Of a stretch of 64,000 nt of DNA, positions 1-64,000 are shown piece by piece. Within the stretch, counting starts at the first letter, position 1; each line of letters begins with the position of its first letter. This stretch comes from a virus. Lineage: Duplodnaviria > Caudoviricetes. The notes beneath the pieces are model-generated. The model was not told the DNA's origin and ran no database searches. It saw nothing but the letters and a program-made list of their open reading frames with translations. The stretch lies in IMG/VR virus record IMGVR_UViG_3300025030_000097, positions 294-64,293 of that record; one strand, written 5' to 3'. Both the position numbers and the translations under genes were made by a program.

Positions 1-130
1 TACATAGCTTATGCACCTTTGCGTCTACTTTCTTATGACTTTAAAATAGTGTTTTAAAATTTACTTAACCAACAACCTTAAAATGAAGGACCAACACTAT
101 CGGAAAAACCGATACTACAAGGAGCCTACC

Positions 131-754
131 ATGAGCCAAAGCCTGTTAGTTAGAGACGAGAACCTTCAGAAATTGGATTACACACACTGCGGGACTAAAG
201 GCGGTAACGTAAGGAACTTCAAACTCTCAATGACCTGTCAGCGTTGTGGTTCGGAATCTGAAGAACTTATTTGCGATAAGTGTAAAAATGAGCAGCCGAA
301 GAGAGGCCAAGCTAGAACACAATCTGGCTGGGAGCAACTTCTAAAGCACGTTACGGTTTCGGGTTGTGACGTTTTGGTCAACGGAAAGGTAGAGCAGAAA
401 TGTGAGAATTCATTTCGTGCTGAGATAGTCAGGAAGGCGTTGAACAAAATATATATGAAACATAACCTAGAATGTCTCTCTCACATCAAATAGGAGGTTA
501 ACATGCACAGAGTATGCGAAGAAGCAGAAGTATTTTGCATGGATTGTAGCTATGGAGTTCCTCACCTCGATGCTGGGAAAGAGAACCATTTGTGCGGTTT
601 TAAGTTTAGAGAGGTAAAATTAGTTCCTGTGGTTTTTGAGGCGGTAATGAGTTCAAAGTATTCCGAGAGGTATGACCAGAATCGCGACAGGTTTTACGGT
701 GTTGAATATGACCCTTACACTAAGAAATCCTGTGACTGTAGAGACAGGGACTGA
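131..754 (+). CDS. Two small Cys-containing hypothetical proteins (131-493, 503-754)
   Basis: ORFs with AGGAG/GGAGG SD; CxxC motifs; start of the first moved to the ATG at 131 behind AAGGAG. Confidence 0.6.
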
Positions 755-764
755 AGGCTAAATT

Positions 765-776
765 GGTAATTACCTA
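765..776. repeat. GGTAATTACC(TA) palindrome, copy 1
   Basis: Intergenic, just upstream of the SD of ORF 797. Confidence 0.9.
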
Positions 777-796
777 AAAAGAAGGAGTTAAAGGGT

Positions 797-1153
797 ATGA
801 AAAAGCACATAAAAGTTAGTGCTAAATATAACAGAGATGGTGAAACTTTTACGTTGACTATTAAGGAAATGTCTCATCCTTCTGTATTTGATTTTGGAGG
901 CGGTCAGCCAGAAGGTACCTCGGAGTACAGAGGTAGGATGTTTGTTCACGGTAACACTTTACTGGCTTTTAATGGAGCTACTTGTTACAGTGAGGATAAA
1001 TTTGCCTTAGAAACTTGGAGAGCACCTAAAGAAGTAACCAAAGTGTTTGTGCTAACTTCCGAAGAATACAGCAACACGATGAAACTTCCTGTTAAATATT
1101 GGCCGGATCTGAGAGAAGCTATTAAGGCTTATAATGAATTTTACTCTGAGTGA
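797..1153 (+). CDS. Expanded paralogue family member (KHIK...SH...AYNE)
   Basis: MKKHIKVSAKY..TIKEMSH...AIKAYNEFY. Confidence 0.8.
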   Translation: MKKHIKVSAKYNRDGETFTLTIKEMSHPSVFDFGGGQPEGTSEYRGRMFVHGNTLLAFNGATCYSEDKFALETWRAPKEVTKVFVLTSEEYSNTMKLPVKYWPDLREAIKAYNEFYSE

Positions 1154-1172
1154 TTTTGAATAGGAGATTAAC

Positions 1173-2324
1173 ATGAAACAGAATACTAAAGACGAGGTAA
1201 AAGTCGTTAAGGTTATAAATTCTCGCGTTACTTTAAGGCATTGGTACGTGGCTAGAGAGATGGTCAAGAATTGGGACAGACTGCATTGGGAGAAGTGGTG
1301 TAGCAGTCCTTTGTGGAAAATACTTAACAGAAAATACAAAAAACTTATCTATAAGGAGAACTAAAATGGTAGTAGTACTCAAACCAACAAGTAAGCGACT
1401 AAAACAGGTTATAAGGGAATTTGGTTCTGAGTGGCTGTTCATAGCAAGAAAATCAATGCAGTGTTTTGGTGGCAGGGAAGGCATTCAGATAAAATCAATG
1501 TGCGGTAAGCATACACGCAACGTCGAACTTTCAGATATTGACCAAAAGGAGGACTAAAATGGACAGATTCGATGATGCTAAAGTTGGCGATAAGGTTTAC
1601 GACAGGGTGTATGGGTTTGGAGTGGTGCATCAATCTGTCGGAGACACCACTATAAAAATAGTCTTTGGTGATAGTGCTTTCTACGAAACATTTGTAGTAG
1701 ACGGTCGGCGTTATCGCACAGCAGCAGAGCCAACACTCTTCTATGTCGATAATGACAACAAATACTCCGAAAAGAGGCCCATTCCGAAAGTACCTTGGGA
1801 TAAAGTTCCGGTTAATACTAAGATTTTGGTTGGCACTGCTAAGAGATACCTCGCCAGTGATAAAAAATATTTTGGAGGAGGCACTACTTCTTGGTCAAGT
1901 TCAGAAGTCTGCTACCCGCTGCCAGATCATGCCGTATTAGCAGAAGAAATAACAATCGACGGCGTAGTTTACCCTATAGGTAGCAAATAAGGAGACTAAA
2001 ATGAATAGAGAGAAATCCACTGTACCTGTCGTCCTCAAAGAGGGGTACTCCATAGCTCATAAAGCTGAAGGTGTTATGGCGGACAAAAAAGTTGAGGTCC
2101 TTCTAAATTCTAAGCAGAACGAGATTGGGGAGGTGTATAATGACGATGATGGTAGGGGGTGGGGCTATTTTCATTACCTATTAGATAACGGAGGGGATTG
2201 GATTGATAGTAGGGAACTGGCATTCAAAATGCTTACTGACGACCACGATGAATATGTCCACAACCTCAAGTACAAGATCAAGAAAATAAAGACGCTGAAA
2301 AAAGAGTTAGAAGACTACAAGTAA
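1173..2324 (+). CDS. Four hypothetical proteins (1173-1364, 1366-1557, 1559-1990, 2001-2324)
   Basis: Tightly packed ORFs, each with an SD; 1559 has an SH3-like KVGDKVYD..YGFGVV start. Confidence 0.6.
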
Positions 2325-2362
2325 TGCTAGAGGTGCTGATAAACAAACTAAAGGAGACTAAA

Positions 2363-3727
2363 ATGTCCACAAAAGCACTTGAAATATGCCTAGAAGTTCA
2401 CAAACAAAATGGAACTGCCTACATAACCGGAGGGGCTGTTAGAGATTTGCTTTTAGGACGGCCTTGTAAGGATGTAGACCTTGAAGTGTTCGGAATTTCT
2501 CAGGAAACTCTGGAGACTATTTTGAACTCTGTCTGTTCTAAAGTAGATCTTGTAGGTAAATCTTACGGAATTTACAAGGCAGATGGTATTGACGTTGGAT
2601 TCCCTCGTAGAGATATGACTCACGGAAAAGGGGCTGATGTAGAAATAGACCCTTACATGTCAGTCGAAGAAGCTGCTTTGCGAAGAGATCTGACGATAAA
2701 CGCAATGTACTTCAACCCGATAACTATGGAGATAATTGATCCTTTTGGTGGGCAGAAGGATTTACGTTATGAAATAGTTAGGATGGTTTCTCCTCACACA
2801 TTTAACGAAGACCCTTTACGTCCGGTACGGGCTGCTAGGTTCTGCGCTGTTTTGGGGTATTTTCCAGAATCAAGTACGGTAATGGCTTGTCGAAAAGCTG
2901 ATAGAGATAAAATCCACAACTTGCCCAAAGAACGCATTTTCTGGGAACTCGAAAAAGTACTGATGGAAGCTGACGCTACTTCAATATTCTTTGAAGAACT
3001 TGATGAAATGGAGTTGACTGAAATTCTGTTTCCTGAGTTGCATTTGTCCAAGCAAATAGAACAAGGCAAGTGCTACCACCCGGAAGGCTCAGTTTACGCA
3101 CATTCACTCTTAGCCCTTAACATTCTGCCTATCAAAGAAAGATCCTTAGAAATTATGCTAGCAACTCTATTTCACGACCTCGGTAAAGCATCTGTAGAAA
3201 CCGAGGTAAACGGCGATAAAATTAGTTTTAAAGGTCACGCTGAAGACCTTACCCTAGCTACCTCAGCAATGGCTAGGCTGACTGATGAGAAAGAGTTGAC
3301 CGAAAGCGTGCTCAACCTAATCAAACACCACATGCACCCTTACCAGTTCAAGAACGGAGTAACTAAGAGGCAAATCAGGAGGTTAGCCTCTAAAGTTGAT
3401 GTTAGAAAGCTTATGAAAGTTCACAAAGCAGACCGCGAAGGCAGAGGATATTCAGAGGAGAATCATAGTCATGCCCAAAGAAACGCTGAAGTTGCTGATA
3501 AAATTATGGCCGTATTTGAAGAGATTGAGGGAGAAATCGCGCCTATTATGCAAGGCAGACACCTCATCGAAGCAGGGTGGATTCCAGGAAAGCATTTCGG
3601 CTACATTCTTGCGCAGCTTTACGAGTACCAGTTAGACGGCGAATTGGTTGATGTTGCTAGTGGTTTGAAATTGGCTCATACGTTGTTTGGCGGAGTGAAA
3701 AAATCTACAGTTGTTAAAGGAGCCTGA
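2363..3727 (+). CDS. cca: CCA-adding tRNA nucleotidyltransferase with HD domain
   Basis: GGAVRD, DVD, RRDLTINA and EDPLR class II NTase motifs; H...HDLGK...HH...D HD domain; AAGGAG SD before ATG 2363. Confidence 0.9.
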   Translation: MSTKALEICLEVHKQNGTAYITGGAVRDLLLGRPCKDVDLEVFGISQETLETILNSVCSKVDLVGKSYGIYKADGIDVGFPRRDMTHGKGADVEIDPYMSVEEAALRRDLTINAMYFNPITMEIIDPFGGQKDLRYEIVRMVSPHTFNEDPLRPVRAARFCAVLGYFPESSTVMACRKADRDKIHNLPKERIFWELEKVLMEADATSIFFEELDEMELTEILFPELHLSKQIEQGKCYHPEGSVYAHSLLALNILPIKERSLEIMLATLFHDLGKASVETEVNGDKISFKGHAEDLTLATSAMARLTDEKELTESVLNLIKHHMHPYQFKNGVTKRQIRRLASKVDVRKLMKVHKADREGRGYSEENHSHAQRNAEVADKIMAVFEEIEGEIAPIMQGRHLIEAGWIPGKHFGYILAQLYEYQLDGELVDVASGLKLAHTLFGGVKKSTVVKGA

Positions 3728-3890
3728 AAATGAAAACAATCAAAAGACTATTTAAGCTAATTGTGAGTTTACCCGTTGTTATTGTGTGTACTATAGTATC
3801 TGGGTTGCTTATGGTGCTGGGTTTCGATAAAACTGTAGACCGTTTTATTAAATACTGCGAATCAAAATCCAAAGGAGCCTGAAAATGAAA
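3716..3890 (+). repeat. 20-bp perfect direct repeat AAAGGAGCCTGAAAATGAAA (3716-3735, 3871-3890)
   Basis: Read directly from the sequence. Confidence 0.9.
3730..3882 (+). CDS. 50-aa putative membrane peptide (not in ORF track)
   Basis: MKTIKRLFKLIVSLPVVIVCTIVSGLLMVLGF...; SD; flanked by 20-bp direct repeats. Confidence 0.65.
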   Translation: MKTIKRLFKLIVSLPVVIVCTIVSGLLMVLGFDKTVDRFIKYCESKSKGA

Positions 3891-4805
3891 CTAGCCGTGT
3901 CCAATCCAAACTTCAGTATAATTGTCCCTTCCGCGTGTAATGCAAAATGCTCTTTCTGTTTCTGGGAGGTTAAGGAAAAAATGCCTTCTCGAACTGACTA
4001 CCTGAAAAAACTGAAAGATACCTTGGATCAATTACCTTCTGAATTCCAACAATGTAGCATTACCGGGGGCGAGCCAACTATGTGTGAGTATCTTTCGGAT
4101 ATTTTAACACTAGTTCGCAAAAGGTTTGGCAAGGTAGTTTTGTCCTCAAACGGATACGATATTAAGGCAGAGCATCTATCAAAAATAGACCATTTGAACG
4201 TGAGCCGCCACCACTACATTCAAGCCGATAATATTAAGGTATTTGGCACTAAATCTGTAGCCAATGACTTAGAGCTAACCTGCACATGTTCCGCAGCAGA
4301 AGCTTATGGGGTCGATGTTACCTTGAATTGTGTGTTGCCTGCAAAATTTGATGACGCGCAGTTTATCTACCAGTACCTGAAATTCTCCAAACTTATAGGT
4401 GCTCACGGAGTTTGCTTCAGAAAAGAACACTCTGATCTTTCTCCGCTGCCTGTTGAAACATTTTTCACGCAGAAAGCATTCAACCAGACTAGCTGCCCAG
4501 TTTGTTCGTCTCATTCCAAGTTCATAGATGGAGTAAAAACAACTTGGAGGTACAGTGTCAGAGAACCTTCAGTAGCCCTTAAAGGAGTCTACGAACTGGT
4601 AATGCAACAAGATGGTAGAGTTACTTCTGACTGGGCCGGTAATACTGAAATTGAGTTTGGCAAGAAAGTTACTGAGGTAACTAAAGTAGCCAAGGCAAGT
4701 AGTTATGTAGGCAGTGGTTGCGGTTCATCTGGTTGTGGGGGTCCTGTCTATAAGCAAAGTTACTCTGGTTGCGGTAGGTTTGGCTTTTCTAGCTGCGGGC
4801 GATAA
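3885..4805 (+). CDS. Radical SAM protein with Gly/Ser/Cys-rich C-terminal tail
   Basis: CNAKCSFC (CxxxCxxC), ITGGEP, SNG; tail GSGCGSSGCGG...SGCG...SSCGR. Confidence 0.85.
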   Translation: MKLAVSNPNFSIIVPSACNAKCSFCFWEVKEKMPSRTDYLKKLKDTLDQLPSEFQQCSITGGEPTMCEYLSDILTLVRKRFGKVVLSSNGYDIKAEHLSKIDHLNVSRHHYIQADNIKVFGTKSVANDLELTCTCSAAEAYGVDVTLNCVLPAKFDDAQFIYQYLKFSKLIGAHGVCFRKEHSDLSPLPVETFFTQKAFNQTSCPVCSSHSKFIDGVKTTWRYSVREPSVALKGVYELVMQQDGRVTSDWAGNTEIEFGKKVTEVTKVAKASSYVGSGCGSSGCGGPVYKQSYSGCGRFGFSSCGR

Positions 4806-4825
4806 ACTATAAAGGAGCCTAAAAA

Positions 4826-5260
4826 ATGATTATCTCAAAATCTGGATTGCCACACGCCGAGCAGTATTTAGTGGCTTTGAAAGAACTACGTCAGCAGTAT
4901 TTGGATTGGCGTCACGAGGTTTCCGATAGGTACCCATGCCCACTATGTAAAACCGCTAACCTGATTGGAATAAGGTGCGGGAAAAGAAGCTGTCCTTGGC
5001 GGGTACTTACCGACACACAAGTGTAGCCGGTAAGTATACTAAGCAGACTGGGCCAAAAAAGCATTATCCTAAGAAAATTCAAGTTCCTAAGAAAAATAGC
5101 CCTAAAATTTAACCGACCAATAGCCAAAAGAATCAAAGAACTGGACCTTTGGATAGCTGTTTACGAAAAGTACCTATACTACACAACCAAAAGACAATTA
5201 ACCCCAAGCGAAGCCGTAATACTTGTCAACTTAGAAATCAAAGATGGAGTCTTAAGATGA
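4826..5260 (+). pseudogene. Cys-rich protein interrupted by one in-frame TAG (5024-5026)
   Basis: The frame stays open for 77 more codons to TGA 5258-5260, which overlaps the next ATG. Confidence 0.55.
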
Positions 5261-5433
5261 GACTATCATTCGATCTTGGAATACTAAAGTTCAGTCTCAG
5301 TAATTCAGGACTCCGTGTAGGAACAAAGTTAGGAGATACTTACGTCTCTAAAAGAGTTGTGAGAGCCGGTACTGTGAGTAAAAAGAAAGAGAAATTGGTA
5401 ATTACCGAAAAAGCTACTAAGCGTGTGAAATAG
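5257..5433 (+). CDS. Small basic protein, DUF4236-like
   Basis: ATG 5257 with GGAG SD; FSLSNSGLRVG..G..YVS pattern. Confidence 0.45.
   Translation: MRLSFDLGILKFSLSNSGLRVGTKLGDTYVSKRVVRAGTVSKKKEKLVITEKATKRVK
5397..5406. repeat. GGTAATTACC palindrome, copy 2
   Basis: Near the 3' end of ORF 5257. Confidence 0.85.
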
Positions 5434-5472
5434 TTCAGACGCTAACTAAGACCCCAAAAGGAGAATCTTACA

Positions 5473-6779
5473 ATGGCTAAAAACAAAACGGAGAATGAAG
5501 TGGTAAAGTCCTCTTCCAATGCAAAAGGTATGACAGGCGAAATCGAGTGCATTTGTAATCGCTGCCAAGCAGTTATGAAAGTGCCTACAGGAAAATTCTA
5601 CACGAAAGCTGTTCCTGCGAGGGCTGCGGTTCCTGCTAGGGCTGAACTCAAAGACAAAAAGGGCAATGTTCTTCGTGAGGCTGTAGCTGCAAAGCCGTTC
5701 TTTCCGGGCCGTAGTCTGAGGCACTTCGATATCGCTTCCGGTGGTTGTGATGGAACCCTGAGTACGGTTAACCAGAAGAAACCTAAGCTGCATAAGAAGT
5801 CACGCGACAAGGCTATTAAGAACAAGCAGAAGTAAGGTATTTGTGTAGATTAACCAAAATAACTGACTAGAAGGAGGAAGTTATGGAGTGGTGGCATATT
5901 TATTTGTTCACTAGGTTGGATTCTGTCAACTCAGTGGTCAGCGATGGTCTTAAAATTCTCGGGCCTGTTTTAGCAGTTGCACTTTTGGTTCTCTTACTTT
6001 GTTACAGTGAGATAAAGAGCCTCAATGCTTTGCCTCGTTTTATGAAAATATTGAAGATAGCTATAGCTGCATTTTGTTTTTTATTATTAGGATCTATTGC
6101 TGTGCCTACCCAAAAAGAAGCCGCAGCAATTTACCTGCTACCTAAACTCGCTAAGAGTGACTTTGCAAAAGAAGCACAGCAGATTCCTACAGAAGTAGCT
6201 AAACTGATGAGGCTGAAGCTGGAATCTTGGGTGGCTGATATGGGGCCTAAGAAAGCTGAGGGTAAATAAATTTTGGTAATTACCTAAAACAACTAATCCA
6301 AACCCCAAACTAAAAGGAGAACTAACATGAAAAAGAATCTTATCGACCGTGTAAAGACCGCAGGTTCCGCCGTAGTGAGCAAGCAGGGCGAAATGGTTAA
6401 GACCGCAGCACTACTTGAAGTGTCCTCGGTAATGCTCGCTCAGGCTACCAAACTCATCAAGCCGAACCTTCCGATCTGGGCTAGGGGCTTCGCTGAAAGT
6501 GCATATTTTCAGGCAGGACTCGCAAACGCTCTTATGCTCGGTGTGGAATTTGCTCTGCCGGATGTTCCTGACACAGACATCCGCAAACAAGCCGCTGCTG
6601 CCGGTGCTGTGGGTGCCTATCAGGATATCATCGGGTCTTTCGATCTGAATGGTATGATAGATAGCCTTTTTAGCAGCCCTGAAGTATCGAAGGCTCTTTC
6701 CAAGTTCGGTGTTGCTAATGAACTTGGGGAGAAGCCTAAAGCAGCTAGCAGAGCAAAGGCAGTAAAAGCGGAGCAGTAA
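5473..6779 (+). CDS. Three hypothetical proteins (5473-5835 basic with CxxC; 5883-6269 two TM helices; 6327-6779)
   Basis: SD plus ORF; hydrophobic stretches in 5883. Confidence 0.65.
6271..6296. repeat. Palindrome copy 3 within 26-bp repeat TTTTGGTAATTACCTAAAACAACTAA
   Basis: Identical to 7834-7859. Confidence 0.9.
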
Positions 6780-6780
6780 A

Positions 6781-7830
6781 ATGTCTTTCGGAATATTTCT
6801 GAGGCAGAAGCTGGTGGAGGTTGTTAAGTCAGCCTCCACTGTAGTTTCAGAGTCGAAGGTTAATAAAGTAGTGAAGGAGGTTAAAGGAGAGTGGGTGCCT
6901 AAAGTCGGTGACTTAGTTGTGGCCAAAGGCGGGTATAAAATTAATACTTCAGAGGTTGATTGGGAAGGTATAGTGACAGACATTTCTAAGTCTAGCTCTG
7001 TGTACTTTTATGCACAAGGCATCGGCAGCAGTAGTAGAGGTGTTATGGTGAGTCCTAGCGGTGAAACCTGCTACATGCTACACACTTGCAACTTTGAACT
7101 TAAGAAGCCTGCACACGCTAAAGAGCAACCACCGCCTTGGGTAGAACCTACAAAGAAACAAGTAGAGCCTGAACCAAAAACTGACTACCACGTTTGCAAG
7201 CATGGAAGGACTTTTGGAGTCGATTTTGACGCCAGAGCGGATGTTTGTTACAGAAAATGCCACTACAAAAATCATGAAGCCTGTAAAGATGCCTACTGGA
7301 AACTTAAGAAGGAGGAAGAAAAAGAGCCTGAAAAGAAACATAAATGCTGTGCTGGAGGAACTTTTGGGGCTGATTTTGAAAACTATGGCATTTGTTACGA
7401 GAGGTGCAGCCCAGCTACTTATGCTGCTTGTGAGGAGGAGTTTGCAGGTTCGTGCGGAGGCAAAAATCTTAAAAAAGGAACTAAAAGCAAAGAAAACAAA
7501 CCCAAACAACAAAAAGGCAATAAGTTTATTAAATTGTCTGAGCCTGTTTACAACAGCAGCATAGGAGTAGTAACTTTCTTCGTCGAAGAACAGAGTCACA
7601 CCTGCGAGGATTTTGGGAATAGCTATGGCGGTAGGCGTTTTGTTGCTTCTGACGGTTATGAGCTGCGGAGTGCTAGACAGCCTGGAGTTTATGATAAGGA
7701 CCACTATGTATATTTGAGGGGAGGGAATAATACTTGGGATCTTTCTAAAATAACCGTTTCTGAAAGTGAGTACAAACGTATAGTAAATGCTGTTACGGAG
7801 TATAATGAATATTATTTAGTGAATAAGTAG
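6781..7830 (+). CDS. Multidomain protein: SH3-like + 2x C..G.TFG.DF..C..C..C repeats + C-terminal paralogue-family domain
   Basis: CKHGRTFGVDF / CCAGGTFGADF repeats; KFIKL...VEEQSH..DFG...AVTEYNEYY. Confidence 0.75.
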   Translation: MSFGIFLRQKLVEVVKSASTVVSESKVNKVVKEVKGEWVPKVGDLVVAKGGYKINTSEVDWEGIVTDISKSSSVYFYAQGIGSSSRGVMVSPSGETCYMLHTCNFELKKPAHAKEQPPPWVEPTKKQVEPEPKTDYHVCKHGRTFGVDFDARADVCYRKCHYKNHEACKDAYWKLKKEEEKEPEKKHKCCAGGTFGADFENYGICYERCSPATYAACEEEFAGSCGGKNLKKGTKSKENKPKQQKGNKFIKLSEPVYNSSIGVVTFFVEEQSHTCEDFGNSYGGRRFVASDGYELRSARQPGVYDKDHYVYLRGGNNTWDLSKITVSESEYKRIVNAVTEYNEYYLVNK

Positions 7831-7833
7831 GAT

Positions 7834-7859
7834 TTTTGGTAATTACCTAAAACAACTAA
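7834..7859. repeat. Palindrome copy 4 (26-bp repeat)
   Basis: Identical to 6271-6296. Confidence 0.9.
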
Positions 7860-7876
7860 ACTAAAGGAGAATTAAA

Positions 7877-9178
7877 ATGAAACACATCAAATTCACTGCT
7901 ACACCCGTTGGGCCTAAATTTGATCAGGTAGAGGTTCAGATTGTGGAGCAGAGTCATATTCGAAATGAGTTTGGTATAAGTGGCTCTGATAGGTTTAAGG
8001 CTAACAATGGAATGGAACTTCGTAGTATAGCCTGTCCTAAAATCTATAGCGATTATATTTGCGTCAGGGGCGATTGCACCTACCGTGATAACGACAAACT
8101 CATCTTCACAACCTCTGAATACAACAAATTCAGGGAAGCTGTAGAGGAATACAACTCTTATTTTAAACAGAAACCCAAAAGCAAAAAGCCACAACGTCTT
8201 AGGGTTCATGCGGAAGCAATTGGTCCGGATTTCAAAAACGTGTCTGTGGAGGTGGTTGAACAGAGTCATTTTGAGGGTCAGTTTGGTGAATGTCGGACTA
8301 ATGGCGTGGGAGAGTTTATCTACGGAAAGGTTAGGTTGTGTTCTACACTAGGTGGAAGCGGGGTAAATATGGATAGCTTTATCCCTAGTAGATACAAAGA
8401 CAAAGACCTCATCGGAACATTCTACGTAGCTAACAAAAAAACCAAAGAGGACAAGGATAGTCTTAAAACTGTGGTTACTGTAGAAGTTTGGCAGGAGATT
8501 TTGAAGACTGTTGAGGCTTTTAATAAGGAGTTCTGGACTGGAGAAGTAGAGGAAGAGGTTGCTGAGAAAGAGGTAAAGAAGCCTGATGTACCTAAGAAGC
8601 GGTGGTTTATTAGGACTGTTGATTTCGTACATAGTAATTACGCCACTAAAAAAGGAACTGTCGCAGAATTTATTTCATTAGGACACGGATGGGTGAACGT
8701 CAGACTGTCTAACGGAAAGTCAGAATCTTGGACCGAGAAGAACTGCAAAGAGATTTCTGAGGCTGAACTTGCTGAGCGGTTTGTTGAGGAGAAGCCTGAA
8801 GTTCAGAAAGATAGGTATTTTGTTCGTACGAAGAGTGTCACCTCACTTCAGAATTTCGCAGTGGGACTTGTAGGCAAGGTCGTAAAAGAATCCAACAGCG
8901 GAAGATCTGTTACGGTAGTTCTTCCTAACGGACAGACGAGTAATTGGCTTAAAACAAACTGCGTAGAAATCACTGAGATCCCTGTGGTAGAGAAGAAGAG
9001 GTGGTTTGTTAGGACTACACCTAATCACTATGCTTCTGCTAGTACTATCGCCTCCGTAGGGACTGTTGGGGAATTTGTCCTAAATGGTGGTAGCGGGGTA
9101 CACGTAAAGGTACCTAGCGGTAAAACTGAATTTTGGGATGCCGAGAACTGCGTGGAGATTCAGGATCTTCCGCTTTGA
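7877..9178 (+). CDS. Two tandem paralogue-family domains + three ~60-aa repeats (KR[WY]F[IV]RT...G.V...V...G....W...NC.EI)
   Basis: Two EQSH..FG...YN/FN units and three internal repeats in the translation. Confidence 0.8.
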   Translation: MKHIKFTATPVGPKFDQVEVQIVEQSHIRNEFGISGSDRFKANNGMELRSIACPKIYSDYICVRGDCTYRDNDKLIFTTSEYNKFREAVEEYNSYFKQKPKSKKPQRLRVHAEAIGPDFKNVSVEVVEQSHFEGQFGECRTNGVGEFIYGKVRLCSTLGGSGVNMDSFIPSRYKDKDLIGTFYVANKKTKEDKDSLKTVVTVEVWQEILKTVEAFNKEFWTGEVEEEVAEKEVKKPDVPKKRWFIRTVDFVHSNYATKKGTVAEFISLGHGWVNVRLSNGKSESWTEKNCKEISEAELAERFVEEKPEVQKDRYFVRTKSVTSLQNFAVGLVGKVVKESNSGRSVTVVLPNGQTSNWLKTNCVEITEIPVVEKKRWFVRTTPNHYASASTIASVGTVGEFVLNGGSGVHVKVPSGKTEFWDAENCVEIQDLPL

Positions 9179-9244
9179 TTCTGAGTAGCTAGTTGAAAGT
9201 GTAGTTGAGGTTGGGTAGTTGAAAGTGTAGCTGAAAGGATAAGG

Positions 9245-9288
9245 GAAGGGACTTAAATAATTATTTAGGTAGTTATTTAAGTCCCTTC
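9245..9288. terminator. 16-bp perfect inverted repeat between convergent genes
   Basis: GAAGGGACTTAAATAA-N12-TTATTTAAGTCCCTTC. Confidence 0.6.
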
Positions 9289-9413
9289 AACTATTAACTA
9301 GTGGCTTTTTCTATTGGCTTTATCTTAATAATCTTTTTAGATTGCTGGAATAAAGGCTGTAGGAATTGGTATTAGATTTTAGGGTTGTTAGTTATAATAT
9401 TGTTAATTGTTTG

Positions 9414-10421
9414 TTAGGCAGCTTGTTGAACTGCCTGAGTAGAGTCATATGATATTGTGTCCTGATTGATACCGAATAATTCCCTATCTAGGATTTCTGG
9501 TATACTATTTATCCGAGTATACGGAATTACTATTAATTTGATGTTATTTTTGAGTGCATAGTCGGCTTTTAACTGGTCAGATGCTTGTGTATACTCCAAT
9601 TTCTTCTGCATAGCTTCAGGTGATTGATCTGAACCAAAACTACGAGGCAAGTAGTGTTGGGACCCGTTATATTCAATAATGACATTCATTTTCGGAATAT
9701 AGAAATCACACTTTAATTTACGGCCAGTCTTTAGGTTGATACAATCTTTAAACTTTTTCTCTCTCTTATATTCTATATTTTTTGAATTCAAGTAGCCAGC
9801 GACCTTTTCCTCCCCACGAGAAGATTTACAGAATGGGCACCCAGCTCTAGATAGAATGTGGTGGTCAAAACTCTGCATAAATACTCCATGAGAGGGGCAA
9901 ACTATAGGTACTTTGTTCCTTGCTTTTTTATAAGTCTCTTTGTTGATTAAAGAGTAATCAAATTTAAACTCATGCACTATGTTAGAGGCCGCTATACGGT
10001 CTTCAAGTGAGGTAGTGGCTTTTGCTCGCTTGCATTCAGGACAACCACATGCTTCATTGACATGACCCATAGGTGTTTGGCTAAACTCACCGTGAATTGG
10101 ACAGACTATAATTACTTTGGTCTTGGTGTTTTTATATATAACCTTTGAGTAATCATAGGTGCCCTTATGAATTTTAGTCGCCCTTGCTACGAACGTCTCT
10201 AGTGAAGTATTTTTCGATAGATTCTCTCTAGCACAGGTAGGACAACCGCTACCTTTTAGGTGCCTCACAGCCCTAGGACTAAATTCTAAATTATGGATAG
10301 GACAAATAATTATTGATTTAATTGCAGGCCCATGATATTCGAATTTAGAATAATCGTACTTAAAACCATGCACCTCGTTACATTTAGCAATGAATTCTTC
10401 TTGTGTTAATTTTTTAGACAT
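9414..10421 (-). mobile_element. Homing-endonuclease-like protein (3x DUF723-like Zn repeats + Vsr/PD-(D/E)xK-like domain)
   Basis: YDYS...ICP.HG.F...H...GCP.C x3; CDFYIP..NVIIEYNGSQHY; opposite strand to its neighbours. Confidence 0.75.
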
Positions 10422-10476
10422 TAGCAGCCCCCATTAGACGGTATCGCGCCCAACTTATTGTAATTACGTTCACTAT

Positions 10477-10508
10477 ATTATATACACAATACTCATTAAA
10501 TTTATTAC
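10477..10508 (-). promoter_or_regulatory. GTRATAA-N16-GTATATAAT putative phage promoter
   Basis: Same motif and spacing at 36142, 42165 and 58129. Confidence 0.7.
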
Positions 10509-10514
10509 CAGAAA

Positions 10515-10526
10515 TGGTAATTACCA
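10515..10526. repeat. Palindrome copy 5 (TGGTAATTACCA)
   Basis: Upstream of the gltX SD. Confidence 0.9.
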
Positions 10527-10549
10527 AAATAACTAAAAGGAGACAAGAG

Positions 10550-11920
10550 ATGACAAAAGAATTCTGTCGTGTGGCCCCGTCCCCAACCGGGCGTTGCCAT
10601 TTGGGGACTGCAAGAACTGCTATATACAGCTACCTACATGCAAAACAGCGGGGCATGGGTTTTCTTATCCGCATGGAGGATTCAGATTTGCTGCGGTCAA
10701 AGCAAGAGTTCGCTGACGACATTATAGAAGGACTTTCTTGGCTTGGGATAGAATCGGACATACCTATTGTGTATCAAAGTGATCGTGGCGACATATACGC
10801 AAAATATGTAAATCAATTGTTAGCGGAAGGTAAAGCTTATAAGTGCTATTGTACACAAGAAAAATTAGAAGCAGATCGGGAGAGGAAACTAGCAGCAAAA
10901 GAGAAGCCGATTTACGACAGAACTTGCTTAGGACTTGATGAGCAGCCGGGCAAGCCTTTTACGGTGAGGTTGAAAGTGGATACCTACGGCGCTGTGACTT
11001 TTCGGGATGCTGTATACAAAAGGGTGAATGTGAGGAAGGCAGAAATTGGAGATTTTATTATTCAAAGAAGTGACGGTACAGTTGGGTATCTTCTATCTAA
11101 CGTAATTGACGATGCTTTGCAAAATGTTTCAGTAGTTATACGAGGAAAGGACGGGGTGAGCAACGCAGCTCCTCAAATTTTGTTGTACGAGGCTCTTGGT
11201 TTTCCGGCACCCTCTTACGCACATTCTGCCTTTATCTTGAATGAAAATATGATGAAGTTATCTAAAAGAAACGGGGATGCCTCACTACTGGACTATAGGA
11301 GCCAAGGTTACTTATCTCAGTCTCTTTTTAACGCCCTCGCAAGAATAGGGGCTAGTTTCGGGGATAGGGAACTGTTAAGTGTGAAGGAGATGGTAGAGCT
11401 ATTTGACCTAAAAAATCTTAGTAAGTCTGATGGCGTTTTCGACCCTCAAAAGCTCCTTAACATCAACAAGCATTGGATTAAACAGGCCGATCCAGAAAGA
11501 TTACAAACACTATTAACCCCATTTCTTTTAAAGGAACAAATAACCGAAGAGCAAATAGCCGAATTTAGTAAAGTATCTTCAGTAAGTAAGGCAATCCAAA
11601 CGCTACAAACTCGCTCGGCCACCCTTGTAGAAATGGCTCAAAAGGCTAAATTCTACTTCATAAGGCCAGCCTATTCGTCCATCAGTTTAACAGGAGTTCA
11701 AAAGGAAATTTTAAAGTCATTCATAGGCAGCTTAGAAAACAATTCAATAGACAAAGCCATAGAAGAGACATGCAAGCAAGCTAACTGCACGATAAAGGAA
11801 CTTGGGCCACCAGTGCGTCTTTCACTCTCAGGCTCTCTTGCAGCACCTGGAATAGTAGAAATCATTGAAGTTCTGGGGACCAAAGAAACTATTGAAAGGA
11901 TTAAATTGGTAATTACCTAA
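10550..11920 (+). CDS. gltX: Glutamyl-tRNA synthetase
   Basis: APSPTG..HLG (HIGH), R.ED.D, QSDR, AYKCYCT, IQRSDG, IDD, IRG.D, KLSKR (KMSKS); anticodon-binding C-terminus present. Confidence 0.92.
   Translation: MTKEFCRVAPSPTGRCHLGTARTAIYSYLHAKQRGMGFLIRMEDSDLLRSKQEFADDIIEGLSWLGIESDIPIVYQSDRGDIYAKYVNQLLAEGKAYKCYCTQEKLEADRERKLAAKEKPIYDRTCLGLDEQPGKPFTVRLKVDTYGAVTFRDAVYKRVNVRKAEIGDFIIQRSDGTVGYLLSNVIDDALQNVSVVIRGKDGVSNAAPQILLYEALGFPAPSYAHSAFILNENMMKLSKRNGDASLLDYRSQGYLSQSLFNALARIGASFGDRELLSVKEMVELFDLKNLSKSDGVFDPQKLLNINKHWIKQADPERLQTLLTPFLLKEQITEEQIAEFSKVSSVSKAIQTLQTRSATLVEMAQKAKFYFIRPAYSSISLTGVQKEILKSFIGSLENNSIDKAIEETCKQANCTIKELGPPVRLSLSGSLAAPGIVEIIEVLGTKETIERIKLVIT
11908..11919. repeat. Palindrome copy 6, overlapping the gltX stop
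   Basis: ...TTGGTAATTACCTAA. Confidence 0.9.
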
Positions 11921-11965
11921 ATCACCAGAAGTATATTTAATCTTAATCCAACAAGAGGAGCCTCT

Positions 11966-12325
11966 ATGAAGAAGCATATTAAGATCAGAGCGGAGCTGGT
12001 TGATAACAAAACTAGAGTCAAAATAACCATCCTGGAACAGTCTCACTTCCTAGACCACTTCGCAGGACGCAAAACAAGTTTTATAAATGAGACTCACGCA
12101 TTCTGTCACGGCAACCTCAGAATGGCTTCTCATGCCGGAAATCTTCCTAAATTCAGAATAGGCGGCCTAAACAGCGGAGTATTTAAGAAAAATGGCGTAG
12201 TAGACAAACTCTATGTAGCCCATTTTCCTTCTCAGTTACCAGCCACTTTCACAGTTACTTTAAAAGATTACCCAGCAATAAAAAAGTGTATCGAAGCTTA
12301 TAACTCATACGAATTCACTAAATAA
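11966..12325 (+). CDS. Paralogue family member
   Basis: MKKHIKIRAEL..VKITILEQSH...CIEAYNSY. Confidence 0.85.
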   Translation: MKKHIKIRAELVDNKTRVKITILEQSHFLDHFAGRKTSFINETHAFCHGNLRMASHAGNLPKFRIGGLNSGVFKKNGVVDKLYVAHFPSQLPATFTVTLKDYPAIKKCIEAYNSYEFTK

Positions 12326-12337
12326 GGAGCCAAACAA

Positions 12338-13707
12338 ATGTCTACTAAATCCTACGAAAACAATGAATTCTCCAAGTTCTCTAACAGAAACTCTAAAAAC
12401 CAAAACCAAGAAGAGCCGTCAAGAAGGAACATTCAGAAGGCTAGAGAGACAGCCATAAGTCAAGCGAGAAGAGTCAAGACCTCTATCAGATATGCTTAGA
12501 GACTATCTAATAATAGTTTTCTTCAGGCTACTTAAATCAATAGCCGTGGTGCGTAGAAATCCAAGGGAATTTAAAAAGGAAATCAAAGCCACGGTTAATG
12601 ACATCTTTCTGAGAGGAGGTTAAGATGAGCAGCATAGCAGAATTTCTAGTCCTTTACTTGCTCAAAGACATTAAAAAGGAACCTGTAAAGAGAATTCAGA
12701 AGCCAACTCCAGTAGTTAAATACGTGAAATCATTAGAGTCTCCGGTCTTGTTAAAAGAAACGGTGTGTGGGATGTGTTTGGTAGAATTACCTTCAGAAGA
12801 GCATTGCTGGGTTTCGGAAGATGACTTAGTTAAATTACAATAAGGACTCAGAAATGTACTCATACTTCATTATTGGCTCGGTAGCTTTGGGGATGATTTT
12901 GTGCGTAGTTTGTGCAGTTTACTCTTACTTGATAAAAAGGAGGGATTAAAATGACAAAAATCATAATAGCATACCTCCTAGTAATTCTGTCAGTTCTTCT
13001 TATAGTCTACGCTAGAATTCAGTCTCTTCACATGACTGAGGGAGAGGCTCTAATAGCTGGTTGGAAATTTTATTTAGGAGGAATTTGCTTAATTATTTCA
13101 TCAGTTTATTTCTCAAAATGTGCTACAAAATAACAAGGAGACCAAAATGGCCCACAATAAACTATCACTAAAAGAACAAGCAGAAGCAAGTTATTGGTGG
13201 CATTGTAAGGATGCTTTCAAAACTGTATTCAGTTTGAAAGCACTACCGTTTAGTGAGTGGCTGAACGCATTTAACTTGGTAGCAGGATTCTTCTTCTGGC
13301 TGTTCTGTATCTTGCTATTTCCCATAACAGTGCCCTTAGCGGGTTACACTAGAAAACGATACGCTAAGAAATTGGTAGAAAAGTACCGAAAAGACTATGA
13401 GAAGTAGTAAGGTAAATAAGTGTGCTGACTTATTTGTTCAATACATTTCAGCACACTTGTTTAACTTATCACTCAACATCACCAACCAACGTCAAACCAA
13501 AAAGAGGCCAATAAAATGAACTACAAAATATCCTACAACGAGTTTCTAGAATTCAAAAACAACTACCTTAAAGACAGTGATCCGCTCAAGACTTTCGGTA
13601 ACGCTTTCTGTGACACCTTCAAAATTGATAATGAATGCATAAGAAAAACTACTTCCGTAACTGCTGCCAGGATTATTATCGACTCATTAGTAGAGTGGAC
13701 TAACTAA
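12338..13707 (+). CDS. Run of small hypothetical proteins (12338-12499, 12625-12843, 12951-13133 TM, 13147-13407 TM, 13516-13707)
   Basis: SD plus ORF; hydrophobic segments. Confidence 0.55.
13408..13468. other. Long imperfect intergenic hairpin
   Basis: AAGTGTGCTGA/TCAGCACACTT core, extends to about 21 bp; 19-nt loop. Confidence 0.6.
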
Positions 13708-13716
13708 AGGGAGGTT

Positions 13717-14091
13717 ATGGGTATGAAAAGGCATCTGAAGGTTAGAGCTGAATTAGTAAGACCTGGCAATGAAGAGGTTAAGGTTACTATACTAGAGAAA
13801 GTTGCGGAGCCTAGTAAATTTAGTAAACGAGGAATGTCTCACCCAAGTCACCATTCAGGGGTGTTTAGGTATGAAGAAGTGCTTTTGATATCTACTAATT
13901 ACTTAAGTAGGTCTAGTTACTCTGGCTTTAAGTATAACACCGGTTGTCAAGCTAACATGCACTACTTTGAGATAGGCCCAACTTCAACCCTAACCCTCCC
14001 AATAGAAGTGCGGCCAAAGATTAAAAAGGCTATCGAAGCGTATAATGAATGGGGTGCTGAAAATCATATAGAGGAGGTTAATACGGAATGA
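13717..14091 (+). CDS. Paralogue family member
   Basis: KRHLKVRAEL...VKVTILEK...AIEAYNEWGA. Confidence 0.85.
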   Translation: MGMKRHLKVRAELVRPGNEEVKVTILEKVAEPSKFSKRGMSHPSHHSGVFRYEEVLLISTNYLSRSSYSGFKYNTGCQANMHYFEIGPTSTLTLPIEVRPKIKKAIEAYNEWGAENHIEEVNTE

Positions 14092-14378
14092 AACATTTAA
14101 AACTAAGAGCCAGACTCATTCCAAACTCCAAAGAAGCAATTGTTACTGTAGTTGAGCAGACACATGGAGGCGGTGCTTTTAGTGACCCGTATTTTGACTT
14201 CTTCGTCCACAAAGGATATAGAGTAAGTTCTAACCGCAGCTACGTAGTATGTATGGGAGCTAATACCCTGTGGCTCAGTGACGGACCTGGAGTAGAATTT
14301 AAAATACAGCAACTACAATGGCCTAAAATAAAACAGTTAGTAGAAGCGTACAACGAGTGGGGAGCAACTCAACCTTAA
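14088..14378 (+). CDS. Paralogue family member
   Basis: MKHLKLRARL...VVEQTH...LVEAYNEWGA; ATGA overlap with the previous gene. Confidence 0.85.
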   Translation: MKHLKLRARLIPNSKEAIVTVVEQTHGGGAFSDPYFDFFVHKGYRVSSNRSYVVCMGANTLWLSDGPGVEFKIQQLQWPKIKQLVEAYNEWGATQP

Positions 14379-14395
14379 CCTAGGAGGAACTTATT

Positions 14396-15387
14396 ATGCC
14401 AGTTGGAGAATTTGATTACGCAAAAGCCTTAATACCCGTCTACGATAGCTTGTATAACCGAGCCGTAGCACTCATGGACAGGTTCAACCCCTGCAATGTC
14501 TGCGATGGAGTTTGTGAGAGGCACCGGAGGCAAGAGGGTAAGAACTTCTGCTGTGACGGCTGTTTGTACTTGGGCAAAGAAGGCTGCAGCGTAAAGGCTC
14601 TGCAATGTAAACTCTGGATTTGCCGCTATGACCTTGTAGCACCTGTCAACAAAAGAGCCTTCGATTCAATTATGTGGGGTCTTATGATAGAGGCTGCTGG
14701 GTTTAATCTCTTGTACGCCAGAGGAAGTATGGAAGACGCTGTAGCACAGGCTTGTCGGTACTACATAGAGCACAAAGATGAAAGGGATAAACTCATGAAG
14801 GCTGCTGTAGATTTTCAACCCAAGCCTATCTTCTTTACCCCTCCCGTTTCTTCTTCGAGGGCTATGCAGGCAGCTTTTCCGGTTGCTTACGGTAGGCATG
14901 TTAGAGGTATGGATAGTATTTATACGGGTGCTTACAAGGCAGCTAAGCCTATTATTCCTAAAGAAGAACCTGTAGCTAAAAAAGAGGAACCAGCTAGACA
15001 CAACTCTTTTGCTTCCACCTACAAGAGCCTTTATGGGGAAGGTTTATTTGAAGCCTTCGAGCCGTCTCCAAAGTTCTTTAAAGAAGAAGAGCCTGTAGTC
15101 GAAGTAGCTACTGGGGATAAGGTATGAAACTAATACCTCCAGAAACTACTTTCGACATGGTTACGTTCGACCTAGAAAATCCTGTCATAGATCCTTTCGT
15201 AGAAAGGTTGAATGAACGAGAAAGGCTTGAAAGCGGGCACTGCTGGGTTTGTTGTAATGAGTTTGATAAAGGGTCTGGAAAAATACTCAGAGAATCAGAC
15301 CCTAATTGTTACGAAATAGCTAACCGTCTAGATGTTTGTCCAGCTTGTAGTGGAGTTATTAATCCAGACGCCTTTAATTTCTACTGA
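14396..15387 (+). CDS. Two Cys-rich hypothetical proteins (14396-15127, 15124-15387)
   Basis: C..C..C...CC..C...C...C...C cluster; CxxC pairs. Confidence 0.6.
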
Positions 15388-15399
15388 GGTGAAGAAATT

Positions 15400-15411
15400 G
15401 GTAATTACCTA
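15400..15411. repeat. Palindrome copy 7
   Basis: GGTAATTACCTATTTAGGAGG, 21 bp identical to 50279. Confidence 0.9.
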
Positions 15412-15425
15412 TTTAGGAGGAAACA

Positions 15426-15770
15426 ATGCCGGATAATAAAGAAAGGAGGTGGTATGGTGAAAGGAAATGGATAAAGTATCGTGCTAGACTGACTGAGGAT
15501 AGGAAGTCTGTGGCTGTTAATATTTTGGAACAGAGTCATAGGCATATGGAGTTTGGAAATACTTGCTTAGGGCACGAATTTACACATGAAGGGTACAGGT
15601 TAGGTAGTTATTCTTTCCCAGAGCAGATAAGAAATGACGCTACTTACTTGCAAGGAAATTTGAAAGATAGAGACGACACAACCCTCTACATGACCTTAGA
15701 AACGTACCAGAAGTTCAAAGCTACAGTTCTAGCTTATAACAAGTATTTTAAAGGCGACTCAGAAGATTAA
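15426..15770 (+). CDS. Paralogue family member
   Basis: KWIKYRARL...ILEQSH..EFG...TVLAYNKYF. Confidence 0.85.
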   Translation: MPDNKERRWYGERKWIKYRARLTEDRKSVAVNILEQSHRHMEFGNTCLGHEFTHEGYRLGSYSFPEQIRNDATYLQGNLKDRDDTTLYMTLETYQKFKATVLAYNKYFKGDSED

Positions 15771-15835
15771 CCTCTGAGTCTAACTTCCACCACTAGCCCT
15801 AAAAAGCTATACAAACATCCATAAGGAGAATAAAA

Positions 15836-16228
15836 ATGAAACACATTAAACTCGAAGTAGCAGCTAACCCGGAATTCAGCCAGACACTCATTCGCGTAGT
15901 TAGTCAGACCAACGTAGGCAAAAAGTTCGGTAACATGAAAGGCGACCTGCGTAAGTTCAAAGCATCCAACGGCCTTACAATCGCCAGCAACCTGTTCCCT
16001 GCAAAAGATGAGGACTTCAGGAACACTCAGACGATTTGGCTTCGGGGTCTTGGTTCGGAAGTTCAGAATGCTACTTGCCTTGCTCTCCCCAATGACGTAG
16101 CAGTTAAGCTTTGCGAGGCTGTCGAGGAGTATAATGAGTACTATACCCAGGCTAATATCAACGCCAGAGTTCGTGCCAAGCGTGAAGCCGAAGCCCTACG
16201 CAGTGGTCGTGTTGAGTACGTTGGGTAA
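15836..16228 (+). CDS. Paralogue family member with helical tail
   Basis: MKHIKL...SQTN..KFG...AVEEYNEYY. Confidence 0.85.
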   Translation: MKHIKLEVAANPEFSQTLIRVVSQTNVGKKFGNMKGDLRKFKASNGLTIASNLFPAKDEDFRNTQTIWLRGLGSEVQNATCLALPNDVAVKLCEAVEEYNEYYTQANINARVRAKREAEALRSGRVEYVG

Positions 16229-16340
16229 GTAGTTTTAGAAGCTGAATGTTCGAGTATTGTGCAGCTTCATTTTCACTATTTCCGTTAACCCTCTCAACTT
16301 CTAAAAGAGGTTGATACAAACATCCATGGAGGATATAAAA

Positions 16341-16802
16341 ATGAAACACATCAACGCTAAAGTAATGATTCTGCCGGAATTTAACAAAGGTCTGCTTAAA
16401 ATCACCGGCCAGACCCACATCAGCACTGCCTTCGGTAACTCTGATGACGGCAAAACCTTCACAGCTACTAACGGCATTACTCTCGGAAGTAACCGTCGTG
16501 TCGCTAGGGATGCTGACGAGGTAAACACCATCTGGCTGCGTGGTACTGATACTTCTAAAAATGACAACTCGCTTGCCATTCCGGTGAAACGTCTCGGTAA
16601 AGTTGTCGATGCTATTAAGGAGTATAATGAGTACTATTCGCAGAGTCGTATTAACGAAAGGGTACGTCTTAAGCGTGCAGCAGAAGCCGAAGCAGCGCGT
16701 CAAGCACTTATCGAAGCAGTTCGTCAGGCTGAACTCGCAAGGCAAGCTGAACTGGCTCGTCGTGCTGTTACCTTCTCTTCCTGCACGTTCATCGTAGGTT
16801 AA
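16341..16802 (+). CDS. Paralogue family member with helical tail (duplicate of 15836)
   Basis: MKHIN...GQTH..AFG...TIWLRG...AIKEYNEYY; GGAGG SD. Confidence 0.85.
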   Translation: MKHINAKVMILPEFNKGLLKITGQTHISTAFGNSDDGKTFTATNGITLGSNRRVARDADEVNTIWLRGTDTSKNDNSLAIPVKRLGKVVDAIKEYNEYYSQSRINERVRLKRAAEAEAARQALIEAVRQAELARQAELARRAVTFSSCTFIVG

Positions 16803-16809
16803 TTAAAAA

Positions 16810-17145
16810 GTGCCTCCGCGAGAGCATAGGCACATAAAGTACAGAGCTGAATTGTTGAGTTGTAGGAGTCGGGTTAAAGTCACGGTCCTTGAACAAACCC
16901 ACAGGGACCGTGACTTTGCTTTACCGGAGGATGGTATAGACAGATACTCAGATGGTGTGAGTTTTGTACACGAGAATTTTATACTTGGAAGCTGGTCTTA
17001 TCCAGAGTTTTTAAGTGGTAGTGACTGGGTGGCTGTGAGAGGTGGTTACAAAGGAGAAGACCACAAACCCATAACATTCCCAACTCTACAATCTTACAAC
17101 GATTTTAAAGCTGCTGTGCTTGCCTACAATGAGAGGTATAAGTAA
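16810..17145 (+). CDS. Paralogue family member
   Basis: RHIKYRAEL...VLEQTH..DF...AVLAYNERY. Confidence 0.8.
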   Translation: MPPREHRHIKYRAELLSCRSRVKVTVLEQTHRDRDFALPEDGIDRYSDGVSFVHENFILGSWSYPEFLSGSDWVAVRGGYKGEDHKPITFPTLQSYNDFKAAVLAYNERYK

Positions 17146-17201
17146 CTAAAATTAACAATCTGGCTCCAAACTGAGTCATACAAACTAAAGGAGGATTCTT
17201 T

Positions 17202-17784
17202 ATGAAACGACAGAATTTTGATGCGCGAGTAACTGTAAAGAGAGAAGCCGCCGTAGAGAGGGCCGCTGAAAGGTCTAATAGGACTCCGCAGGAGCAGCTT
17301 GACATTCTCGACAGTAGGCTTGGAAAAGGAGTTGGTGCGGTAAAAGAGAGGGCTAAACTGCTATCAATCATCAATAAGCAGGAGGGTTAATATGAGAGAA
17401 ATCCAAGAAGGGGATATTGTTAAGAGCAGTTATCATAGCATCTATGTAGGAATTGTTGGAAGGATTTTTGAGGAGGATGGAGAAAGGATCGCAAAAATAA
17501 TATACAAATATGGCAGCGTTCTTGTAGGGGACGAATACAATCTCGAAGACCTTACTCTATATGAAAATCTACCAACCTTTGAGGCTGAAATAACAGGACT
17601 CGGTTGCGGTAGACACTTAATTAGAACTAACGCAAACAATGAAGAGGAGGCTGTCTGCTGGTTTAGCAAATTTCTCAAAGGGGATGTAACAGACGTGCTT
17701 GGCAGGCACATATTAGAAATTGTTAAAAAATCGAGCAAGTCAGACGCTTCCTCACTCATCGTAACTTATATCAAAGCAGTTTAA
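17202..17784 (+). CDS. Two hypothetical proteins (17202-17390; 17392-17784, paralogue of 20789)
   Basis: SD plus ORF; MREI..GD.V start shared with 20789. Confidence 0.65.
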
Positions 17785-17796
17785 CCACTAACAAAA

Positions 17797-17810
17797 TAGG
17801 TAATTACCTA
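17797..17810. repeat. Palindrome copy 8, perfect 14-mer TAGGTAATTACCTA
   Basis: Intergenic. Confidence 0.95.
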
Positions 17811-17829
17811 AATCAACGGAGGGAACAAA

Positions 17830-19407
17830 ATGAAAGATTTGTTGAAAACTACTGGCACGGTTTTGAGAAAACATGGTCTTCCTGATGCAATGCTTGAGAA
17901 ACTGCACGATCAGATGCGTGATGCGAAGAGTGGCCTTGACTCCACTCTCGGTCTTACAGAAGCCACTCTGTTCCGTAAGTCTATTCCGCTTGCTCATAAC
18001 GAGGCGGATGTTCGTAAGGATTATCCGCAGACCTATTCGGTGATTGCTCACGTTCTCCATCAGGCAATTCAGGCAGGTTCCCCGATTGACTTGGGTTCTG
18101 TTTCTCTGATTGAAAATACCGTGAAGGTTAAGAATCAGGAAAGCAAGCTGTCTAGGGTGCTCGCAAAACAACTTAAAGGGCAAGAGGAAGTGCTCAAGTA
18201 TTGTATGCCTGAACTCGGTATCAGCAAACCTGAGCAGTTTCTTCCTAAACTTGGCGATATAGTAAAGTCTGGACGGCAACTTTGGGTTTCGACCAACATA
18301 CTGGATTTTCTGTATGCTTCGGAACATGCCTCCTTTACTTCTTGCCATTCCCTTAGGGGTTGCCACTTCAACGGTAACTTGGCATACGCTAGGGACGGAC
18401 TTACTCTAATAACCTTCGTTTCTGACGAAAAGGCAACCACAGCACAACATGAAATATACAAGCTGGGGAGGAGCTGGATGTTCGTCGTGGATAACACAAT
18501 TATTCAGCCCAAGTCCTATGGCGCTTACTACGATTTTGAAAGGGATATGGCGAGGCTGTTTGTAGAAGAGAAGATCGCGGAGTCTCTTGGGGTTGAGAAC
18601 AAGTGGAAAATCAAGCGCGGTGCGAGTATCAGCGAGGTGTATTTTGAAACCCCTCAAGATAAGTATTCCGGCAGTGGTGCGCTCTACCTCGACAACTACG
18701 ATCTGGACATCTCCTACATGGGTTCGTATAACTCACCCAGCGTAGAGTTTTCAGCGGCAATGTGCTTGGAGTGCGGGCAGACTACTGACTACGCTTCTAA
18801 GGGTGTTTGCAGTGACCATGACGGCAAGATCAAAGCCACCTGCCCGATCTGCGGAGAAAGGCATCTCACGCATAATATGTACAACGTTGGCGGGGAGCAC
18901 GGCACTGTCTGCTCGACATGCTTTACCAGAGAGTTTGGTCAGTGCAGTCATTGTGGCAACTATCACCGCAAGAGTGATCTGGAAACTATCGACGGTAGAT
19001 TCGTTTGTGCTCCCTGCAAGCAAAATCACTACACCACCTGCGATTGCTGTGGTACCTTTAGTAAGAAAGATAAGCTGGCTAATCTGAAGGGTGTAGGGAA
19101 TGCTTGCCTTTCATGCCAAGATAAGTACATGCTCTGCTCAGTTTGTGGTGACTATCATCTTAAATCTGACGTTGAGTACTACAAATACGTTGGGAGGGTG
19201 TGCAAAGTATGCGTAGAATTCAGCACATTCACCTGTACTTCGTGCGGAGAGGTTCATCCTATCTCCGACAGAAAGGTAACTGAAAAAGAGTCCCTCTGCC
19301 CTGCTTGTGAGGCTCGTAGGGAAGGCAAAGAAGTTACACTTAAGTTTAAGCCTAAGTACGCTGATCTTCCTGAAGGTTGGGACGACTATGTAGAAGAAGT
19401 CGGCTAA
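17830..19407 (+). CDS. Phage protein with FTSCHS motif and C-terminal tandem CxxC zinc-ribbon array
   Basis: About 11 CxxC pairs in the last ~190 aa. Confidence 0.75.
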   Translation: MKDLLKTTGTVLRKHGLPDAMLEKLHDQMRDAKSGLDSTLGLTEATLFRKSIPLAHNEADVRKDYPQTYSVIAHVLHQAIQAGSPIDLGSVSLIENTVKVKNQESKLSRVLAKQLKGQEEVLKYCMPELGISKPEQFLPKLGDIVKSGRQLWVSTNILDFLYASEHASFTSCHSLRGCHFNGNLAYARDGLTLITFVSDEKATTAQHEIYKLGRSWMFVVDNTIIQPKSYGAYYDFERDMARLFVEEKIAESLGVENKWKIKRGASISEVYFETPQDKYSGSGALYLDNYDLDISYMGSYNSPSVEFSAAMCLECGQTTDYASKGVCSDHDGKIKATCPICGERHLTHNMYNVGGEHGTVCSTCFTREFGQCSHCGNYHRKSDLETIDGRFVCAPCKQNHYTTCDCCGTFSKKDKLANLKGVGNACLSCQDKYMLCSVCGDYHLKSDVEYYKYVGRVCKVCVEFSTFTCTSCGEVHPISDRKVTEKESLCPACEARREGKEVTLKFKPKYADLPEGWDDYVEEVG

Positions 19408-19418
19408 AGCTTCTTCAA

Positions 19419-19457
19419 GGCTGTCTAGTTTCGCTTTTGTTAGGAGGCTAGACAGCC
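19419..19457. other. Intergenic hairpin
   Basis: GGCTGTCTAG...CTAGACAGCC, 10 bp perfect plus G-U extension. Confidence 0.6.
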
Positions 19458-19497
19458 ACTGTAAGTAAACTTGGAAGAACCTAAAGGGGGACATATA

Positions 19498-20796
19498 ATG
19501 GGTTATAAATTAAACACAATTCAAGAAGTGCTGGAAATGCCTACTGACGAAATGATTCCAGCCTGCACAGATTTCTTGCTAGACTACTTTGAGGCGGATA
19601 AAAATTCTGATCCGAAGGTTTACGTTTTGGAGGATGATTTCGTATATGCCATTGGAGAAAGTCCTATCACTATCGTAGCGCACGTTGATACGGTCCGCGA
19701 TAGGTACATGCAAAAAGTGCCCACAAAAAATACTGCCAACATAGTTCTTTGCGGTCCTAAGAAAGATGATTCGATGGTTCTTTGTCAAGACAGAAATGTT
19801 ATCACAAATCTTAACGGAGTTCTGGGGGCTGATGATAGGGCGGGAGTTTTCGGGTGCCTTGAGATAATCAGACGTTGCAGCGAGGCGGGCTTACCTTTGC
19901 CAAGTGTCATTCTTACTAACGGTGAAGAAAGTGGTGGGATCGGTGTCGGAGCATTTTGCAGGTCTAAAATCTTTGAAGAGCAGGACAAAGGAAGGACCAA
20001 ACTGTTCGTAGAAATGGACCGCTGCAACGCTACAGAATGGGTTACTTACGGTGCTAAACTACCTGCGGAAGTAGTTGCTTACGTTGAGTCATTCGGCTTC
20101 CATAAAGGACATGGGTCATATTCTGATATAGCAGACTTGCAGGAGGAGTATTTGATTCCTGCCGTTAACGTAAGTATCGGATATTATTCACAGCACTCGG
20201 CTTGCGAAAAACTTCATGTGGATGAGATGTATCTAACCATTGAGAGAGTTTTTCAAATGGTTAAAGATCCGATTGACAAACTCTATAAAGTAGATGCTGA
20301 CGTTAAGGGCTACGGATGGGACGAAGATTGGTACAACCATTATAACCCAAAAAACTATGTCAGTACCAACCACAACAAACCCAAAACAGAAACTCCTAAA
20401 ACAAATACTAACAAGACTACCAAGGGTGTTACTTCGTTCCCGCAAAACAAGCCGGGCAAAACTTCTGTCGATAATGCTCTGGATGCTATTACGAGGGGTG
20501 GATTCTGCATCAGTTGTGGGCATATCTGGAGTGATTGTGAGTGCGGCGAAATGCTTAAGGACGTTGCGGCATACATGTATAAAGAAGAGATAGAGTTCCT
20601 CTTAGAGAACTATCTGTTTCCAGAAGATTCTATGCACGTGCTTCTTACTGCATTTTTGGAAATGGAAAATGAAAAGATTGAAGCAATAGACGTTGATGTT
20701 GTGACTGACGAAGGAACCAAGCTACTGATTCAAAATAACGCCGTCGAGCAGTTTGCTAAAGAATCTGAGAATAATGAGGGGGTAGGAAATGCGTGA
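19498..20796 (+). CDS. M28/M20-like zinc peptidase
   Basis: AHVDTV, LGADDRAG, GEESGG, MDR, GSYSD, GYY.QH. Confidence 0.85.
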   Translation: MGYKLNTIQEVLEMPTDEMIPACTDFLLDYFEADKNSDPKVYVLEDDFVYAIGESPITIVAHVDTVRDRYMQKVPTKNTANIVLCGPKKDDSMVLCQDRNVITNLNGVLGADDRAGVFGCLEIIRRCSEAGLPLPSVILTNGEESGGIGVGAFCRSKIFEEQDKGRTKLFVEMDRCNATEWVTYGAKLPAEVVAYVESFGFHKGHGSYSDIADLQEEYLIPAVNVSIGYYSQHSACEKLHVDEMYLTIERVFQMVKDPIDKLYKVDADVKGYGWDEDWYNHYNPKNYVSTNHNKPKTETPKTNTNKTTKGVTSFPQNKPGKTSVDNALDAITRGGFCISCGHIWSDCECGEMLKDVAAYMYKEEIEFLLENYLFPEDSMHVLLTAFLEMENEKIEAIDVDVVTDEGTKLLIQNNAVEQFAKESENNEGVGNA

Positions 20797-21202
20797 AATT
20801 AAGAGAGGAGATTTTGTACTAGATACTTACTACAATAGGCTAGGAATTGTTGCTGATGCAGGCATACGCCGCCACAGAGTATACTTCCCTGAAACTGGTA
20901 AATACCAAAATGAGATAGCTACCTACCTGAAATCTTTAAAACGATCTTTCAAAGCTACCTTCGTATCACTTGGTAGAGGTTCGGTAACAGCCATTATAAA
21001 CCAGCCCACAGAAGCCGCTGCTAGGGCTAGAGCTGCTAAGTTGATTGAGAATCCTAGTCTAAGGGATAGCTGTGGGAACAGGCTTGAGGATTTGGGTTGG
21101 ACATACCCTTCATGCGCTGAGGCTAAAGAACTTAGACCGATTCTAGTTCACTTAGAAGACTTAACCCCTATGCTTGAAGAAGGGCTGACTCATTTAACTT
21201 GA
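20789..21202 (+). CDS. Hypothetical protein, paralogue of 17392
   Basis: MREIKRGDFV...GIV...F.A....LG.G. Confidence 0.65.
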   Translation: MREIKRGDFVLDTYYNRLGIVADAGIRRHRVYFPETGKYQNEIATYLKSLKRSFKATFVSLGRGSVTAIINQPTEAAARARAAKLIENPSLRDSCGNRLEDLGWTYPSCAEAKELRPILVHLEDLTPMLEEGLTHLT

Positions 21203-21212
21203 GGAGGTACCT

Positions 21213-21767
21213 ATGGGGCACCACAAAGAGCTACCTGAATCTGTAAAGCAACATGCGGATAGGGTAGGTAGATTGGCCAGACTATCTGCTAGAGCTACTG
21301 GCAAGGATGAACGAGCAGCTTATCTTGCGGGTATTTTTCATGATGACGGGAAAGCTACCTTGCCTCCTGAGTTATTTGACGGCAGGGAGATAACCTTAGA
21401 AGAATACTCGCTAATCAAAGAACACGCTATAAGAGGATACCTTGACCTAAAAGAGAGGATGCCCTTCACCGGACTATGCTCTGGTTTACACCATGAAATG
21501 TCTGTGGTGGAGGGCTACGGAATTACTTTGGAGGATATCCCTAAAGAATTATCTTTCGCAGACCTTAAAAAGATTTTAGATATTGCCACTATAGTTTCTA
21601 TTGCAGATTTCATAGATGCTTACAACACTAGAACAACTTCAATAGGACTTGGTGGTGCTAAAAAATTGGGGCTGAAAGAACTTCTCTGTAAGAGGTATCC
21701 CTCAGAAATACCTTTAGTGACTGTGATGTTGGAATTGAGTGAAGAATTGTACAAACAAACCACCTGA
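21213..21767 (+). CDS. Stand-alone HD-GYP-like phosphohydrolase
   Basis: H..RV, HDDGK, IKEH...G, HHE....EGYG, IVSIAD.IDA. Confidence 0.8.
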   Translation: MGHHKELPESVKQHADRVGRLARLSARATGKDERAAYLAGIFHDDGKATLPPELFDGREITLEEYSLIKEHAIRGYLDLKERMPFTGLCSGLHHEMSVVEGYGITLEDIPKELSFADLKKILDIATIVSIADFIDAYNTRTTSIGLGGAKKLGLKELLCKRYPSEIPLVTVMLELSEELYKQTT

Positions 21768-21788
21768 GAAACCAAAAGGAGAAATAAT

Positions 21789-22607
21789 ATGGATGAGAAT
21801 AGCAAGCAGGGAGGTGAGGTGATTGAGAGTGTGGATCTAGGTAATACCAATTTAGAGCCTAAGCACAGGGAGAATTCATCTAAAGAATTATTTCAAAGAG
21901 ACCCAGCAAGGTATTGGTACATTGAAGGAATGAGAGACGAGATAGAATTACTGTACGAAGAGGCAGCTACTAAATACACTGCGGCGTACACTCAGGCAAT
22001 TAGGGAAGGTAGGTCTTCTGCGTTACCTTATAAATGGGAAGCTATGCGGTGTATAGAATTTGCAGCAATTTACAAAGGTTTGATGGATGAGTGGGCCGCT
22101 ACTAAAAATATTGGCCGGATGATTGACGAGAATCAGCACATGGTTCACTGGTACGATGAGAAATCAGTAGTGCCAAAAGAATTACTTGACGTGTACAAGA
22201 AAAAGGTTCCTGCGGGATTTCTATATAACGTAGTAATATATAACAAAGAAAATAAACAATGCCGGTTTATTCAATCGCTAGATTATCATAAGGACTCTGA
22301 TCCGCTAATGGACAGGGAGTATGTTGCGTATCCTGGAGGTTTTGTTCAGGCAAATGTGTATATCAAAGACCCTGAAGTTATCTTTCACAAGTGGATGTTA
22401 ACCTCAAATAAACTTAACGACACCTACGACTTTAGGAATGCAGTTAAGAGAAGCATTAGACTGAGGTACTTGCAAATGCCTGAAGCACTTAGACAAGAAA
22501 TGCACAAGAGCAGCGTGTATAAAAAGTATGTGGCCCCTGCTATTGGGAATCGTAGTGTGGGTAGTTTGTTCGACGACTTTGTTGCATACAAGGCAGGGTT
22601 AGTATGA
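21789..22607 (+). CDS. Hypothetical protein
   Basis: 272-aa ORF with SD. Confidence 0.7.
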   Translation: MDENSKQGGEVIESVDLGNTNLEPKHRENSSKELFQRDPARYWYIEGMRDEIELLYEEAATKYTAAYTQAIREGRSSALPYKWEAMRCIEFAAIYKGLMDEWAATKNIGRMIDENQHMVHWYDEKSVVPKELLDVYKKKVPAGFLYNVVIYNKENKQCRFIQSLDYHKDSDPLMDREYVAYPGGFVQANVYIKDPEVIFHKWMLTSNKLNDTYDFRNAVKRSIRLRYLQMPEALRQEMHKSSVYKKYVAPAIGNRSVGSLFDDFVAYKAGLV

Positions 22608-22927
22608 AAAAGTACCTTAAAGTTCGCGGAGAGTTGATGTACCCAGACAACAAATTCGTTCGCATGACGGTGCTTAAAAATAGTCATGAAGGGCTGGAGT
22701 TTGGTGGGAATGATCCAGCACTCATGTCTCACGTGTTCAGCTTTAAAAGGGTAAAGTTAAGGGCTATTGCTACGGCAAGATTTAAATTTTCTACCACCGG
22801 AGATAAAAGACCAGTATCTGTAACTCTCGGCAATCCCATAAGCGGCTCTATCCTAATACCTATAGAGTACTGGAAAGAAGTTAAAGAAGCTGTCCTAGCC
22901 TACAACGAATGGGGGAAATTTCAATGA
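22604..22927 (+). CDS. Paralogue family member
   Basis: MKKYLKVRGEL...VLKNSH..EFG...AVLAYNEWG. Confidence 0.85.
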   Translation: MKKYLKVRGELMYPDNKFVRMTVLKNSHEGLEFGGNDPALMSHVFSFKRVKLRAIATARFKFSTTGDKRPVSVTLGNPISGSILIPIEYWKEVKEAVLAYNEWGKFQ

Positions 22928-23439
22928 AACATTTAAAACTGCGTGCTGAATTGGATAAGAAAGATAAGACTTTTTGTTTTGTGGAGGTAGTTGAGCAGAC
23001 ACATAGGAGATTAGACTTTGGAGTTAATTTTAATGGAGCCGGTTCTTTTGTTTGTGGTGAGATTATGTTGTTGTCTTGGCGAGAGCCTGTTTGGTGGGAT
23101 AACCAGTTAGGAGGAACGTACAGACTTTACTTGAGAGGTAGAGACGTGGACTATGACAAACGCAAAGTTAGAGTCCCTACAAACATGTGGCATAAAATAA
23201 AAGCCGCTGTTTTGGCTTACAATGAATTTTATTCTGGCGAGGACGGAGGGAAGAAAGAGGTTAGGGTACAAGAGAAGATTGGAGTGTCTGTTAAAACTAC
23301 CGACGAATGGAAGAGTATAGTACTAGCACAGTATGTGGAGGCGTTAGAGAAAGAAATTATATACGGTAGGCCAGAAATAGTAGGCACCTCCGTGAGCTTA
23401 TTCGGTACTGACTACTTGGTTACAACTAATGGCGACTAA
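22924..23439 (+). CDS. Paralogue family member with C-terminal extension
   Basis: MKHLKLRAEL...VVEQTH..DFG...LYLRG...AVLAYNEFY. Confidence 0.85.
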   Translation: MKHLKLRAELDKKDKTFCFVEVVEQTHRRLDFGVNFNGAGSFVCGEIMLLSWREPVWWDNQLGGTYRLYLRGRDVDYDKRKVRVPTNMWHKIKAAVLAYNEFYSGEDGGKKEVRVQEKIGVSVKTTDEWKSIVLAQYVEALEKEIIYGRPEIVGTSVSLFGTDYLVTTNGD

Positions 23440-23626
23440 AAAACTTATTAGTCTAAGTCTAACAAAAGATGAAATAGCTCTGCTAGATACCCTTGTAACT
23501 ATCGCAGAGAATAGAGCTATAAACCCCAAGCAAGTTAATAGAAGTACAGTTATCCGCGACCTTATGGTAAACTCCATGAGAGAGATACAGAGTACTAAAA
23601 CTTCTCAAGGAGGTAATAATGAGTAA
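23429..23626 (+). CDS. Ribbon-helix-helix (CopG-like) DNA-binding protein
   Basis: ISLSLT..EI..LD......NRS.VIR..M pattern. Confidence 0.65.
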   Translation: MATKKLISLSLTKDEIALLDTLVTIAENRAINPKQVNRSTVIRDLMVNSMREIQSTKTSQGGNNE

Positions 23627-23951
23627 AGAAAATGGAGCAGAAAGGGTGACTGTAACTATCGAAGCACCTCCTAGCTTTTCTGTTGTTGAATATATTGAAT
23701 TGGTAAAACAAGAAGGCTACAAAAATGACTACATGAATTTCAACTTCGACCAGCTTCTTGAAGATTTGCCTAAAGCCATGAAATCGTTCACAAATGACAT
23801 AGTGGCTAAAGCAATACTTTCGCATAGTTATGGAGAGATGCTGGCAAAGCATTTTAGAAATTGGATCAGGGGACAAATGAACCCGGAGCTTGAGTACGCC
23901 TGTGGTGGGGCTAGTATTGGAGAAGACGAGGAGGGACTTGCTGAATGCTAA
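23619..23951 (+). CDS. Hypothetical protein
   Basis: GGAGG SD, coupled ORF. Confidence 0.6.
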   Translation: MSKENGAERVTVTIEAPPSFSVVEYIELVKQEGYKNDYMNFNFDQLLEDLPKAMKSFTNDIVAKAILSHSYGEMLAKHFRNWIRGQMNPELEYACGGASIGEDEEGLAEC

Positions 23952-24553
23952 AAGTAGAAAACATCGGAGTGTTTAATATTGAAGGTGCTTTCAGGGGTAT
24001 GAGAAATCCTTTGGAAAGTTGGGACAAATCAGACAACGGAGGCCCAAAAGATTTAGCTCTGGCAAAGAAACTAGTAGCTGCTGGAACGGACCATAGTAAA
24101 TTCATGCGGCAGATTTTTGTAAGTATGGATATCACCGCTCCGATGAGTTTTTGGTGGGATTTGGACACTTACAAGGTCAGCACTGTCAGAAACAGCACCA
24201 GCCGGATGCACAAGCTAGGTTCCAGACTTTTAACTGCTGAGGATTTTAGTTGGGATAACGAGGAAGGTATTGTAGAGCTAACCCCATACAGAGAATCTTT
24301 TCTAAGGGAAATAAATACCCGTATAACAGTTTGGCAGGAAACTAAGGATAAGAATCTTTGGAGGCAGATAGTTCTTGACTTACCCGCTAGTTACAATTTT
24401 CTAAGTTCTTGGACAGGTAACTATCAGGTACTAAGAGCACTATATCATGCTCGTAAGAACCATAAGCAAAGAGAATTCAGAGAGTTATGTGGCGAGGTAA
24501 TTGCTAAAATGCCTTACAGTGAACTTATTACTTTAGAGAAGGAGACTAAATGA
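23945..24553 (+). CDS. Divergent ThyX-like (flavin-dependent thymidylate synthase fold) phage protein
   Basis: GMRNP..SW, H.KFMRQI.V..DI.AP..W...DTYK, S.MH, LP.SY, NY..LR..Y..R..H. Confidence 0.55.
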   Translation: MLKVENIGVFNIEGAFRGMRNPLESWDKSDNGGPKDLALAKKLVAAGTDHSKFMRQIFVSMDITAPMSFWWDLDTYKVSTVRNSTSRMHKLGSRLLTAEDFSWDNEEGIVELTPYRESFLREINTRITVWQETKDKNLWRQIVLDLPASYNFLSSWTGNYQVLRALYHARKNHKQREFRELCGEVIAKMPYSELITLEKETK

Positions 24554-25908
24554 AAGAATTTCAAGTGTTTAAAGATATTCAAAATACTACCTCCAAAAAA
24601 GCAAAAGAAGCTATCTTATACTATAGCGATTCAGAAACTCTTAGAAAGATGCTTCTGTACTGCTACTCCCCTCTTCTCACGTACAGAGTTAAGCAGATTG
24701 ATTTTCCAGATAAGTACAATACCGTTCAACCAGACATTTCTGACGAACTGTTCCAACTACTTGATCTATTAGCTTCACACACTGTAGGGACAAATGACGC
24801 TAAAGCTATGATTAAAAGACTATTAGCTAAATGTACGGAAGATGGTGCTAATTGGGTTTGTAAGATAATTAGCAAAGACCTTAAGATAGGAATTTCTGAG
24901 TCAACCATCAACAAAGCCTTTCCTGACCTTGTGCCTACTTTTAAGGTTCAATTAGCACTTCCAATGACTGAGCCTAAGTCTGGGGAAACTAGGTGGGACA
25001 CAATTACCTACCATAACTCTTGGATTCAGGAAGTCAAGCTGGACGCGCTTAGGTGTGTTGCTTTGTGCGACGGTGAAAAAGTTATATTTAGTAGCCGTGA
25101 AGGGTTTGAATTTGAGTCTTTAGATTTCTTGGCTAGTGAAGTTCTGAAGTTAGCTCAAGGTCGCGCTATAGTTTTAGATGGTGAAATTGTAGCGACTACT
25201 TACAATCCAAACTGTAAGGTAGCTAAAAAGAACTTTGAAGCAGGAACTAAGTGGGTATTTCCTCAATCTAGTAGCATGGTCCGCTCAAGTAAAGGTTCAT
25301 ATTCTGACGAGGAAATGAAAAAATGCCTTACCTACGTAGTTTGGGATGTTGTTAGTTACGACTACTTTCTGAGTCAAGGGAAAGAAGGAAATTGCAAACC
25401 CCTGAGGTATCGTAAAACTGAACTGGCAGGAATGTTTGAGGCAGCTTCTGAGCTTTCTAACATCAAGAGAATTACTAGCAGACCTGTAGAATCTAAGGAA
25501 GGAGCTGTAGAATATCATAAAGAAATGATTGACCAAGACGAAGAAGGCACGATGCTGAAAGAACTCGATGCCGTATATGAGTTTAAAAGATCACCTACTG
25601 TGTTGAAATTAAAAGACTTTTTTACAAGTGACCTGAGAATCATAGGAGCAGTAGAAGGTACTAAAGGTTCTAAGTATGAAATGTCTTTGGGCACTTTGGT
25701 AGTCAGTGATGATGCAGACTTGGTTAGTGAGGTAGGCACTGGAATTGATGATGATCTTAGGCTAAACATGTGGTTCAGGCATAAACGAGGAGAACTTGTT
25801 GGGGGAATTGTTGAAGTAATTTTTCAGGAACGTACGGCAGATAATAGTTTGAGACTCCCTGTGTTTGTTAGAGAAAGGCCGGACAAGACCTCGGTTTCCT
25901 GGGGTTGA
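24550..25908 (+). CDS. lig: ATP-dependent DNA ligase
   Basis: EVKLDALR (motif I), SREG, LDGEI, VWD, EEGTMLK, KRS..LKLK, OB domain VGTG...LRLPVF..ERPDK. Confidence 0.9.
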   Translation: MKEFQVFKDIQNTTSKKAKEAILYYSDSETLRKMLLYCYSPLLTYRVKQIDFPDKYNTVQPDISDELFQLLDLLASHTVGTNDAKAMIKRLLAKCTEDGANWVCKIISKDLKIGISESTINKAFPDLVPTFKVQLALPMTEPKSGETRWDTITYHNSWIQEVKLDALRCVALCDGEKVIFSSREGFEFESLDFLASEVLKLAQGRAIVLDGEIVATTYNPNCKVAKKNFEAGTKWVFPQSSSMVRSSKGSYSDEEMKKCLTYVVWDVVSYDYFLSQGKEGNCKPLRYRKTELAGMFEAASELSNIKRITSRPVESKEGAVEYHKEMIDQDEEGTMLKELDAVYEFKRSPTVLKLKDFFTSDLRIIGAVEGTKGSKYEMSLGTLVVSDDADLVSEVGTGIDDDLRLNMWFRHKRGELVGGIVEVIFQERTADNSLRLPVFVRERPDKTSVSWG

Positions 25909-25929
25909 TGAGGTAGCTAAACAGTTAAA

Positions 25930-25943
25930 TAGGTAATTACCTA
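25930..25943. repeat. Palindrome copy 9 (TAGGTAATTACCTA)
   Basis: Directly before the SD of the prs-like gene. Confidence 0.95.
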
Positions 25944-25957
25944 AAAAGGAGAACTAA

Positions 25958-26758
25958 ATGATCTTTATAGACGGGAAGTTAGTACAATTCGGAATGTTTC
26001 CTAATAAGGAATCTAACCTGAACTTTAACAACGTAGGATTCCACACACACAGCGTTATCACCTTAAAGTTTGAAAGTGACCTAGACCTGTTCAATCTCTA
26101 CATCCTTAAGAGCTACATGGACGAAAACGGCTGTAGAAGTCCGTACCTAAAAATACTTTACATGCCTTACAGCAGGATGGATAGGAGGAATGAATTCTAT
26201 ACCTTCAATCTAAAGTATGTAAGCAATTTTATCAACAGTATGAACTTTGCACAGGTAGAGATATTTGACGCACACTCAGACGTTACTTCTGCGTTGGTTG
26301 ATAGGTGCATTGACAGAAGTAATATTCCATATCTGTTTTCTAAATTTCAGAAAGAAGTTGGCACTGAAAATACGGTTATTATGTATCCCGACGCTGGTGC
26401 CCAGAAAAGGTACGAAAGGCACTTTGCATATCCCTCTGTAGTTGGCAAGAAAGTTAGGAGCTTCGGAGACGGGAAGATTTTATCCTATGAAATTGCCGGA
26501 GACGCTGCTGGCAAAAATGTTGTTATTGTGGATGATCTATGCTCTAGAGGCGGTACTTTCATGGGCGCGGCAAGTGCTTTGAAAGATGTAGGAGCAAAAG
26601 ATTTGTATCTCATTGTAAGCCACTGTGAGAACACAATTTTAGAAGGTGATGTACTGAGTTCTGGTCTGTTCAAAAAAGTTTACACAACAAACAGTATAAT
26701 CTCTGAGTCCAAAGCTACTGACTCTTTCGCTATCCTTAACATTTATGGAGGTAAATAA
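25958..26758 (+). CDS. prs: Ribose-phosphate pyrophosphokinase-like (Adps-like)
   Basis: FPNKE, YMPYSRMDR, DAHS, PDAGA, IVDDLCSRGGTF. Confidence 0.88.
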   Translation: MIFIDGKLVQFGMFPNKESNLNFNNVGFHTHSVITLKFESDLDLFNLYILKSYMDENGCRSPYLKILYMPYSRMDRRNEFYTFNLKYVSNFINSMNFAQVEIFDAHSDVTSALVDRCIDRSNIPYLFSKFQKEVGTENTVIMYPDAGAQKRYERHFAYPSVVGKKVRSFGDGKILSYEIAGDAAGKNVVIVDDLCSRGGTFMGAASALKDVGAKDLYLIVSHCENTILEGDVLSSGLFKKVYTTNSIISESKATDSFAILNIYGGK

Positions 26759-26760
26759 CT

Positions 26761-28377
26761 ATGAAAACTAATTTTAAAGTTCCTGCTACGTTGATCTGTG
26801 ATTTCTACAAAATTTCTCACAGAGCACAATACCCAGTTAAAACTGAAAAGGTCTATAGCACATGGATTCCTAGGACCAGCAGAATTACTTTCGTAGACAA
26901 AGTTGCTGCCTTTGGGTTCCAGGCATTCATCAAAAAGTATCTTATCGAATACTTTAACGACAACTTCTTCAGCCGCCCTTTGGAGGATGTGGTAGACGAG
27001 TATAGCAGGGTAGTTAAGTACTGCCTCGGAGATAATAATCCAGACACCTCTCACATTGAAGCACTTCACTCTTTAGGTTATCTTCCGATTCTTATTAAAG
27101 CAGTTCCTGAAGGCACTTTAGTTCCTGTTCGGGTGCCTATGCTGACCATTGAAAATACCCACGAAGACTTTGGGTGGCTTACCAACTACCTAGAGACTAT
27201 CGCTTCCTGTGAACTTTGGCAGAGTGCTACGAGTGCAACCCTAGCTCTTGAGTACAGGAAAATTTTGGATAAGTATGCCACGTTGACCTCTGACATTCCT
27301 GAGTTTGTTGACTTCCAAGGGCACGATTTCTCTATGCGAGGGATGAGTTCTTTGGAGTCTGCTATAACTTCTGGTATGGGGCATTTGCTGTCTTTTGCAG
27401 GAACCGACACAATCCCTGCTATTTTGGGACTTGAAAATTACTACAACGCTAATATTGAAAATGAACTTGTGGGTTGTTCAGTCCCGGCGACCGAACACAG
27501 CATAGCTTCATGTGGCGGTTCTAGTTCTTTAGAAGAGGAAGCTACTTTTAGGCGTTTGATTACAGAAGTCCACCCTTCGGGTATCGTCTCTTTGGTTTCT
27601 GATACATGGGACCTTTGGAATGTCCTTACAAATATCCTGCCGAATCTTAAAGAAGTTATTAATGCTAGAGACGGCAAAGTAGTTATCCGACCTGACTCTG
27701 GTGATCCTGTAGATATCATTTGTGGTGTGTCTTACTCTGAGGTTTTTGACTTGGATGACGATAGCCTGATGGGTTCTCCTGATCGCGTTGTTAAATGTCT
27801 GGAAGATGGAAAATTTTATAAGATAACTTCCTACGATACTGGTTGGACTACTAAATTTGAATGTAAAGAAATTTCTGAGGCTTCTGTGAAGGGGGTCGTA
27901 GAACTGCTTTATGAAACCTTCGGAGGGACTGTTAATAGCAAAGGGTTTATCCAATTAAGTGATAAAGTGGGGGCTATTTACGGAGACTCTATCACACTTG
28001 AGAGGGCAGAAAATATTTGTAATCGTCTCATGGATAAAGGATTTGCCTCTACCAACATTGTGCTAGGCATTGGGTCGTACACTTACCAGTATAACACTAG
28101 GGACACTTTCGGGTTCGCTATGAAAGCTACTCATTGTGTTATTAATGGAGTTGAGAAAAATATATTTAAAGATCCGATCACAGATGATGGAACTAAAAAA
28201 TCTCTTACTGGACGTTGTGTTGTACGAAACATTGACGGAGTGTTGGTAGCTACTGATGGTCTGTCTGAATTAGAAGAATACGCGGCGCTTGATAACGTGC
28301 TTCAGCCTATTTTCTGCAACGGAGTTTTGTTGGTAGAAACTTCACTTAAAGAAATCAGAGAGCGAATCAAACAATGA
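26761..28377 (+). CDS. nadV: Nicotinamide phosphoribosyltransferase-like (Namat-like)
   Basis: DFYK.SH..QYP, HDFSMRG, GTD, PATEHS, VSDTWD, IRPDSGDP, IYGDSIT, TRDTFGFAMK, KDP.TD..KKS. Confidence 0.92.
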   Translation: MKTNFKVPATLICDFYKISHRAQYPVKTEKVYSTWIPRTSRITFVDKVAAFGFQAFIKKYLIEYFNDNFFSRPLEDVVDEYSRVVKYCLGDNNPDTSHIEALHSLGYLPILIKAVPEGTLVPVRVPMLTIENTHEDFGWLTNYLETIASCELWQSATSATLALEYRKILDKYATLTSDIPEFVDFQGHDFSMRGMSSLESAITSGMGHLLSFAGTDTIPAILGLENYYNANIENELVGCSVPATEHSIASCGGSSSLEEEATFRRLITEVHPSGIVSLVSDTWDLWNVLTNILPNLKEVINARDGKVVIRPDSGDPVDIICGVSYSEVFDLDDDSLMGSPDRVVKCLEDGKFYKITSYDTGWTTKFECKEISEASVKGVVELLYETFGGTVNSKGFIQLSDKVGAIYGDSITLERAENICNRLMDKGFASTNIVLGIGSYTYQYNTRDTFGFAMKATHCVINGVEKNIFKDPITDDGTKKSLTGRCVVRNIDGVLVATDGLSELEEYAALDNVLQPIFCNGVLLVETSLKEIRERIKQ

Positions 28378-28389
28378 GGAGGTGGTACA

Positions 28390-28764
28390 ATGAAGCACCT
28401 TAAAATACGGGCAGAGTACAGACCTGCCACAAAAGACGTAGAAGTGACTTTACTAGAGCAGTCACATTTCGGTAATGATTTCGGTAGGATAGAAGATGCT
28501 TTTACGAGGAATCTCGGGGAACCTTGCGTATTTAAGCACGAAGGAGTAGCAATTTATAGCCATACCGCTTATAATACACACCAAACATATTTTTTCAAAA
28601 ATAAGTATCCAGACCCAATTAATAAAATAACCACTTGGCTTTGCATAGGAGCTAGTGCCTCAAAGTTTGAACGAACCAAAGTAGAAAACTCTGTGCCGAT
28701 TGGTGAATGGGCAGCCTTGAAAGCAGCTATTGAAGCCTACAACGAATGGGGAGCTAACCAATGA
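28390..28764 (+). CDS. Paralogue family member
   Basis: MKHLKIRAEY...LLEQSH..DFG...AIEAYNEWGANQ. Confidence 0.85.
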   Translation: MKHLKIRAEYRPATKDVEVTLLEQSHFGNDFGRIEDAFTRNLGEPCVFKHEGVAIYSHTAYNTHQTYFFKNKYPDPINKITTWLCIGASASKFERTKVENSVPIGEWAALKAAIEAYNEWGANQ

Positions 28765-29108
28765 AACATTTAAAAATTAGAGCGGAGCTTGTAGGTTTTA
28801 AAAGAGACCTGGTGAAAATAACCATTCTAGAACAGACCCACTTCTTTAAAGAATTTGGTAATGTTACAGACAAAATGGCAGGTTCTGCTTTTATTCACGG
28901 AGAAGGGCTTTTGCACAGTGATGGAGAAGAGCCAGCATACAGCGGTAAGAACATATCCGTCCATGACAGTAACTACTATTACTGGCTTTTTGTTAACGGT
29001 CAAACACACCACAAAGGCGATGTTGGTGAACCTATAACACTAGAGACTTGGGCAGTACTGAAAGAAACTGTGAAGGCTTACAACGAATGGGGAGCTAATC
29101 AACCTTAG
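28761..29108 (+). CDS. Paralogue family member
   Basis: MKHLKIRAEL...ILEQTH..EFG...TVKAYNEWGANQP. Confidence 0.85.
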   Translation: MKHLKIRAELVGFKRDLVKITILEQTHFFKEFGNVTDKMAGSAFIHGEGLLHSDGEEPAYSGKNISVHDSNYYYWLFVNGQTHHKGDVGEPITLETWAVLKETVKAYNEWGANQP

Positions 29109-29121
29109 AGGAGAAACTACT

Positions 29122-30225
29122 ATGTCGATTTTAGATAAATTTGCTTCACTTATCCCGCTTGAAGATGTAGAAGAGGGCGCTAAACAACAGATTTACAACA
29201 TCCTGAAACTTGATTGTTTAAAGAAACTTGCATTGATGCCAGATGCCCACCAAGGTTATGATATGCCCATTGGCGGGGTGGCTTTGCTGGATGGATTTAT
29301 CTCAGCTAGCTTTGTCGGACTTGATTTGGGCTGCGGCGTATGCCATATAGCTACTGAAGAAGGTGCAGAAGACTACTCAAAAGATGATTTACAACACATT
29401 TACAAGACTATCCACAAGACTATACCGACAGGATTTTCTTCACATTATCACTCTAAAGATTATCTTCCTAAGTTCAAGTCTGCGGTTCTTGATAAACAGA
29501 CCACCGACAGAATAGCCGAGAAGGTTGACTTTCAGTTAGGAACGTTAGGCGGTGGGAACCACTTCATAGAAATCGGAAGTAACAGAAAAGGCAACCTAGC
29601 AGTAACTATCCACTCTGGTTCTAGGAATGTGGGGCATACTATCGGCGGGGCTTATATGAAGATGGGCCGTATGTTTGAACTTTCTTCGGAACTAGGTCAA
29701 TCCTACCTGAGAGATATGAACTACGCTCTTGACTGGGCTTTGGAAAACAGAATGCAAATGATGCGGAAGGTTTTAGAAGCTGTTGGGATTAGTAATAAAA
29801 ATATAACGGTAGTTTTGAAGGACGTTATAAATGAGAACCACAACCACGCTGTAGTTACTTCTGAAGGTGTTTTGCATCGTAAGGGAGCTACTCCTGCTGA
29901 TTTGGGCCAACTTGGTATTATTCCAGCTAACATGAGAGACGGAGTTTATATTACTAGAGGTTTAGGTAATACCGAATTTTTGTCATCAGCTAGTCACGGT
30001 TGCGGAAGACTTATGGGAAGGAACGTAGCTAAGAAATCTCTAGACTACGATGAATTCGTAACTCAGATGGAAGGTATTGTATGTTCTACTGACAGAAGCA
30101 TTTTAGATGAGGCTCCAAATGCCTATAAAGATGTTAACTATGTGCTTGATGCTCAAGTCGGTAGAACTGTAGAAGTTGTTGATTTCATTAAGCCTTTGCT
30201 AAATATTAAAGCAGGAGGAGACTAA
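29122..30225 (+). CDS. rtcB: RtcB RNA ligase
   Basis: MPDAH, PIG, DLGCG, GTLGGGNHFIE, HSGSR, NHNH, HRKGAT, SHGCGR, DEAPNAYK. Confidence 0.93.
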   Translation: MSILDKFASLIPLEDVEEGAKQQIYNILKLDCLKKLALMPDAHQGYDMPIGGVALLDGFISASFVGLDLGCGVCHIATEEGAEDYSKDDLQHIYKTIHKTIPTGFSSHYHSKDYLPKFKSAVLDKQTTDRIAEKVDFQLGTLGGGNHFIEIGSNRKGNLAVTIHSGSRNVGHTIGGAYMKMGRMFELSSELGQSYLRDMNYALDWALENRMQMMRKVLEAVGISNKNITVVLKDVINENHNHAVVTSEGVLHRKGATPADLGQLGIIPANMRDGVYITRGLGNTEFLSSASHGCGRLMGRNVAKKSLDYDEFVTQMEGIVCSTDRSILDEAPNAYKDVNYVLDAQVGRTVEVVDFIKPLLNIKAGGD

Positions 30226-30228
30226 CCA

Positions 30229-30585
30229 ATGAGCAGACACTTAAAAATTAAAGCGGAATTAAATCCAGACAAAAAGACAGCAACTCTAACGTGGATTTCT
30301 CAAACTCATTTTGGAAGTTATTTTGGAAACAGTAGGCCGGTTGGTTGTATTAATGACGACTATTTTAGCTCTAGCTGTTCTTTTAACGTTGGTGTTAATA
30401 GTCTAGTAAGTCATCCTAATAATACATTTAGAAAAGGCCAACTTTCACATAATGAAATCAAAAATAGAAAATGGTTTTTAGTGCCTAGCCAGAATGTGCC
30501 GTGGAATAGAACCACAACTATCGCAGTAGAAGACTGGCCTTGGATTAAAAAACTGGTGGAATCTTACAATGAATTTTACAAATAA
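30229..30585 (+). CDS. Paralogue family member
   Basis: RHLKIKAEL...ISQTH..YFG...LVESYNEFY. Confidence 0.85.
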   Translation: MSRHLKIKAELNPDKKTATLTWISQTHFGSYFGNSRPVGCINDDYFSSSCSFNVGVNSLVSHPNNTFRKGQLSHNEIKNRKWFLVPSQNVPWNRTTTIAVEDWPWIKKLVESYNEFYK

Positions 30586-30599
30586 GGAGGTACCTAAAA

Positions 30600-31225
30600 A
30601 TGATAATTGACTATTGCAAAGACGGAGAGGCTATTGGGGATCTTAGTGCAAAAGATTACCTGAGAAAGAAATATGCAGAATACACAGATTGGCACATTCA
30701 TACTTCTTCGGAATGTGTTATTATGGCGGCTCAGCTTTTAGTACTTGCAGGCGAACTTCCCGCAGATAAAATAAAGATTTGGCATGAGCATAAGTTTGCC
30801 AGTAAGATAGACAGTAAAGGTAATTTGAAGCCTTGGCCTAAAGGGTTATGCGAATTTTCAGGTAAATGGCTTCTAGAAGTGGTAAGACTAAGAACCAAAC
30901 ATAACGAGACAGCCTCATGAAAATGCAATCTACTAGAGAAAAATACTTAGTAACCAAAATGGGAGTCCACTACAAACACTGCACAGATAACTATGTTTTC
31001 ACTGGACAAGGCATGTGGTCTGAAGGAGAATACTTCTACAAACTATTTAAATGGGCGCAGAAAAGTTCTTGGTGGGGTTATCTGAAAAGGGATTATATAG
31101 GCGACGAGGGAGATGGTATTTTAGGGCCACTTTACTATCCCATTGACGAATCCTACATAGACGCTGAGATGTTGGCTAATGCTATCTACTCCTACTTTAT
31201 AAAGAAAGAGGAGGTTCCATTTTGA
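30600..31225 (+). CDS. Two hypothetical proteins (30600-30920, 30917-31225)
   Basis: Coupled ORFs. Confidence 0.6.
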
Positions 31226-32538
31226 TAGAGGTTAGGCATGTCGCTCGCGTCCAACTACCTGAAGATGAAAATATAAAAGCCCTGATTTTAAACCTGTTTG
31301 CGTACACTTCCAGAAGCGGAGAATCTTTTCACAACTACTCTTACAAAGATGGAGTAGCATATCTTCCCCCTTGCCTTCCAAAATTAGAGGTAGTCGCTAG
31401 TCTGTTAAACGAAACAGTGGTGGATAACAGGAGCCTTGGGCAACCCATATCCTCGCCTTTCATACTAAACCCAGAATTTACTTTAAGGGATTATCAAGTA
31501 GAACCCGCCAGACAACTTTTCGAAAACACAAGAGATAATAAATCAGCAACTCTAAGTGCGGGCTGCGGGACTGGAAAAACTATAGTGGTATCTCACGCGG
31601 CTGGTCGTTTAAATAAGAAGATCCTAGGGATTTTAGATCAGTCGAATTTATTTCAAAATTGGGCGATTGCTTTTGATATCATCTATGGTAAAAAAATTCA
31701 GCAACTAAAATCAACTGACATTGCATTCTCAGACGTATGCATAACAACGTTTCAGATGCTGCACAGGAACCCTGAGTTACTTGAAAGAATCCGTAAAGTT
31801 TTTGGCTGTCTAATTTTAGATGAGTGCCATGTTGTAAAGGCTGCTACCTTCAAACAAGTTTTATCTAGGCTTGACGCGCAGTACCGTATAGCATGTACGG
31901 CCACTTTCTTCAACAAAAACCTACCTTTAGGGATTCTTGAGGACTGGCTTGCTCCGGTGTCTGTTAAAATGGTAGATCAAGACGCCTTAACTCCAGAGAT
32001 ACGTTGGATAGATACAGGAGTAATTTGGGCTTCAGAAGAACCTATGGATTACGCTTCCTACGTTCTTCCAGCACTTGCAGCAGATGCTAAAAGAAACGCT
32101 GTTATATTCAGTATACTAAAACAGTGTTTGGAAGAGAAACGTAGAACAATAGTTTGCTGCATCACGGTAAAACAGGCTAACTTTCTTCATGAGATTATGA
32201 TTAAATCTGGCGCACGGTCTACTGTGTACACTGGAAGTACTACTGCTAAGAGAGACTTGGAAGTCAAAACTAAAATGAATTCTGGAGAGTTAGACTTCAT
32301 TTTTGCTTCCATGAAATTTAATAAGGGAACAGATATAGATACAGCGGATTGCATGGTTTTGGTAAGACCCAACAACAATCTTAAAGACACTCAACAATTA
32401 ACTGGGCGAGTAGTTCGGAAGGTTGAAGGGAAACCAAAGCCCATAGTTTATGATTTTGCTGATGTAGGTTACTTGGCAGAAATCTTCGTAAGAAACCGTA
32501 AAAAGTTCTATAGGAGCCTTAACTACGAAGAAGGGTAG
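31222..32538 (+). CDS. Superfamily 2 (DExH) helicase
   Basis: LRDYQ, GCGTGKT, LDECH, TAT, G.D, Q..GR..R. Confidence 0.88.
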   Translation: MIEVRHVARVQLPEDENIKALILNLFAYTSRSGESFHNYSYKDGVAYLPPCLPKLEVVASLLNETVVDNRSLGQPISSPFILNPEFTLRDYQVEPARQLFENTRDNKSATLSAGCGTGKTIVVSHAAGRLNKKILGILDQSNLFQNWAIAFDIIYGKKIQQLKSTDIAFSDVCITTFQMLHRNPELLERIRKVFGCLILDECHVVKAATFKQVLSRLDAQYRIACTATFFNKNLPLGILEDWLAPVSVKMVDQDALTPEIRWIDTGVIWASEEPMDYASYVLPALAADAKRNAVIFSILKQCLEEKRRTIVCCITVKQANFLHEIMIKSGARSTVYTGSTTAKRDLEVKTKMNSGELDFIFASMKFNKGTDIDTADCMVLVRPNNNLKDTQQLTGRVVRKVEGKPKPIVYDFADVGYLAEIFVRNRKKFYRSLNYEEG

Positions 32539-32838
32539 GCTAGGGTATGGGGGAGTTAAAAAGTCCCTCTACAAGCAATCCTCGTTCGTTTTAGAGGTGG
32601 TTGTGGAGGATAATATGGAGGAGTTTTATTATGAGAAATATTGTGACTGAAGAAGAGGCAGCTACGAAACGGTGCCCTCAACTCATGGGTAGGTCTGATC
32701 TTGTAAATCGGTATTGCAAAGGATCTGACTGCATGGCTTGGCGGTGGCATTCTGAGGAGACACTAGAGAAGGGCTATGGAGAGAAAACTGTGGTACTAAA
32801 ATATGGGTACTGTGGTAAGGTGCCTTTAACATGAAATT

Positions 32839-32850
32839 GGTAATTACCTA
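32839..32850. repeat. Palindrome copy 10
   Basis: GGTAATTACCTAAAAAGGAGAA, 22 bp identical to 25932. Confidence 0.92.
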
Positions 32851-32866
32851 AAAAGGAGAAAATAAT

Positions 32867-33616
32867 ATGGCATTAGTTTCGGGCGACAGCCATGGTAACC
32901 TCAACCGCTTAAAAGCATTCCTGAGATACAAACCTGAAGAGGAACACATTCTAACAGGAGACCTAATGGACTCCTACATAGCGTCCGACACAGGTATTAT
33001 AGAGACCTTTCAGTTGTTTCAAAAATCAGATGCATTAGCAACATGGTCGAACCATGATACGGTTTACCTAAAAAACTGTCCTGGACAACTGATGTGCTCA
33101 GGTCATCGTACTAACCCAATTTTCGGTCATCTGATAAACGGCAGCAAGGATAAATACAGAGGGTCGTTTGTAAGAGATGGCTACCTGATAACACATGCAG
33201 GAGTTGTGGAAGAGATTGGTAGTAGGTTCTCTGACCTAGAATCTTTAAGCGAGTATATAAACACTGAGATAGATAAGATTGTCTATAACGAGGAAATTTG
33301 GGTAGATAGTCCTTTGTCGGATGTGTTTAATATCTCTGTTGTGAGAGGAGGTTACCATAAGTACGGCGGACCTCTATGGGCTGATTACAGAAGAGAAAAA
33401 TATGATTGCACCAAGAATCAAATCTTTGGACACTCTCATTCGGAAACTTTGAAAATCTTTAACTACGGAGATGATGAAAACGAGAGGAAGCATGTCGCTG
33501 TAGATTGTAGTGAGTTTAGCTGTTTTAACACCAAGACTGGCGCAGCAGAGGATTTCATGTTTCCTGCTTTTAAAGATGGTCCTGCGGTAAGAAAACTGTT
33601 GGAGGTCGGGTACTAA
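32867..33616 (+). CDS. Calcineurin-like metallophosphoesterase
   Basis: GDSHG, GDLMD, SNHD, THAG, GHSH. Confidence 0.85.
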   Translation: MALVSGDSHGNLNRLKAFLRYKPEEEHILTGDLMDSYIASDTGIIETFQLFQKSDALATWSNHDTVYLKNCPGQLMCSGHRTNPIFGHLINGSKDKYRGSFVRDGYLITHAGVVEEIGSRFSDLESLSEYINTEIDKIVYNEEIWVDSPLSDVFNISVVRGGYHKYGGPLWADYRREKYDCTKNQIFGHSHSETLKIFNYGDDENERKHVAVDCSEFSCFNTKTGAAEDFMFPAFKDGPAVRKLLEVGY

Positions 33617-33798
33617 TGGTCAGAAAACAATTTACTTTGTTGGATTCTTTAAGATATCCAGAGAGCTACAATTCAAATTATCTTGAAGGCTCATATACAG
33701 AGGACGGTTCATTACATTTTTATGGGTATTGGGATGAACGTAAGAAATGTTGGATACCTCTGAGCGAGCTGAAATACTATTCGGAATAGGGGAGGGTT

Positions 33799-34495
33799 AT
33801 GATACGTGTAGAAGTAGACTTATCTGACATTCCTAAATGGGCACAGACTAATGATACCGACGCCTTCTCGTGCTATATTGCTGGAGAACTCAGTGCAGCA
33901 GGTATTCCTATAGTTGGAAGTCCTCTGCTGTCTAGGGTAGATTTTACTAAAGGAACGTTACTAACTTGGTACGACTATGAAAATGATAGGAATATTTACT
34001 TATGGAAGTAGAGGAGGACAAAATGAAATGGAAAAAGAAAGAGAAGATTTATCCTAAGGAATACTCGACTAGACAAAGATATATTTTTACTTGGTATCCT
34101 GTAACAATAAGCGGAGAAACTCGTTGGCTATGGTTTTACAAAGTGGAGGAGATACATTATTACGGTACGTGCAGGCTTCTTGGAGATGAGAAATTCTATC
34201 CCGAGTTTGGATTTTGGAGCTACAGCCGGTGGATTGACTAAAGGAGGGTAAAATGAATTCTAAAAAAGAGATTTGGATAACTAATAGCGGTGAAGTTCTA
34301 GATGTTGATGAGATGACCGAAGATCATGTTAGAAATACCCTGAAGATGTTGATAAAGCAAATTAGGGAAGGCAAGCTTGGTTGTCTGGGGTACCATCAGG
34401 ATAGGATAAATATGGAGAGGCGTATGGAAGAACTGAGGGAGATTCATCCTAGTCTTACTACTGGGATTAGGGAGTATGGTGTGGATGGTGGGTAG
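33799..34495 (+). CDS. Small hypothetical proteins (33799-34011, 34023-34241, 34253-34495)
   Basis: SD plus ORF. Confidence 0.55.
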
Positions 34496-34586
34496 GGGTT
34501 GTGTTAGGGAGTGGGTAGGGACTAAGGCAGTTGTTAGGTAAACCTTATAGTCTATATTATATATCTCGTCCGAAACGGACGACCTT

Positions 34587-34615
34587 ATTATACCACAGAA
34601 ATGGCTTTTTGTCAA
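34587..34615 (-). promoter_or_regulatory. Perfect sigma70 consensus promoter pointing leftwards
   Basis: TTGACA-17-TATAAT with TG before the -10. Confidence 0.85.
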
Positions 34616-34662
34616 GCTTTTTCTTCAATGAAATGATTATTTTATTTTAATGTTCTGATTTT

Positions 34663-34674
34663 GGTAACTACCTA
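34663..34674. repeat. Palindrome variant GGTAACTACCTA
   Basis: One mismatch; same TTTT and AAAA flanks. Confidence 0.75.
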
Positions 34675-34692
34675 AAATTTAAGGAATAAGGA

Positions 34693-34738
34693 CTGTCAAG
34701 AGAATTATATTTAGTGATTTGTATAATTCTCTTGACAG
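34693..34738. repeat. 17-bp perfect inverted repeat; right arm carries TTGACA of a + strand promoter (TTGACA-18-TATAGT, 34732-34761)
   Basis: CTGTCAAGAGAATTATA-N12-TATAATTCTCTTGACAG. Confidence 0.75.
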
Positions 34739-34754
34739 AATTGGGTTTGGTGTG

Positions 34755-36077
34755 CTATAGTGGATTATTGGTTGTGTTGTTTTGTCGGTTTCTTACTACA
34801 TGCCCATTACGTCTGACTGCATCTACGACAACACCCCCTCCGACATTGAAATCCTTGGAGATAGATAAAGCCGATTCTCCTGCCAAGTACCTCGTCACAG
34901 CAACGGCTTCTTGTTCCTTAGTTAGTGCAAATTTACACATAAGCGGGCGCATAGGTGTGTTCTTTTTGGCTAAAATTACATGCACAGAGGAGGATGATAT
35001 ACCAAACTTAGCAGCTATGCTCTCTGCATTGGCCCCTTCTAGGTATAATTTAACAATTTCATCGCCGTATAAGTCTATTAATTTTGGCTTAGGTTCTTTC
35101 TTGGGTTTTGGTGTGCACTCAGGTCTGCCATATACGTCATATAGGTAGTTACGAACCCTTTTAGCATTTAGTCGCAATAAGTCGCCAATAGCTCCTGCGG
35201 TAAGTCCTTCGGTATATTTTGTTCGAATTTGACTTAGTAACTGCTCGTCCCAATTGTGATCGCGAATAATTCCACGTGACCTTAGAAGTTTTGCTGTAGC
35301 TGCTTTAGGCACTTTGTACTTTCGTACGATAGCTTCAACTGACATACGATTTTCGTAATCTTTTATGATATTTTCTTTATTGTGCTCAAGGCGTTTATCA
35401 CAAGCTCTAAGTCTTTTAGCTCCTTTCAGAATACTGCTGACTCTGGATTGGTTTACTTTAGTATGGGTTGATATTTCTTTTCTAGACATACCGCCATCGT
35501 GTAAAGTTTTAATGTAATTTATTGTTTCGTCTGGTATAGCACTATAAAATGAGTTTGATCGAGGCTGAATTCCCTCACGGTCTAAAATGTTTCGCACAGT
35601 TTTGTGAGACACTTTATATTTTTTACCTAGAGTAACCGTAGAGGCTCCATTTAGATATTCTTTAACTATTTCAAGTTCGTCTTCAGGAGAGTATTTGTGA
35701 GGCTTCAGCTTCCCTCCAGCGCCTCCATGGTGTACATTTAGAAGTGGGTTACTTTTGTCTATTATCTTCCTTCCGATACTCTTTATTGCCTTAGTCTCTA
35801 ATAGGTAAGCTTCATCTTCGGGCATATTGTCTTTCAATTTAATTATATAATCTCTTAGATCGAAGCCACTATCAATGATTTTCAGTATTAGCTTGTGCTT
35901 GGCTGTCTTATTTTTATTCTTAGCCTCAGAAATATGATTGTACATTCTGATCTTACTGCCCTTTCCGACATAAAATGGTTCATACTCTGTAACTAGACCT
36001 ATATCTGGATACACAAAATTTCCTTCCACCAGCGGATTGAGGTACACATAAATATAGAAATTACGTTTTTGTTTCAT
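34755..36077 (-). mobile_element. GIY-YIG (LEM-3-like) homing endonuclease with tandem HTH repeats
   Basis: YIYVYLNP...PFYVGKG..R...H, EA..LE...I...GR...L.N; about six Y..G.S...I...F.VS repeats. Confidence 0.8.
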
Positions 36078-36141
36078 AACTACTCCTTATAAAATATGAT
36101 CTGGCTACCAATGTTTACCCCTCACAACTCTTCCTTACCTT

Positions 36142-36173
36142 ATTATATACGTAAATGGGTAATAACTTATCAC
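36142..36173 (-). promoter_or_regulatory. GTRATAA-N16-GTATATAAT putative promoter
   Basis: GTGATAAGTTATTACCCATTTACGTATATAAT. Confidence 0.65.
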
Positions 36174-36189
36174 TTAAAGGAGAAACAAA

Positions 36190-37560
36190 TTGTCAAAGAT
36201 AGCTAACGTGCAGTATGAAATACTATCTCTCAAAAAACTTCTAGACTCTAGAGATCCAGAGCTACTTAATAGACTACATTTTGATCTGTACTCTAACGCT
36301 GAACTAGCAAATATTTTGAAGATATCTAGTATACTGTATATGGACACTGGAAGACTGCCTAGCTGGGACCATCTTAAAGCGGAGATAGTAAACAGGGTAT
36401 TACAGACTGACAAGCAAAACTTTTACCTAGGGCTGCTTCAAGATATCAAGGACAAGGACGCGGCAGACATAAGCACGGAAGACATAATTAAGAACTTGAA
36501 GACTCAAAGACAGTTCAGGCAGATACTGGACTCTGCTGGCAAACTAGTAGGGTCTGTGGAAAGTAGAGATGCTAACGCAGCAGTAGATATTATGAAAGAA
36601 TTGTACCAAGACATGTTTTATCAAGACTCTCAAGAATCCCTTGAATCTTCTGACTTAGTGAATATGGCAGGTAAGACAACGAGTATAGATTGGGAGACGA
36701 CTGGCTACGACTCTATAGATGAGAGAGGTGGGATTTGTAAGGGTGGTTTATGGTACTGCTTAGGTGCAGCTAAGAGAGGTAAAAGCACATTAGCTCAAGG
36801 AATGCTGACCCATGCACATGAAAAGTACGGTGGAAGTTCTTGCTACATGTCATTTGAAATGTCAAAAATCGAGGTAAAGTCTAGGATACTGGCTGCCAAA
36901 AGCTCGACAGATATCGGCCTTGTAATAAGTGGATTGCTAAGTCAAACTGAGAGACTGAATCTAAGAAAAGCTGAGGTGGATCTTCTGATAGGACTTACTC
37001 CAAACGCAGAAGACTTTTGCGAGTACACTAGTCAGTTAAACGATGCAGAGTTTTGGGCAGAGGCTTGGCAGAATTTTGCGCCAAAGGATGATAGGGTCTA
37101 CATTATCGACGATGCAGGCGATTGGGCTGATACGTTTACTAAGATGAGATTGTTGGCTACACTCAAAGGAGTCAAGCGATTTGTCATAGATTATCCGATG
37201 CTCATCCCTAGGGCATCGGGACCAGAATTCTCTAAATTATCCACGTGGGAATATCATTTGGAAATGTCAAAGCAGTTAAAAAGTTTTGCTAGAAATACTG
37301 GCACTAGGATCATAGCCCCTGCGCAGTACAAAGAGGGGGAGGATAAAATTTCTTTTGCTAGTAATATTATCAACGATTGCGACGGAATGATTGCTTTGTA
37401 TGAAGATGACGGAGACAAAGATTATGGCGAAATGGGTTGCGTGTCAGTTAAATTTAAAGCATACAGGAACTATATCACAATACCAAGTCAGCCGACACTT
37501 CAGCCTTTCAAACTACTTAAAGAATTAAACTACTCTAGATTTGCTAATTTCAACTTCTAA
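36190..37560 (+). CDS. DnaB-like replicative helicase
   Basis: TGY..ID..GG, GAAKRGKS, SFEMS, IDY, LK.FA, AQ; TTG start with AAGGAG. Confidence 0.85.
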   Translation: MSKIANVQYEILSLKKLLDSRDPELLNRLHFDLYSNAELANILKISSILYMDTGRLPSWDHLKAEIVNRVLQTDKQNFYLGLLQDIKDKDAADISTEDIIKNLKTQRQFRQILDSAGKLVGSVESRDANAAVDIMKELYQDMFYQDSQESLESSDLVNMAGKTTSIDWETTGYDSIDERGGICKGGLWYCLGAAKRGKSTLAQGMLTHAHEKYGGSSCYMSFEMSKIEVKSRILAAKSSTDIGLVISGLLSQTERLNLRKAEVDLLIGLTPNAEDFCEYTSQLNDAEFWAEAWQNFAPKDDRVYIIDDAGDWADTFTKMRLLATLKGVKRFVIDYPMLIPRASGPEFSKLSTWEYHLEMSKQLKSFARNTGTRIIAPAQYKEGEDKISFASNIINDCDGMIALYEDDGDKDYGEMGCVSVKFKAYRNYITIPSQPTLQPFKLLKELNYSRFANFNF

Positions 37561-37573
37561 GGAGACCAAAACA

Positions 37574-38532
37574 ATGCCTAAAACAATGACTAAACAAATC
37601 CCCAAAACCCATTCCCCAATCTTCACCAAACCAGACCTATCAACCCTCTACCACAAAGACGACTGCCGATACTACTACGATCCTGAATTTTGTACGTGCG
37701 GTGCAGATGCTTTTGCGGAGCTAGAATTTTACAAAACTGCTTACAAGGAGTTAGAAACAGCACTCCAAAAACAACAAGAAGAACATGAACAGCTCAACGA
37801 AACTAATAAGAAATATAAACAGGCGTTGGGGAAGATAGCCATTGAGGAAGCTAACTTGATTAACACCGATGGAGGGCATTACCGTTACGAATACTGTGAG
37901 GTTTGTACAGTTATTATCAAACTAGCCGCAGAAGCACTTAGTACAAAGTAAAGGAGCCAAAAAATGATCTATGAAAATTCCCAAGAAGGCAAATGTCCAA
38001 AATGTTCTAACCCACATCTAGATTCATCAGACGTAGAATTTGGTTCAGATTGGGTATCTCACTCAGTATTCTGTGACATTTGCCATTGGTATGGTTCTGA
38101 GGTTTATTCTACAAAATTTCTAAGAATGGAGGATGGAGAGAAATGATCCTAAGATGCCCACTGAACGCACAAATTAATGCACTAATCTGCATATACACCT
38201 GCACAAAAAGTGTGAAAGAAGTATGCAAGGTTTACGAACAGAACTATGACAAGATTACCAAGCTGCTTATCGAACAGAAGTACCTTGATAAGTATGGTAT
38301 TCCAGGGCACGTTCTACCAAAATCTAGGCAACCTAAAAAAGAATCTAAGAGGAAACCAAAGGAAACTACAGCTACAGTTAAGCCAGCTAAAGAAACTAAC
38401 CCAAAGACTGCTAAACCTGCTAAAGACAAAGAGGCAGTTCCAGCAGCTTCGGTAAAACCTAAAAGGAAACGTAGAACGAAAGCTGAGATGGCTTTGGCTA
38501 GGAATAAGGAGTACCGTAAGGGGGCAGCCTGA
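37574..38532 (+). CDS. Three hypothetical proteins (37574-37951, 37964-38146 Zn-ribbon, 38143-38532 Lys-rich)
   Basis: SD plus ORF. Confidence 0.6.
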
Positions 38533-38621
38533 ATAAGTTCAATCACAAAAAGAACTACATAAGACCTTTAAGTAAAGAGTACACAGACCTTGACGCAGCA
38601 ATATTCAAGAAGTACCTTCAC

Positions 38622-39347
38622 ATGCCTAAAGTATACTTGAGAGGCATTATAAGAAGGTATCCTAAGAATCTTAACGAAGTCCCTTTGGTGCTTCACAAGC
38701 TGCTTGAACAATGTGACTCTTATATTTGGAAAGGAGTTAAGATGGAACGTAGTAAAGAAGAAATGATTGCGGCTGTTAAGATGAAAATCTCTGGTGTTCC
38801 TCCTGCATATCTACTTAGAACAGAACTTCCAAGCACCTGTGGAACTAACCTGAAAGTCTATTCTAGCATATTGGAAGCACCAGAGTCGCTTTCTAAATTG
38901 GGTAGGCTGTTGTACTTCCACAGTGGGTTTGAAGACAATTCCCTTCTAGCAGCGTCTAATATAATTAAGTCTGGTGTCACAAAAGGCTTAAAATGTAAGA
39001 TGACTTCTATGCCTCAGTTCATGGAGGAGCTAAAGACCTTTGAAGCTTCTAAGATTCTAACCTCCCTAGCCGAAGCAGATATCTCTTGTCTGTATATGTT
39101 AGGCACTGTTTATGTTAAAGCTGAGTCGGGATTTACAGAGTCTTCTTTGCTGACCTTCATAGACCAACGGAGGGTTAATAAGAAGACAACTATTTTGTCA
39201 TCCCACCTAACACCCGCTGAGTTCAAAACGAGATTCAAAATAGACCTTGATAAGCTAGGGGCAATTTGTTTTAAGATGGAAGATGACGGGGTGGTAAATA
39301 CTGTATCGCAGTTGGCTAAAGAACTTGCTGCGTTGAGAGGAGAATAA
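38622..39347 (+). CDS. Degenerate DnaC/IstB-like helicase-loader; start uncertain (38529 CTG, 38622 or 38742)
   Basis: SGVP..Y and ID.R...KK.TILSSHL pattern; Walker motifs not intact. Confidence 0.45.
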   Translation: MPKVYLRGIIRRYPKNLNEVPLVLHKLLEQCDSYIWKGVKMERSKEEMIAAVKMKISGVPPAYLLRTELPSTCGTNLKVYSSILEAPESLSKLGRLLYFHSGFEDNSLLAASNIIKSGVTKGLKCKMTSMPQFMEELKTFEASKILTSLAEADISCLYMLGTVYVKAESGFTESSLLTFIDQRRVNKKTTILSSHLTPAEFKTRFKIDLDKLGAICFKMEDDGVVNTVSQLAKELAALRGE

Positions 39348-39605
39348 ATGTCTATAAATCTTAAAGAGTTTTTTGATACTAACAAAATATCAGATTATGT
39401 GCGGGAAGAACTTACACTGTGTATTGACTGCGCAGGGGTTGGTAAGAAGAGTCATAGAGAATTGGTTGATTATCACAAGGGAGATTATGACGTAACTTTT
39501 ACAACCTGTACTTCATGTAACGGTTCTGGTCGCATTTACAAGCAGACTATAAGTATAATTGGAATTAGACCTTATGTGTAGAGAACTTGCTGCGTTGAGA
39601 GGAGA
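39320..39605 (+). repeat. 24-bp perfect direct repeat AGAACTTGCTGCGTTGAGAGGAGA (39320-39343, 39582-39605)
   Basis: Brackets ORF 39348-39581. Confidence 0.9.
39348..39581 (+). CDS. DnaJ-type zinc-finger mini-protein
   Basis: CIDCAGVG...CTSCNGSG. Confidence 0.7.
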   Translation: MSINLKEFFDTNKISDYVREELTLCIDCAGVGKKSHRELVDYHKGDYDVTFTTCTSCNGSGRIYKQTISIIGIRPYV

Positions 39606-39754
39606 GTGATATGTTGAGAGCGCATTGTGAAATTTGTGGTATGCCCGACTACGTAGAGTGTGCTTATGCGAAACATAAAAAATACGCTGACAAGAAAAGG
39701 CAGCAGGAAATTGCTAAGGAAGATCCTGAAGATTTATTGCCATAAGGAGAATAA

Positions 39755-40105
39755 ATGTTAAGAGTAATTGTGGCGGGAGGTAGAGAGTTTAACCAGAAGG
39801 ATAGGCTATTTAAATACCTTGACCAGTATCATGTAAAGACTCCTATAACTTCTGTAGTTTGTGGTATGGCGAGGGGTGCTGACAGTATCGGTAAGGAATG
39901 GGCTGAGTCAAGAGGAGTAGCTGTAGATAAGTTTCCTGCCGATTGGGATAACCTAGGTAGAAAGGCTGGGCCTCTGAGGAATATTGACATGGCTGATAAC
40001 GCAGATGCCTTGATAGCAGTTTGGGACGGGAAGAGTTCTGGTACTAAGCACATGATTGGTGTGGCTAGAGGCAAAGGTCTTTTAGTTACTGTACTAAATT
40101 ATTGA
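39755..40105 (+). CDS. SLOG/YspA-like (DUF2493) protein
   Basis: VAGGR.F, G.ARGAD, FPADW, AGP.RN..M, WDG.S.GT..MI. Confidence 0.85.
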   Translation: MLRVIVAGGREFNQKDRLFKYLDQYHVKTPITSVVCGMARGADSIGKEWAESRGVAVDKFPADWDNLGRKAGPLRNIDMADNADALIAVWDGKSSGTKHMIGVARGKGLLVTVLNY

Positions 40106-40392
40106 GGAGGTTAAATTGCCAACAATTTTAATAAAACCTGTAGATTACCAAATAAGTACTAGAAAAATTGGTATTGATGTTTACAACAAAGAAGATTACA
40201 AGTTAGTCGGGATCACACAACTATCTACGAGAGAAGCTAGGAATTTGGCGTGTGAACTCTTAAACCAGTGCGAGAGATTAGACAGTGAGCTGGATAAAAA
40301 GAAAGAAATTGAGGGCAAAACTTTTAGCGAACTTGACTTTAAAAAAGACATGTTGTTTTAAAAATAATTTAGATAGGAGGTAACAAAATGAG

Positions 40393-41340
40393 TTGCGAGT
40401 TATGGAAGTCCTAGAAATATTAGACAGCAGAGGCATCCCCTACGTTCCTAGAGGAGACAACGAATACGCTATAGTATGCCTCAACGCAGAAAATCACCAA
40501 GGAGGTTTTGATAGTAAGCCTAGCCTTAACATCAACGTAGAGAAACTTCAAGCCTTCTGTTTTAGCTGCGGATTCTCAATGTCAGAAACAGGGTTGACTC
40601 GCTGGCTTATTGGAGGGGAGTTAGAAGATTTATCCTTACAGACTATGGCTTTAAGGGCTAAGATAAATCGCCTGAAGTTGGAAGAGACTAAAGACCTTTC
40701 AGAAGCTAGGCAGATATTCATTCCACCTGGGGAGCCTTGGCAAGAGGATGGTTATAGGGGAATCAGTTTAGACACCTACCAAAAACTTGGGGCTATAAAC
40801 TGTACAAGAGGTTTTTATAGTGACCGGATAGTGTTTCCTGTTTATTTACGTGGAGAATTAATTGGAGTGGATGCTAGGGCGCTGCTGGAAGGGATGCAGC
40901 CTAAGTACCAGAGAAATAAAGGATCGCTAGTAAAATCTACTTGGCTGTATCCTTACGACTTGATTTGTGAGAATAAGCCTGAGTATGTAATTCTTTGTGA
41001 AGGAATATTCGACGCTATAAATTTAGTGGATAAGGGCTTTGACGGGCTATGTTTTTTCGGCACAAACAACTTCGGGTTAACTAAACTTAGGCTCTTACTA
41101 GCTACTGGTTGCAGTGAGGTCATATTATTTTTAGATAAAGACGAGGCTGGTCAGGAAGCGCAGAAACGGATAGGTAGTATGTTGAGTGATTGGTTACAGG
41201 TTACTGAGGCTTATACAGATCACCTGAAAATAAAACCGATAGACTCTTTAGCGAAAGGAAAGTTAGTTTATCAGGACTGTGGCGAATTGACTAGAGAAGA
41301 GATTTTAGAGGCTGTAGAAAATAGAACTAAATTTAAGTAG
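40393..41340 (+). CDS. DNA primase (Zn finger + TOPRIM)
   Basis: C...H...PSL...CFSC, RIVFP, PKY, CEG.FDA, D.D.AG. Confidence 0.85.
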   Translation: MRVMEVLEILDSRGIPYVPRGDNEYAIVCLNAENHQGGFDSKPSLNINVEKLQAFCFSCGFSMSETGLTRWLIGGELEDLSLQTMALRAKINRLKLEETKDLSEARQIFIPPGEPWQEDGYRGISLDTYQKLGAINCTRGFYSDRIVFPVYLRGELIGVDARALLEGMQPKYQRNKGSLVKSTWLYPYDLICENKPEYVILCEGIFDAINLVDKGFDGLCFFGTNNFGLTKLRLLLATGCSEVILFLDKDEAGQEAQKRIGSMLSDWLQVTEAYTDHLKIKPIDSLAKGKLVYQDCGELTREEILEAVENRTKFK

Positions 41341-41424
41341 TTAAGGTATCTGAGAATTAAACTATAAGGAGGTACAGAATGAAGATGCAGCAAAATAGGT
41401 ATTTACCAATTTCTAGGAGCATCA

Positions 41425-42135
41425 ATGGCATTAACGGAACAAGAAACGAGACAAGAGGCGGAAAAGTTCTTGGCTTGGCTACGACGCAAATATCCGGCGC
41501 ATGGGGTACAGGTAAGGGTGATGTACATAAACAAACCAGAGCTACAGCCAAAAGTGGAGGCGATGGTTTACCAGTACGGAAACGTTTTTAAGGTCCACGT
41601 AGCTACTAGAAGAGACTTTAAGTTTGTGCTACGTGGTATTGCACATGAATTTGAGCACGTTAGGCAGGTTGTAAATGAAGGGATACCTATAAATAGAATT
41701 AGGGTTAATCAAGAGAAGGCGGCTTGGTTCTTTGCACTACAAGCCCTCAGAGAGTACAAGAAAGAAGATCCTAAAAGATGGACTAGAATTACTGGTGAGG
41801 AAATTACTTAAAGGATAAAAGGAGAGTGAGATATGGGAAAGAATTATTGGGCGGTTGGGACTAGTATGCCGGGCGGGAGTTGGCTCTTTGAGGGCATCTT
41901 TTCAAGTGAACAGAAGGCAGTGGAGGCTATTAAAGATACCGCCGCTAGTCCTTACTGCGACGATACGCTAAGTGCAGAGGATATGTTTGTGATGTATCCT
42001 GTTGAGATAGATAGTATGTCGCAAGGGTACGATATTTATTACGCTGATGTTTTGTATAGACCTTTGAAGGAGACTATGGAAGAAGGACTTGAAAAACTGA
42101 TGGAGTATAAGAAATCTGTGGACGAGGCTTACTAA
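41425..42135 (+). CDS. HExxH protein (41425-41811) and hypothetical protein (41833-42135)
   Basis: IAHEFEH.RQ...E..A. Confidence 0.6.
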
Positions 42136-42164
42136 CTAGTGTCTAAATAAAAAGTGAAATAGCT

Positions 42165-42196
42165 GTAATAAATTTAGTCGTTCGAGTGTATATAAT
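42165..42196 (+). promoter_or_regulatory. GTRATAA-N16-GTATATAAT putative promoter
   Basis: GTAATAAATTTAGTCGTTCGAGTGTATATAAT. Confidence 0.7.
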
Positions 42197-42238
42197 AGTG
42201 TAAGAAGTACAAAACTATTAAGAACACGGAGACGACTA

Positions 42239-42463
42239 ATGAAACTTATAACAACAGGCGACATTGAAAAGAAATTCGGTATTTCCAAGTTTAGGGTAAA
42301 AGATCTTGCCAAACGAGGTCTGCTGAAGTGTGTTAAGACTGCCGGAAACCAGTACAGATTTAGAGAAGAAGATGTAGATAAGTACTTTGCAGAGTGGCTT
42401 AGTACTTTGGACGAAAGTTCTGCTGAAGCTACTTTGAGTGAGAAAGTAGAGGAGCAGGGCTAG
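42239..42463 (+). CDS. MerR/excisionase-like HTH protein
   Basis: LITTGDI...GIS...V......G.L....T.G.QYRF.EEDV. Confidence 0.75.
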   Translation: MKLITTGDIEKKFGISKFRVKDLAKRGLLKCVKTAGNQYRFREEDVDKYFAEWLSTLDESSAEATLSEKVEEQG

Positions 42464-43351
42464 ATGATTTTGGATGAGTGGGTTGATACACGTTGGCATC
42501 TGAACACCAAAGCGTACTATATCAATTTGGGGTATGAGTTCACTGAGATACATGAACCTTTAAAAGTACGCACAAAACATCTTAAGCCTGGGTCTGCGGT
42601 TATAGTTACTGTTCAGTGCTATGTGTGCGGAGAAATTATTAAAGTACCTATGTACGACTATACCAACATAACTAAAAGGCAAACTATTGGTTACAAATGT
42701 AGAAAATGTGTTAGAGGCGATTTCGAAAAAATACACTCTGAATTTATAATCAAGGGTCTTACCCCTTTATTCACTGAATACATAAATTGCGTAGCACCTC
42801 TAGAATATATCTGCCAAAAGCATCCAGAAAAAGTGCAGAGAACCCGCTATTTAAGTTTTTCTCGTGGGCGGAGCTGTAAATTGTGCAGGGAGCAGTCCCG
42901 CGCCACTCCTGTCGTGAGGACATTAGGGCGCACCAGTCTAGCTGTCATTACTAGTAAATTAAGATACCAATTATCACCTTGGGTGCTGTCTGCGCTAAAA
43001 GAGAGTAATTTTACATGTAGTCTGACTGGTGTGCGGGGTGTACCTTTAGAAGTGCATCACGAAAGATCTTTTGCTTCTATACGGGACGAGGCATTGAGAT
43101 TGACAAATCTTAGAAGAGATGCAACAAGAAATGAGTTATCAGAAGAACAGTTTGAAGAATTGGTGAAAGTATTTCACATACTACATGACCAATATACGCC
43201 TAAAGTTATGCAAAAGCATTTACACAAATTATTTCATAAGTATTATGGCAAGATTAACAACACACCAGATCAATTTGATGAGTTCAAATCACAATTCCAG
43301 AAAGGCTGGATAATTTTTAAACCAAATGAAAAGGAGATAATAATTGAATGA
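42464..43351 (+). mobile_element. HNH homing endonuclease with Zn ribbons
   Basis: FTC.LTG....LEVHH...H..FH..YG..NN...QF.EF. Confidence 0.75.
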
Positions 43352-45888
43352 TTAGCCCTAGATATTCCAAGACGGGTAAATGCTTGGTGTTACTTGATAA
43401 TGCTACTCCTGAGTGGGTTAAGGAGGGTAGAGTAACACCAAGCGGGCTACAAAAACTAGTAGGGTATTTTATGCGAAATGGAATATCTTTGGATGATGTT
43501 ACTTTCGCCTGTCTTACCGACACAGTAGATAAACCTAAGAGTGCAGACTACAAGATTAAACATGAATTAATAAAAGAGATGATAGAAGTATCTGCCCCAA
43601 ATCTTATAGTCACTGTAGGTGCTCAGGTGTTTGAAAAAGTCTCTATGAAAAAAGGAGTATCTAAGTATTACAAACGACCTATAAAAGCAGCTCTGTATGG
43701 TGATTATAAATGCCTTGCTTTACCAAACCCACAAGCTGCTACCTATGATCCTGACATTGTAAGTATCATTGAAGATTCCATTTCTATGATTAAAACAGAA
43801 ATGGAATTTCCAGAGATAGTAGAGAAGGAGAAGATAGAGACTAATTACCACATTATTAATTCGATTAGTAAGTTTGATAAATGGCTAGAGTATTACAAAA
43901 GTTCCGCTGTTCCAGCCTTCTCTTTTGATACTGAAACTTCGAGTTTCGACTGGTGCAAGGGTCAGCTTCTAATGATGACATTTTCTCATAGAGAGGGTGC
44001 CAGCTATCTCATTCCAAGTACCTTCTATGGACACTGGACTCCTGAAGAATGGGATCATATTAAAAATGGTCTTATAGAACTCTTCTCTGATGAAAAAAAA
44101 TTGTGGATAGTATGGAATGGTAAATTTGATTTTCACTGGATGCATAGACATGTAGGCGTCCCGATAAAACGATATGGAATCTTTGATGGGTGTATCGCAT
44201 CGTTCTGCATTAATGAGACGGTTTCGCATGGACTCAAAGACAACTCAGCTAAGTACACAGATTTGGGTAACTATGATGACTTCCTAGAAGAAGAAAAGGC
44301 TAAATATTGTAAAGAGCGTAAGATTAAAATGAAGGACTTTTCGTACTCCTATCTAGACTTTGACACATTAGCTCACTATGCCTTACAAGATAGTGATGCT
44401 ACGTTTAGGCTATGGAAAGTTCTTGAACCAAAACTTAAAGAAGAGGAACAAGAAGAAGTCTTTAAGATTATGATGGATAATTCTTGGATGCTGTTTCACA
44501 TTGAGGAAGCGGGTTGGAAGGTAGACCTAGAGTACTGTAAAAAGTATCATGCAGAACTTACTGAAGAAATAAATATCCTAGAATTAGAATTGGCCTCTGA
44601 CAAAATGATTAAGAGGGCAGAGGAACTTATATCCTCTAGGGAACTTATTAAGGTAAATGCTAAACGAAAGACTAAGCTAAAGTCTCTGCCTCAGCCTATT
44701 ACGTTTAACTTTAACTCCATAGCTCACAAAAAGGTTTTATGTTTTGAGGTACTAAAGCTGCCAATTATTAAGTACGTTAAAAACAAAGATAGAAAGAGTA
44801 AGGAGAAAAATCCAGCCCTAGACAAAGAAGTAATTAAGGCGTGGTGCAAGGACCATGATATTCCAGTGCTACAAAAGTTTGCTAGGTACCAAGAGATAGT
44901 TAAAGCCAGATCGACATACGTAGAAGCGGTTATGGCTAAGGAATATAAAGGCAGAGTTCATGCCACCTTTAACTTGACTTCAGCAAAGACTGGTAGACTC
45001 TCTAGCTCAGGTGGACTTAATATGCAGAATATAAGTACGCATGGTAAAGAGGGTAAGAAAATAAAACGTATGTTTATAGTAGAAGATGGGTGCATCGGAT
45101 TTTGCTCGGATTTAGCTGCCGCGGAGGTCAGAGCTGCAACGCTAATGAGTAATGATACTAAGATGATTGATATTTTTAATAATACAGGTGGATTTGTTCA
45201 TGAGGCCGTTGCTAAAGCTATCTTTAACTTAGATGTGGCTCTAGAGGATATCAAAGAGTTATATCCCAAAGAACGACAGATAGCTAAATCTATTAGCTTC
45301 CTACTATTATATGGGGGGTCTAGTTCAGCCCTTGCAAACGCCACCGGAATTACTAGAGAACGTGCAGAAGAGATTATTCAAGATTACTTTGACACATACA
45401 CCGGAATAAGTGATTGGATTAAGACTACCCACGAATTCATTAGGCAGAATGGTTATTCAGTATCTCTGTTAGGTAGAAAGCGTAGAGTTCCTGGAGTTTT
45501 TTCTGAGGATGGTTTTGTAGTAGAACGCGCTCTGCGTATGGGACTCAATGCTATAGTTCAATCCTTCGGTGCAGATTGCCTGAATATTTCTAGTTGTAAT
45601 ATTCTTGCAGAAATACTTGATAGGAAACTTCCCTTCAAACTTATCTCTACAGTACATGACTGCATCTATTTAGAGATTCCAGAAGATATGGTTGAGGAGG
45701 CTAAAGAACTTGTTGAAAGGCATCTTAGTAAATTCCCAGTTGAGAACGCTCCGATAGAATTAGTAGGTGATACTGAGGTAGGTTATTCATGGGATACTTT
45801 TACAAATGTGGACGACTTCTTAGAAGAACTTAGAAACACCGTTGATGAGGCTGACGAAGAAAATTCAGAAGAGGAGGAAGAAGAATGA
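43348..45888 (+). CDS. polA: Family A DNA polymerase with N-terminal UDG-like and 3'-5' exonuclease domains
   Basis: FDTET, NGKFD, YA..D, TGRLSS...N.QN, D....EVR, R..AK..F...YG, HD. Confidence 0.92.
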   Translation: MISPRYSKTGKCLVLLDNATPEWVKEGRVTPSGLQKLVGYFMRNGISLDDVTFACLTDTVDKPKSADYKIKHELIKEMIEVSAPNLIVTVGAQVFEKVSMKKGVSKYYKRPIKAALYGDYKCLALPNPQAATYDPDIVSIIEDSISMIKTEMEFPEIVEKEKIETNYHIINSISKFDKWLEYYKSSAVPAFSFDTETSSFDWCKGQLLMMTFSHREGASYLIPSTFYGHWTPEEWDHIKNGLIELFSDEKKLWIVWNGKFDFHWMHRHVGVPIKRYGIFDGCIASFCINETVSHGLKDNSAKYTDLGNYDDFLEEEKAKYCKERKIKMKDFSYSYLDFDTLAHYALQDSDATFRLWKVLEPKLKEEEQEEVFKIMMDNSWMLFHIEEAGWKVDLEYCKKYHAELTEEINILELELASDKMIKRAEELISSRELIKVNAKRKTKLKSLPQPITFNFNSIAHKKVLCFEVLKLPIIKYVKNKDRKSKEKNPALDKEVIKAWCKDHDIPVLQKFARYQEIVKARSTYVEAVMAKEYKGRVHATFNLTSAKTGRLSSSGGLNMQNISTHGKEGKKIKRMFIVEDGCIGFCSDLAAAEVRAATLMSNDTKMIDIFNNTGGFVHEAVAKAIFNLDVALEDIKELYPKERQIAKSISFLLLYGGSSSALANATGITRERAEEIIQDYFDTYTGISDWIKTTHEFIRQNGYSVSLLGRKRRVPGVFSEDGFVVERALRMGLNAIVQSFGADCLNISSCNILAEILDRKLPFKLISTVHDCIYLEIPEDMVEEAKELVERHLSKFPVENAPIELVGDTEVGYSWDTFTNVDDFLEELRNTVDEADEENSEEEEEE

Positions 45889-47007
45889 TATTTTGTAAAG
45901 ATTGTAAGTGGTTATCTAACCGTTGGCCTTATCCCTATGTAAAACGTATATTCGTAGATCCAAATTACGACCCTGCATCAAACCTAAAGCCAGAATACGT
46001 AGAATCACCCGCATGTCAACATAGTCAGTGTCTCGAAACATCCACCGAAATAACCCCCATAGATAAATTAGTTACCAAAGTCAGAATCAAAGGGCAAGCG
46101 CAACTTAATAGGCACAACAACTGTATATTCTTTGAAGAGAAGCCTAAGACTGAACTTGAAAAAGTTCTTGATTCTATCGACGCTGTATTGGCTGAGAAAC
46201 AAAAACCAACTCCGTGGTATAAATTCTGGCTCTAGTAAATCTATTCAATATCTATCCAAAAGGTGGTGATAAAGTGTCAACAGTAGTACGGTGTGATAAG
46301 GAACGTTGTAAATATAATGACGAAGGGGAATGTGTGGCTCAGGTTATTGAACTAGACGAGGAGGGAACTTGCCTTGATTTCGAGAAATTTATCAGATAGC
46401 CGGGGTTCTTTTTTAAGGTCTGACACTAAATGCTGGATTAGCTCTAGTCTATTTTTCATGTGTATTGAAAAGCTTGGCCTAAACGAAAAGATATACTATA
46501 TTCCAGCAGGTATTGAGTGTACTAACGAAGAGCTAGTCTTCTACGTTGACCATCTGTTCGACGAACTAGGTCACTTGGAAATGCGTAAGGGCTACTGGAC
46601 GGAAACTGAGAAGGATGCTAGGAATTACGTAACTAAGATTGGGTTTGCTTTGAGGGCTTGGGCGCGTGATGGTCATGGGATCAGGGTGGTTTGATGGAAA
46701 TACTGTGTGATTGTATTTATTGGATAACTACGATATTGCTATCTATGTTGCTGTTGCCATTGTTTGTGCCGGAGGTACTAAGATGGTTACGTTAAACAGA
46801 TACTGTATAGGATGCCGCCGCATAATCCAAGAAACTCAGGAAAGTCCCGTTCTAGTAATAGGACAGGCTACCGTAAAATGGAATAAAAAACAACATAAAC
46901 ACTCCGCTAAAACTGACGGGGAATACGACTGCTTCTGTGAAATCTGCGCGGCCAGAATGATGGAGCTTATTAAGGCTCAACGAGAAAAGGGAGTGAAGGT
47001 ACTATGA
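45885..47007 (+). CDS. Hypothetical Cys-rich proteins (45885-46235, 46374-46694, 46783-47007)
   Basis: CxxC motifs; 45885 resembles 49020. Confidence 0.55.
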
Positions 47008-47975
47008 CAAATGTGTTAGTCCTAGACGTACTTAACTGCGCGTTTACTTTGAAGCATGTTAAAGAGAAAGACCCCCTGTGGAGATTTATAACAGACATTA
47101 GAAACATTATGAGTGCCAACAAAATTCATAAATGTATTCTAGCAACTGATACAGGGCAGAGTCAGTACAGGCTATCAATGTATCCTCAATACAAAGAAAC
47201 AAGACGAGCTAGAAGGGCATCTGCGACAGAGGACGAGAAGAAGGATTTGCAGGAGTTCTTTGAGGTAGTTAATCAATTCAAAGAAATGGCTCCTCTGTTT
47301 GGTATGGACGTTGCTACTGTAGACAAAACTGAGGCAGATGATATTGTGGCTTATTATGCAATTAATTCTGAGGTTGGTAACTACAAGGCCCACATTCTAA
47401 GCTCAGATACCGATTTGCATCAGCTGCTCCGCCCTACAGTTGTTCAAAGGTCTTATGCAGAGAAAATGAAACTAGGTGATACTGACATTCCACCTCAGAT
47501 ATGGGTCACAGAAGAAAGGTTTAAAGAAGTATTTCAAATGACCCCCGCACAATACATGGAAGCTAAATCTATCTCGGGTGACACAGGCGATAGTATTTAT
47601 TCCCCTGAAGGTGTTGGGAAGGAGACTGGCTTTAAACTTATCAGGAAATATGGAAGCATCGCTGAGGTTGAAAAGAACGTAGATGAGCTGGAGATTCCTA
47701 GGTTCTCTTCAAAAGGCAGGGAAGCACTTAAAAAAGATTTCTGGATGGTTCACCGGAATGTAGCACTGGTAAGCCTTCTCCACACACCTGAAACATTCCA
47801 GAAGATTTTCGGAGAGGGGTTATCTAAGCTAGAAGACATACTAGCTAGAGTAGATGAACCGCCAAAAGTTAATGAAGAAGCGTTGAAGGAATATTTGTTT
47901 GCAACTGGTAGGGTTAATGTCTACTACGATTTCGACAATTGGGTAAGGCCCTTTAAAGGAGGTACTGATGCCTGA
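47004..47975 (+). CDS. 5'-3' exonuclease / flap endonuclease
   Basis: YR...YP.YK..R, EADD, SSDTDL.QL, GD.GD....GVG. Confidence 0.9.
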   Translation: MTNVLVLDVLNCAFTLKHVKEKDPLWRFITDIRNIMSANKIHKCILATDTGQSQYRLSMYPQYKETRRARRASATEDEKKDLQEFFEVVNQFKEMAPLFGMDVATVDKTEADDIVAYYAINSEVGNYKAHILSSDTDLHQLLRPTVVQRSYAEKMKLGDTDIPPQIWVTEERFKEVFQMTPAQYMEAKSISGDTGDSIYSPEGVGKETGFKLIRKYGSIAEVEKNVDELEIPRFSSKGREALKKDFWMVHRNVALVSLLHTPETFQKIFGEGLSKLEDILARVDEPPKVNEEALKEYLFATGRVNVYYDFDNWVRPFKGGTDA

Positions 47976-49226
47976 ATCCGAATCTAGAATAACAGATAAA
48001 CACGGAAGGGAGATAATGGTAGGAGATACCTTAAAACTATACCATTTCACCGGAGCTAGGCGTAAGAAGTATTTTATGTATAAATTTGTTATGGAGGAGG
48101 TGGGTGATAAGTTCTTTAGATTGTCACATCTAGATAGACACGGAGGAAGTTATTTCATGTCTATACTGGGCAAGCAACGTGACGACATAGAAATAGTTCA
48201 AGGCTTCGGTCCAGATGGTAAATCTTTTGATAGAAGACCTAAAAGGAGGGCACTAAATGCAACTAGTTATTGATTGGAATTACGACGAGTACGATTGTGA
48301 GGACTGTGGGATTACCAACTCTACCGGAGCCTATGCTACATTGGACGGAGAAATGGTTTTTAATAATCGAGCTTCAGCGAGTTGTTTTGGCGCTGTTTAC
48401 ATTACCAGAGAAGAAGTTTTGGAAGCTGTTTTGAAGAAGCTGGATGTAGAAATCATCGACAATTATTAGGAGGCCCGATGTTATTCGTCGGAGGAACACA
48501 AGACGGGAGAAACCATAAGGTATCTTCTAACGAAAGAATCTCGTTTCTTGTATCACCTATCTACCCAGTACATTTAGCAACTAGAGCCCAAATTGAAGAT
48601 ATGAGGTACCTCGGAGGGGTTAGAGAAACATACACCAGAAGAACTTACACCAACAACGAAAGAGACAGATCTTTTGTGGTAATGGCTTTGGAGTCTATGT
48701 CCGGTGACGAGGTTATGCACAGGCTTGCTACAGGGTACTATGAAAATAACCCTCTCAAATGGGCAAATAAAACTTAACAAAATGAGGAGGTACTAAAGTG
48801 AACTGGCAAACTAGAGTGCTGGGAGATGATAAAATAAAATTGGAGGGATCTTCTTACGATGGAGCTGGGGCCGTGATCTACACCAAAGCAGATAAAACGT
48901 GTGATCTCTTTGAAATACCTCAGTATGGTACAGCAGAAATCTTCTACGGTAACTATCAATACCTTGTAGAAGCTGTGCAAGCAGCTGAATCTTGGACGTA
49001 AAAATTAAGAGGATCCTCAATGAAAAAACTTATATGCAAGAGGTGCAGTTGGTATTCCTGTACTGAGTACTCGCTCAGAGGTCATTGTATGCACCCTAGT
49101 TGCTTTGATGCAACAGGCTACGATCCAGTAACAGGTAAAGAAATACTAAAAAGATTTAGTAACTACGAGAACAAAAATTTAAACCTGGACTGTCCTGATT
49201 TTAAGAAAAAGTGGTTCTTGGTCTAA
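47968..49226 (+). CDS. Small hypothetical proteins (47968-48273 YopX-like, 48257-48469, 48478-48777, 48798-49001, 49020-49226)
   Basis: DKHGREI.VGD in the first; SDs present. Confidence 0.55.
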
Positions 49227-49234
49227 AATAAAGC

Positions 49235-49263
49235 TTGACAAACTACCGACCATGTGATATACT
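49235..49263 (+). promoter_or_regulatory. Strong sigma70-type promoter
   Basis: TTGACA-17-TATACT with extended TG; AAAGCTTGACA context shared with the 34.6 kb promoter. Confidence 0.85.
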
Positions 49264-49393
49264 GGGTCTTCAAATTGAGAAAAGGAGGTGATGCTCGTTG
49301 CTTGCTTGTTACCTGTTTAAACTCTAACTAGAAACTACTCTAACTTAACACTCAAAACTAACTCAAAACATTACTCTAAGGAGAATCACTCAA

Positions 49394-50266
49394 ATGGCTA
49401 AAACTACTAATGACAAAATTACCGCTGCATACGAAGAAATGATGAACCTGCTTTCCCCCGAAGAGCGTGCTGCGCTTAAGCAGATGACTGGTCAGGACCA
49501 AGGAGGCGGTGGTAGCAAAACTCCTATCGTTAAAATCAATTACAGGGAGAAGACTGCACAGGATGGTACAAAGATCGCTAAAGGCAACTTCTGTGTTGGT
49601 CAGAAAAATGCTACTGTAGACGGTAAGACTGTCATGCTCACGGCTGGTACTGACTTGGGTTCTGAACTCACTGCCGTAATTCTCAAGAAAGGGCAGCAGT
49701 TCAGTTTCTGGGACAACGATGCTAAGAAACGTTGCAGCTCGCAGGTTATTTGTGAGCGCGGCGAAGTACCTACCGGGTATAATCTGAAAAATGTCTGCAA
49801 CGATAAAAGCTGCCCTCGCCGTAAAGACGGAATTGACAAAGGCGATAAATGCACCTGCCAGTACGTCGTATATCTTCGCCTTCCTGCTGGTACCAAACTG
49901 CCTGACGGGACGCCTTGCGAAGTTGCTATGATGTACATTAAGGGCAACTCTTACATGCCTTTCCAGACTTACATGGAAACTGAACTGAAGAGTATCCCTT
50001 CCATCGCTGTCAACACTGTTCTGTCTACTGAAGAGTGCGAGCAGGGAGCCACTCTGTTTTACGAACTGAAATTCGCCAAGGGCGCTCCGGTTACTAAGGA
50101 AGTGTTCACTGAGAATTTCCAGATGGTAAGCGGAATTAACAAGCAGCTCGTCGAATACAAAGAAGAGCAAGCTAAAAAGATGCTGGAAGGTCCTAAAGAT
50201 TCTTCTGGCGGTAGTTCTTACGGCAATGCTACTGTTGTTAATGACGACTCAGAAATCGCTTGGTAA
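49394..50266 (+). CDS. Probable single-stranded DNA-binding / recombination protein
   Basis: Acidic-aromatic C-terminus (DDSEIAW); own promoter and terminator; lies before SbcCD. Confidence 0.55.
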   Translation: MAKTTNDKITAAYEEMMNLLSPEERAALKQMTGQDQGGGGSKTPIVKINYREKTAQDGTKIAKGNFCVGQKNATVDGKTVMLTAGTDLGSELTAVILKKGQQFSFWDNDAKKRCSSQVICERGEVPTGYNLKNVCNDKSCPRRKDGIDKGDKCTCQYVVYLRLPAGTKLPDGTPCEVAMMYIKGNSYMPFQTYMETELKSIPSIAVNTVLSTEECEQGATLFYELKFAKGAPVTKEVFTENFQMVSGINKQLVEYKEEQAKKMLEGPKDSSGGSSYGNATVVNDDSEIAW

Positions 50267-50276
50267 ACAAGTAATT

Positions 50277-50290
50277 TAGGTAATTACCTA
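50277..50290. repeat. Palindrome copy 11 (TAGGTAATTACCTA)
   Basis: Immediately before a terminator hairpin. Confidence 0.95.
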
Positions 50291-50293
50291 TTT

Positions 50294-50320
50294 AGGAGGG
50301 TTTCGGCCCTCCTTACTTTT
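50294..50320 (+). terminator. Intrinsic terminator
   Basis: AGGAGGG-TTTCGG-CCCTCCT then TACTTTT. Confidence 0.75.
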
Positions 50321-50341
50321 AACTGATAAGGAGACTATAAA

Positions 50342-50671
50342 ATGTTTAGTGTGTTTAAGCAAAAGGCAGATAAGCAGTTTTTCAAAGCAATTTCTGGTAT
50401 CGAGAAATACGTAGCTAAATTTGAAGAAGCTGCTAAAGCTGCCGAGGAAGAGATTCAAACTCAAGAAGACAAGTTGGGTAAGCTTGTAGACCGCGCTGAC
50501 AAAGCTATTGAAGCGGCATACGAGATGTACCGCCAGATTGAAATTAAGACAATTGAGAAAGTTGACGAAGCGACGGCTAAAGCAGAAGCCCGTAAAGCAG
50601 AACTTCTGGATATCTCAAACAAGGCTAGAGTTGCTATTGCGAATCATAGGAAAATTTACCTGTCTAACTAA
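50342..50671 (+). CDS. Coiled-coil hypothetical protein
   Basis: Ala/Glu/Lys-rich heptads. Confidence 0.65.
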   Translation: MFSVFKQKADKQFFKAISGIEKYVAKFEEAAKAAEEEIQTQEDKLGKLVDRADKAIEAAYEMYRQIEIKTIEKVDEATAKAEARKAELLDISNKARVAIANHRKIYLSN

Positions 50672-50683
50672 CCGGATAACTAC

Positions 50684-51655
50684 ATGAATAGTAAATTCTT
50701 AGCTGTAGCAGATTGTCATTTCAAGTTTATCAACGGGGTAAACAAGACGTGGCAGCGAGCCAGATACAAAAAATTCATAGATGATATAGTTGCTAAGTGT
50801 GTCGAAGAAGGCTTTATTCTCATAATTGCCGGAGACACATTTGAGTCAATAAACCCTAAGAGAGATGAGCTAAAGACTTTTCTGTACTTCTTACACTCCC
50901 TAGAAAAGAACAAGATAACGACTCTCTTAGTAAGTGGAAACCATGAGACGATTTCATCCGGCAGTAGTATTTTGGACTACTTAGAACTATCTAGGTTCTC
51001 TAACTTATACTACAGAAAAAATTACGTAGCAAATGACACTACATATCATCTGGTAAATCACGATAGCATCCATTCTTACAAGCCAACGCTGAATAAGCAC
51101 AACGTACTCATCTCACATTTCCGTTGTACAGTAAACAAATTTATAACCGAAGAAATTAACGTAGCTGAATTTACTAGCCCCTATGATCTTTGCATTGTAG
51201 GGGATATTCATTCTCCGTTTGATTTTGACAAGGTATGGTACTGTAACAATCCAATCAACAAAGAATTTGAAGCAGAACCTACTTGCGGTTATTTAGAGGT
51301 TAGAAGAAAACTTAGTGGATGGGACGTTCAACGAGTACCTACAGATTATCCTGCTTTGGTATTTAAGAAGTGCAACGCTAAGGAGTATGACACGTTAGAT
51401 ATTAAGGACACTGAAAACTTCTACAAAATAGAAGTGGCAGGTAGTCCTCAAGAATTAAGATTAGTACAACCTATTGCCAACTCCATTCTTCATAAAATTC
51501 CTTTGGTACCAGCTTCGCTAAAGGTCGAAGAGGGAGACTCCGAAATAGTTGGAAGCACTGGCGGAGAAGAAGGACTTATCAGCTACATGAAATCAATGAA
51601 ATATTCAGATCAACTTGTTTCGGACATGCTAACTGAATTGGGGAGGGAACTGTGA
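50684..51655 (+). CDS. SbcD/Mre11-like nuclease
   Basis: ADCH, AGD.F, GNHE, SH, GDIH. Confidence 0.88.
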   Translation: MNSKFLAVADCHFKFINGVNKTWQRARYKKFIDDIVAKCVEEGFILIIAGDTFESINPKRDELKTFLYFLHSLEKNKITTLLVSGNHETISSGSSILDYLELSRFSNLYYRKNYVANDTTYHLVNHDSIHSYKPTLNKHNVLISHFRCTVNKFITEEINVAEFTSPYDLCIVGDIHSPFDFDKVWYCNNPINKEFEAEPTCGYLEVRRKLSGWDVQRVPTDYPALVFKKCNAKEYDTLDIKDTENFYKIEVAGSPQELRLVQPIANSILHKIPLVPASLKVEEGDSEIVGSTGGEEGLISYMKSMKYSDQLVSDMLTELGREL

Positions 51656-53526
51656 TAGTATTCAAAAAGATAATCGCTAAGGACTGCTTTGCTTTTGAAT
51701 ATTTGGAGTTCGATTTTATATCTGGAATTCATAGCATTGTAGGAGTTAATGGAGCAAGTAAGACAAGTCTCCTTCTAGCACTGTCGCAAGGATTATTTAA
51801 CAAGAACCCTAAGAACACAAGGATAGATGATGTATCGAATTACATTACAGGCCAGCCTTATGAAATTAAAATCTTCTTCGATAAAGACGGGGATCAATTT
51901 GAAATCACTAACTCCAGAAAAAGTGGAAGCATCAATGCCAAGGTTAATGGAAAGGACATTTCCCTCAAAACCATTCCACAAAACCTAGAGCTAATTAAGA
52001 GGATTATCGGGGACGAGTATTCGACGTTTATTAATGTAACTTACCAAGCCTCTGATTCAGCACTTGACTTGCTAGAGGAATCCAGTGATGCAGCTAGAAA
52101 GAACTTCATCAATAAGATTCTTAAGTTTGACGAGCTAGATGAGAAGCTGGCTAACTGCAAAGAGAAGCTGAAAAGGCTGAAACTGATCCACAAAGACAAG
52201 CAGGACCAGCTAAGTCAATGGCAAGGTAATTTGCTACCAATGCGGGAAGTAGTTGAGAAGGTCGATACTGCTAAGTTGATTGAAGAAGTAGCTCTTAGAC
52301 TAAAGGCAAGGGACTCAGCAGATTGGTATAGAAACGACAGGTCAATTGCTAAGGTCGAAGAAGCCGCTAAAAGGAAAGCCTACAACGAGTACAAAAATGC
52401 AGTAGCTCAGATAGATATTGTAAGGGCTAAGTTAAGTGCTATTGAGGTGCCTTCTAGGAGTTCTGAGGTCGTTGAAAAAGAGCTAGCAAAATCAAATGAA
52501 GAATTATCTAGAGTCCGGTCTTCTTACAACGAGGCAGAAAATAAGCTAAGTAAACTTCAAGAGCCTGAGCTAACTTGTTCTAGATGTGGTCAATCAGTCG
52601 CCGCAGAGCAAGCCCTTACGATGTATCAGGAAGATGTAGCTAAGTTTACTTTGCAGTTGAATGAAGCAAAGCAGGAAAAGAATAGGCTGTTAAATACCTT
52701 AAACGAACTCTCAGAACAAAAGAGAGTGTGGTCTGCTATATCTGAGTTAAGCAGCAGGGAAGAGATTCTGAAAAGTGCTTTGGTAGTTGTAGAAGAGGCT
52801 GATGAAGCAAGTTACAACAAGGCTTGTGCTGACCATGACTACGCTGTGCAGAACTATCAAGAAGCTGTAGAAGCACATACCAAAGCTACGAACGAGTTAA
52901 ACGCAGCGATCAGACACAATGACACGGCAGCTATGATGGAAAAGCTGAACAATGAAGCGGCTGAGTCTAACAAACAAGCTACAGTACGGATTAATAAACT
53001 CACTGAAGAACTCCAAGAAGTAGAAAAGAGAATGGACCTTCTAGACAACTGGACGAGAATCCTTGGGCCTAATGGTTACAGAGTCCATAGCATGAGCCGG
53101 TTCCTTAAAGTGCTAAATCAGACTATGGATAAATATGCCGATATCATTTCAGGTGGGAGGATTAAATGCACCTTCTATGTTACTGAAGAAGGTAAGGTAG
53201 ACTTTTCTGTAGTGGACCCTGATAAGAAGGTTCCGTTTGCTAATTGGAGCAAGGGAGAGCAAGCCAGGGTAAAACTTGCATGTCTCTTTTCGGTAATTGA
53301 GTTGTTAGAAGTTATGGGTTCTGCAAGTTACAATGTGCTAGTGCTTGATGAAATATTTAGTGCGCTGGACGACGAAGGAAAGGAGGGGTTATTTGAGGTA
53401 CTTTCTTATTTACGATCTAATGGTAAGTGTATCTACACTATCAGTCACACACCTTTGGTCAATCCTGTGGTGTTCGACAGTGCTATTCAAGTGGTGAAGG
53501 AAAGTGGGCTGGCTAGGATAATCTGA
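51652..53526 (+). CDS. SbcC/Rad50-like ATPase
   Basis: GVNGASKTS, coiled coil with CSRC hook, SKGEQ, LDEIF..LD, ISH. Confidence 0.9.
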   Translation: MIVFKKIIAKDCFAFEYLEFDFISGIHSIVGVNGASKTSLLLALSQGLFNKNPKNTRIDDVSNYITGQPYEIKIFFDKDGDQFEITNSRKSGSINAKVNGKDISLKTIPQNLELIKRIIGDEYSTFINVTYQASDSALDLLEESSDAARKNFINKILKFDELDEKLANCKEKLKRLKLIHKDKQDQLSQWQGNLLPMREVVEKVDTAKLIEEVALRLKARDSADWYRNDRSIAKVEEAAKRKAYNEYKNAVAQIDIVRAKLSAIEVPSRSSEVVEKELAKSNEELSRVRSSYNEAENKLSKLQEPELTCSRCGQSVAAEQALTMYQEDVAKFTLQLNEAKQEKNRLLNTLNELSEQKRVWSAISELSSREEILKSALVVVEEADEASYNKACADHDYAVQNYQEAVEAHTKATNELNAAIRHNDTAAMMEKLNNEAAESNKQATVRINKLTEELQEVEKRMDLLDNWTRILGPNGYRVHSMSRFLKVLNQTMDKYADIISGGRIKCTFYVTEEGKVDFSVVDPDKKVPFANWSKGEQARVKLACLFSVIELLEVMGSASYNVLVLDEIFSALDDEGKEGLFEVLSYLRSNGKCIYTISHTPLVNPVVFDSAIQVVKESGLARII

Positions 53527-55031
53527 TGCTAGAAATAAAAGAAGCAGATGTAGACAAAATCATAGAGCTAACCATAGAGATGCAGCAAGCTAAATTTTAT
53601 CCTGCTAAAAGAAAAATTCTCATATCATCTTTAACGTCACTAAAAGAATCTGAGAAATGGTTACTCACTTTTTGTTGTTGGCAGTGCTTGTTCAACGCAA
53701 GGTTCAAAGCTATAGATGCAGATAAACTCTGTCTGTATGAACCAGCAAAAGCCAACAAAACTACCTTTCAAGACTTCCTGAAAATAGTTAAGAAGTTTGA
53801 CAGTAAAAGGGTTTCTCCGTCACGTTTAAAACCACTGCTACAATTCCTAGCGAACTGCGACGAGAAGCACCGAAACTTTTACCTCTCACTCTTCACCAAA
53901 GATTTCGTAAACTATTTTCCGGCCCTTGAAATACAAACCCTATTAGACCTAGACAGCATCAGTGGAGAGAAAGTGTACGGAGAACCTGAATATCTCAAGA
54001 CTAGTTTTTCTGAGCTACGTTACCCCGTATCTCTACGTAGAATATCATCTAAAAAACTGACTCCTTATATCATCGCTAAGGAGCCTCTGTCAACGATGTT
54101 ACTAACAAAAACTGAAGAAGGCTATAAAAGAGTTGTCAAATCGCCTCACATAAAGATTGATATAAAACTCTCAACAACTCCTAGATTCGCTGTTGCTGGT
54201 TTCTATGATTCAGACACGTATTACCCCACGGACTATTTTAGTTATTGGGAAAGTTGCGCTGTGTATCTTAAAGGGATTGACCTTGACCAACACCTTTATA
54301 GCAGCAGGATAAGTGAACTAAATAACTTCGTAGATAGGAGCATGTTGGTACACACAGATTCTTCTAAGTCATATTTTGCAACATCTGAACAGGAAGTCAT
54401 AGACGCAATCGCAGACTTGGCTAAAGGATCAATGATTTCAGATATCTTAGTTTTGGATTCTGAAAGCACCCGTACAGGAGAAGCCTACCGAATTACTTGC
54501 AGAACTGCTTCAGGTATTATTGAAAGTGTGTCTGAGAATTACATTTCTGTATGGGCTAATGGGGAGCTGGTAAATTGCTACTACAAATTTGAAGGTAAAG
54601 AACAAGCTCTGCTGACTGCTCCTGAATTACTTAAAGACCGCGTTATGGAATTCTACTACGTCAAAATAGGTAATACCGAATACTCCATCGGGAAGGGGGT
54701 GTGCTGGCATCGTGAAAGGTGGAGGGAGATGCGGCTGAGAGGGACTAACGTATGGATTGACAAATGTGCGTTGTGTGGTTCTACTCAACATAAACACGCT
54801 AACAGAGGCGTCTGCATTTCCTGCGAAGCCAACCTTCATTACTACTATGATACTTATGGAGTAGGTACTTGGATACAACCTAGTCAGCAGATGATTAAGA
54901 AACGGTACGAGTCAGTTTGGAAGCCCAATGCTTTAAATTTGGTTAAGTACAGATATAAAGGGACAACCCTAGAAGCTAACGAAGCGGGTGAGTGGAGATT
55001 TGCCCAAGGAGATTTGAATGAGCAAGACTAA
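53526..55031 (+). CDS. Inactive ATP-dependent DNA ligase paralogue with C-terminal Zn finger (inferred)
   Basis: N-terminus aligns by eye with ligase 24550; no KxDG; CALC...CISC. Confidence 0.55.
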   Translation: MLEIKEADVDKIIELTIEMQQAKFYPAKRKILISSLTSLKESEKWLLTFCCWQCLFNARFKAIDADKLCLYEPAKANKTTFQDFLKIVKKFDSKRVSPSRLKPLLQFLANCDEKHRNFYLSLFTKDFVNYFPALEIQTLLDLDSISGEKVYGEPEYLKTSFSELRYPVSLRRISSKKLTPYIIAKEPLSTMLLTKTEEGYKRVVKSPHIKIDIKLSTTPRFAVAGFYDSDTYYPTDYFSYWESCAVYLKGIDLDQHLYSSRISELNNFVDRSMLVHTDSSKSYFATSEQEVIDAIADLAKGSMISDILVLDSESTRTGEAYRITCRTASGIIESVSENYISVWANGELVNCYYKFEGKEQALLTAPELLKDRVMEFYYVKIGNTEYSIGKGVCWHRERWREMRLRGTNVWIDKCALCGSTQHKHANRGVCISCEANLHYYYDTYGVGTWIQPSQQMIKKRYESVWKPNALNLVKYRYKGTTLEANEAGEWRFAQGDLNEQD

Positions 55032-55374
55032 AGAAGCCAAAGAAGGACTTTATAACATGTCCCAAGAAGACCTCATAGAACTACATAGAAGTACAACTGC
55101 TAAATGTCTGGAAGTTATGATGAAGAAGAACAATGATTATACTTCTGGTGGCAGTGTATTTGCTAATTTTAACGGCTCAACTATCTTAGGAGTTCACCCC
55201 GTCATCGCAATCTTGATTAGGTCTATGGATAAGTTTAAAAGAATTCAAACCTTCGTAACTACCGGAGGGTTGGCTGTAGAAGGTGAAGGAGTTTTGGACG
55301 CTATAGATGACGTGGTAAATTACATGATACTTGCTAAAGGGATTATCATTGAGCAGCAACGTCGAGGTAAGTAA
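55018..55374 (+). CDS. DUF1599/Nmad1-like nucleotide-modification-associated protein
   Basis: KKN.DY....NF......R..DK..R......D...D..NY. Confidence 0.7.
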   Translation: MSKTKEAKEGLYNMSQEDLIELHRSTTAKCLEVMMKKNNDYTSGGSVFANFNGSTILGVHPVIAILIRSMDKFKRIQTFVTTGGLAVEGEGVLDAIDDVVNYMILAKGIIIEQQRRGK

Positions 55375-55550
55375 TGACTAAAAATGACTGTAGTGTTATC
55401 TCGTACGTAGATGAAGAATGTTCCTGTGTAAGGACTTTTAAGTATTGGTACCTAGGAGCGGCGCAGCAGAAAGTAGATGCTCTAAAGAAACTTGGCTATA
55501 AGTATGTATGGTGTGTTAAAGGCAACCGTCAGGTATAAAAAGGAAAGCTA

Positions 55551-56084
55551 ATGATTATAGGTATAGATCAATCCAAGCGAAGCACTGCCGTTGTCTGTAT
55601 GGATTTAGCTGGTAGGTTGGTTGACTTCCTTTTGATAAACCCTTCCAAAGAACTTGACGGGGAAATTTTAATAGCTTATCAATGGGACCTTATAGATAGT
55701 TTTGTGAGTAATTATCGAAAGGATTTGAAAGGTATAGCTCTGGAAGGGCTCAGCTTTAATTCTGTAGGCTCTGGGAAAGACTTGCTTGCAGGGATATTTT
55801 GGGCAGTCCGGTTAAACCTGTATAAGAAGTTTCCTGAAATACCAGTCGGAGTTATTCCTTCTGCAAGTTGGCGTAGCGCATTTATTGATAAAGAGAAGCG
55901 GAAGAAGATTAAAGAGTTGGGTATAAAAGATGGTCTTAAAAGGGCTACTGTAGACGAACTTCCTTTTGAGGTGCGTGTTAGGTTTGAGAACTACGTTAGG
56001 GAGCAGGGGATTAAGAAAGAGGCTCTTTGGGATTTGGCAGATGCATTTGGGATAGCGAAATATAGATTGAGTTTGGAGAGCTAA
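55551..56084 (+). CDS. RuvC-like Holliday junction resolvase
   Basis: IGIDQS, LEG, W, K, DLADA. Confidence 0.8.
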   Translation: MIIGIDQSKRSTAVVCMDLAGRLVDFLLINPSKELDGEILIAYQWDLIDSFVSNYRKDLKGIALEGLSFNSVGSGKDLLAGIFWAVRLNLYKKFPEIPVGVIPSASWRSAFIDKEKRKKIKELGIKDGLKRATVDELPFEVRVRFENYVREQGIKKEALWDLADAFGIAKYRLSLES

Positions 56085-56100
56085 ATAAATAGGAGTTACG

Positions 56101-56694
56101 ATGAATAGACTAGAAGTATTTGAAAGGGAATTTAATATGATTGGGGATAGTGCGCTGCGTAATTTTGCGGAGCATGTTCTTGAGCAAGTCGAGCCTTACT
56201 TCTTTTTCGTGCCAAGTTCCTCGACAAAGAAATATCATAGTAAGCAGAGTAATGTAGTAGGGTCTGAGGAGTGTACTGGCGGGTTAGTGAACCATACAAA
56301 AAGTACCGTTTATTTTGCTGACAGACTTTGCAGAGGTTATGATATCACTGGAAAGGATAGAGACATTATCATTATTGCCTGTGTTTACCACGACTGTCTA
56401 AAATTCTCGAAGCCGATGCAGAGGTGGACTACCAAGGATCATGATAAAGAAGGTGCTGATTTTGTTTACCGCGTGTACAAGCAAGGTAACTTTCCAGACG
56501 TTGATAAAGAAGATGTGGTAAAGATTTGTAAGGCAATTTCGTGGCACTTTGGTAGGTTCACTACAGAAGACCGTAGAAAGAAATTTCCAGAAGAATACAC
56601 CACCTCGGAGTTGATCGTACACTTAGCAGACCTAGTAAGTGCAAGCAAGGAAGTAAACCTAGAGTTCCTTGAGCAGTCCTCTCTAATAGGTTAG
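56101..56694 (+). CDS. HD-domain phosphohydrolase
   Basis: PSS..KYH, GGLV.HT, HD..K, H, H.G, VHLAD. Confidence 0.85.
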   Translation: MNRLEVFEREFNMIGDSALRNFAEHVLEQVEPYFFFVPSSSTKKYHSKQSNVVGSEECTGGLVNHTKSTVYFADRLCRGYDITGKDRDIIIIACVYHDCLKFSKPMQRWTTKDHDKEGADFVYRVYKQGNFPDVDKEDVVKICKAISWHFGRFTTEDRRKKFPEEYTTSELIVHLADLVSASKEVNLEFLEQSSLIG

Positions 56695-56899
56695 CTCAAA
56701 AAATTCTCCAGCAAGGAGGCAAACAAAATGGTTAATAAAAACGATAACACAATTAACAATCAAAACAACAAACTAAAAGACCTTTACCAGCAAGCTAAGG
56801 AGGTTGAGGAGCGGTTGACTTCTCTGTCTAAAAATCAAAAGTACCTTCTCAAGAAGCATGAAAGGCTGTGTAAAGAAATCATAAGGGAGGAAAAGAAAC

Positions 56900-57346
56900 G
56901 TGGGTAATATTAATGTTAAGATCAAACAAATGAAAGATGGTAGGCACCCCCTCCCTAAGTATGCACATAAAGGTGACGCAGGAGTTGACTTCTATGCTTA
57001 CCTTGACGAACCCCTCAGACTGTTTGCAGGGGATCGAGCACTCATCCCTTTGGGTGTCGCTGTAGCTGTCCCAGAAGGTTATGAACTTCAGTTGCGTCCT
57101 AGGTCTGGCTTGGCGCTTAAGAAGGGGCTTTCTCTAGTTAACTGCGTAGGCACTGTAGATTGCGGCTTTAAAAATGAAGTAGGCGCTATTATTATCAATC
57201 ACGGCTCTGAGATGGTAGTCATCAACGATGGAGAACGGATCTGTCAAGGAGTTTTTAATGAATATTCAGAAGCAACATTTGAAGAAGTCGATGAACTGGA
57301 TGACACCGAAAGAGGCACTAACGGGTTTGGAAGCACAGGGGTCTAA
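56900..57346 (+). CDS. dut: Trimeric dUTPase
   Basis: AGVD, RPRSGLA, GTVD, GERICQ, RG..GFGSTG. Confidence 0.93.
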   Translation: MGNINVKIKQMKDGRHPLPKYAHKGDAGVDFYAYLDEPLRLFAGDRALIPLGVAVAVPEGYELQLRPRSGLALKKGLSLVNCVGTVDCGFKNEVGAIIINHGSEMVVINDGERICQGVFNEYSEATFEEVDELDDTERGTNGFGSTGV

Positions 57347-57347
57347 T

Positions 57348-58094
57348 ATTTATACTCCTAAACTTATTGGCAGGAAAACCTCTTGGACAACTAAACAAAC
57401 TACCGAAACAAATAACTGCAATCACCGACCAGAGACTACGGGAGATTTGCTTCAGGACATTTACAGAGAACACCTTCAACATAGGCAAATCATAATCAAC
57501 GAAGTAATTACCGACCAGTCAGTTAGCACGGTAGCCCTTCAGATTATGAAATTCAATGAAGAAGACGATGAAAGAACTATGTGTGAGGTAGGCTATGATA
57601 GAATGTCTAACCCTATAACTTTGAAAATCTCTTCTGATGGTGGGCATGTAGATGCAGGCTTGGCTATCATCTCTCAGATAGTTTCAAGTAATACTCCGGT
57701 AATTGGCGTGGCGGTTGGTGATTGCTCCTCTATGAGTGCTTTGATTCTTGTAAGTTGCCATGCCAGATTTTGCAGTAAATATGCTAGGATCATGCTGCAT
57801 AGCATGTTTGGGGGCAATGCAGATAAATTTAGAGGATTGACTGAATACGCTGAAGACGTAACTAAACTTCAAGCGGTTCTGGATTCTATCGTCACAGATC
57901 GCACGTTGATTGCCCAAAAAGAGCTGGATGAAATGCACGACAGAAAACGTGACTGGTTCTTGAACAGCAGTGAGGCAGTCGAGTTGGGGGTAGTTGATGA
58001 AGTAATTGGGGTAGGAATCCAGATGAGTCCTATGAAAGCACGGAAGAAAACTGTGAAGGCTGCTGGTAAAGGGAAGGGTAAGGTTGTGGGTTAA
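57348..58094 (+). CDS. ClpP-like protease (start uncertain; ATT 57348 proposed)
   Basis: ISSDGG.V, CSSM, IMLH, RDWFL..EA...G.VD. Confidence 0.8.
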   Translation: MYTPKLIGRKTSWTTKQTTETNNCNHRPETTGDLLQDIYREHLQHRQIIINEVITDQSVSTVALQIMKFNEEDDERTMCEVGYDRMSNPITLKISSDGGHVDAGLAIISQIVSSNTPVIGVAVGDCSSMSALILVSCHARFCSKYARIMLHSMFGGNADKFRGLTEYAEDVTKLQAVLDSIVTDRTLIAQKELDEMHDRKRDWFLNSSEAVELGVVDEVIGVGIQMSPMKARKKTVKAAGKGKGKVVG

Positions 58095-58128
58095 TTTGTT
58101 TTGGGGAAGGATTTAGAGGGCACTAGCG

Positions 58129-58160
58129 GTAATAAAAAGATAGTGTTTTAGGTATATAAT
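58129..58160 (+). promoter_or_regulatory. GTRATAA-N16-GTATATAAT putative promoter
   Basis: GTAATAAAAAGATAGTGTTTTAGGTATATAAT. Confidence 0.7.
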
Positions 58161-58229
58161 TAAGTGTCACTAAAAGGGGTGGGTCAAACTGCCCCTTTAA
58201 TTTTAACTTTAGCAAAGGGAGTTTTAAAA

Positions 58230-60149
58230 ATGTATATCCACACTAGTTACGACAGAGAGTTTGTAGACCTGATGATGTACCTAAAAACTAAGTACGGACA
58301 GAAGTTGTTTGATTTGGAAGGTATTGGCAAACAACTTGATATGTGCAAATTCTCTAAGGATTTTTTCTCAGCTACTACTACGGCAGATGCCAGTGTAGAC
58401 GCAAATGCCAACGTCACAGACACTTCCAATATTGCTTACGGTATTGAACTTCCAAAACCATTTTTCAAGCTCAATAGTTATTTTATGTTGTGGAAACACA
58501 TGCGCAAGCTATATGGTATGGAAGTTGCTAACTCTACTGTAGAACGTCAGCTTACGGGGGACGTATACATCAATGATTTTCATGGAATCGCTGCTGGAAG
58601 TCCCTACTGTTTCAACTACAGTACTTATGATATCATGCTTCTCGGATTGCCTATGGTAGATAAGATTAAATCAGTAGCCCCTAAATACCTGTACAGCTTT
58701 AAGAGTCAGCTTGAGCAGTTTGTTGTAATTGCTTCTAACTCTACTTTAGGTGCTGCTGGACTGGCAGATCTTCTGATTGTAATGAGCTACTATGTCAAAA
58801 ACATTCTGGACACTAAATCAGATGCTGGATTTTCTTTCAAGGATGAGGCGGCTTGTTGGAACTATGTTAAAGAAACTTTGGTGAGTTTCATATACACTAT
58901 TAATCAGCCAATGAGAGGCAATCAGTCACCATTCACTAACGTATCTATTTATGATTCAGAATTTTTGAACTCACTCTGCCCACAGTACGTATTCCCTGAC
59001 GGCAGCACTCCAGATATATACTTAGTTCAGCGGATTCAGGAACTCTTCTTGGATGTTATGAATACAGAAATGAGGCGCACTCCTGTGACTTTCCCAATTA
59101 CCACAGCTTGCTTCTCTGTAAACGACGATAAGAAAATTACGGACGAAGCATTCATTGAGTTCATCGCTGAAAAGAACACAGAGTTTGGCTTTATCAATAT
59201 GTACATAGGTAAGAGTTCGACACTCTCAAGTTGCTGTCGCCTCCGAAGTGATACAGATAATGAGTACTTCAATAGTTTTGGTTCTGGTAGCTCTAAAATT
59301 GGTTCATTGGGTGTGACTACAATTAACCTCCCAAGGCTTGCTTTTAAGACTGTGGAGTTTTCCAAAGAGCCAACAGAGCAGGGAGCCTATTTCTGGAGTG
59401 AGCTTAAAGAGTTGGTAGGGGTTGCTGCGAGAGTTAACCACACTAAACGAAATATAGTAAAGAGCAGGATAGACAGTAATAACCTGCCACTGTACTCCTT
59501 GGGGTTCATGGAGCTGTCTAAGCAATATTCTACGTTAGGAGTGAATGGACTTAACGAGTGTCTAGAAATTTTAGGGCTTAACATTTTGGCAAGTGACGGA
59601 CAAGAATTTGTTGTTCGAATACTTGAGGCTATAAACTCTGAAAATGATAAATTCCAAAAGGCTTACAAAACTCCCCATAACTGCGAGCAAATTCCAGGAG
59701 AAAATGTCTCTATTAAACTTGCAGATAAAGATAGATTTATGGGGTATAACGACAGGTACGAACTTTACAGCAATCAGTTTATACCCCTCACAACTAAAGC
59801 TGACCTGCTAGACCGTATTCATCTTCAAGGGTTGTTTGACAGTCATTTTTCGGGTGGCGCTATTTGCCACTTGAACATTGAAGAGAAGGTGGAGGACACT
59901 GAGAAAGTAGTAGAACTTATCAAGATGTGTGCAGAGAAGGGTGTTATTTATTTTGCCTTAAACTACAATCTGCAACGTTGTTCTGAAGGTCACATGTCTG
60001 TAGGTAAGAAGGAAACTTGTGGAGTATGCGGCGGGGAAGTGACAGACAATTATACAAGGGTTGTTGGATTCCTGACCAATGTAAAGAACTGGCATAAAGT
60101 AAGGCGCGAGCAAGATTACCCTGAAAGACAGTTTTATAAGGAGGCTTAG
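58230..60149 (+). CDS. nrdD: Anaerobic (class III) ribonucleotide reductase
   Basis: PYC, QSPFTN, TFP, SCCRL, INLPR, GG.I.H, C..H...C..C, RVVGFL glycyl-radical loop. Confidence 0.92.
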   Translation: MYIHTSYDREFVDLMMYLKTKYGQKLFDLEGIGKQLDMCKFSKDFFSATTTADASVDANANVTDTSNIAYGIELPKPFFKLNSYFMLWKHMRKLYGMEVANSTVERQLTGDVYINDFHGIAAGSPYCFNYSTYDIMLLGLPMVDKIKSVAPKYLYSFKSQLEQFVVIASNSTLGAAGLADLLIVMSYYVKNILDTKSDAGFSFKDEAACWNYVKETLVSFIYTINQPMRGNQSPFTNVSIYDSEFLNSLCPQYVFPDGSTPDIYLVQRIQELFLDVMNTEMRRTPVTFPITTACFSVNDDKKITDEAFIEFIAEKNTEFGFINMYIGKSSTLSSCCRLRSDTDNEYFNSFGSGSSKIGSLGVTTINLPRLAFKTVEFSKEPTEQGAYFWSELKELVGVAARVNHTKRNIVKSRIDSNNLPLYSLGFMELSKQYSTLGVNGLNECLEILGLNILASDGQEFVVRILEAINSENDKFQKAYKTPHNCEQIPGENVSIKLADKDRFMGYNDRYELYSNQFIPLTTKADLLDRIHLQGLFDSHFSGGAICHLNIEEKVEDTEKVVELIKMCAEKGVIYFALNYNLQRCSEGHMSVGKKETCGVCGGEVTDNYTRVVGFLTNVKNWHKVRREQDYPERQFYKEA

Positions 60150-60156
60150 AGTATAA

Positions 60157-60615
60157 GTGATATTTTTAACCACACAGTATACTCTCTCTAAAGGTGCATT
60201 AGAAATTTACTTTTCAGGTTGTAAAGGACCGCATTGTAAGGGTTGCCATAACCCCGAAACTCAGTCTTTTAGTTTAGGTACAGAAGTAGGTGCTAAAGAA
60301 CTATCTAGCATTATTAAGGCTAAGGTGCAGTCTTTTGGTGCTCTTATAGAAAGTATAATGATCTTAGGGGGCGAGCCTCTAGACCAACCGCACGAAGAAC
60401 TAGAAGAGTTTGTTCAGGCACTGTCAGGTCTTAACCTACCTATCTGGCTGTTCACTAGATATGAACTTTCAGAAGTACCTTTTAGTTTACGTATCAAGTT
60501 TAGTTATATTAAAACAGGAAGATACCTAGAAGAATTTAAAGGCGAAGGCACCCAGTATGGCATTACATTAGCAACTAGCAACCAGAAAATTTACAAAAGA
60601 GGTCTAGACTATTAA
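60157..60615 (+). CDS. nrdG: Class III RNR activase
   Basis: SGC...HC.GCHNP, GGEPL, KTGRY, SNQ. Confidence 0.9.
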   Translation: MIFLTTQYTLSKGALEIYFSGCKGPHCKGCHNPETQSFSLGTEVGAKELSSIIKAKVQSFGALIESIMILGGEPLDQPHEELEEFVQALSGLNLPIWLFTRYELSEVPFSLRIKFSYIKTGRYLEEFKGEGTQYGITLATSNQKIYKRGLDY

Positions 60616-60620
60616 CCAAC

Positions 60621-60654
60621 AAAAGCCCCTACAAATTATCTTGTAGGGGCTTTT
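60621..60654. terminator. Bidirectional intrinsic terminator at the strand switch
   Basis: AAAAGCCCCTACAA-N6-TTGTAGGGGCTTTT. Confidence 0.9.
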
Positions 60655-60680
60655 CTCATTCATTCTAAAAATCATCTAAA

Positions 60681-60694
60681 TAGGTAATTACCTA
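60681..60694. repeat. Palindrome copy 12 (TAGGTAATTACCTA), overlapping the lipase stop
   Basis: Read directly from the sequence. Confidence 0.95.
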
Positions 60695-61288
60695 AATCAT
60701 CGTAAGGCCACTAAAATTCTTAACCACAAACTTGTTATAGTAGCTAATAGAATGATCCTTAACATCGAATAGCTCCTCTTCACTATCTGCATCGGAAATA
60801 CCTAATCCCACACACTTATGTTCATAAAACAGCTTAGGAATAGAAGCCACCGGATCATCACTCATGTAAATTCTAACGTGATCTACAGAGGACTCGAAAG
60901 ACCAGTATTTAAAGTACACTCTAGGCGCCCCGAAGGTAACGCAACCAACTCCTAGCTTTTCAGCGAACAAAGTAGCAACAGCGCCGCCTAAAGAATGACC
61001 AGTAAAGATTACCTTCCGGTTGTCTCCCAGCTCCTTTAGAATCTTAGGGCTAAGTTTATTAAAAGCTCTGACGAAGCCCCACGTGCTAAAGAAACTTCCA
61101 AACTTCCAAGGGATAACGTTAATGTCCCTAGCAGCATTTCTAACATTTGAGGTTCCTCTTATAGATACTAAAGTTAAGTCTGCTAAATGTGTAATGGAAT
61201 AACCCAAGTCTTTGACCTCAGTACAATTGTCATAGACCTCTTCAGATAGTTTGCCACACAGTTTTATCAGTTCGTTTGTAATTGGCAT
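60692..61288 (-). CDS. Class 3 lipase-like alpha/beta hydrolase
   Basis: IRGT, TGHSLGGA.A, TFGAPRV, DPV..IP, H...Y. Confidence 0.88.
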   Translation of the reverse strand: MPITNELIKLCGKLSEEVYDNCTEVKDLGYSITHLADLTLVSIRGTSNVRNAARDINVIPWKFGSFFSTWGFVRAFNKLSPKILKELGDNRKVIFTGHSLGGAVATLFAEKLGVGCVTFGAPRVYFKYWSFESSVDHVRIYMSDDPVASIPKLFYEHKCVGLGISDADSEEELFDVKDHSISYYNKFVVKNFSGLTMI

Positions 61289-61299
61289 TTGTGGTTTCC

Positions 61300-61746
61300 T
61301 TACTTGTCTTCAGTAGGCCATCTGTAAGCAACTACTTCGTAACTCCCCAGACCAAAACTAGATACCTTAACTTGGTCGCTCTGGTTCCCACCCAAAAGAT
61401 ATATCCTACCACCTTCAATCTTCTTGAAAAACCCGACATGATTACCTGATGCAGAGCCAGTAGCCTTATCCCCGCCTTTAAACTTCTGGCGTATTACTGT
61501 AATAGCACCCGCCTTCGGCTGGTCAAGTTTAGTACCCCATTTTATAAATGATGCTGCGGCTGCGCTGTTAGTTCCTTTAATACCAGCCGATTTAAGGCAC
61601 CAATTAACGAAGGAGGCACACCACGGAATTTCATCTTCCTTTGCTGCTAGAGAAGTGGCAGAGTGGTATTCTATAATTCTTTTATTTTCCCCACCCCTGA
61701 CTTCCCTAACGCCCATTTCCTTTTCAGCAATTTCCATCCATTTCAT
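61300..61746 (-). CDS. TIGR02594-like NlpC/P60 peptidoglycan hydrolase (endolysin candidate)
   Basis: DEIPWCASFVNWCL, HVGF, LGGNQ, RWP. Confidence 0.85.
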   Translation of the reverse strand: MKWMEIAEKEMGVREVRGGENKRIIEYHSATSLAAKEDEIPWCASFVNWCLKSAGIKGTNSAAAASFIKWGTKLDQPKAGAITVIRQKFKGGDKATGSASGNHVGFFKKIEGGRIYLLGGNQSDQVKVSSFGLGSYEVVAYRWPTEDK

Positions 61747-61755
61747 TTAATCCTC

Positions 61756-63420
61756 CTAAAATAATCCCAACTCTTTATACTCGCCCCAATAATTATCTTC
61801 GCTACTACAGTCCTTGCTGTAAAGGTCACAGTGGTTTGTAAAGTTCTTTCCGTGATTGATATGAACTGAAGAATTAATACAATGCCAAGGATTCCTTACT
61901 AAATCAGGTTCCAACATTACCTGACCTCTTAGCAAAGCCTCTTTAACTTTACTCTCAAAATGACCTATAGCATCACTAAAAAGCATAGTCATCTGGTGCA
62001 AAGGAATAGAGTCATGCACGTGCTCATAGCTCTGAAAGCCCTCAGAACAGACACCTTTTAAGTTTGTATTATAAATTGTCCCGCTAGCAAAGTCAGGGTA
62101 ATTGAAATAGCCCTCTGGGTAAAGTACGTCATGCTCTAAGAAGCTGACATATTTATAAGACCCCGTAGCCTCCGCTCGATAAAGCAACTGAAGAATCTGC
62201 AAAGTAATGTTCAGATGGTTGCTACTCTGGGTCTGTGCTATGAGTTCTGGGAAAGGATTATTTTCAATAGTCTTCCAAGTGCTCGTAAGTATATCTGCTT
62301 TGCCCTTAGATACCTTCTCCAAATTACCTAAAACATTACTCACAACATTATCGTCATTGTTATTTGTATAGAATATGCCAAGTCTGTTACAAGTGCCTTC
62401 TGGGATAATTAGATAACCACCTTCAGGAATTACTTTAGAGTACTCAACGTCATCCAGTTTGTACTTAACCGATAGGTGCTTTAGTATGCCTTCTTGGGGG
62501 TCCCAGCCTGCTAAGTTATTATTCACGCAGACATTAAGACCACTGCCCCTAACTAACCGGTTAAGATTAGCTGTTACGTTAGCCCCACCATATGATGCTT
62601 CTATAATCTCTAATTTCACATCCTTATCCTTTGTGGCAGTTATTTGAGCAGCTATTGAGTTAACCCTATCAGCGCCGAAATGTTCTTTTATCGGAGCTAA
62701 GTCAAGGCCTAGTTCATTAAAACCTATAATATAATTCCTTATCCTATCGTCATAGATCATAGGATAAGGTATATCTCCCATGCCCGTTTTGAATAGATGC
62801 ACCCAAGAAAGGAACGGAAGGCAGAGAGTTCTATGCCCTGCCTTTCTATACTTACTGTGAATATAACCCTCTTCCCCGCCAAAGCCTGCAAAGTCTGGGT
62901 TAAATCCTAGCCAAGCATCCTTCCTGCAAGCAAATAGCCCAAGCCCCTGCATAGGAATTTCGTAGGGTTCTGAGTTAGGGTCTATTGAAGCAGCTCGCCA
63001 AGTCCCCCACATACCACCCGCCCACTCGTCATTGAAAGCGTCTGCATAATTAACCAGATCGTCATACCTCAACGGACCTTGCAGAAGATCTTTACAGTCA
63101 GGATTTTTAGAAGTCCAATCTTTAAAGCTAGCCATAGCACCTTCTGTGAGTAAAACATGAGTGTCAATGCACATAACCCAGTCACCTAGAGCCTCTCTAA
63201 ATACAAGGTCTCTAGGTGCTGAAGTTCCTGTTTTTTCTGTGTAAAGGATGTAGCGAGTTCCGTGGGTACCGTCTATAAAACTCTTTAGACGTTTATCCCC
63301 ATAGTTATCTATCACTAAAATCTCAGTGTCTGTCGTATCCTGATACATTAGCAGAGACTGGATCGTGAACCATACTTCGGTAAAATTGTTATAACTCGCC
63401 ATTCCTATAGTTAGTTTCAT
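61756..63420 (-). CDS. Multidomain GT2-family glycosyltransferase
   Basis: LTIG..SYN, EILVIDN, ID.H, GFGGEE; middle A.YG...DP..G..K.L domain; second GT-like FLEHD..YP domain. Confidence 0.75.
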   Translation of the reverse strand: MKLTIGMASYNNFTEVWFTIQSLLMYQDTTDTEILVIDNYGDKRLKSFIDGTHGTRYILYTEKTGTSAPRDLVFREALGDWVMCIDTHVLLTEGAMASFKDWTSKNPDCKDLLQGPLRYDDLVNYADAFNDEWAGGMWGTWRAASIDPNSEPYEIPMQGLGLFACRKDAWLGFNPDFAGFGGEEGYIHSKYRKAGHRTLCLPFLSWVHLFKTGMGDIPYPMIYDDRIRNYIIGFNELGLDLAPIKEHFGADRVNSIAAQITATKDKDVKLEIIEASYGGANVTANLNRLVRGSGLNVCVNNNLAGWDPQEGILKHLSVKYKLDDVEYSKVIPEGGYLIIPEGTCNRLGIFYTNNNDDNVVSNVLGNLEKVSKGKADILTSTWKTIENNPFPELIAQTQSSNHLNITLQILQLLYRAEATGSYKYVSFLEHDVLYPEGYFNYPDFASGTIYNTNLKGVCSEGFQSYEHVHDSIPLHQMTMLFSDAIGHFESKVKEALLRGQVMLEPDLVRNPWHCINSSVHINHGKNFTNHCDLYSKDCSSEDNYWGEYKELGLF

Positions 63421-64000
63421 ATTAGACTCTTAGTTCCTACGCTTGTTTTAATTCTCACAGGTCCATCATTTGAGTATAGCGCAAATGATAGGATGCCGCT
63501 TGAAGTTTTAATTCTCAAAGGCCCGTTTTCAGATGTTTGAATAGGTACTTTGGTTGCCCCTGCAAGTAATGTTATAAACGGTATGAAAGGTGCTGCTGTT
63601 GTAGTCGTCGGTTGAGCAGTTGTGGTTGCTTGTATGGTTGTAGTTGTCGGTTGAGCAGTTGTAGTCGGGATTGACGTAGTTGTGGTAGCCGCCAAAGTCG
63701 TTGTAGGGACTAAGGTAGTTGTGGTTGTTGGCGGTAAAGTAGTCGTGGTGGTCGTAGTAGGAGTAGCTGTTGTAGTTGCCAGCGTAATCACCACCGTATC
63801 GCCCACCCCTGCGCTCACGTTCCCCGCTGCGTCCTTGGCCCATGCGTAGAGGGTGTTGCTTCCCTCAAAGCCGAACGTATAACTCGTCGGTGCTACTCCC
63901 CACCGCTCATCACTTTCCAGCGGGTCAGTGTCGGACTCGGACAAGATAAATGTACAGTCCGGCTCGTTGGCTGTGAGGGTTACAGGGACCGTTAACCCTG
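63417..64000 (-). CDS. 3' end of a large Ig-like/Thr-rich (virion or surface) protein, truncated by the window
   Basis: Frame is open to the window edge; YAWAKDAAGNVS; PTTT repeats; GP.RIKTS.G twice. Confidence 0.7.
   Translation of the reverse strand, partial: GLTVPVTLTANEPDCTFILSESDTDPLESDERWGVAPTSYTFGFEGSNTLYAWAKDAAGNVSAGVGDTVVITLATTTATPTTTTTTTLPPTTTTTLVPTTTLAATTTTSIPTTTAQPTTTTIQATTTAQPTTTTAAPFIPFITLLAGATKVPIQTSENGPLRIKTSSGILSFALYSNDGPVRIKTSVGTKSLI

What the first reader, a model, noticed from the sequence alone, without database searches (positions are those of the whole stretch)
797..30585. Massively expanded unknown protein family: 16 domain copies in 15 ORFs with fixed ends and hypervariable cores
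Seen: ORFs 797, 6781 (C-term), 7877 (two copies), 11966, 13717, 14088, 15426, 15836, 16341, 16810, 22604, 22924, 28390, 28761 and 30229 share K-H-[IL]-K-x-R-A-E-L...[VI]-x-[IV]-[LV]-E-Q-[ST]-H...F-G...F at the N-end and [IV]-x-x-x-x-W-x-x-[IL]-K-x-A-[VI]-x-A-Y-N-E-[WYF] at the C-end. The 40-70 aa between them differ strongly in length and sequence. Copies are dispersed around anti-defence-type genes (gltX, HD-GYP, NARP1-like pair, rtcB). Inference: a scaffold-plus-variable-surface repertoire, such as a diversified set of host or defence-system inhibitors or nucleic-acid binders. The beta-strands-then-helix ending in AV.AY loosely recalls PC4/PUR/SpoVG-type folds, which is unverified. This is the best candidate for an undescribed system in the window.
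Basis: partly seen in the sequence, partly recalled or inferred. Interest (0 to 1): 0.88.

Follow-up and report, generated by a model that had tools for sequence, protein, structure and literature searches.

The report
Expanded unnamed phage small-protein family
An uncultured, roughly 110-kb phage carries 16 old, diverged copies of one unnamed ~100-residue protein domain with constant ends and a fast-changing middle; they are probably a kit of binding proteins, but their function is untested.

Summary
All 16 domain copies in 15 ORFs are real homologues. An HMM built from 11 small copies finds the 4 held-out ORFs at E 4e-21 to 4e-9 and nothing else in the window.

- **Distribution.** The window is a viral contig judged 57% complete. 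A complete 113-kb relative (G002) has 29 copies. A profile search finds 846 clusters in metagenomes, some with 2-5 tandem domains.
- **No known family.** None of 117 members matches Pfam, PHROGs, NCBIfam, PADLOC or PDB sequences convincingly.
- **No fold match.** A confident model (pLDDT 92.9) has six beta strands and a C-terminal helix. It matches no solved structure: best Z is 5.3, to PH-like domains over about half the domain.
- **Old paralogues.** Copies are at most 42-46% identical within a genome, show no gene conversion, and are under purifying selection.
- **Odd cores.** Against close relatives, cores change about four times faster than ends. They also carry more synonymous change (38%) than ends (20%) or neighbouring genes (24%). 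This points to exchanged or long-kept core alleles. It is not a DGR.

Function is unknown; a set of binders for varied targets is my best guess. The PC4/PUR/SpoVG idea is unsupported. The scan has noted analogous, unrelated families in other large phages, so this is a new member of a known kind.

The parts
797..1153 (+). Family gene, single domain (118 aa)
   Evidence: Domain at 800-1150, E 4e-28. Shine-Dalgarno site upstream, and the palindrome GGTAATTACC at 765.
6781..7830 (+). 349-aa protein with a C-terminal family domain (7522-7824). The N-terminal part has Cys-rich repeats and no family match.
   Evidence: Held-out HMM hit at E 3.8e-9; 1.4e-28 with the full profile. No Pfam or PHROG hit for the N-terminal part.
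7877..9178 (+). 433-aa protein with two tandem family domains (7877-8173 and 8195-8527), then three repeats of about 65 aa from no known family
   Evidence: Two held-out domains at E 2.6e-14 and 1.2e-15. No Pfam or PHROG hit for the C-terminal part. The repeats are seen in the sequence itself.
11966..12325 (+). Family gene, single domain (119 aa); the most basic copy, net charge about +10
13717..14091 (+). Family gene (124 aa); upstream member of a translationally coupled pair
   Evidence: Its stop overlaps the next gene's ATG (ATGA).
14088..14378 (+). Family gene (96 aa); the smallest copy and the one modelled at high confidence
   Evidence: AlphaFold2 with 117 sequences: pLDDT 92.9, pTM 0.85.
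15426..15770 (+). Family gene (114 aa), domain at 15462-15755
   Evidence: Against the L003 orthologue, the core is 35% identical and the ends 84-96%.
15836..16228 (+). Family gene (130 aa): domain plus a charged C-terminal tail
   Evidence: Its orthologue in L003 is 95% identical.
16341..16802 (+). Family gene: domain at 16341-16646 plus an Ala/Glu/Arg-rich tail. The longest ORF starts at TTG 16311.
   Evidence: Held-out HMM hit at E 2.5e-15. Shine-Dalgarno site before the ATG at 16341.
16810..17145 (+). Family gene (111 aa, GTG start)
   Evidence: It is the clearest mosaic against L003: ends nearly identical even at synonymous sites, core saturated and with an indel.
22604..22927 (+). Family gene (107 aa); upstream member of a coupled pair
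22924..23439 (+). Family gene: domain at 22924-23241 plus a tail of about 60 aa. The longest ORF starts at 22909.
   Evidence: Held-out HMM hit at E 4e-21. ATGA overlap with the gene before it.
28390..28764 (+). Family gene (124 aa); upstream member of a coupled pair, with the longest core
   Evidence: First AlphaFold2 model: pLDDT 80.1.
28761..29108 (+). Family gene (115 aa); downstream member of a coupled pair
30229..30585 (+). Family gene (118 aa), directly after rtcB

Best explanation
**What it is.** This is a lineage-specific multigene family of small cytoplasmic proteins, found in a clade of uncultured phages of about 105-135 kb.

**Shown**
- Each copy is one domain of about 100 residues.
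- The N-terminal beta hairpin (K-H-[IL]-K..., ...E-Q-[ST]-H) and the C-terminal helix (...K-x-A-[VI]-x-A-Y-N-E) are conserved.
- The strands and loops between them differ in sequence and length.
- The paralogues are old, intact, individually retained and under purifying selection.
- Between close relatives, the middle parts diverge far more than the ends and than neighbouring genes, at synonymous sites too.

**Inferred**
- The conserved ends are the folding frame and perhaps a shared docking patch.
- The middle is the working surface.
- The set is a repertoire of binding modules made during infection. Each is tuned to a different and variable target, most likely host proteins such as defence or takeover targets.
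- Whole core alleles are exchanged between co-circulating phages by recombination within the conserved ends.
For: **Family reality and spread**
- 16 domains in the window, 4 ORFs of them recovered blind.
- 29 copies in the complete relative G002, 4 in fragment G001 and 11 in contig L003.
- 846 clusters at E <= 1e-3 and 251 at E <= 1e-10 in the 1.84-billion-protein library.

**Modular domain**
- Of the 156 proteins in hand, 125 have one domain, 25 have two, and 6 have three to five.
- In the window the domain is also fused to unrelated tails.

**Real genes**
- Shine-Dalgarno sites are visible in front of most of the 15 starts printed.
- Omega for whole genes is 0.03-0.51.

**Frame and surface**
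- The model of the smallest copy is confident (pLDDT 92.9). It has strands at 4-10, 16-24, 39-41, 44-48, 60-63 and 70-74, and a helix at 75-92.
- Conserved columns sit in strands 1, 2 and 4 and in the helix. Columns 33-38 and 49-60 carry little information and hold most gaps.

**Old, retained paralogues**
- The best within-genome identity is 25-42% in the window and 29-46% in G002.
- Ends of paralogues are 47-48% identical at DNA level on average, 70% at most, so there is no gene conversion.
- 10 of 16 copies have reciprocal best hits in G002. Several are collinear, although core proteins of the two phages are only about 33-82% identical.

**Fast, mosaic cores (14 orthologue pairs)**
- dN is 0.285 in cores against 0.068 and 0.063 in the ends.
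- At codons with unchanged amino acid, 170 of 445 differ in cores, 133 of 661 in ends and 902 of 3722 in 18 neighbouring genes.
- The core value exceeds the end value in 14 of 14 pairs. In the 6 pairs with cores at least 70% identical it is 34.7% against 22.5%, p = 0.002.
- Alignments show sharp boundaries, for example in genes 16810, 22924 and 15426.
- Copy number also changes: G001 has 4 tandem copies where the window has 2, then rtcB, then 1.

**Charge.** Net charge runs from -3 to +10, so these are not uniform DNA mimics.
Against: - No target, partner or phenotype is known. Nothing here shows binding to anything.
- Ten polar or charged positions are conserved in 73-100% of 117 members: H3, K5, E23, Q24, T/S25, H26, S48, K82, Y88 and N89. 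That is more than a plain folding frame needs. It fits a shared ligand, a catalytic site or a common partner at least as well.
- Omega is below 1 in the core (0.25), so positive selection is not shown. Pairwise NG86 on saturated cores is a blunt tool.
- The excess synonymous change in cores could reflect a locally raised mutation rate, or chance matches in poorly aligned cores, rather than recombination. The well-aligned subset still shows it, but more weakly.
- Timing of expression is unknown, and no RNA data were found.
- The host is unknown.
Confidence: 0.4

Rival explanations
1. A nucleic-acid-binding family. The conserved basic and aromatic residues on the beta sheet and helix bind RNA or DNA, and the variable part sets which RNA, tRNA or site is bound. 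The proteins would act as regulators or protectors of RNA during infection.
For: - 9 of 16 copies are basic, with net charge +2.8 to +10.4.
- K2, H3, K5, R7, K82, F31, F39, W78 and Y88 are conserved.
- Neighbours include a CCA-adding enzyme, GluRS and RtcB.
- In G002 a cluster of 7 tRNA genes lies just before the family region.
- Weak structural echoes of sheet-plus-helix nucleic-acid binders: SRP9/14 at Z 3.1-3.4, PUR at 3.0, PC4 at 2.6, and the C-terminal regions of RecJ-like and NrnA-type enzymes at 3.0-4.3.
Against: - 7 of 16 copies are neutral or acidic, with pI 5.7-7.7.
- All structural scores lie below the level the tool itself calls chance.
- No known nucleic-acid-binding family matches by sequence.
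Confidence: 0.2
2. An enzyme family. The conserved polar cluster (H3, K5, E23-Q24-T/S25-H26, S48, K82, Y88-N89) is an active site for one chemistry, for instance on a nucleotide or RNA end, and the variable core selects the substrate.
For: These polar residues are conserved in 73-100% of 117 members, far above the rest of the protein.
Against: - Only F31 and N89 are invariant.
- In the window, by my reading of the sequences, 10 of 16 copies keep the full E-Q-[ST]-H and 12 of 16 keep H3.
- No catalytic family or fold matches.
- Sixteen to 29 copies of a 100-residue enzyme in one phage would be without precedent that I know of.
Confidence: 0.12
3. Proteins packed into the capsid and injected with the DNA, like the T-even internal proteins. 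The conserved N-terminal motif would act as a capsid-targeting signal.
For: - The N-terminal motif M-K-H-[IL]-K is conserved.
- T-even internal proteins are polymorphic and counter host restriction. This is recalled; the lead came from an earlier scan note.
Against: - The motif is predicted to be an integral first strand of the fold (pLDDT 97 for residues 1-10).
- It recurs inside proteins with 2-5 tandem domains, so it is not a removable leader.
- The genes sit among replication and metabolism genes, not the structural module.
Confidence: 0.04
4. Diversification by a diversity-generating retroelement or other targeted hypermutation of the cores.
For: Cores carry more synonymous and non-synonymous change than the ends and than neighbouring genes.
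Against: - No reverse transcriptase (PF00078) in 0 of 3 records, including the complete G002. The control rang in 3 of 14 genomes.
- No template-like repeat was found. The only direct repeats of 30 nt or more in 1-32000 are the family's own end motifs at 60-85% identity, the junction palindrome, and one 32-nt pair.
- Cores differ by indels, which such retroelements do not make.
Confidence: 0.02

Closest known systems
Expanded small-protein multigene families of large phages. Examples are the unnamed arrays noted by this scan in jumbo and other large phages. From recall: the SPO1 host-takeover module and the variable gene blocks of T4-type phages.
   Same: - Ten or more diverged paralogues in one phage genome.
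- All on one strand in the accessory arm.
- Conserved ends and a variable middle.
- No known domain or fold, and untested function.
   Different: - This family is unrelated in sequence to any of them.
- It is dispersed among enzymes as singles, pairs and short runs rather than as one long array.
- It is mainly beta, not helical.
- It forms proteins with 2-5 tandem domains.
- It sits in a phage of about 110 kb rather than a jumbo phage.
PeSL-mediated modular shuffling in hyperplastic regions of T4-type phages (PMC2839356, PMC4122927; I saw only the search listing and the start of each abstract)
   Same: - Accessory genes differ between close relatives through recombination at short conserved sequences.
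- Here too, a conserved palindrome (GGTAATTACC) sits at gene junctions, 4 of its 12 copies directly before family genes.
   Different: - There the conserved recombination sites are intergenic promoter-stem-loop motifs, and whole genes are swapped.
- Here the sharp boundaries lie inside the genes, at the conserved coding ends, and only the core differs.
- Recombination at these sites is inferred here, not shown.
PH-like (pleckstrin homology) superfold
   Same: - An antiparallel beta sheet closed by a C-terminal helix.
- PH, FERM-F3 and histone-chaperone PH-like domains make up much of the top of the structure-match list: Z 5.3 (rmsd 2.8, 52 aligned), 4.8 (2.4, 54) and 4.7 (2.1, 50).
- The PH fold is a classic binding scaffold with variable loops (recalled).
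   Different: - Only about half of the 96-residue model aligns.
- The scores are below what the tool gives as typical chance level (best Z 7-8).
- Foldseek finds nothing at E <= 0.001.
- There is no sequence relation.
gp38 adhesins of T4-type phages (PMC3157838; I saw only the search listing and the start of the abstract)
   Same: The listing and abstract start call gp38 a complex modular determinant of host specificity and among the most variable sequences of these phages. That it has conserved segments framing variable ones is recalled, not seen.
   Different: gp38 is a single-copy virion protein that faces the cell surface. These are many-copy, non-structural-region proteins without signal peptides, and their targets are unknown.

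Membership tests
Any curated protein family (Pfam-A, PHROGs v4, NCBIfam 20, PADLOC 2.0) | A significant profile match for family members | tested here: not met
   - Pfam: 0 of 117 members at E <= 0.01.
- PHROGs: 0 of 117 at E <= 0.001.
- NCBIfam: 0 of 117 at E <= 0.01.
- PADLOC: 1 of 117 at E 0.006, a CARF model.
- Ten window copies scanned alone gave nothing better than E 0.0035.
- Of ten long homologues, one has a sub-threshold Cap15_CD_rec hit: 16.8 bits against a cut-off of 31.2.
PH-like superfold | A seven-stranded two-sheet sandwich capped by a C-terminal helix, shown by a structural match over most of the domain | tested here: inconclusive
   - The model shows six strands plus a C-terminal helix.
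- Best matches are PH-like: Z 5.3, 4.8 and 4.7, but with only 50-54 of 96 residues aligned.
- Foldseek's best hit is E 0.8.
   - PC4 (1pcf): Z 2.6, rmsd 4.1, 47 aligned.
- PUR-alpha repeat III: Z 3.0.
- Human PURA: Z 2.1.
- All and all at noise level.
- SpoVG is not among the rows shown.
T7 gp1.2 dGTPase inhibitor (phrog_2949) | Sequence or profile similarity to gp1.2 | tested here: not met
   - One of ten window copies hit phrog_2949 at E 0.0035.
- 0 of 117 members hit at E <= 0.001.
- hhalign of the 117-member profile against T7 gp1.2 gives probability 0.2%, with 3 columns aligned.
Diversity-generating retroelement target genes | A reverse transcriptase in the genome | tested here: not met
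   PF00078 was found in 0 of 3 records (G000, G001 and the complete G002). The control rang in 3 of 14 genomes. G000 is only 57% complete.
Diversity-generating retroelement target genes | A template repeat matching the variable region, differing at adenines and without indels | tested here: not met
   No such repeat was found in 1-32000. The orthologue cores differ by indels and at all bases.
T-even-type internal proteins | The conserved motif is a short leader found only at the protein's N terminus | tested here: not met
   The motif starts every internal domain of proteins with 2-5 domains. It is modelled as strand 1 of the fold. Cleavage and packaging cannot be tested here.
Phage multigene family of small accessory proteins (a descriptive kind, not a curated family) | Many diverged, intact paralogues on one strand of the accessory region, retained in relatives | tested here: met
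   - 16 copies within 30 kb of the window.
- 29 copies in G002, spread over about 35 kb.
- All on the + strand and intact. The exception is 2 G002 matches with one in-frame stop each.
- 14 orthologue pairs identified in close relatives.

The most novel reading that the evidence does not exclude
The conserved ends are more than a frame: they form a shared docking patch (H3, K5, Q24, H26, K82, Y88, N89) that plugs every copy into one common phage or host hub. Candidates for the hub are a protease, a nuclease or the translation machinery. The exchangeable cores would recruit different targets. The family would then be a bacterial-virus counterpart of the adaptor multigene families of large eukaryotic viruses, built on a previously unseen fold, with core cassettes traded between phages in an arms race.
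Probability: 0.1. Interest if true: 0.85.

Novelty: new member of a known kind. Interest (0 to 1): 0.55.

Why it matters
Large phages spend a sizeable share of their genomes on families like this one. Here that is about 5 kb of the first 30 kb. In the complete relative it is 29 copies, which at about 0.35 kb each would be roughly 9% of the genome (my estimate, not a computed figure). Almost none of these families has a known function.

This family is a good test case for four reasons:
- The domain is small and models with high confidence.
- It has no solved relative, so a structure would probably add a new fold or a far-flung PH-like variant.
- Its conserved polar patch offers clear residues to mutate.
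- The pattern of exchanged or long-lived core alleles is what one expects of genes facing variable partners such as host defences.

If the copies turn out to be inhibitors or adaptors, they would be a ready-made library of natural binders on one scaffold.

Tried and rejected
**Leads that went nowhere**
- *Cultured phages.* tblastn of ORF 28761 against 50,697 phage records gave no match. The DNA polymerase is only about 27% identical to those of T5-like phages, so there is no cultured relative.
I did not follow it up.
- *ESM Atlas.* No usable feature hit. Its own model of ORF 14088 is poor, at pLDDT 0.44.
- *IMG/VR contigs.* Three scans found only G001 and G002, or three records of 142-146 kb with a 47-residue match. 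Two of those three were searched with the profile and have no family match. The scan with P0157 found nothing.
- *Cellular genomes.* A scan of 185,579 species' genomes with the A3 motif found 26 pattern hits, none a relative. This tests one sub-motif only.
- *Fused forms.* The word-index search for longer fused forms found one protein, with no Pfam domain.
- *Source names.* Cluster look-up of 10 homologues gave no meaningful source names; one entry holds only a stray backslash. Their contigs reach 134 kb.
- *Complex prediction.* ORF 13717 with ORF 14088, a translationally coupled pair, gave no verdict: score 0.02 against a mark of 0.32, and controls were not run. This is evidence neither for nor against binding.
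- *Expression.* No RNA holder is listed. Four DNA runs from one study, labelled groundwater metagenome, hold the stretch. I laid no reads.
- *Gene conversion between paralogues.* Rejected, since the ends are only 47-48% identical at DNA level.
- *A tRNA-free phage using protein substitutes.* Rejected, since G002 has 7 tRNA genes.
- *Other paralogue families.* None on the + strand of the window at E <= 1e-4.
- *Literature.* Three full-text searches found no paper on this family. That is weak evidence, because an unnamed family cannot be searched by name.
- *Supplements.* Supplementary files of papers were not consulted.

Full report
**1. The observation**

The window is positions 294-64293 of a 64,293-base viral contig, judged 57% complete.

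I built an HMM from the 11 small copies only and ran it against every six-frame ORF piece of 40 aa or more in the window, 568 in all.
- It found the four ORFs left out of the model: 22909/22924 at E 4e-21; 16311/16341 at 2.5e-15; the C-terminus of 6781 at 3.8e-9; and 7877 with two domains at 2.6e-14 and 1.2e-15.
- Nothing else matched at E <= 10.

A profile of all 16 domains (alignment A1) finds exactly 16 places in the record, the last ending at window position 30,582.

Shine-Dalgarno sites are visible in front of most of the 15 starts printed. Three pairs overlap as ATGA (13717/14088, 22604/22924, 28390/28761), and all three downstream genes open with the same 15 bases.

The variable middle is 40-69 residues long.

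**2. Surroundings**

Pfam identifies these neighbours:
- a CCA-adding/poly(A) polymerase-HD protein (2324-3727)
- a radical SAM protein (3885-4805)
- GluRS (10514-11920)
- an HD-domain protein (21213-21767), for which HD-GYP is not verified
- an ATP-dependent DNA ligase (24550-25908)
- a Prs-like plus NAMPT-like pair (25958-28377)
- RtcB (29122-30225)
- a helicase (31222-32538)
- further on, DNA polymerase A, an SbcC-like protein and NrdD

The polymerase is only about 27% identical to those of T5-like phages, so there is no cultured relative. The window has no tRNA genes. Four DNA runs from one study, labelled groundwater metagenome, hold the stretch.

**3. Relatives and copy number**

In IMG/VR, the three scans that returned true relatives reached only two related records.
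- G002 is complete (113,142 bases, 127-base terminal overlap) and has 29 matches. All are on the + strand, between 110.7 kb and 32.7 kb across the contig ends, with up to seven in a row. Two of them carry one in-frame stop each.
- G001, a 59-kb fragment, has four copies in tandem where the window has two, then rtcB, then one.
- A metagenome contig, L003, is collinear with window positions 5.5-24 kb and has 11 domain copies.
- G002 also has seven tRNA genes, three of them tRNA-Glu, just before the family region.

An exhaustive profile search of 1.84 billion representative proteins finds 846 clusters at E <= 1e-3, 251 at <= 1e-10 and 14 at <= 1e-30.
- Of the 156 proteins I hold, 125 have one domain, 25 have two, 3 have three, 2 have four and 1 has five.
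- None of ten looked up carries a meaningful source name; their contigs reach 134 kb.
- With 16-29 copies per genome, all under 50% identical to one another, 846 clusters could come from only a few dozen phage lineages. That estimate is my inference.
- A motif scan of one genome per prokaryote species found no relative.

**4. Not a known family**

| Library | Result |
|---|---|
| Pfam | 0 of 117 members at E <= 0.01 |
| PHROGs | 0 of 117 at E <= 0.001 |
| NCBIfam | 0 of 117 at E <= 0.01 |
| PADLOC | 1 of 117 at E 0.006 |
| PDB sequences | best E 0.43 |

A lone PHROG hit of one copy to T7 gp1.2 (E 0.0035) does not survive a profile comparison: probability 0.2%. The ESM Atlas gives nothing usable.

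**5. Fold**

- With the 16 paralogues alone, ORF 28390 models at pLDDT 80.1.
- With 117 sequences, the smallest copy, ORF 14088, models at pLDDT 92.9 and pTM 0.85. It has strands at 4-10, 16-24, 39-41, 44-48, 60-63 and 70-74, and a helix at 75-92.
- Foldseek against the PDB finds nothing at E <= 0.001; its best hit is 0.8, to Psb28.
- The exhaustive aligner over 48,161 chains gives a best Z of 5.3, to a FERM F3 lobe (rmsd 2.8, 52 aligned). Next come Akt PH at 4.7, Brag2 PH at 4.4 and RecJ at 4.3.
- The second look at Foldseek's own list gives Rtt106 PH at 4.8, SRP9/14 at 3.1-3.2, PUR at 3.0 and 2.1, and PC4 at 2.6.
- The tool states that Z under 8 may be only a common arrangement.

So there is no significant match. 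PH-like domains are the commonest type among the top rows, each covering about half of the model.

**6. Conservation pattern**

In 117 members, F31 and N89 are invariant. The other conserved positions are:

| Position | Members (of 117) |
|---|---|
| Y88 | 116 |
| T/S25 | 114 |
| F39 | 108 |
| K5 | 106 |
| Q24 | 105 |
| H26 | 104 |
| H3 | 102 |
| S48 | 101 |
| K82 | 98 |
| G32 | 91 |
| E23 | 85 |

Columns 33-38 and 49-60 carry almost no information and hold most gaps.

The ends are therefore more than hydrophobic packing. They hold a set of conserved polar residues that may form a shared site. I could not map them in three dimensions because the tools return no coordinates.

Net charge ranges from -2.9 to +10.4.

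**7. Evolution**

*Paralogues are old.*
- The best within-genome identity is 25-42% in the window and 29-46% in G002.
- Their ends are 47-48% identical at DNA level, 70% at most, so the ends are not kept alike by gene conversion.
- Ten of 16 window copies have reciprocal best hits in G002. Several are collinear: 15426, 15836, 16341, 16810 and 22604 map to G002 positions 13.6, 14.4, 15.0, 15.5 and 21.5 kb. Shared proteins of the two phages are only 32-82% identical.

*Comparison with the close relatives (L003 and G001).*
- About two-thirds of the neighbouring genes are 84-98% identical, most with omega 0.02-0.15.
- The 14 family orthologue pairs are 57-95% identical, with omega 0.03-0.51.

*Split by region, concatenated.*

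| Region | dN | dS | omega |
|---|---|---|---|
| N-end | 0.068 | 0.48 | 0.14 |
| Core | 0.285 | 1.12 | 0.25 |
| C-end | 0.063 | 0.38 | 0.165 |

*Synonymous change, counted directly.* NG86 can inflate dS when dN is high, so I counted differences only at codons whose amino acid is unchanged.

| Region | All such codons | Fourfold sites |
|---|---|---|
| Ends | 133 of 661 (20.1%) | 67 of 251 |
| Cores | 170 of 445 (38.2%) | 86 of 200 |
| 18 neighbouring genes | 902 of 3722 (24.2%) | 391 of 1522 |

- The core value exceeds the end value in 14 of 14 pairs.
- In the six pairs whose cores are at least 70% identical, so that alignment is safe, it is 34.7% against 22.5% (p = 0.002).
- The alignments show sharp boundaries. 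In 16810, for instance, the first 37 and last 28 residues are almost free of any change, while the core is saturated and has an indel.

*What this means.* The ends look like the rest of the genome, and the cores look older. The simplest reading is that divergent core alleles persist in the phage population and are moved between genomes by recombination within the conserved ends. A locally raised mutation rate is the alternative.

A diversity-generating retroelement is excluded as far as the data go. No reverse transcriptase was found in any of the three records, including the complete one. There is no template-like repeat, and the cores differ by indels.

**8. What it most likely does**

*Shown:* it is a real, old, selected, modular domain family with a conserved frame and fast, mosaic cores, sitting in the accessory arm of the genome.

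*Inferred:* it is a repertoire of binding modules aimed at different and variable targets, probably host proteins. I give this 0.4.

*Rivals:*
- nucleic-acid binders, 0.2
- an enzyme family built on the conserved polar cluster, 0.12
- injected internal proteins, 0.04
- retroelement targets, 0.02

The boldest reading the data allow is an adaptor family that docks through the conserved patch onto one hub and recruits varied targets through the cores. I give it 0.1.

A complex prediction for one coupled pair returned no verdict, and no RNA data were found. Neither counts for or against anything.

**9. Novelty**

The family and its predicted fold are unnamed and unmatched. The kind of thing is already familiar, though: a many-copy small-protein family with constant ends and a variable middle in a large phage.
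- This scan's notes list at least eight such families in other phage genomes, all unrelated to this one and all of untested function.
- Variable-gene shuffling at conserved sequences is described for T4-type phages (PMC2839356 and PMC4122927; I saw only the listing and the start of each abstract).
- The index also holds look-alike stretches of this family in 4 windows of 2 genomes. The only note shown concerns this same genome.

I therefore class it as a new member of a known kind, with moderate interest. Its value lies in being a clean, small, well-modelled test case, and in the synonymous-site evidence for exchanged or long-lived cores.

**10. Limits**

- No atomic coordinates were available to map the conserved residues.
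- The host is unknown.
- Supplementary files of papers were not consulted.

Noticed in passing
window 765, 5397, 6275, 7838, 10516, 11908, 15400, 17799, 25932, 32839, 50279, 60683: The perfect palindrome GGTAATTACC occurs 12 times, mostly at gene junctions with similar flanks (TAAAT[TA]GGTAATTACCTAAA). Four copies lie directly before family genes (797, 7877, 11966, 15426). It may be a terminator, a promoter or a recombination signal, in the manner of T4-type PeSL motifs. It is already the subject of another first-reader note.
   Followed up: partly
window 10514-11920 compared with L003 3538-4947: The phage GluRS is only 64% identical between the window and contig L003 (dS 1.41), while flanking genes are 93-97% identical. 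The whole gene appears to have been replaced by a divergent allele. In G002, three tRNA-Glu(UUC) genes accompany its GluRS.
   Followed up: partly
window 8543-9178 (C-terminal part of ORF 7877) and 6781-7521 (N-terminal part of ORF 6781): Two family proteins carry extra modules with no Pfam or PHROG match. One has three repeats of about 65 residues, each starting K-[KD]-R-[WY]-F-[IV]-R-T. The other has two Cys-rich repeats. They may hint at what the family domain is coupled to.
   Followed up: partly
window 28390-30585 compared with G001 (L007 4151-5557): G001 has four family genes in an unbroken row. The window has two, then rtcB, then one, and lacks the counterpart of the second G001 copy. 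This records gene gain or loss, plus insertion or loss of rtcB, within the cluster.
   Followed up: partly
window 19471-20796: This 441-aa protein has no Pfam hit but matches PHROG 'peptidase' families (phrog_4191 at 1e-19, phrog_34186 at 3e-23). It sits in the middle of the family region and is 92% identical in L003.
   Followed up: no
window 14319-14372, 22871-22924, 28708-28761, 29049-29102: The subgroup ending in A-Y-N-E-W-G shares 63-80% DNA identity over the last 54 bases. In the coupled pairs, the GGGG(A) of the W-G codons lies 8-10 bases before the next ATG, so it may double as that gene's ribosome-binding site.
   Followed up: partly
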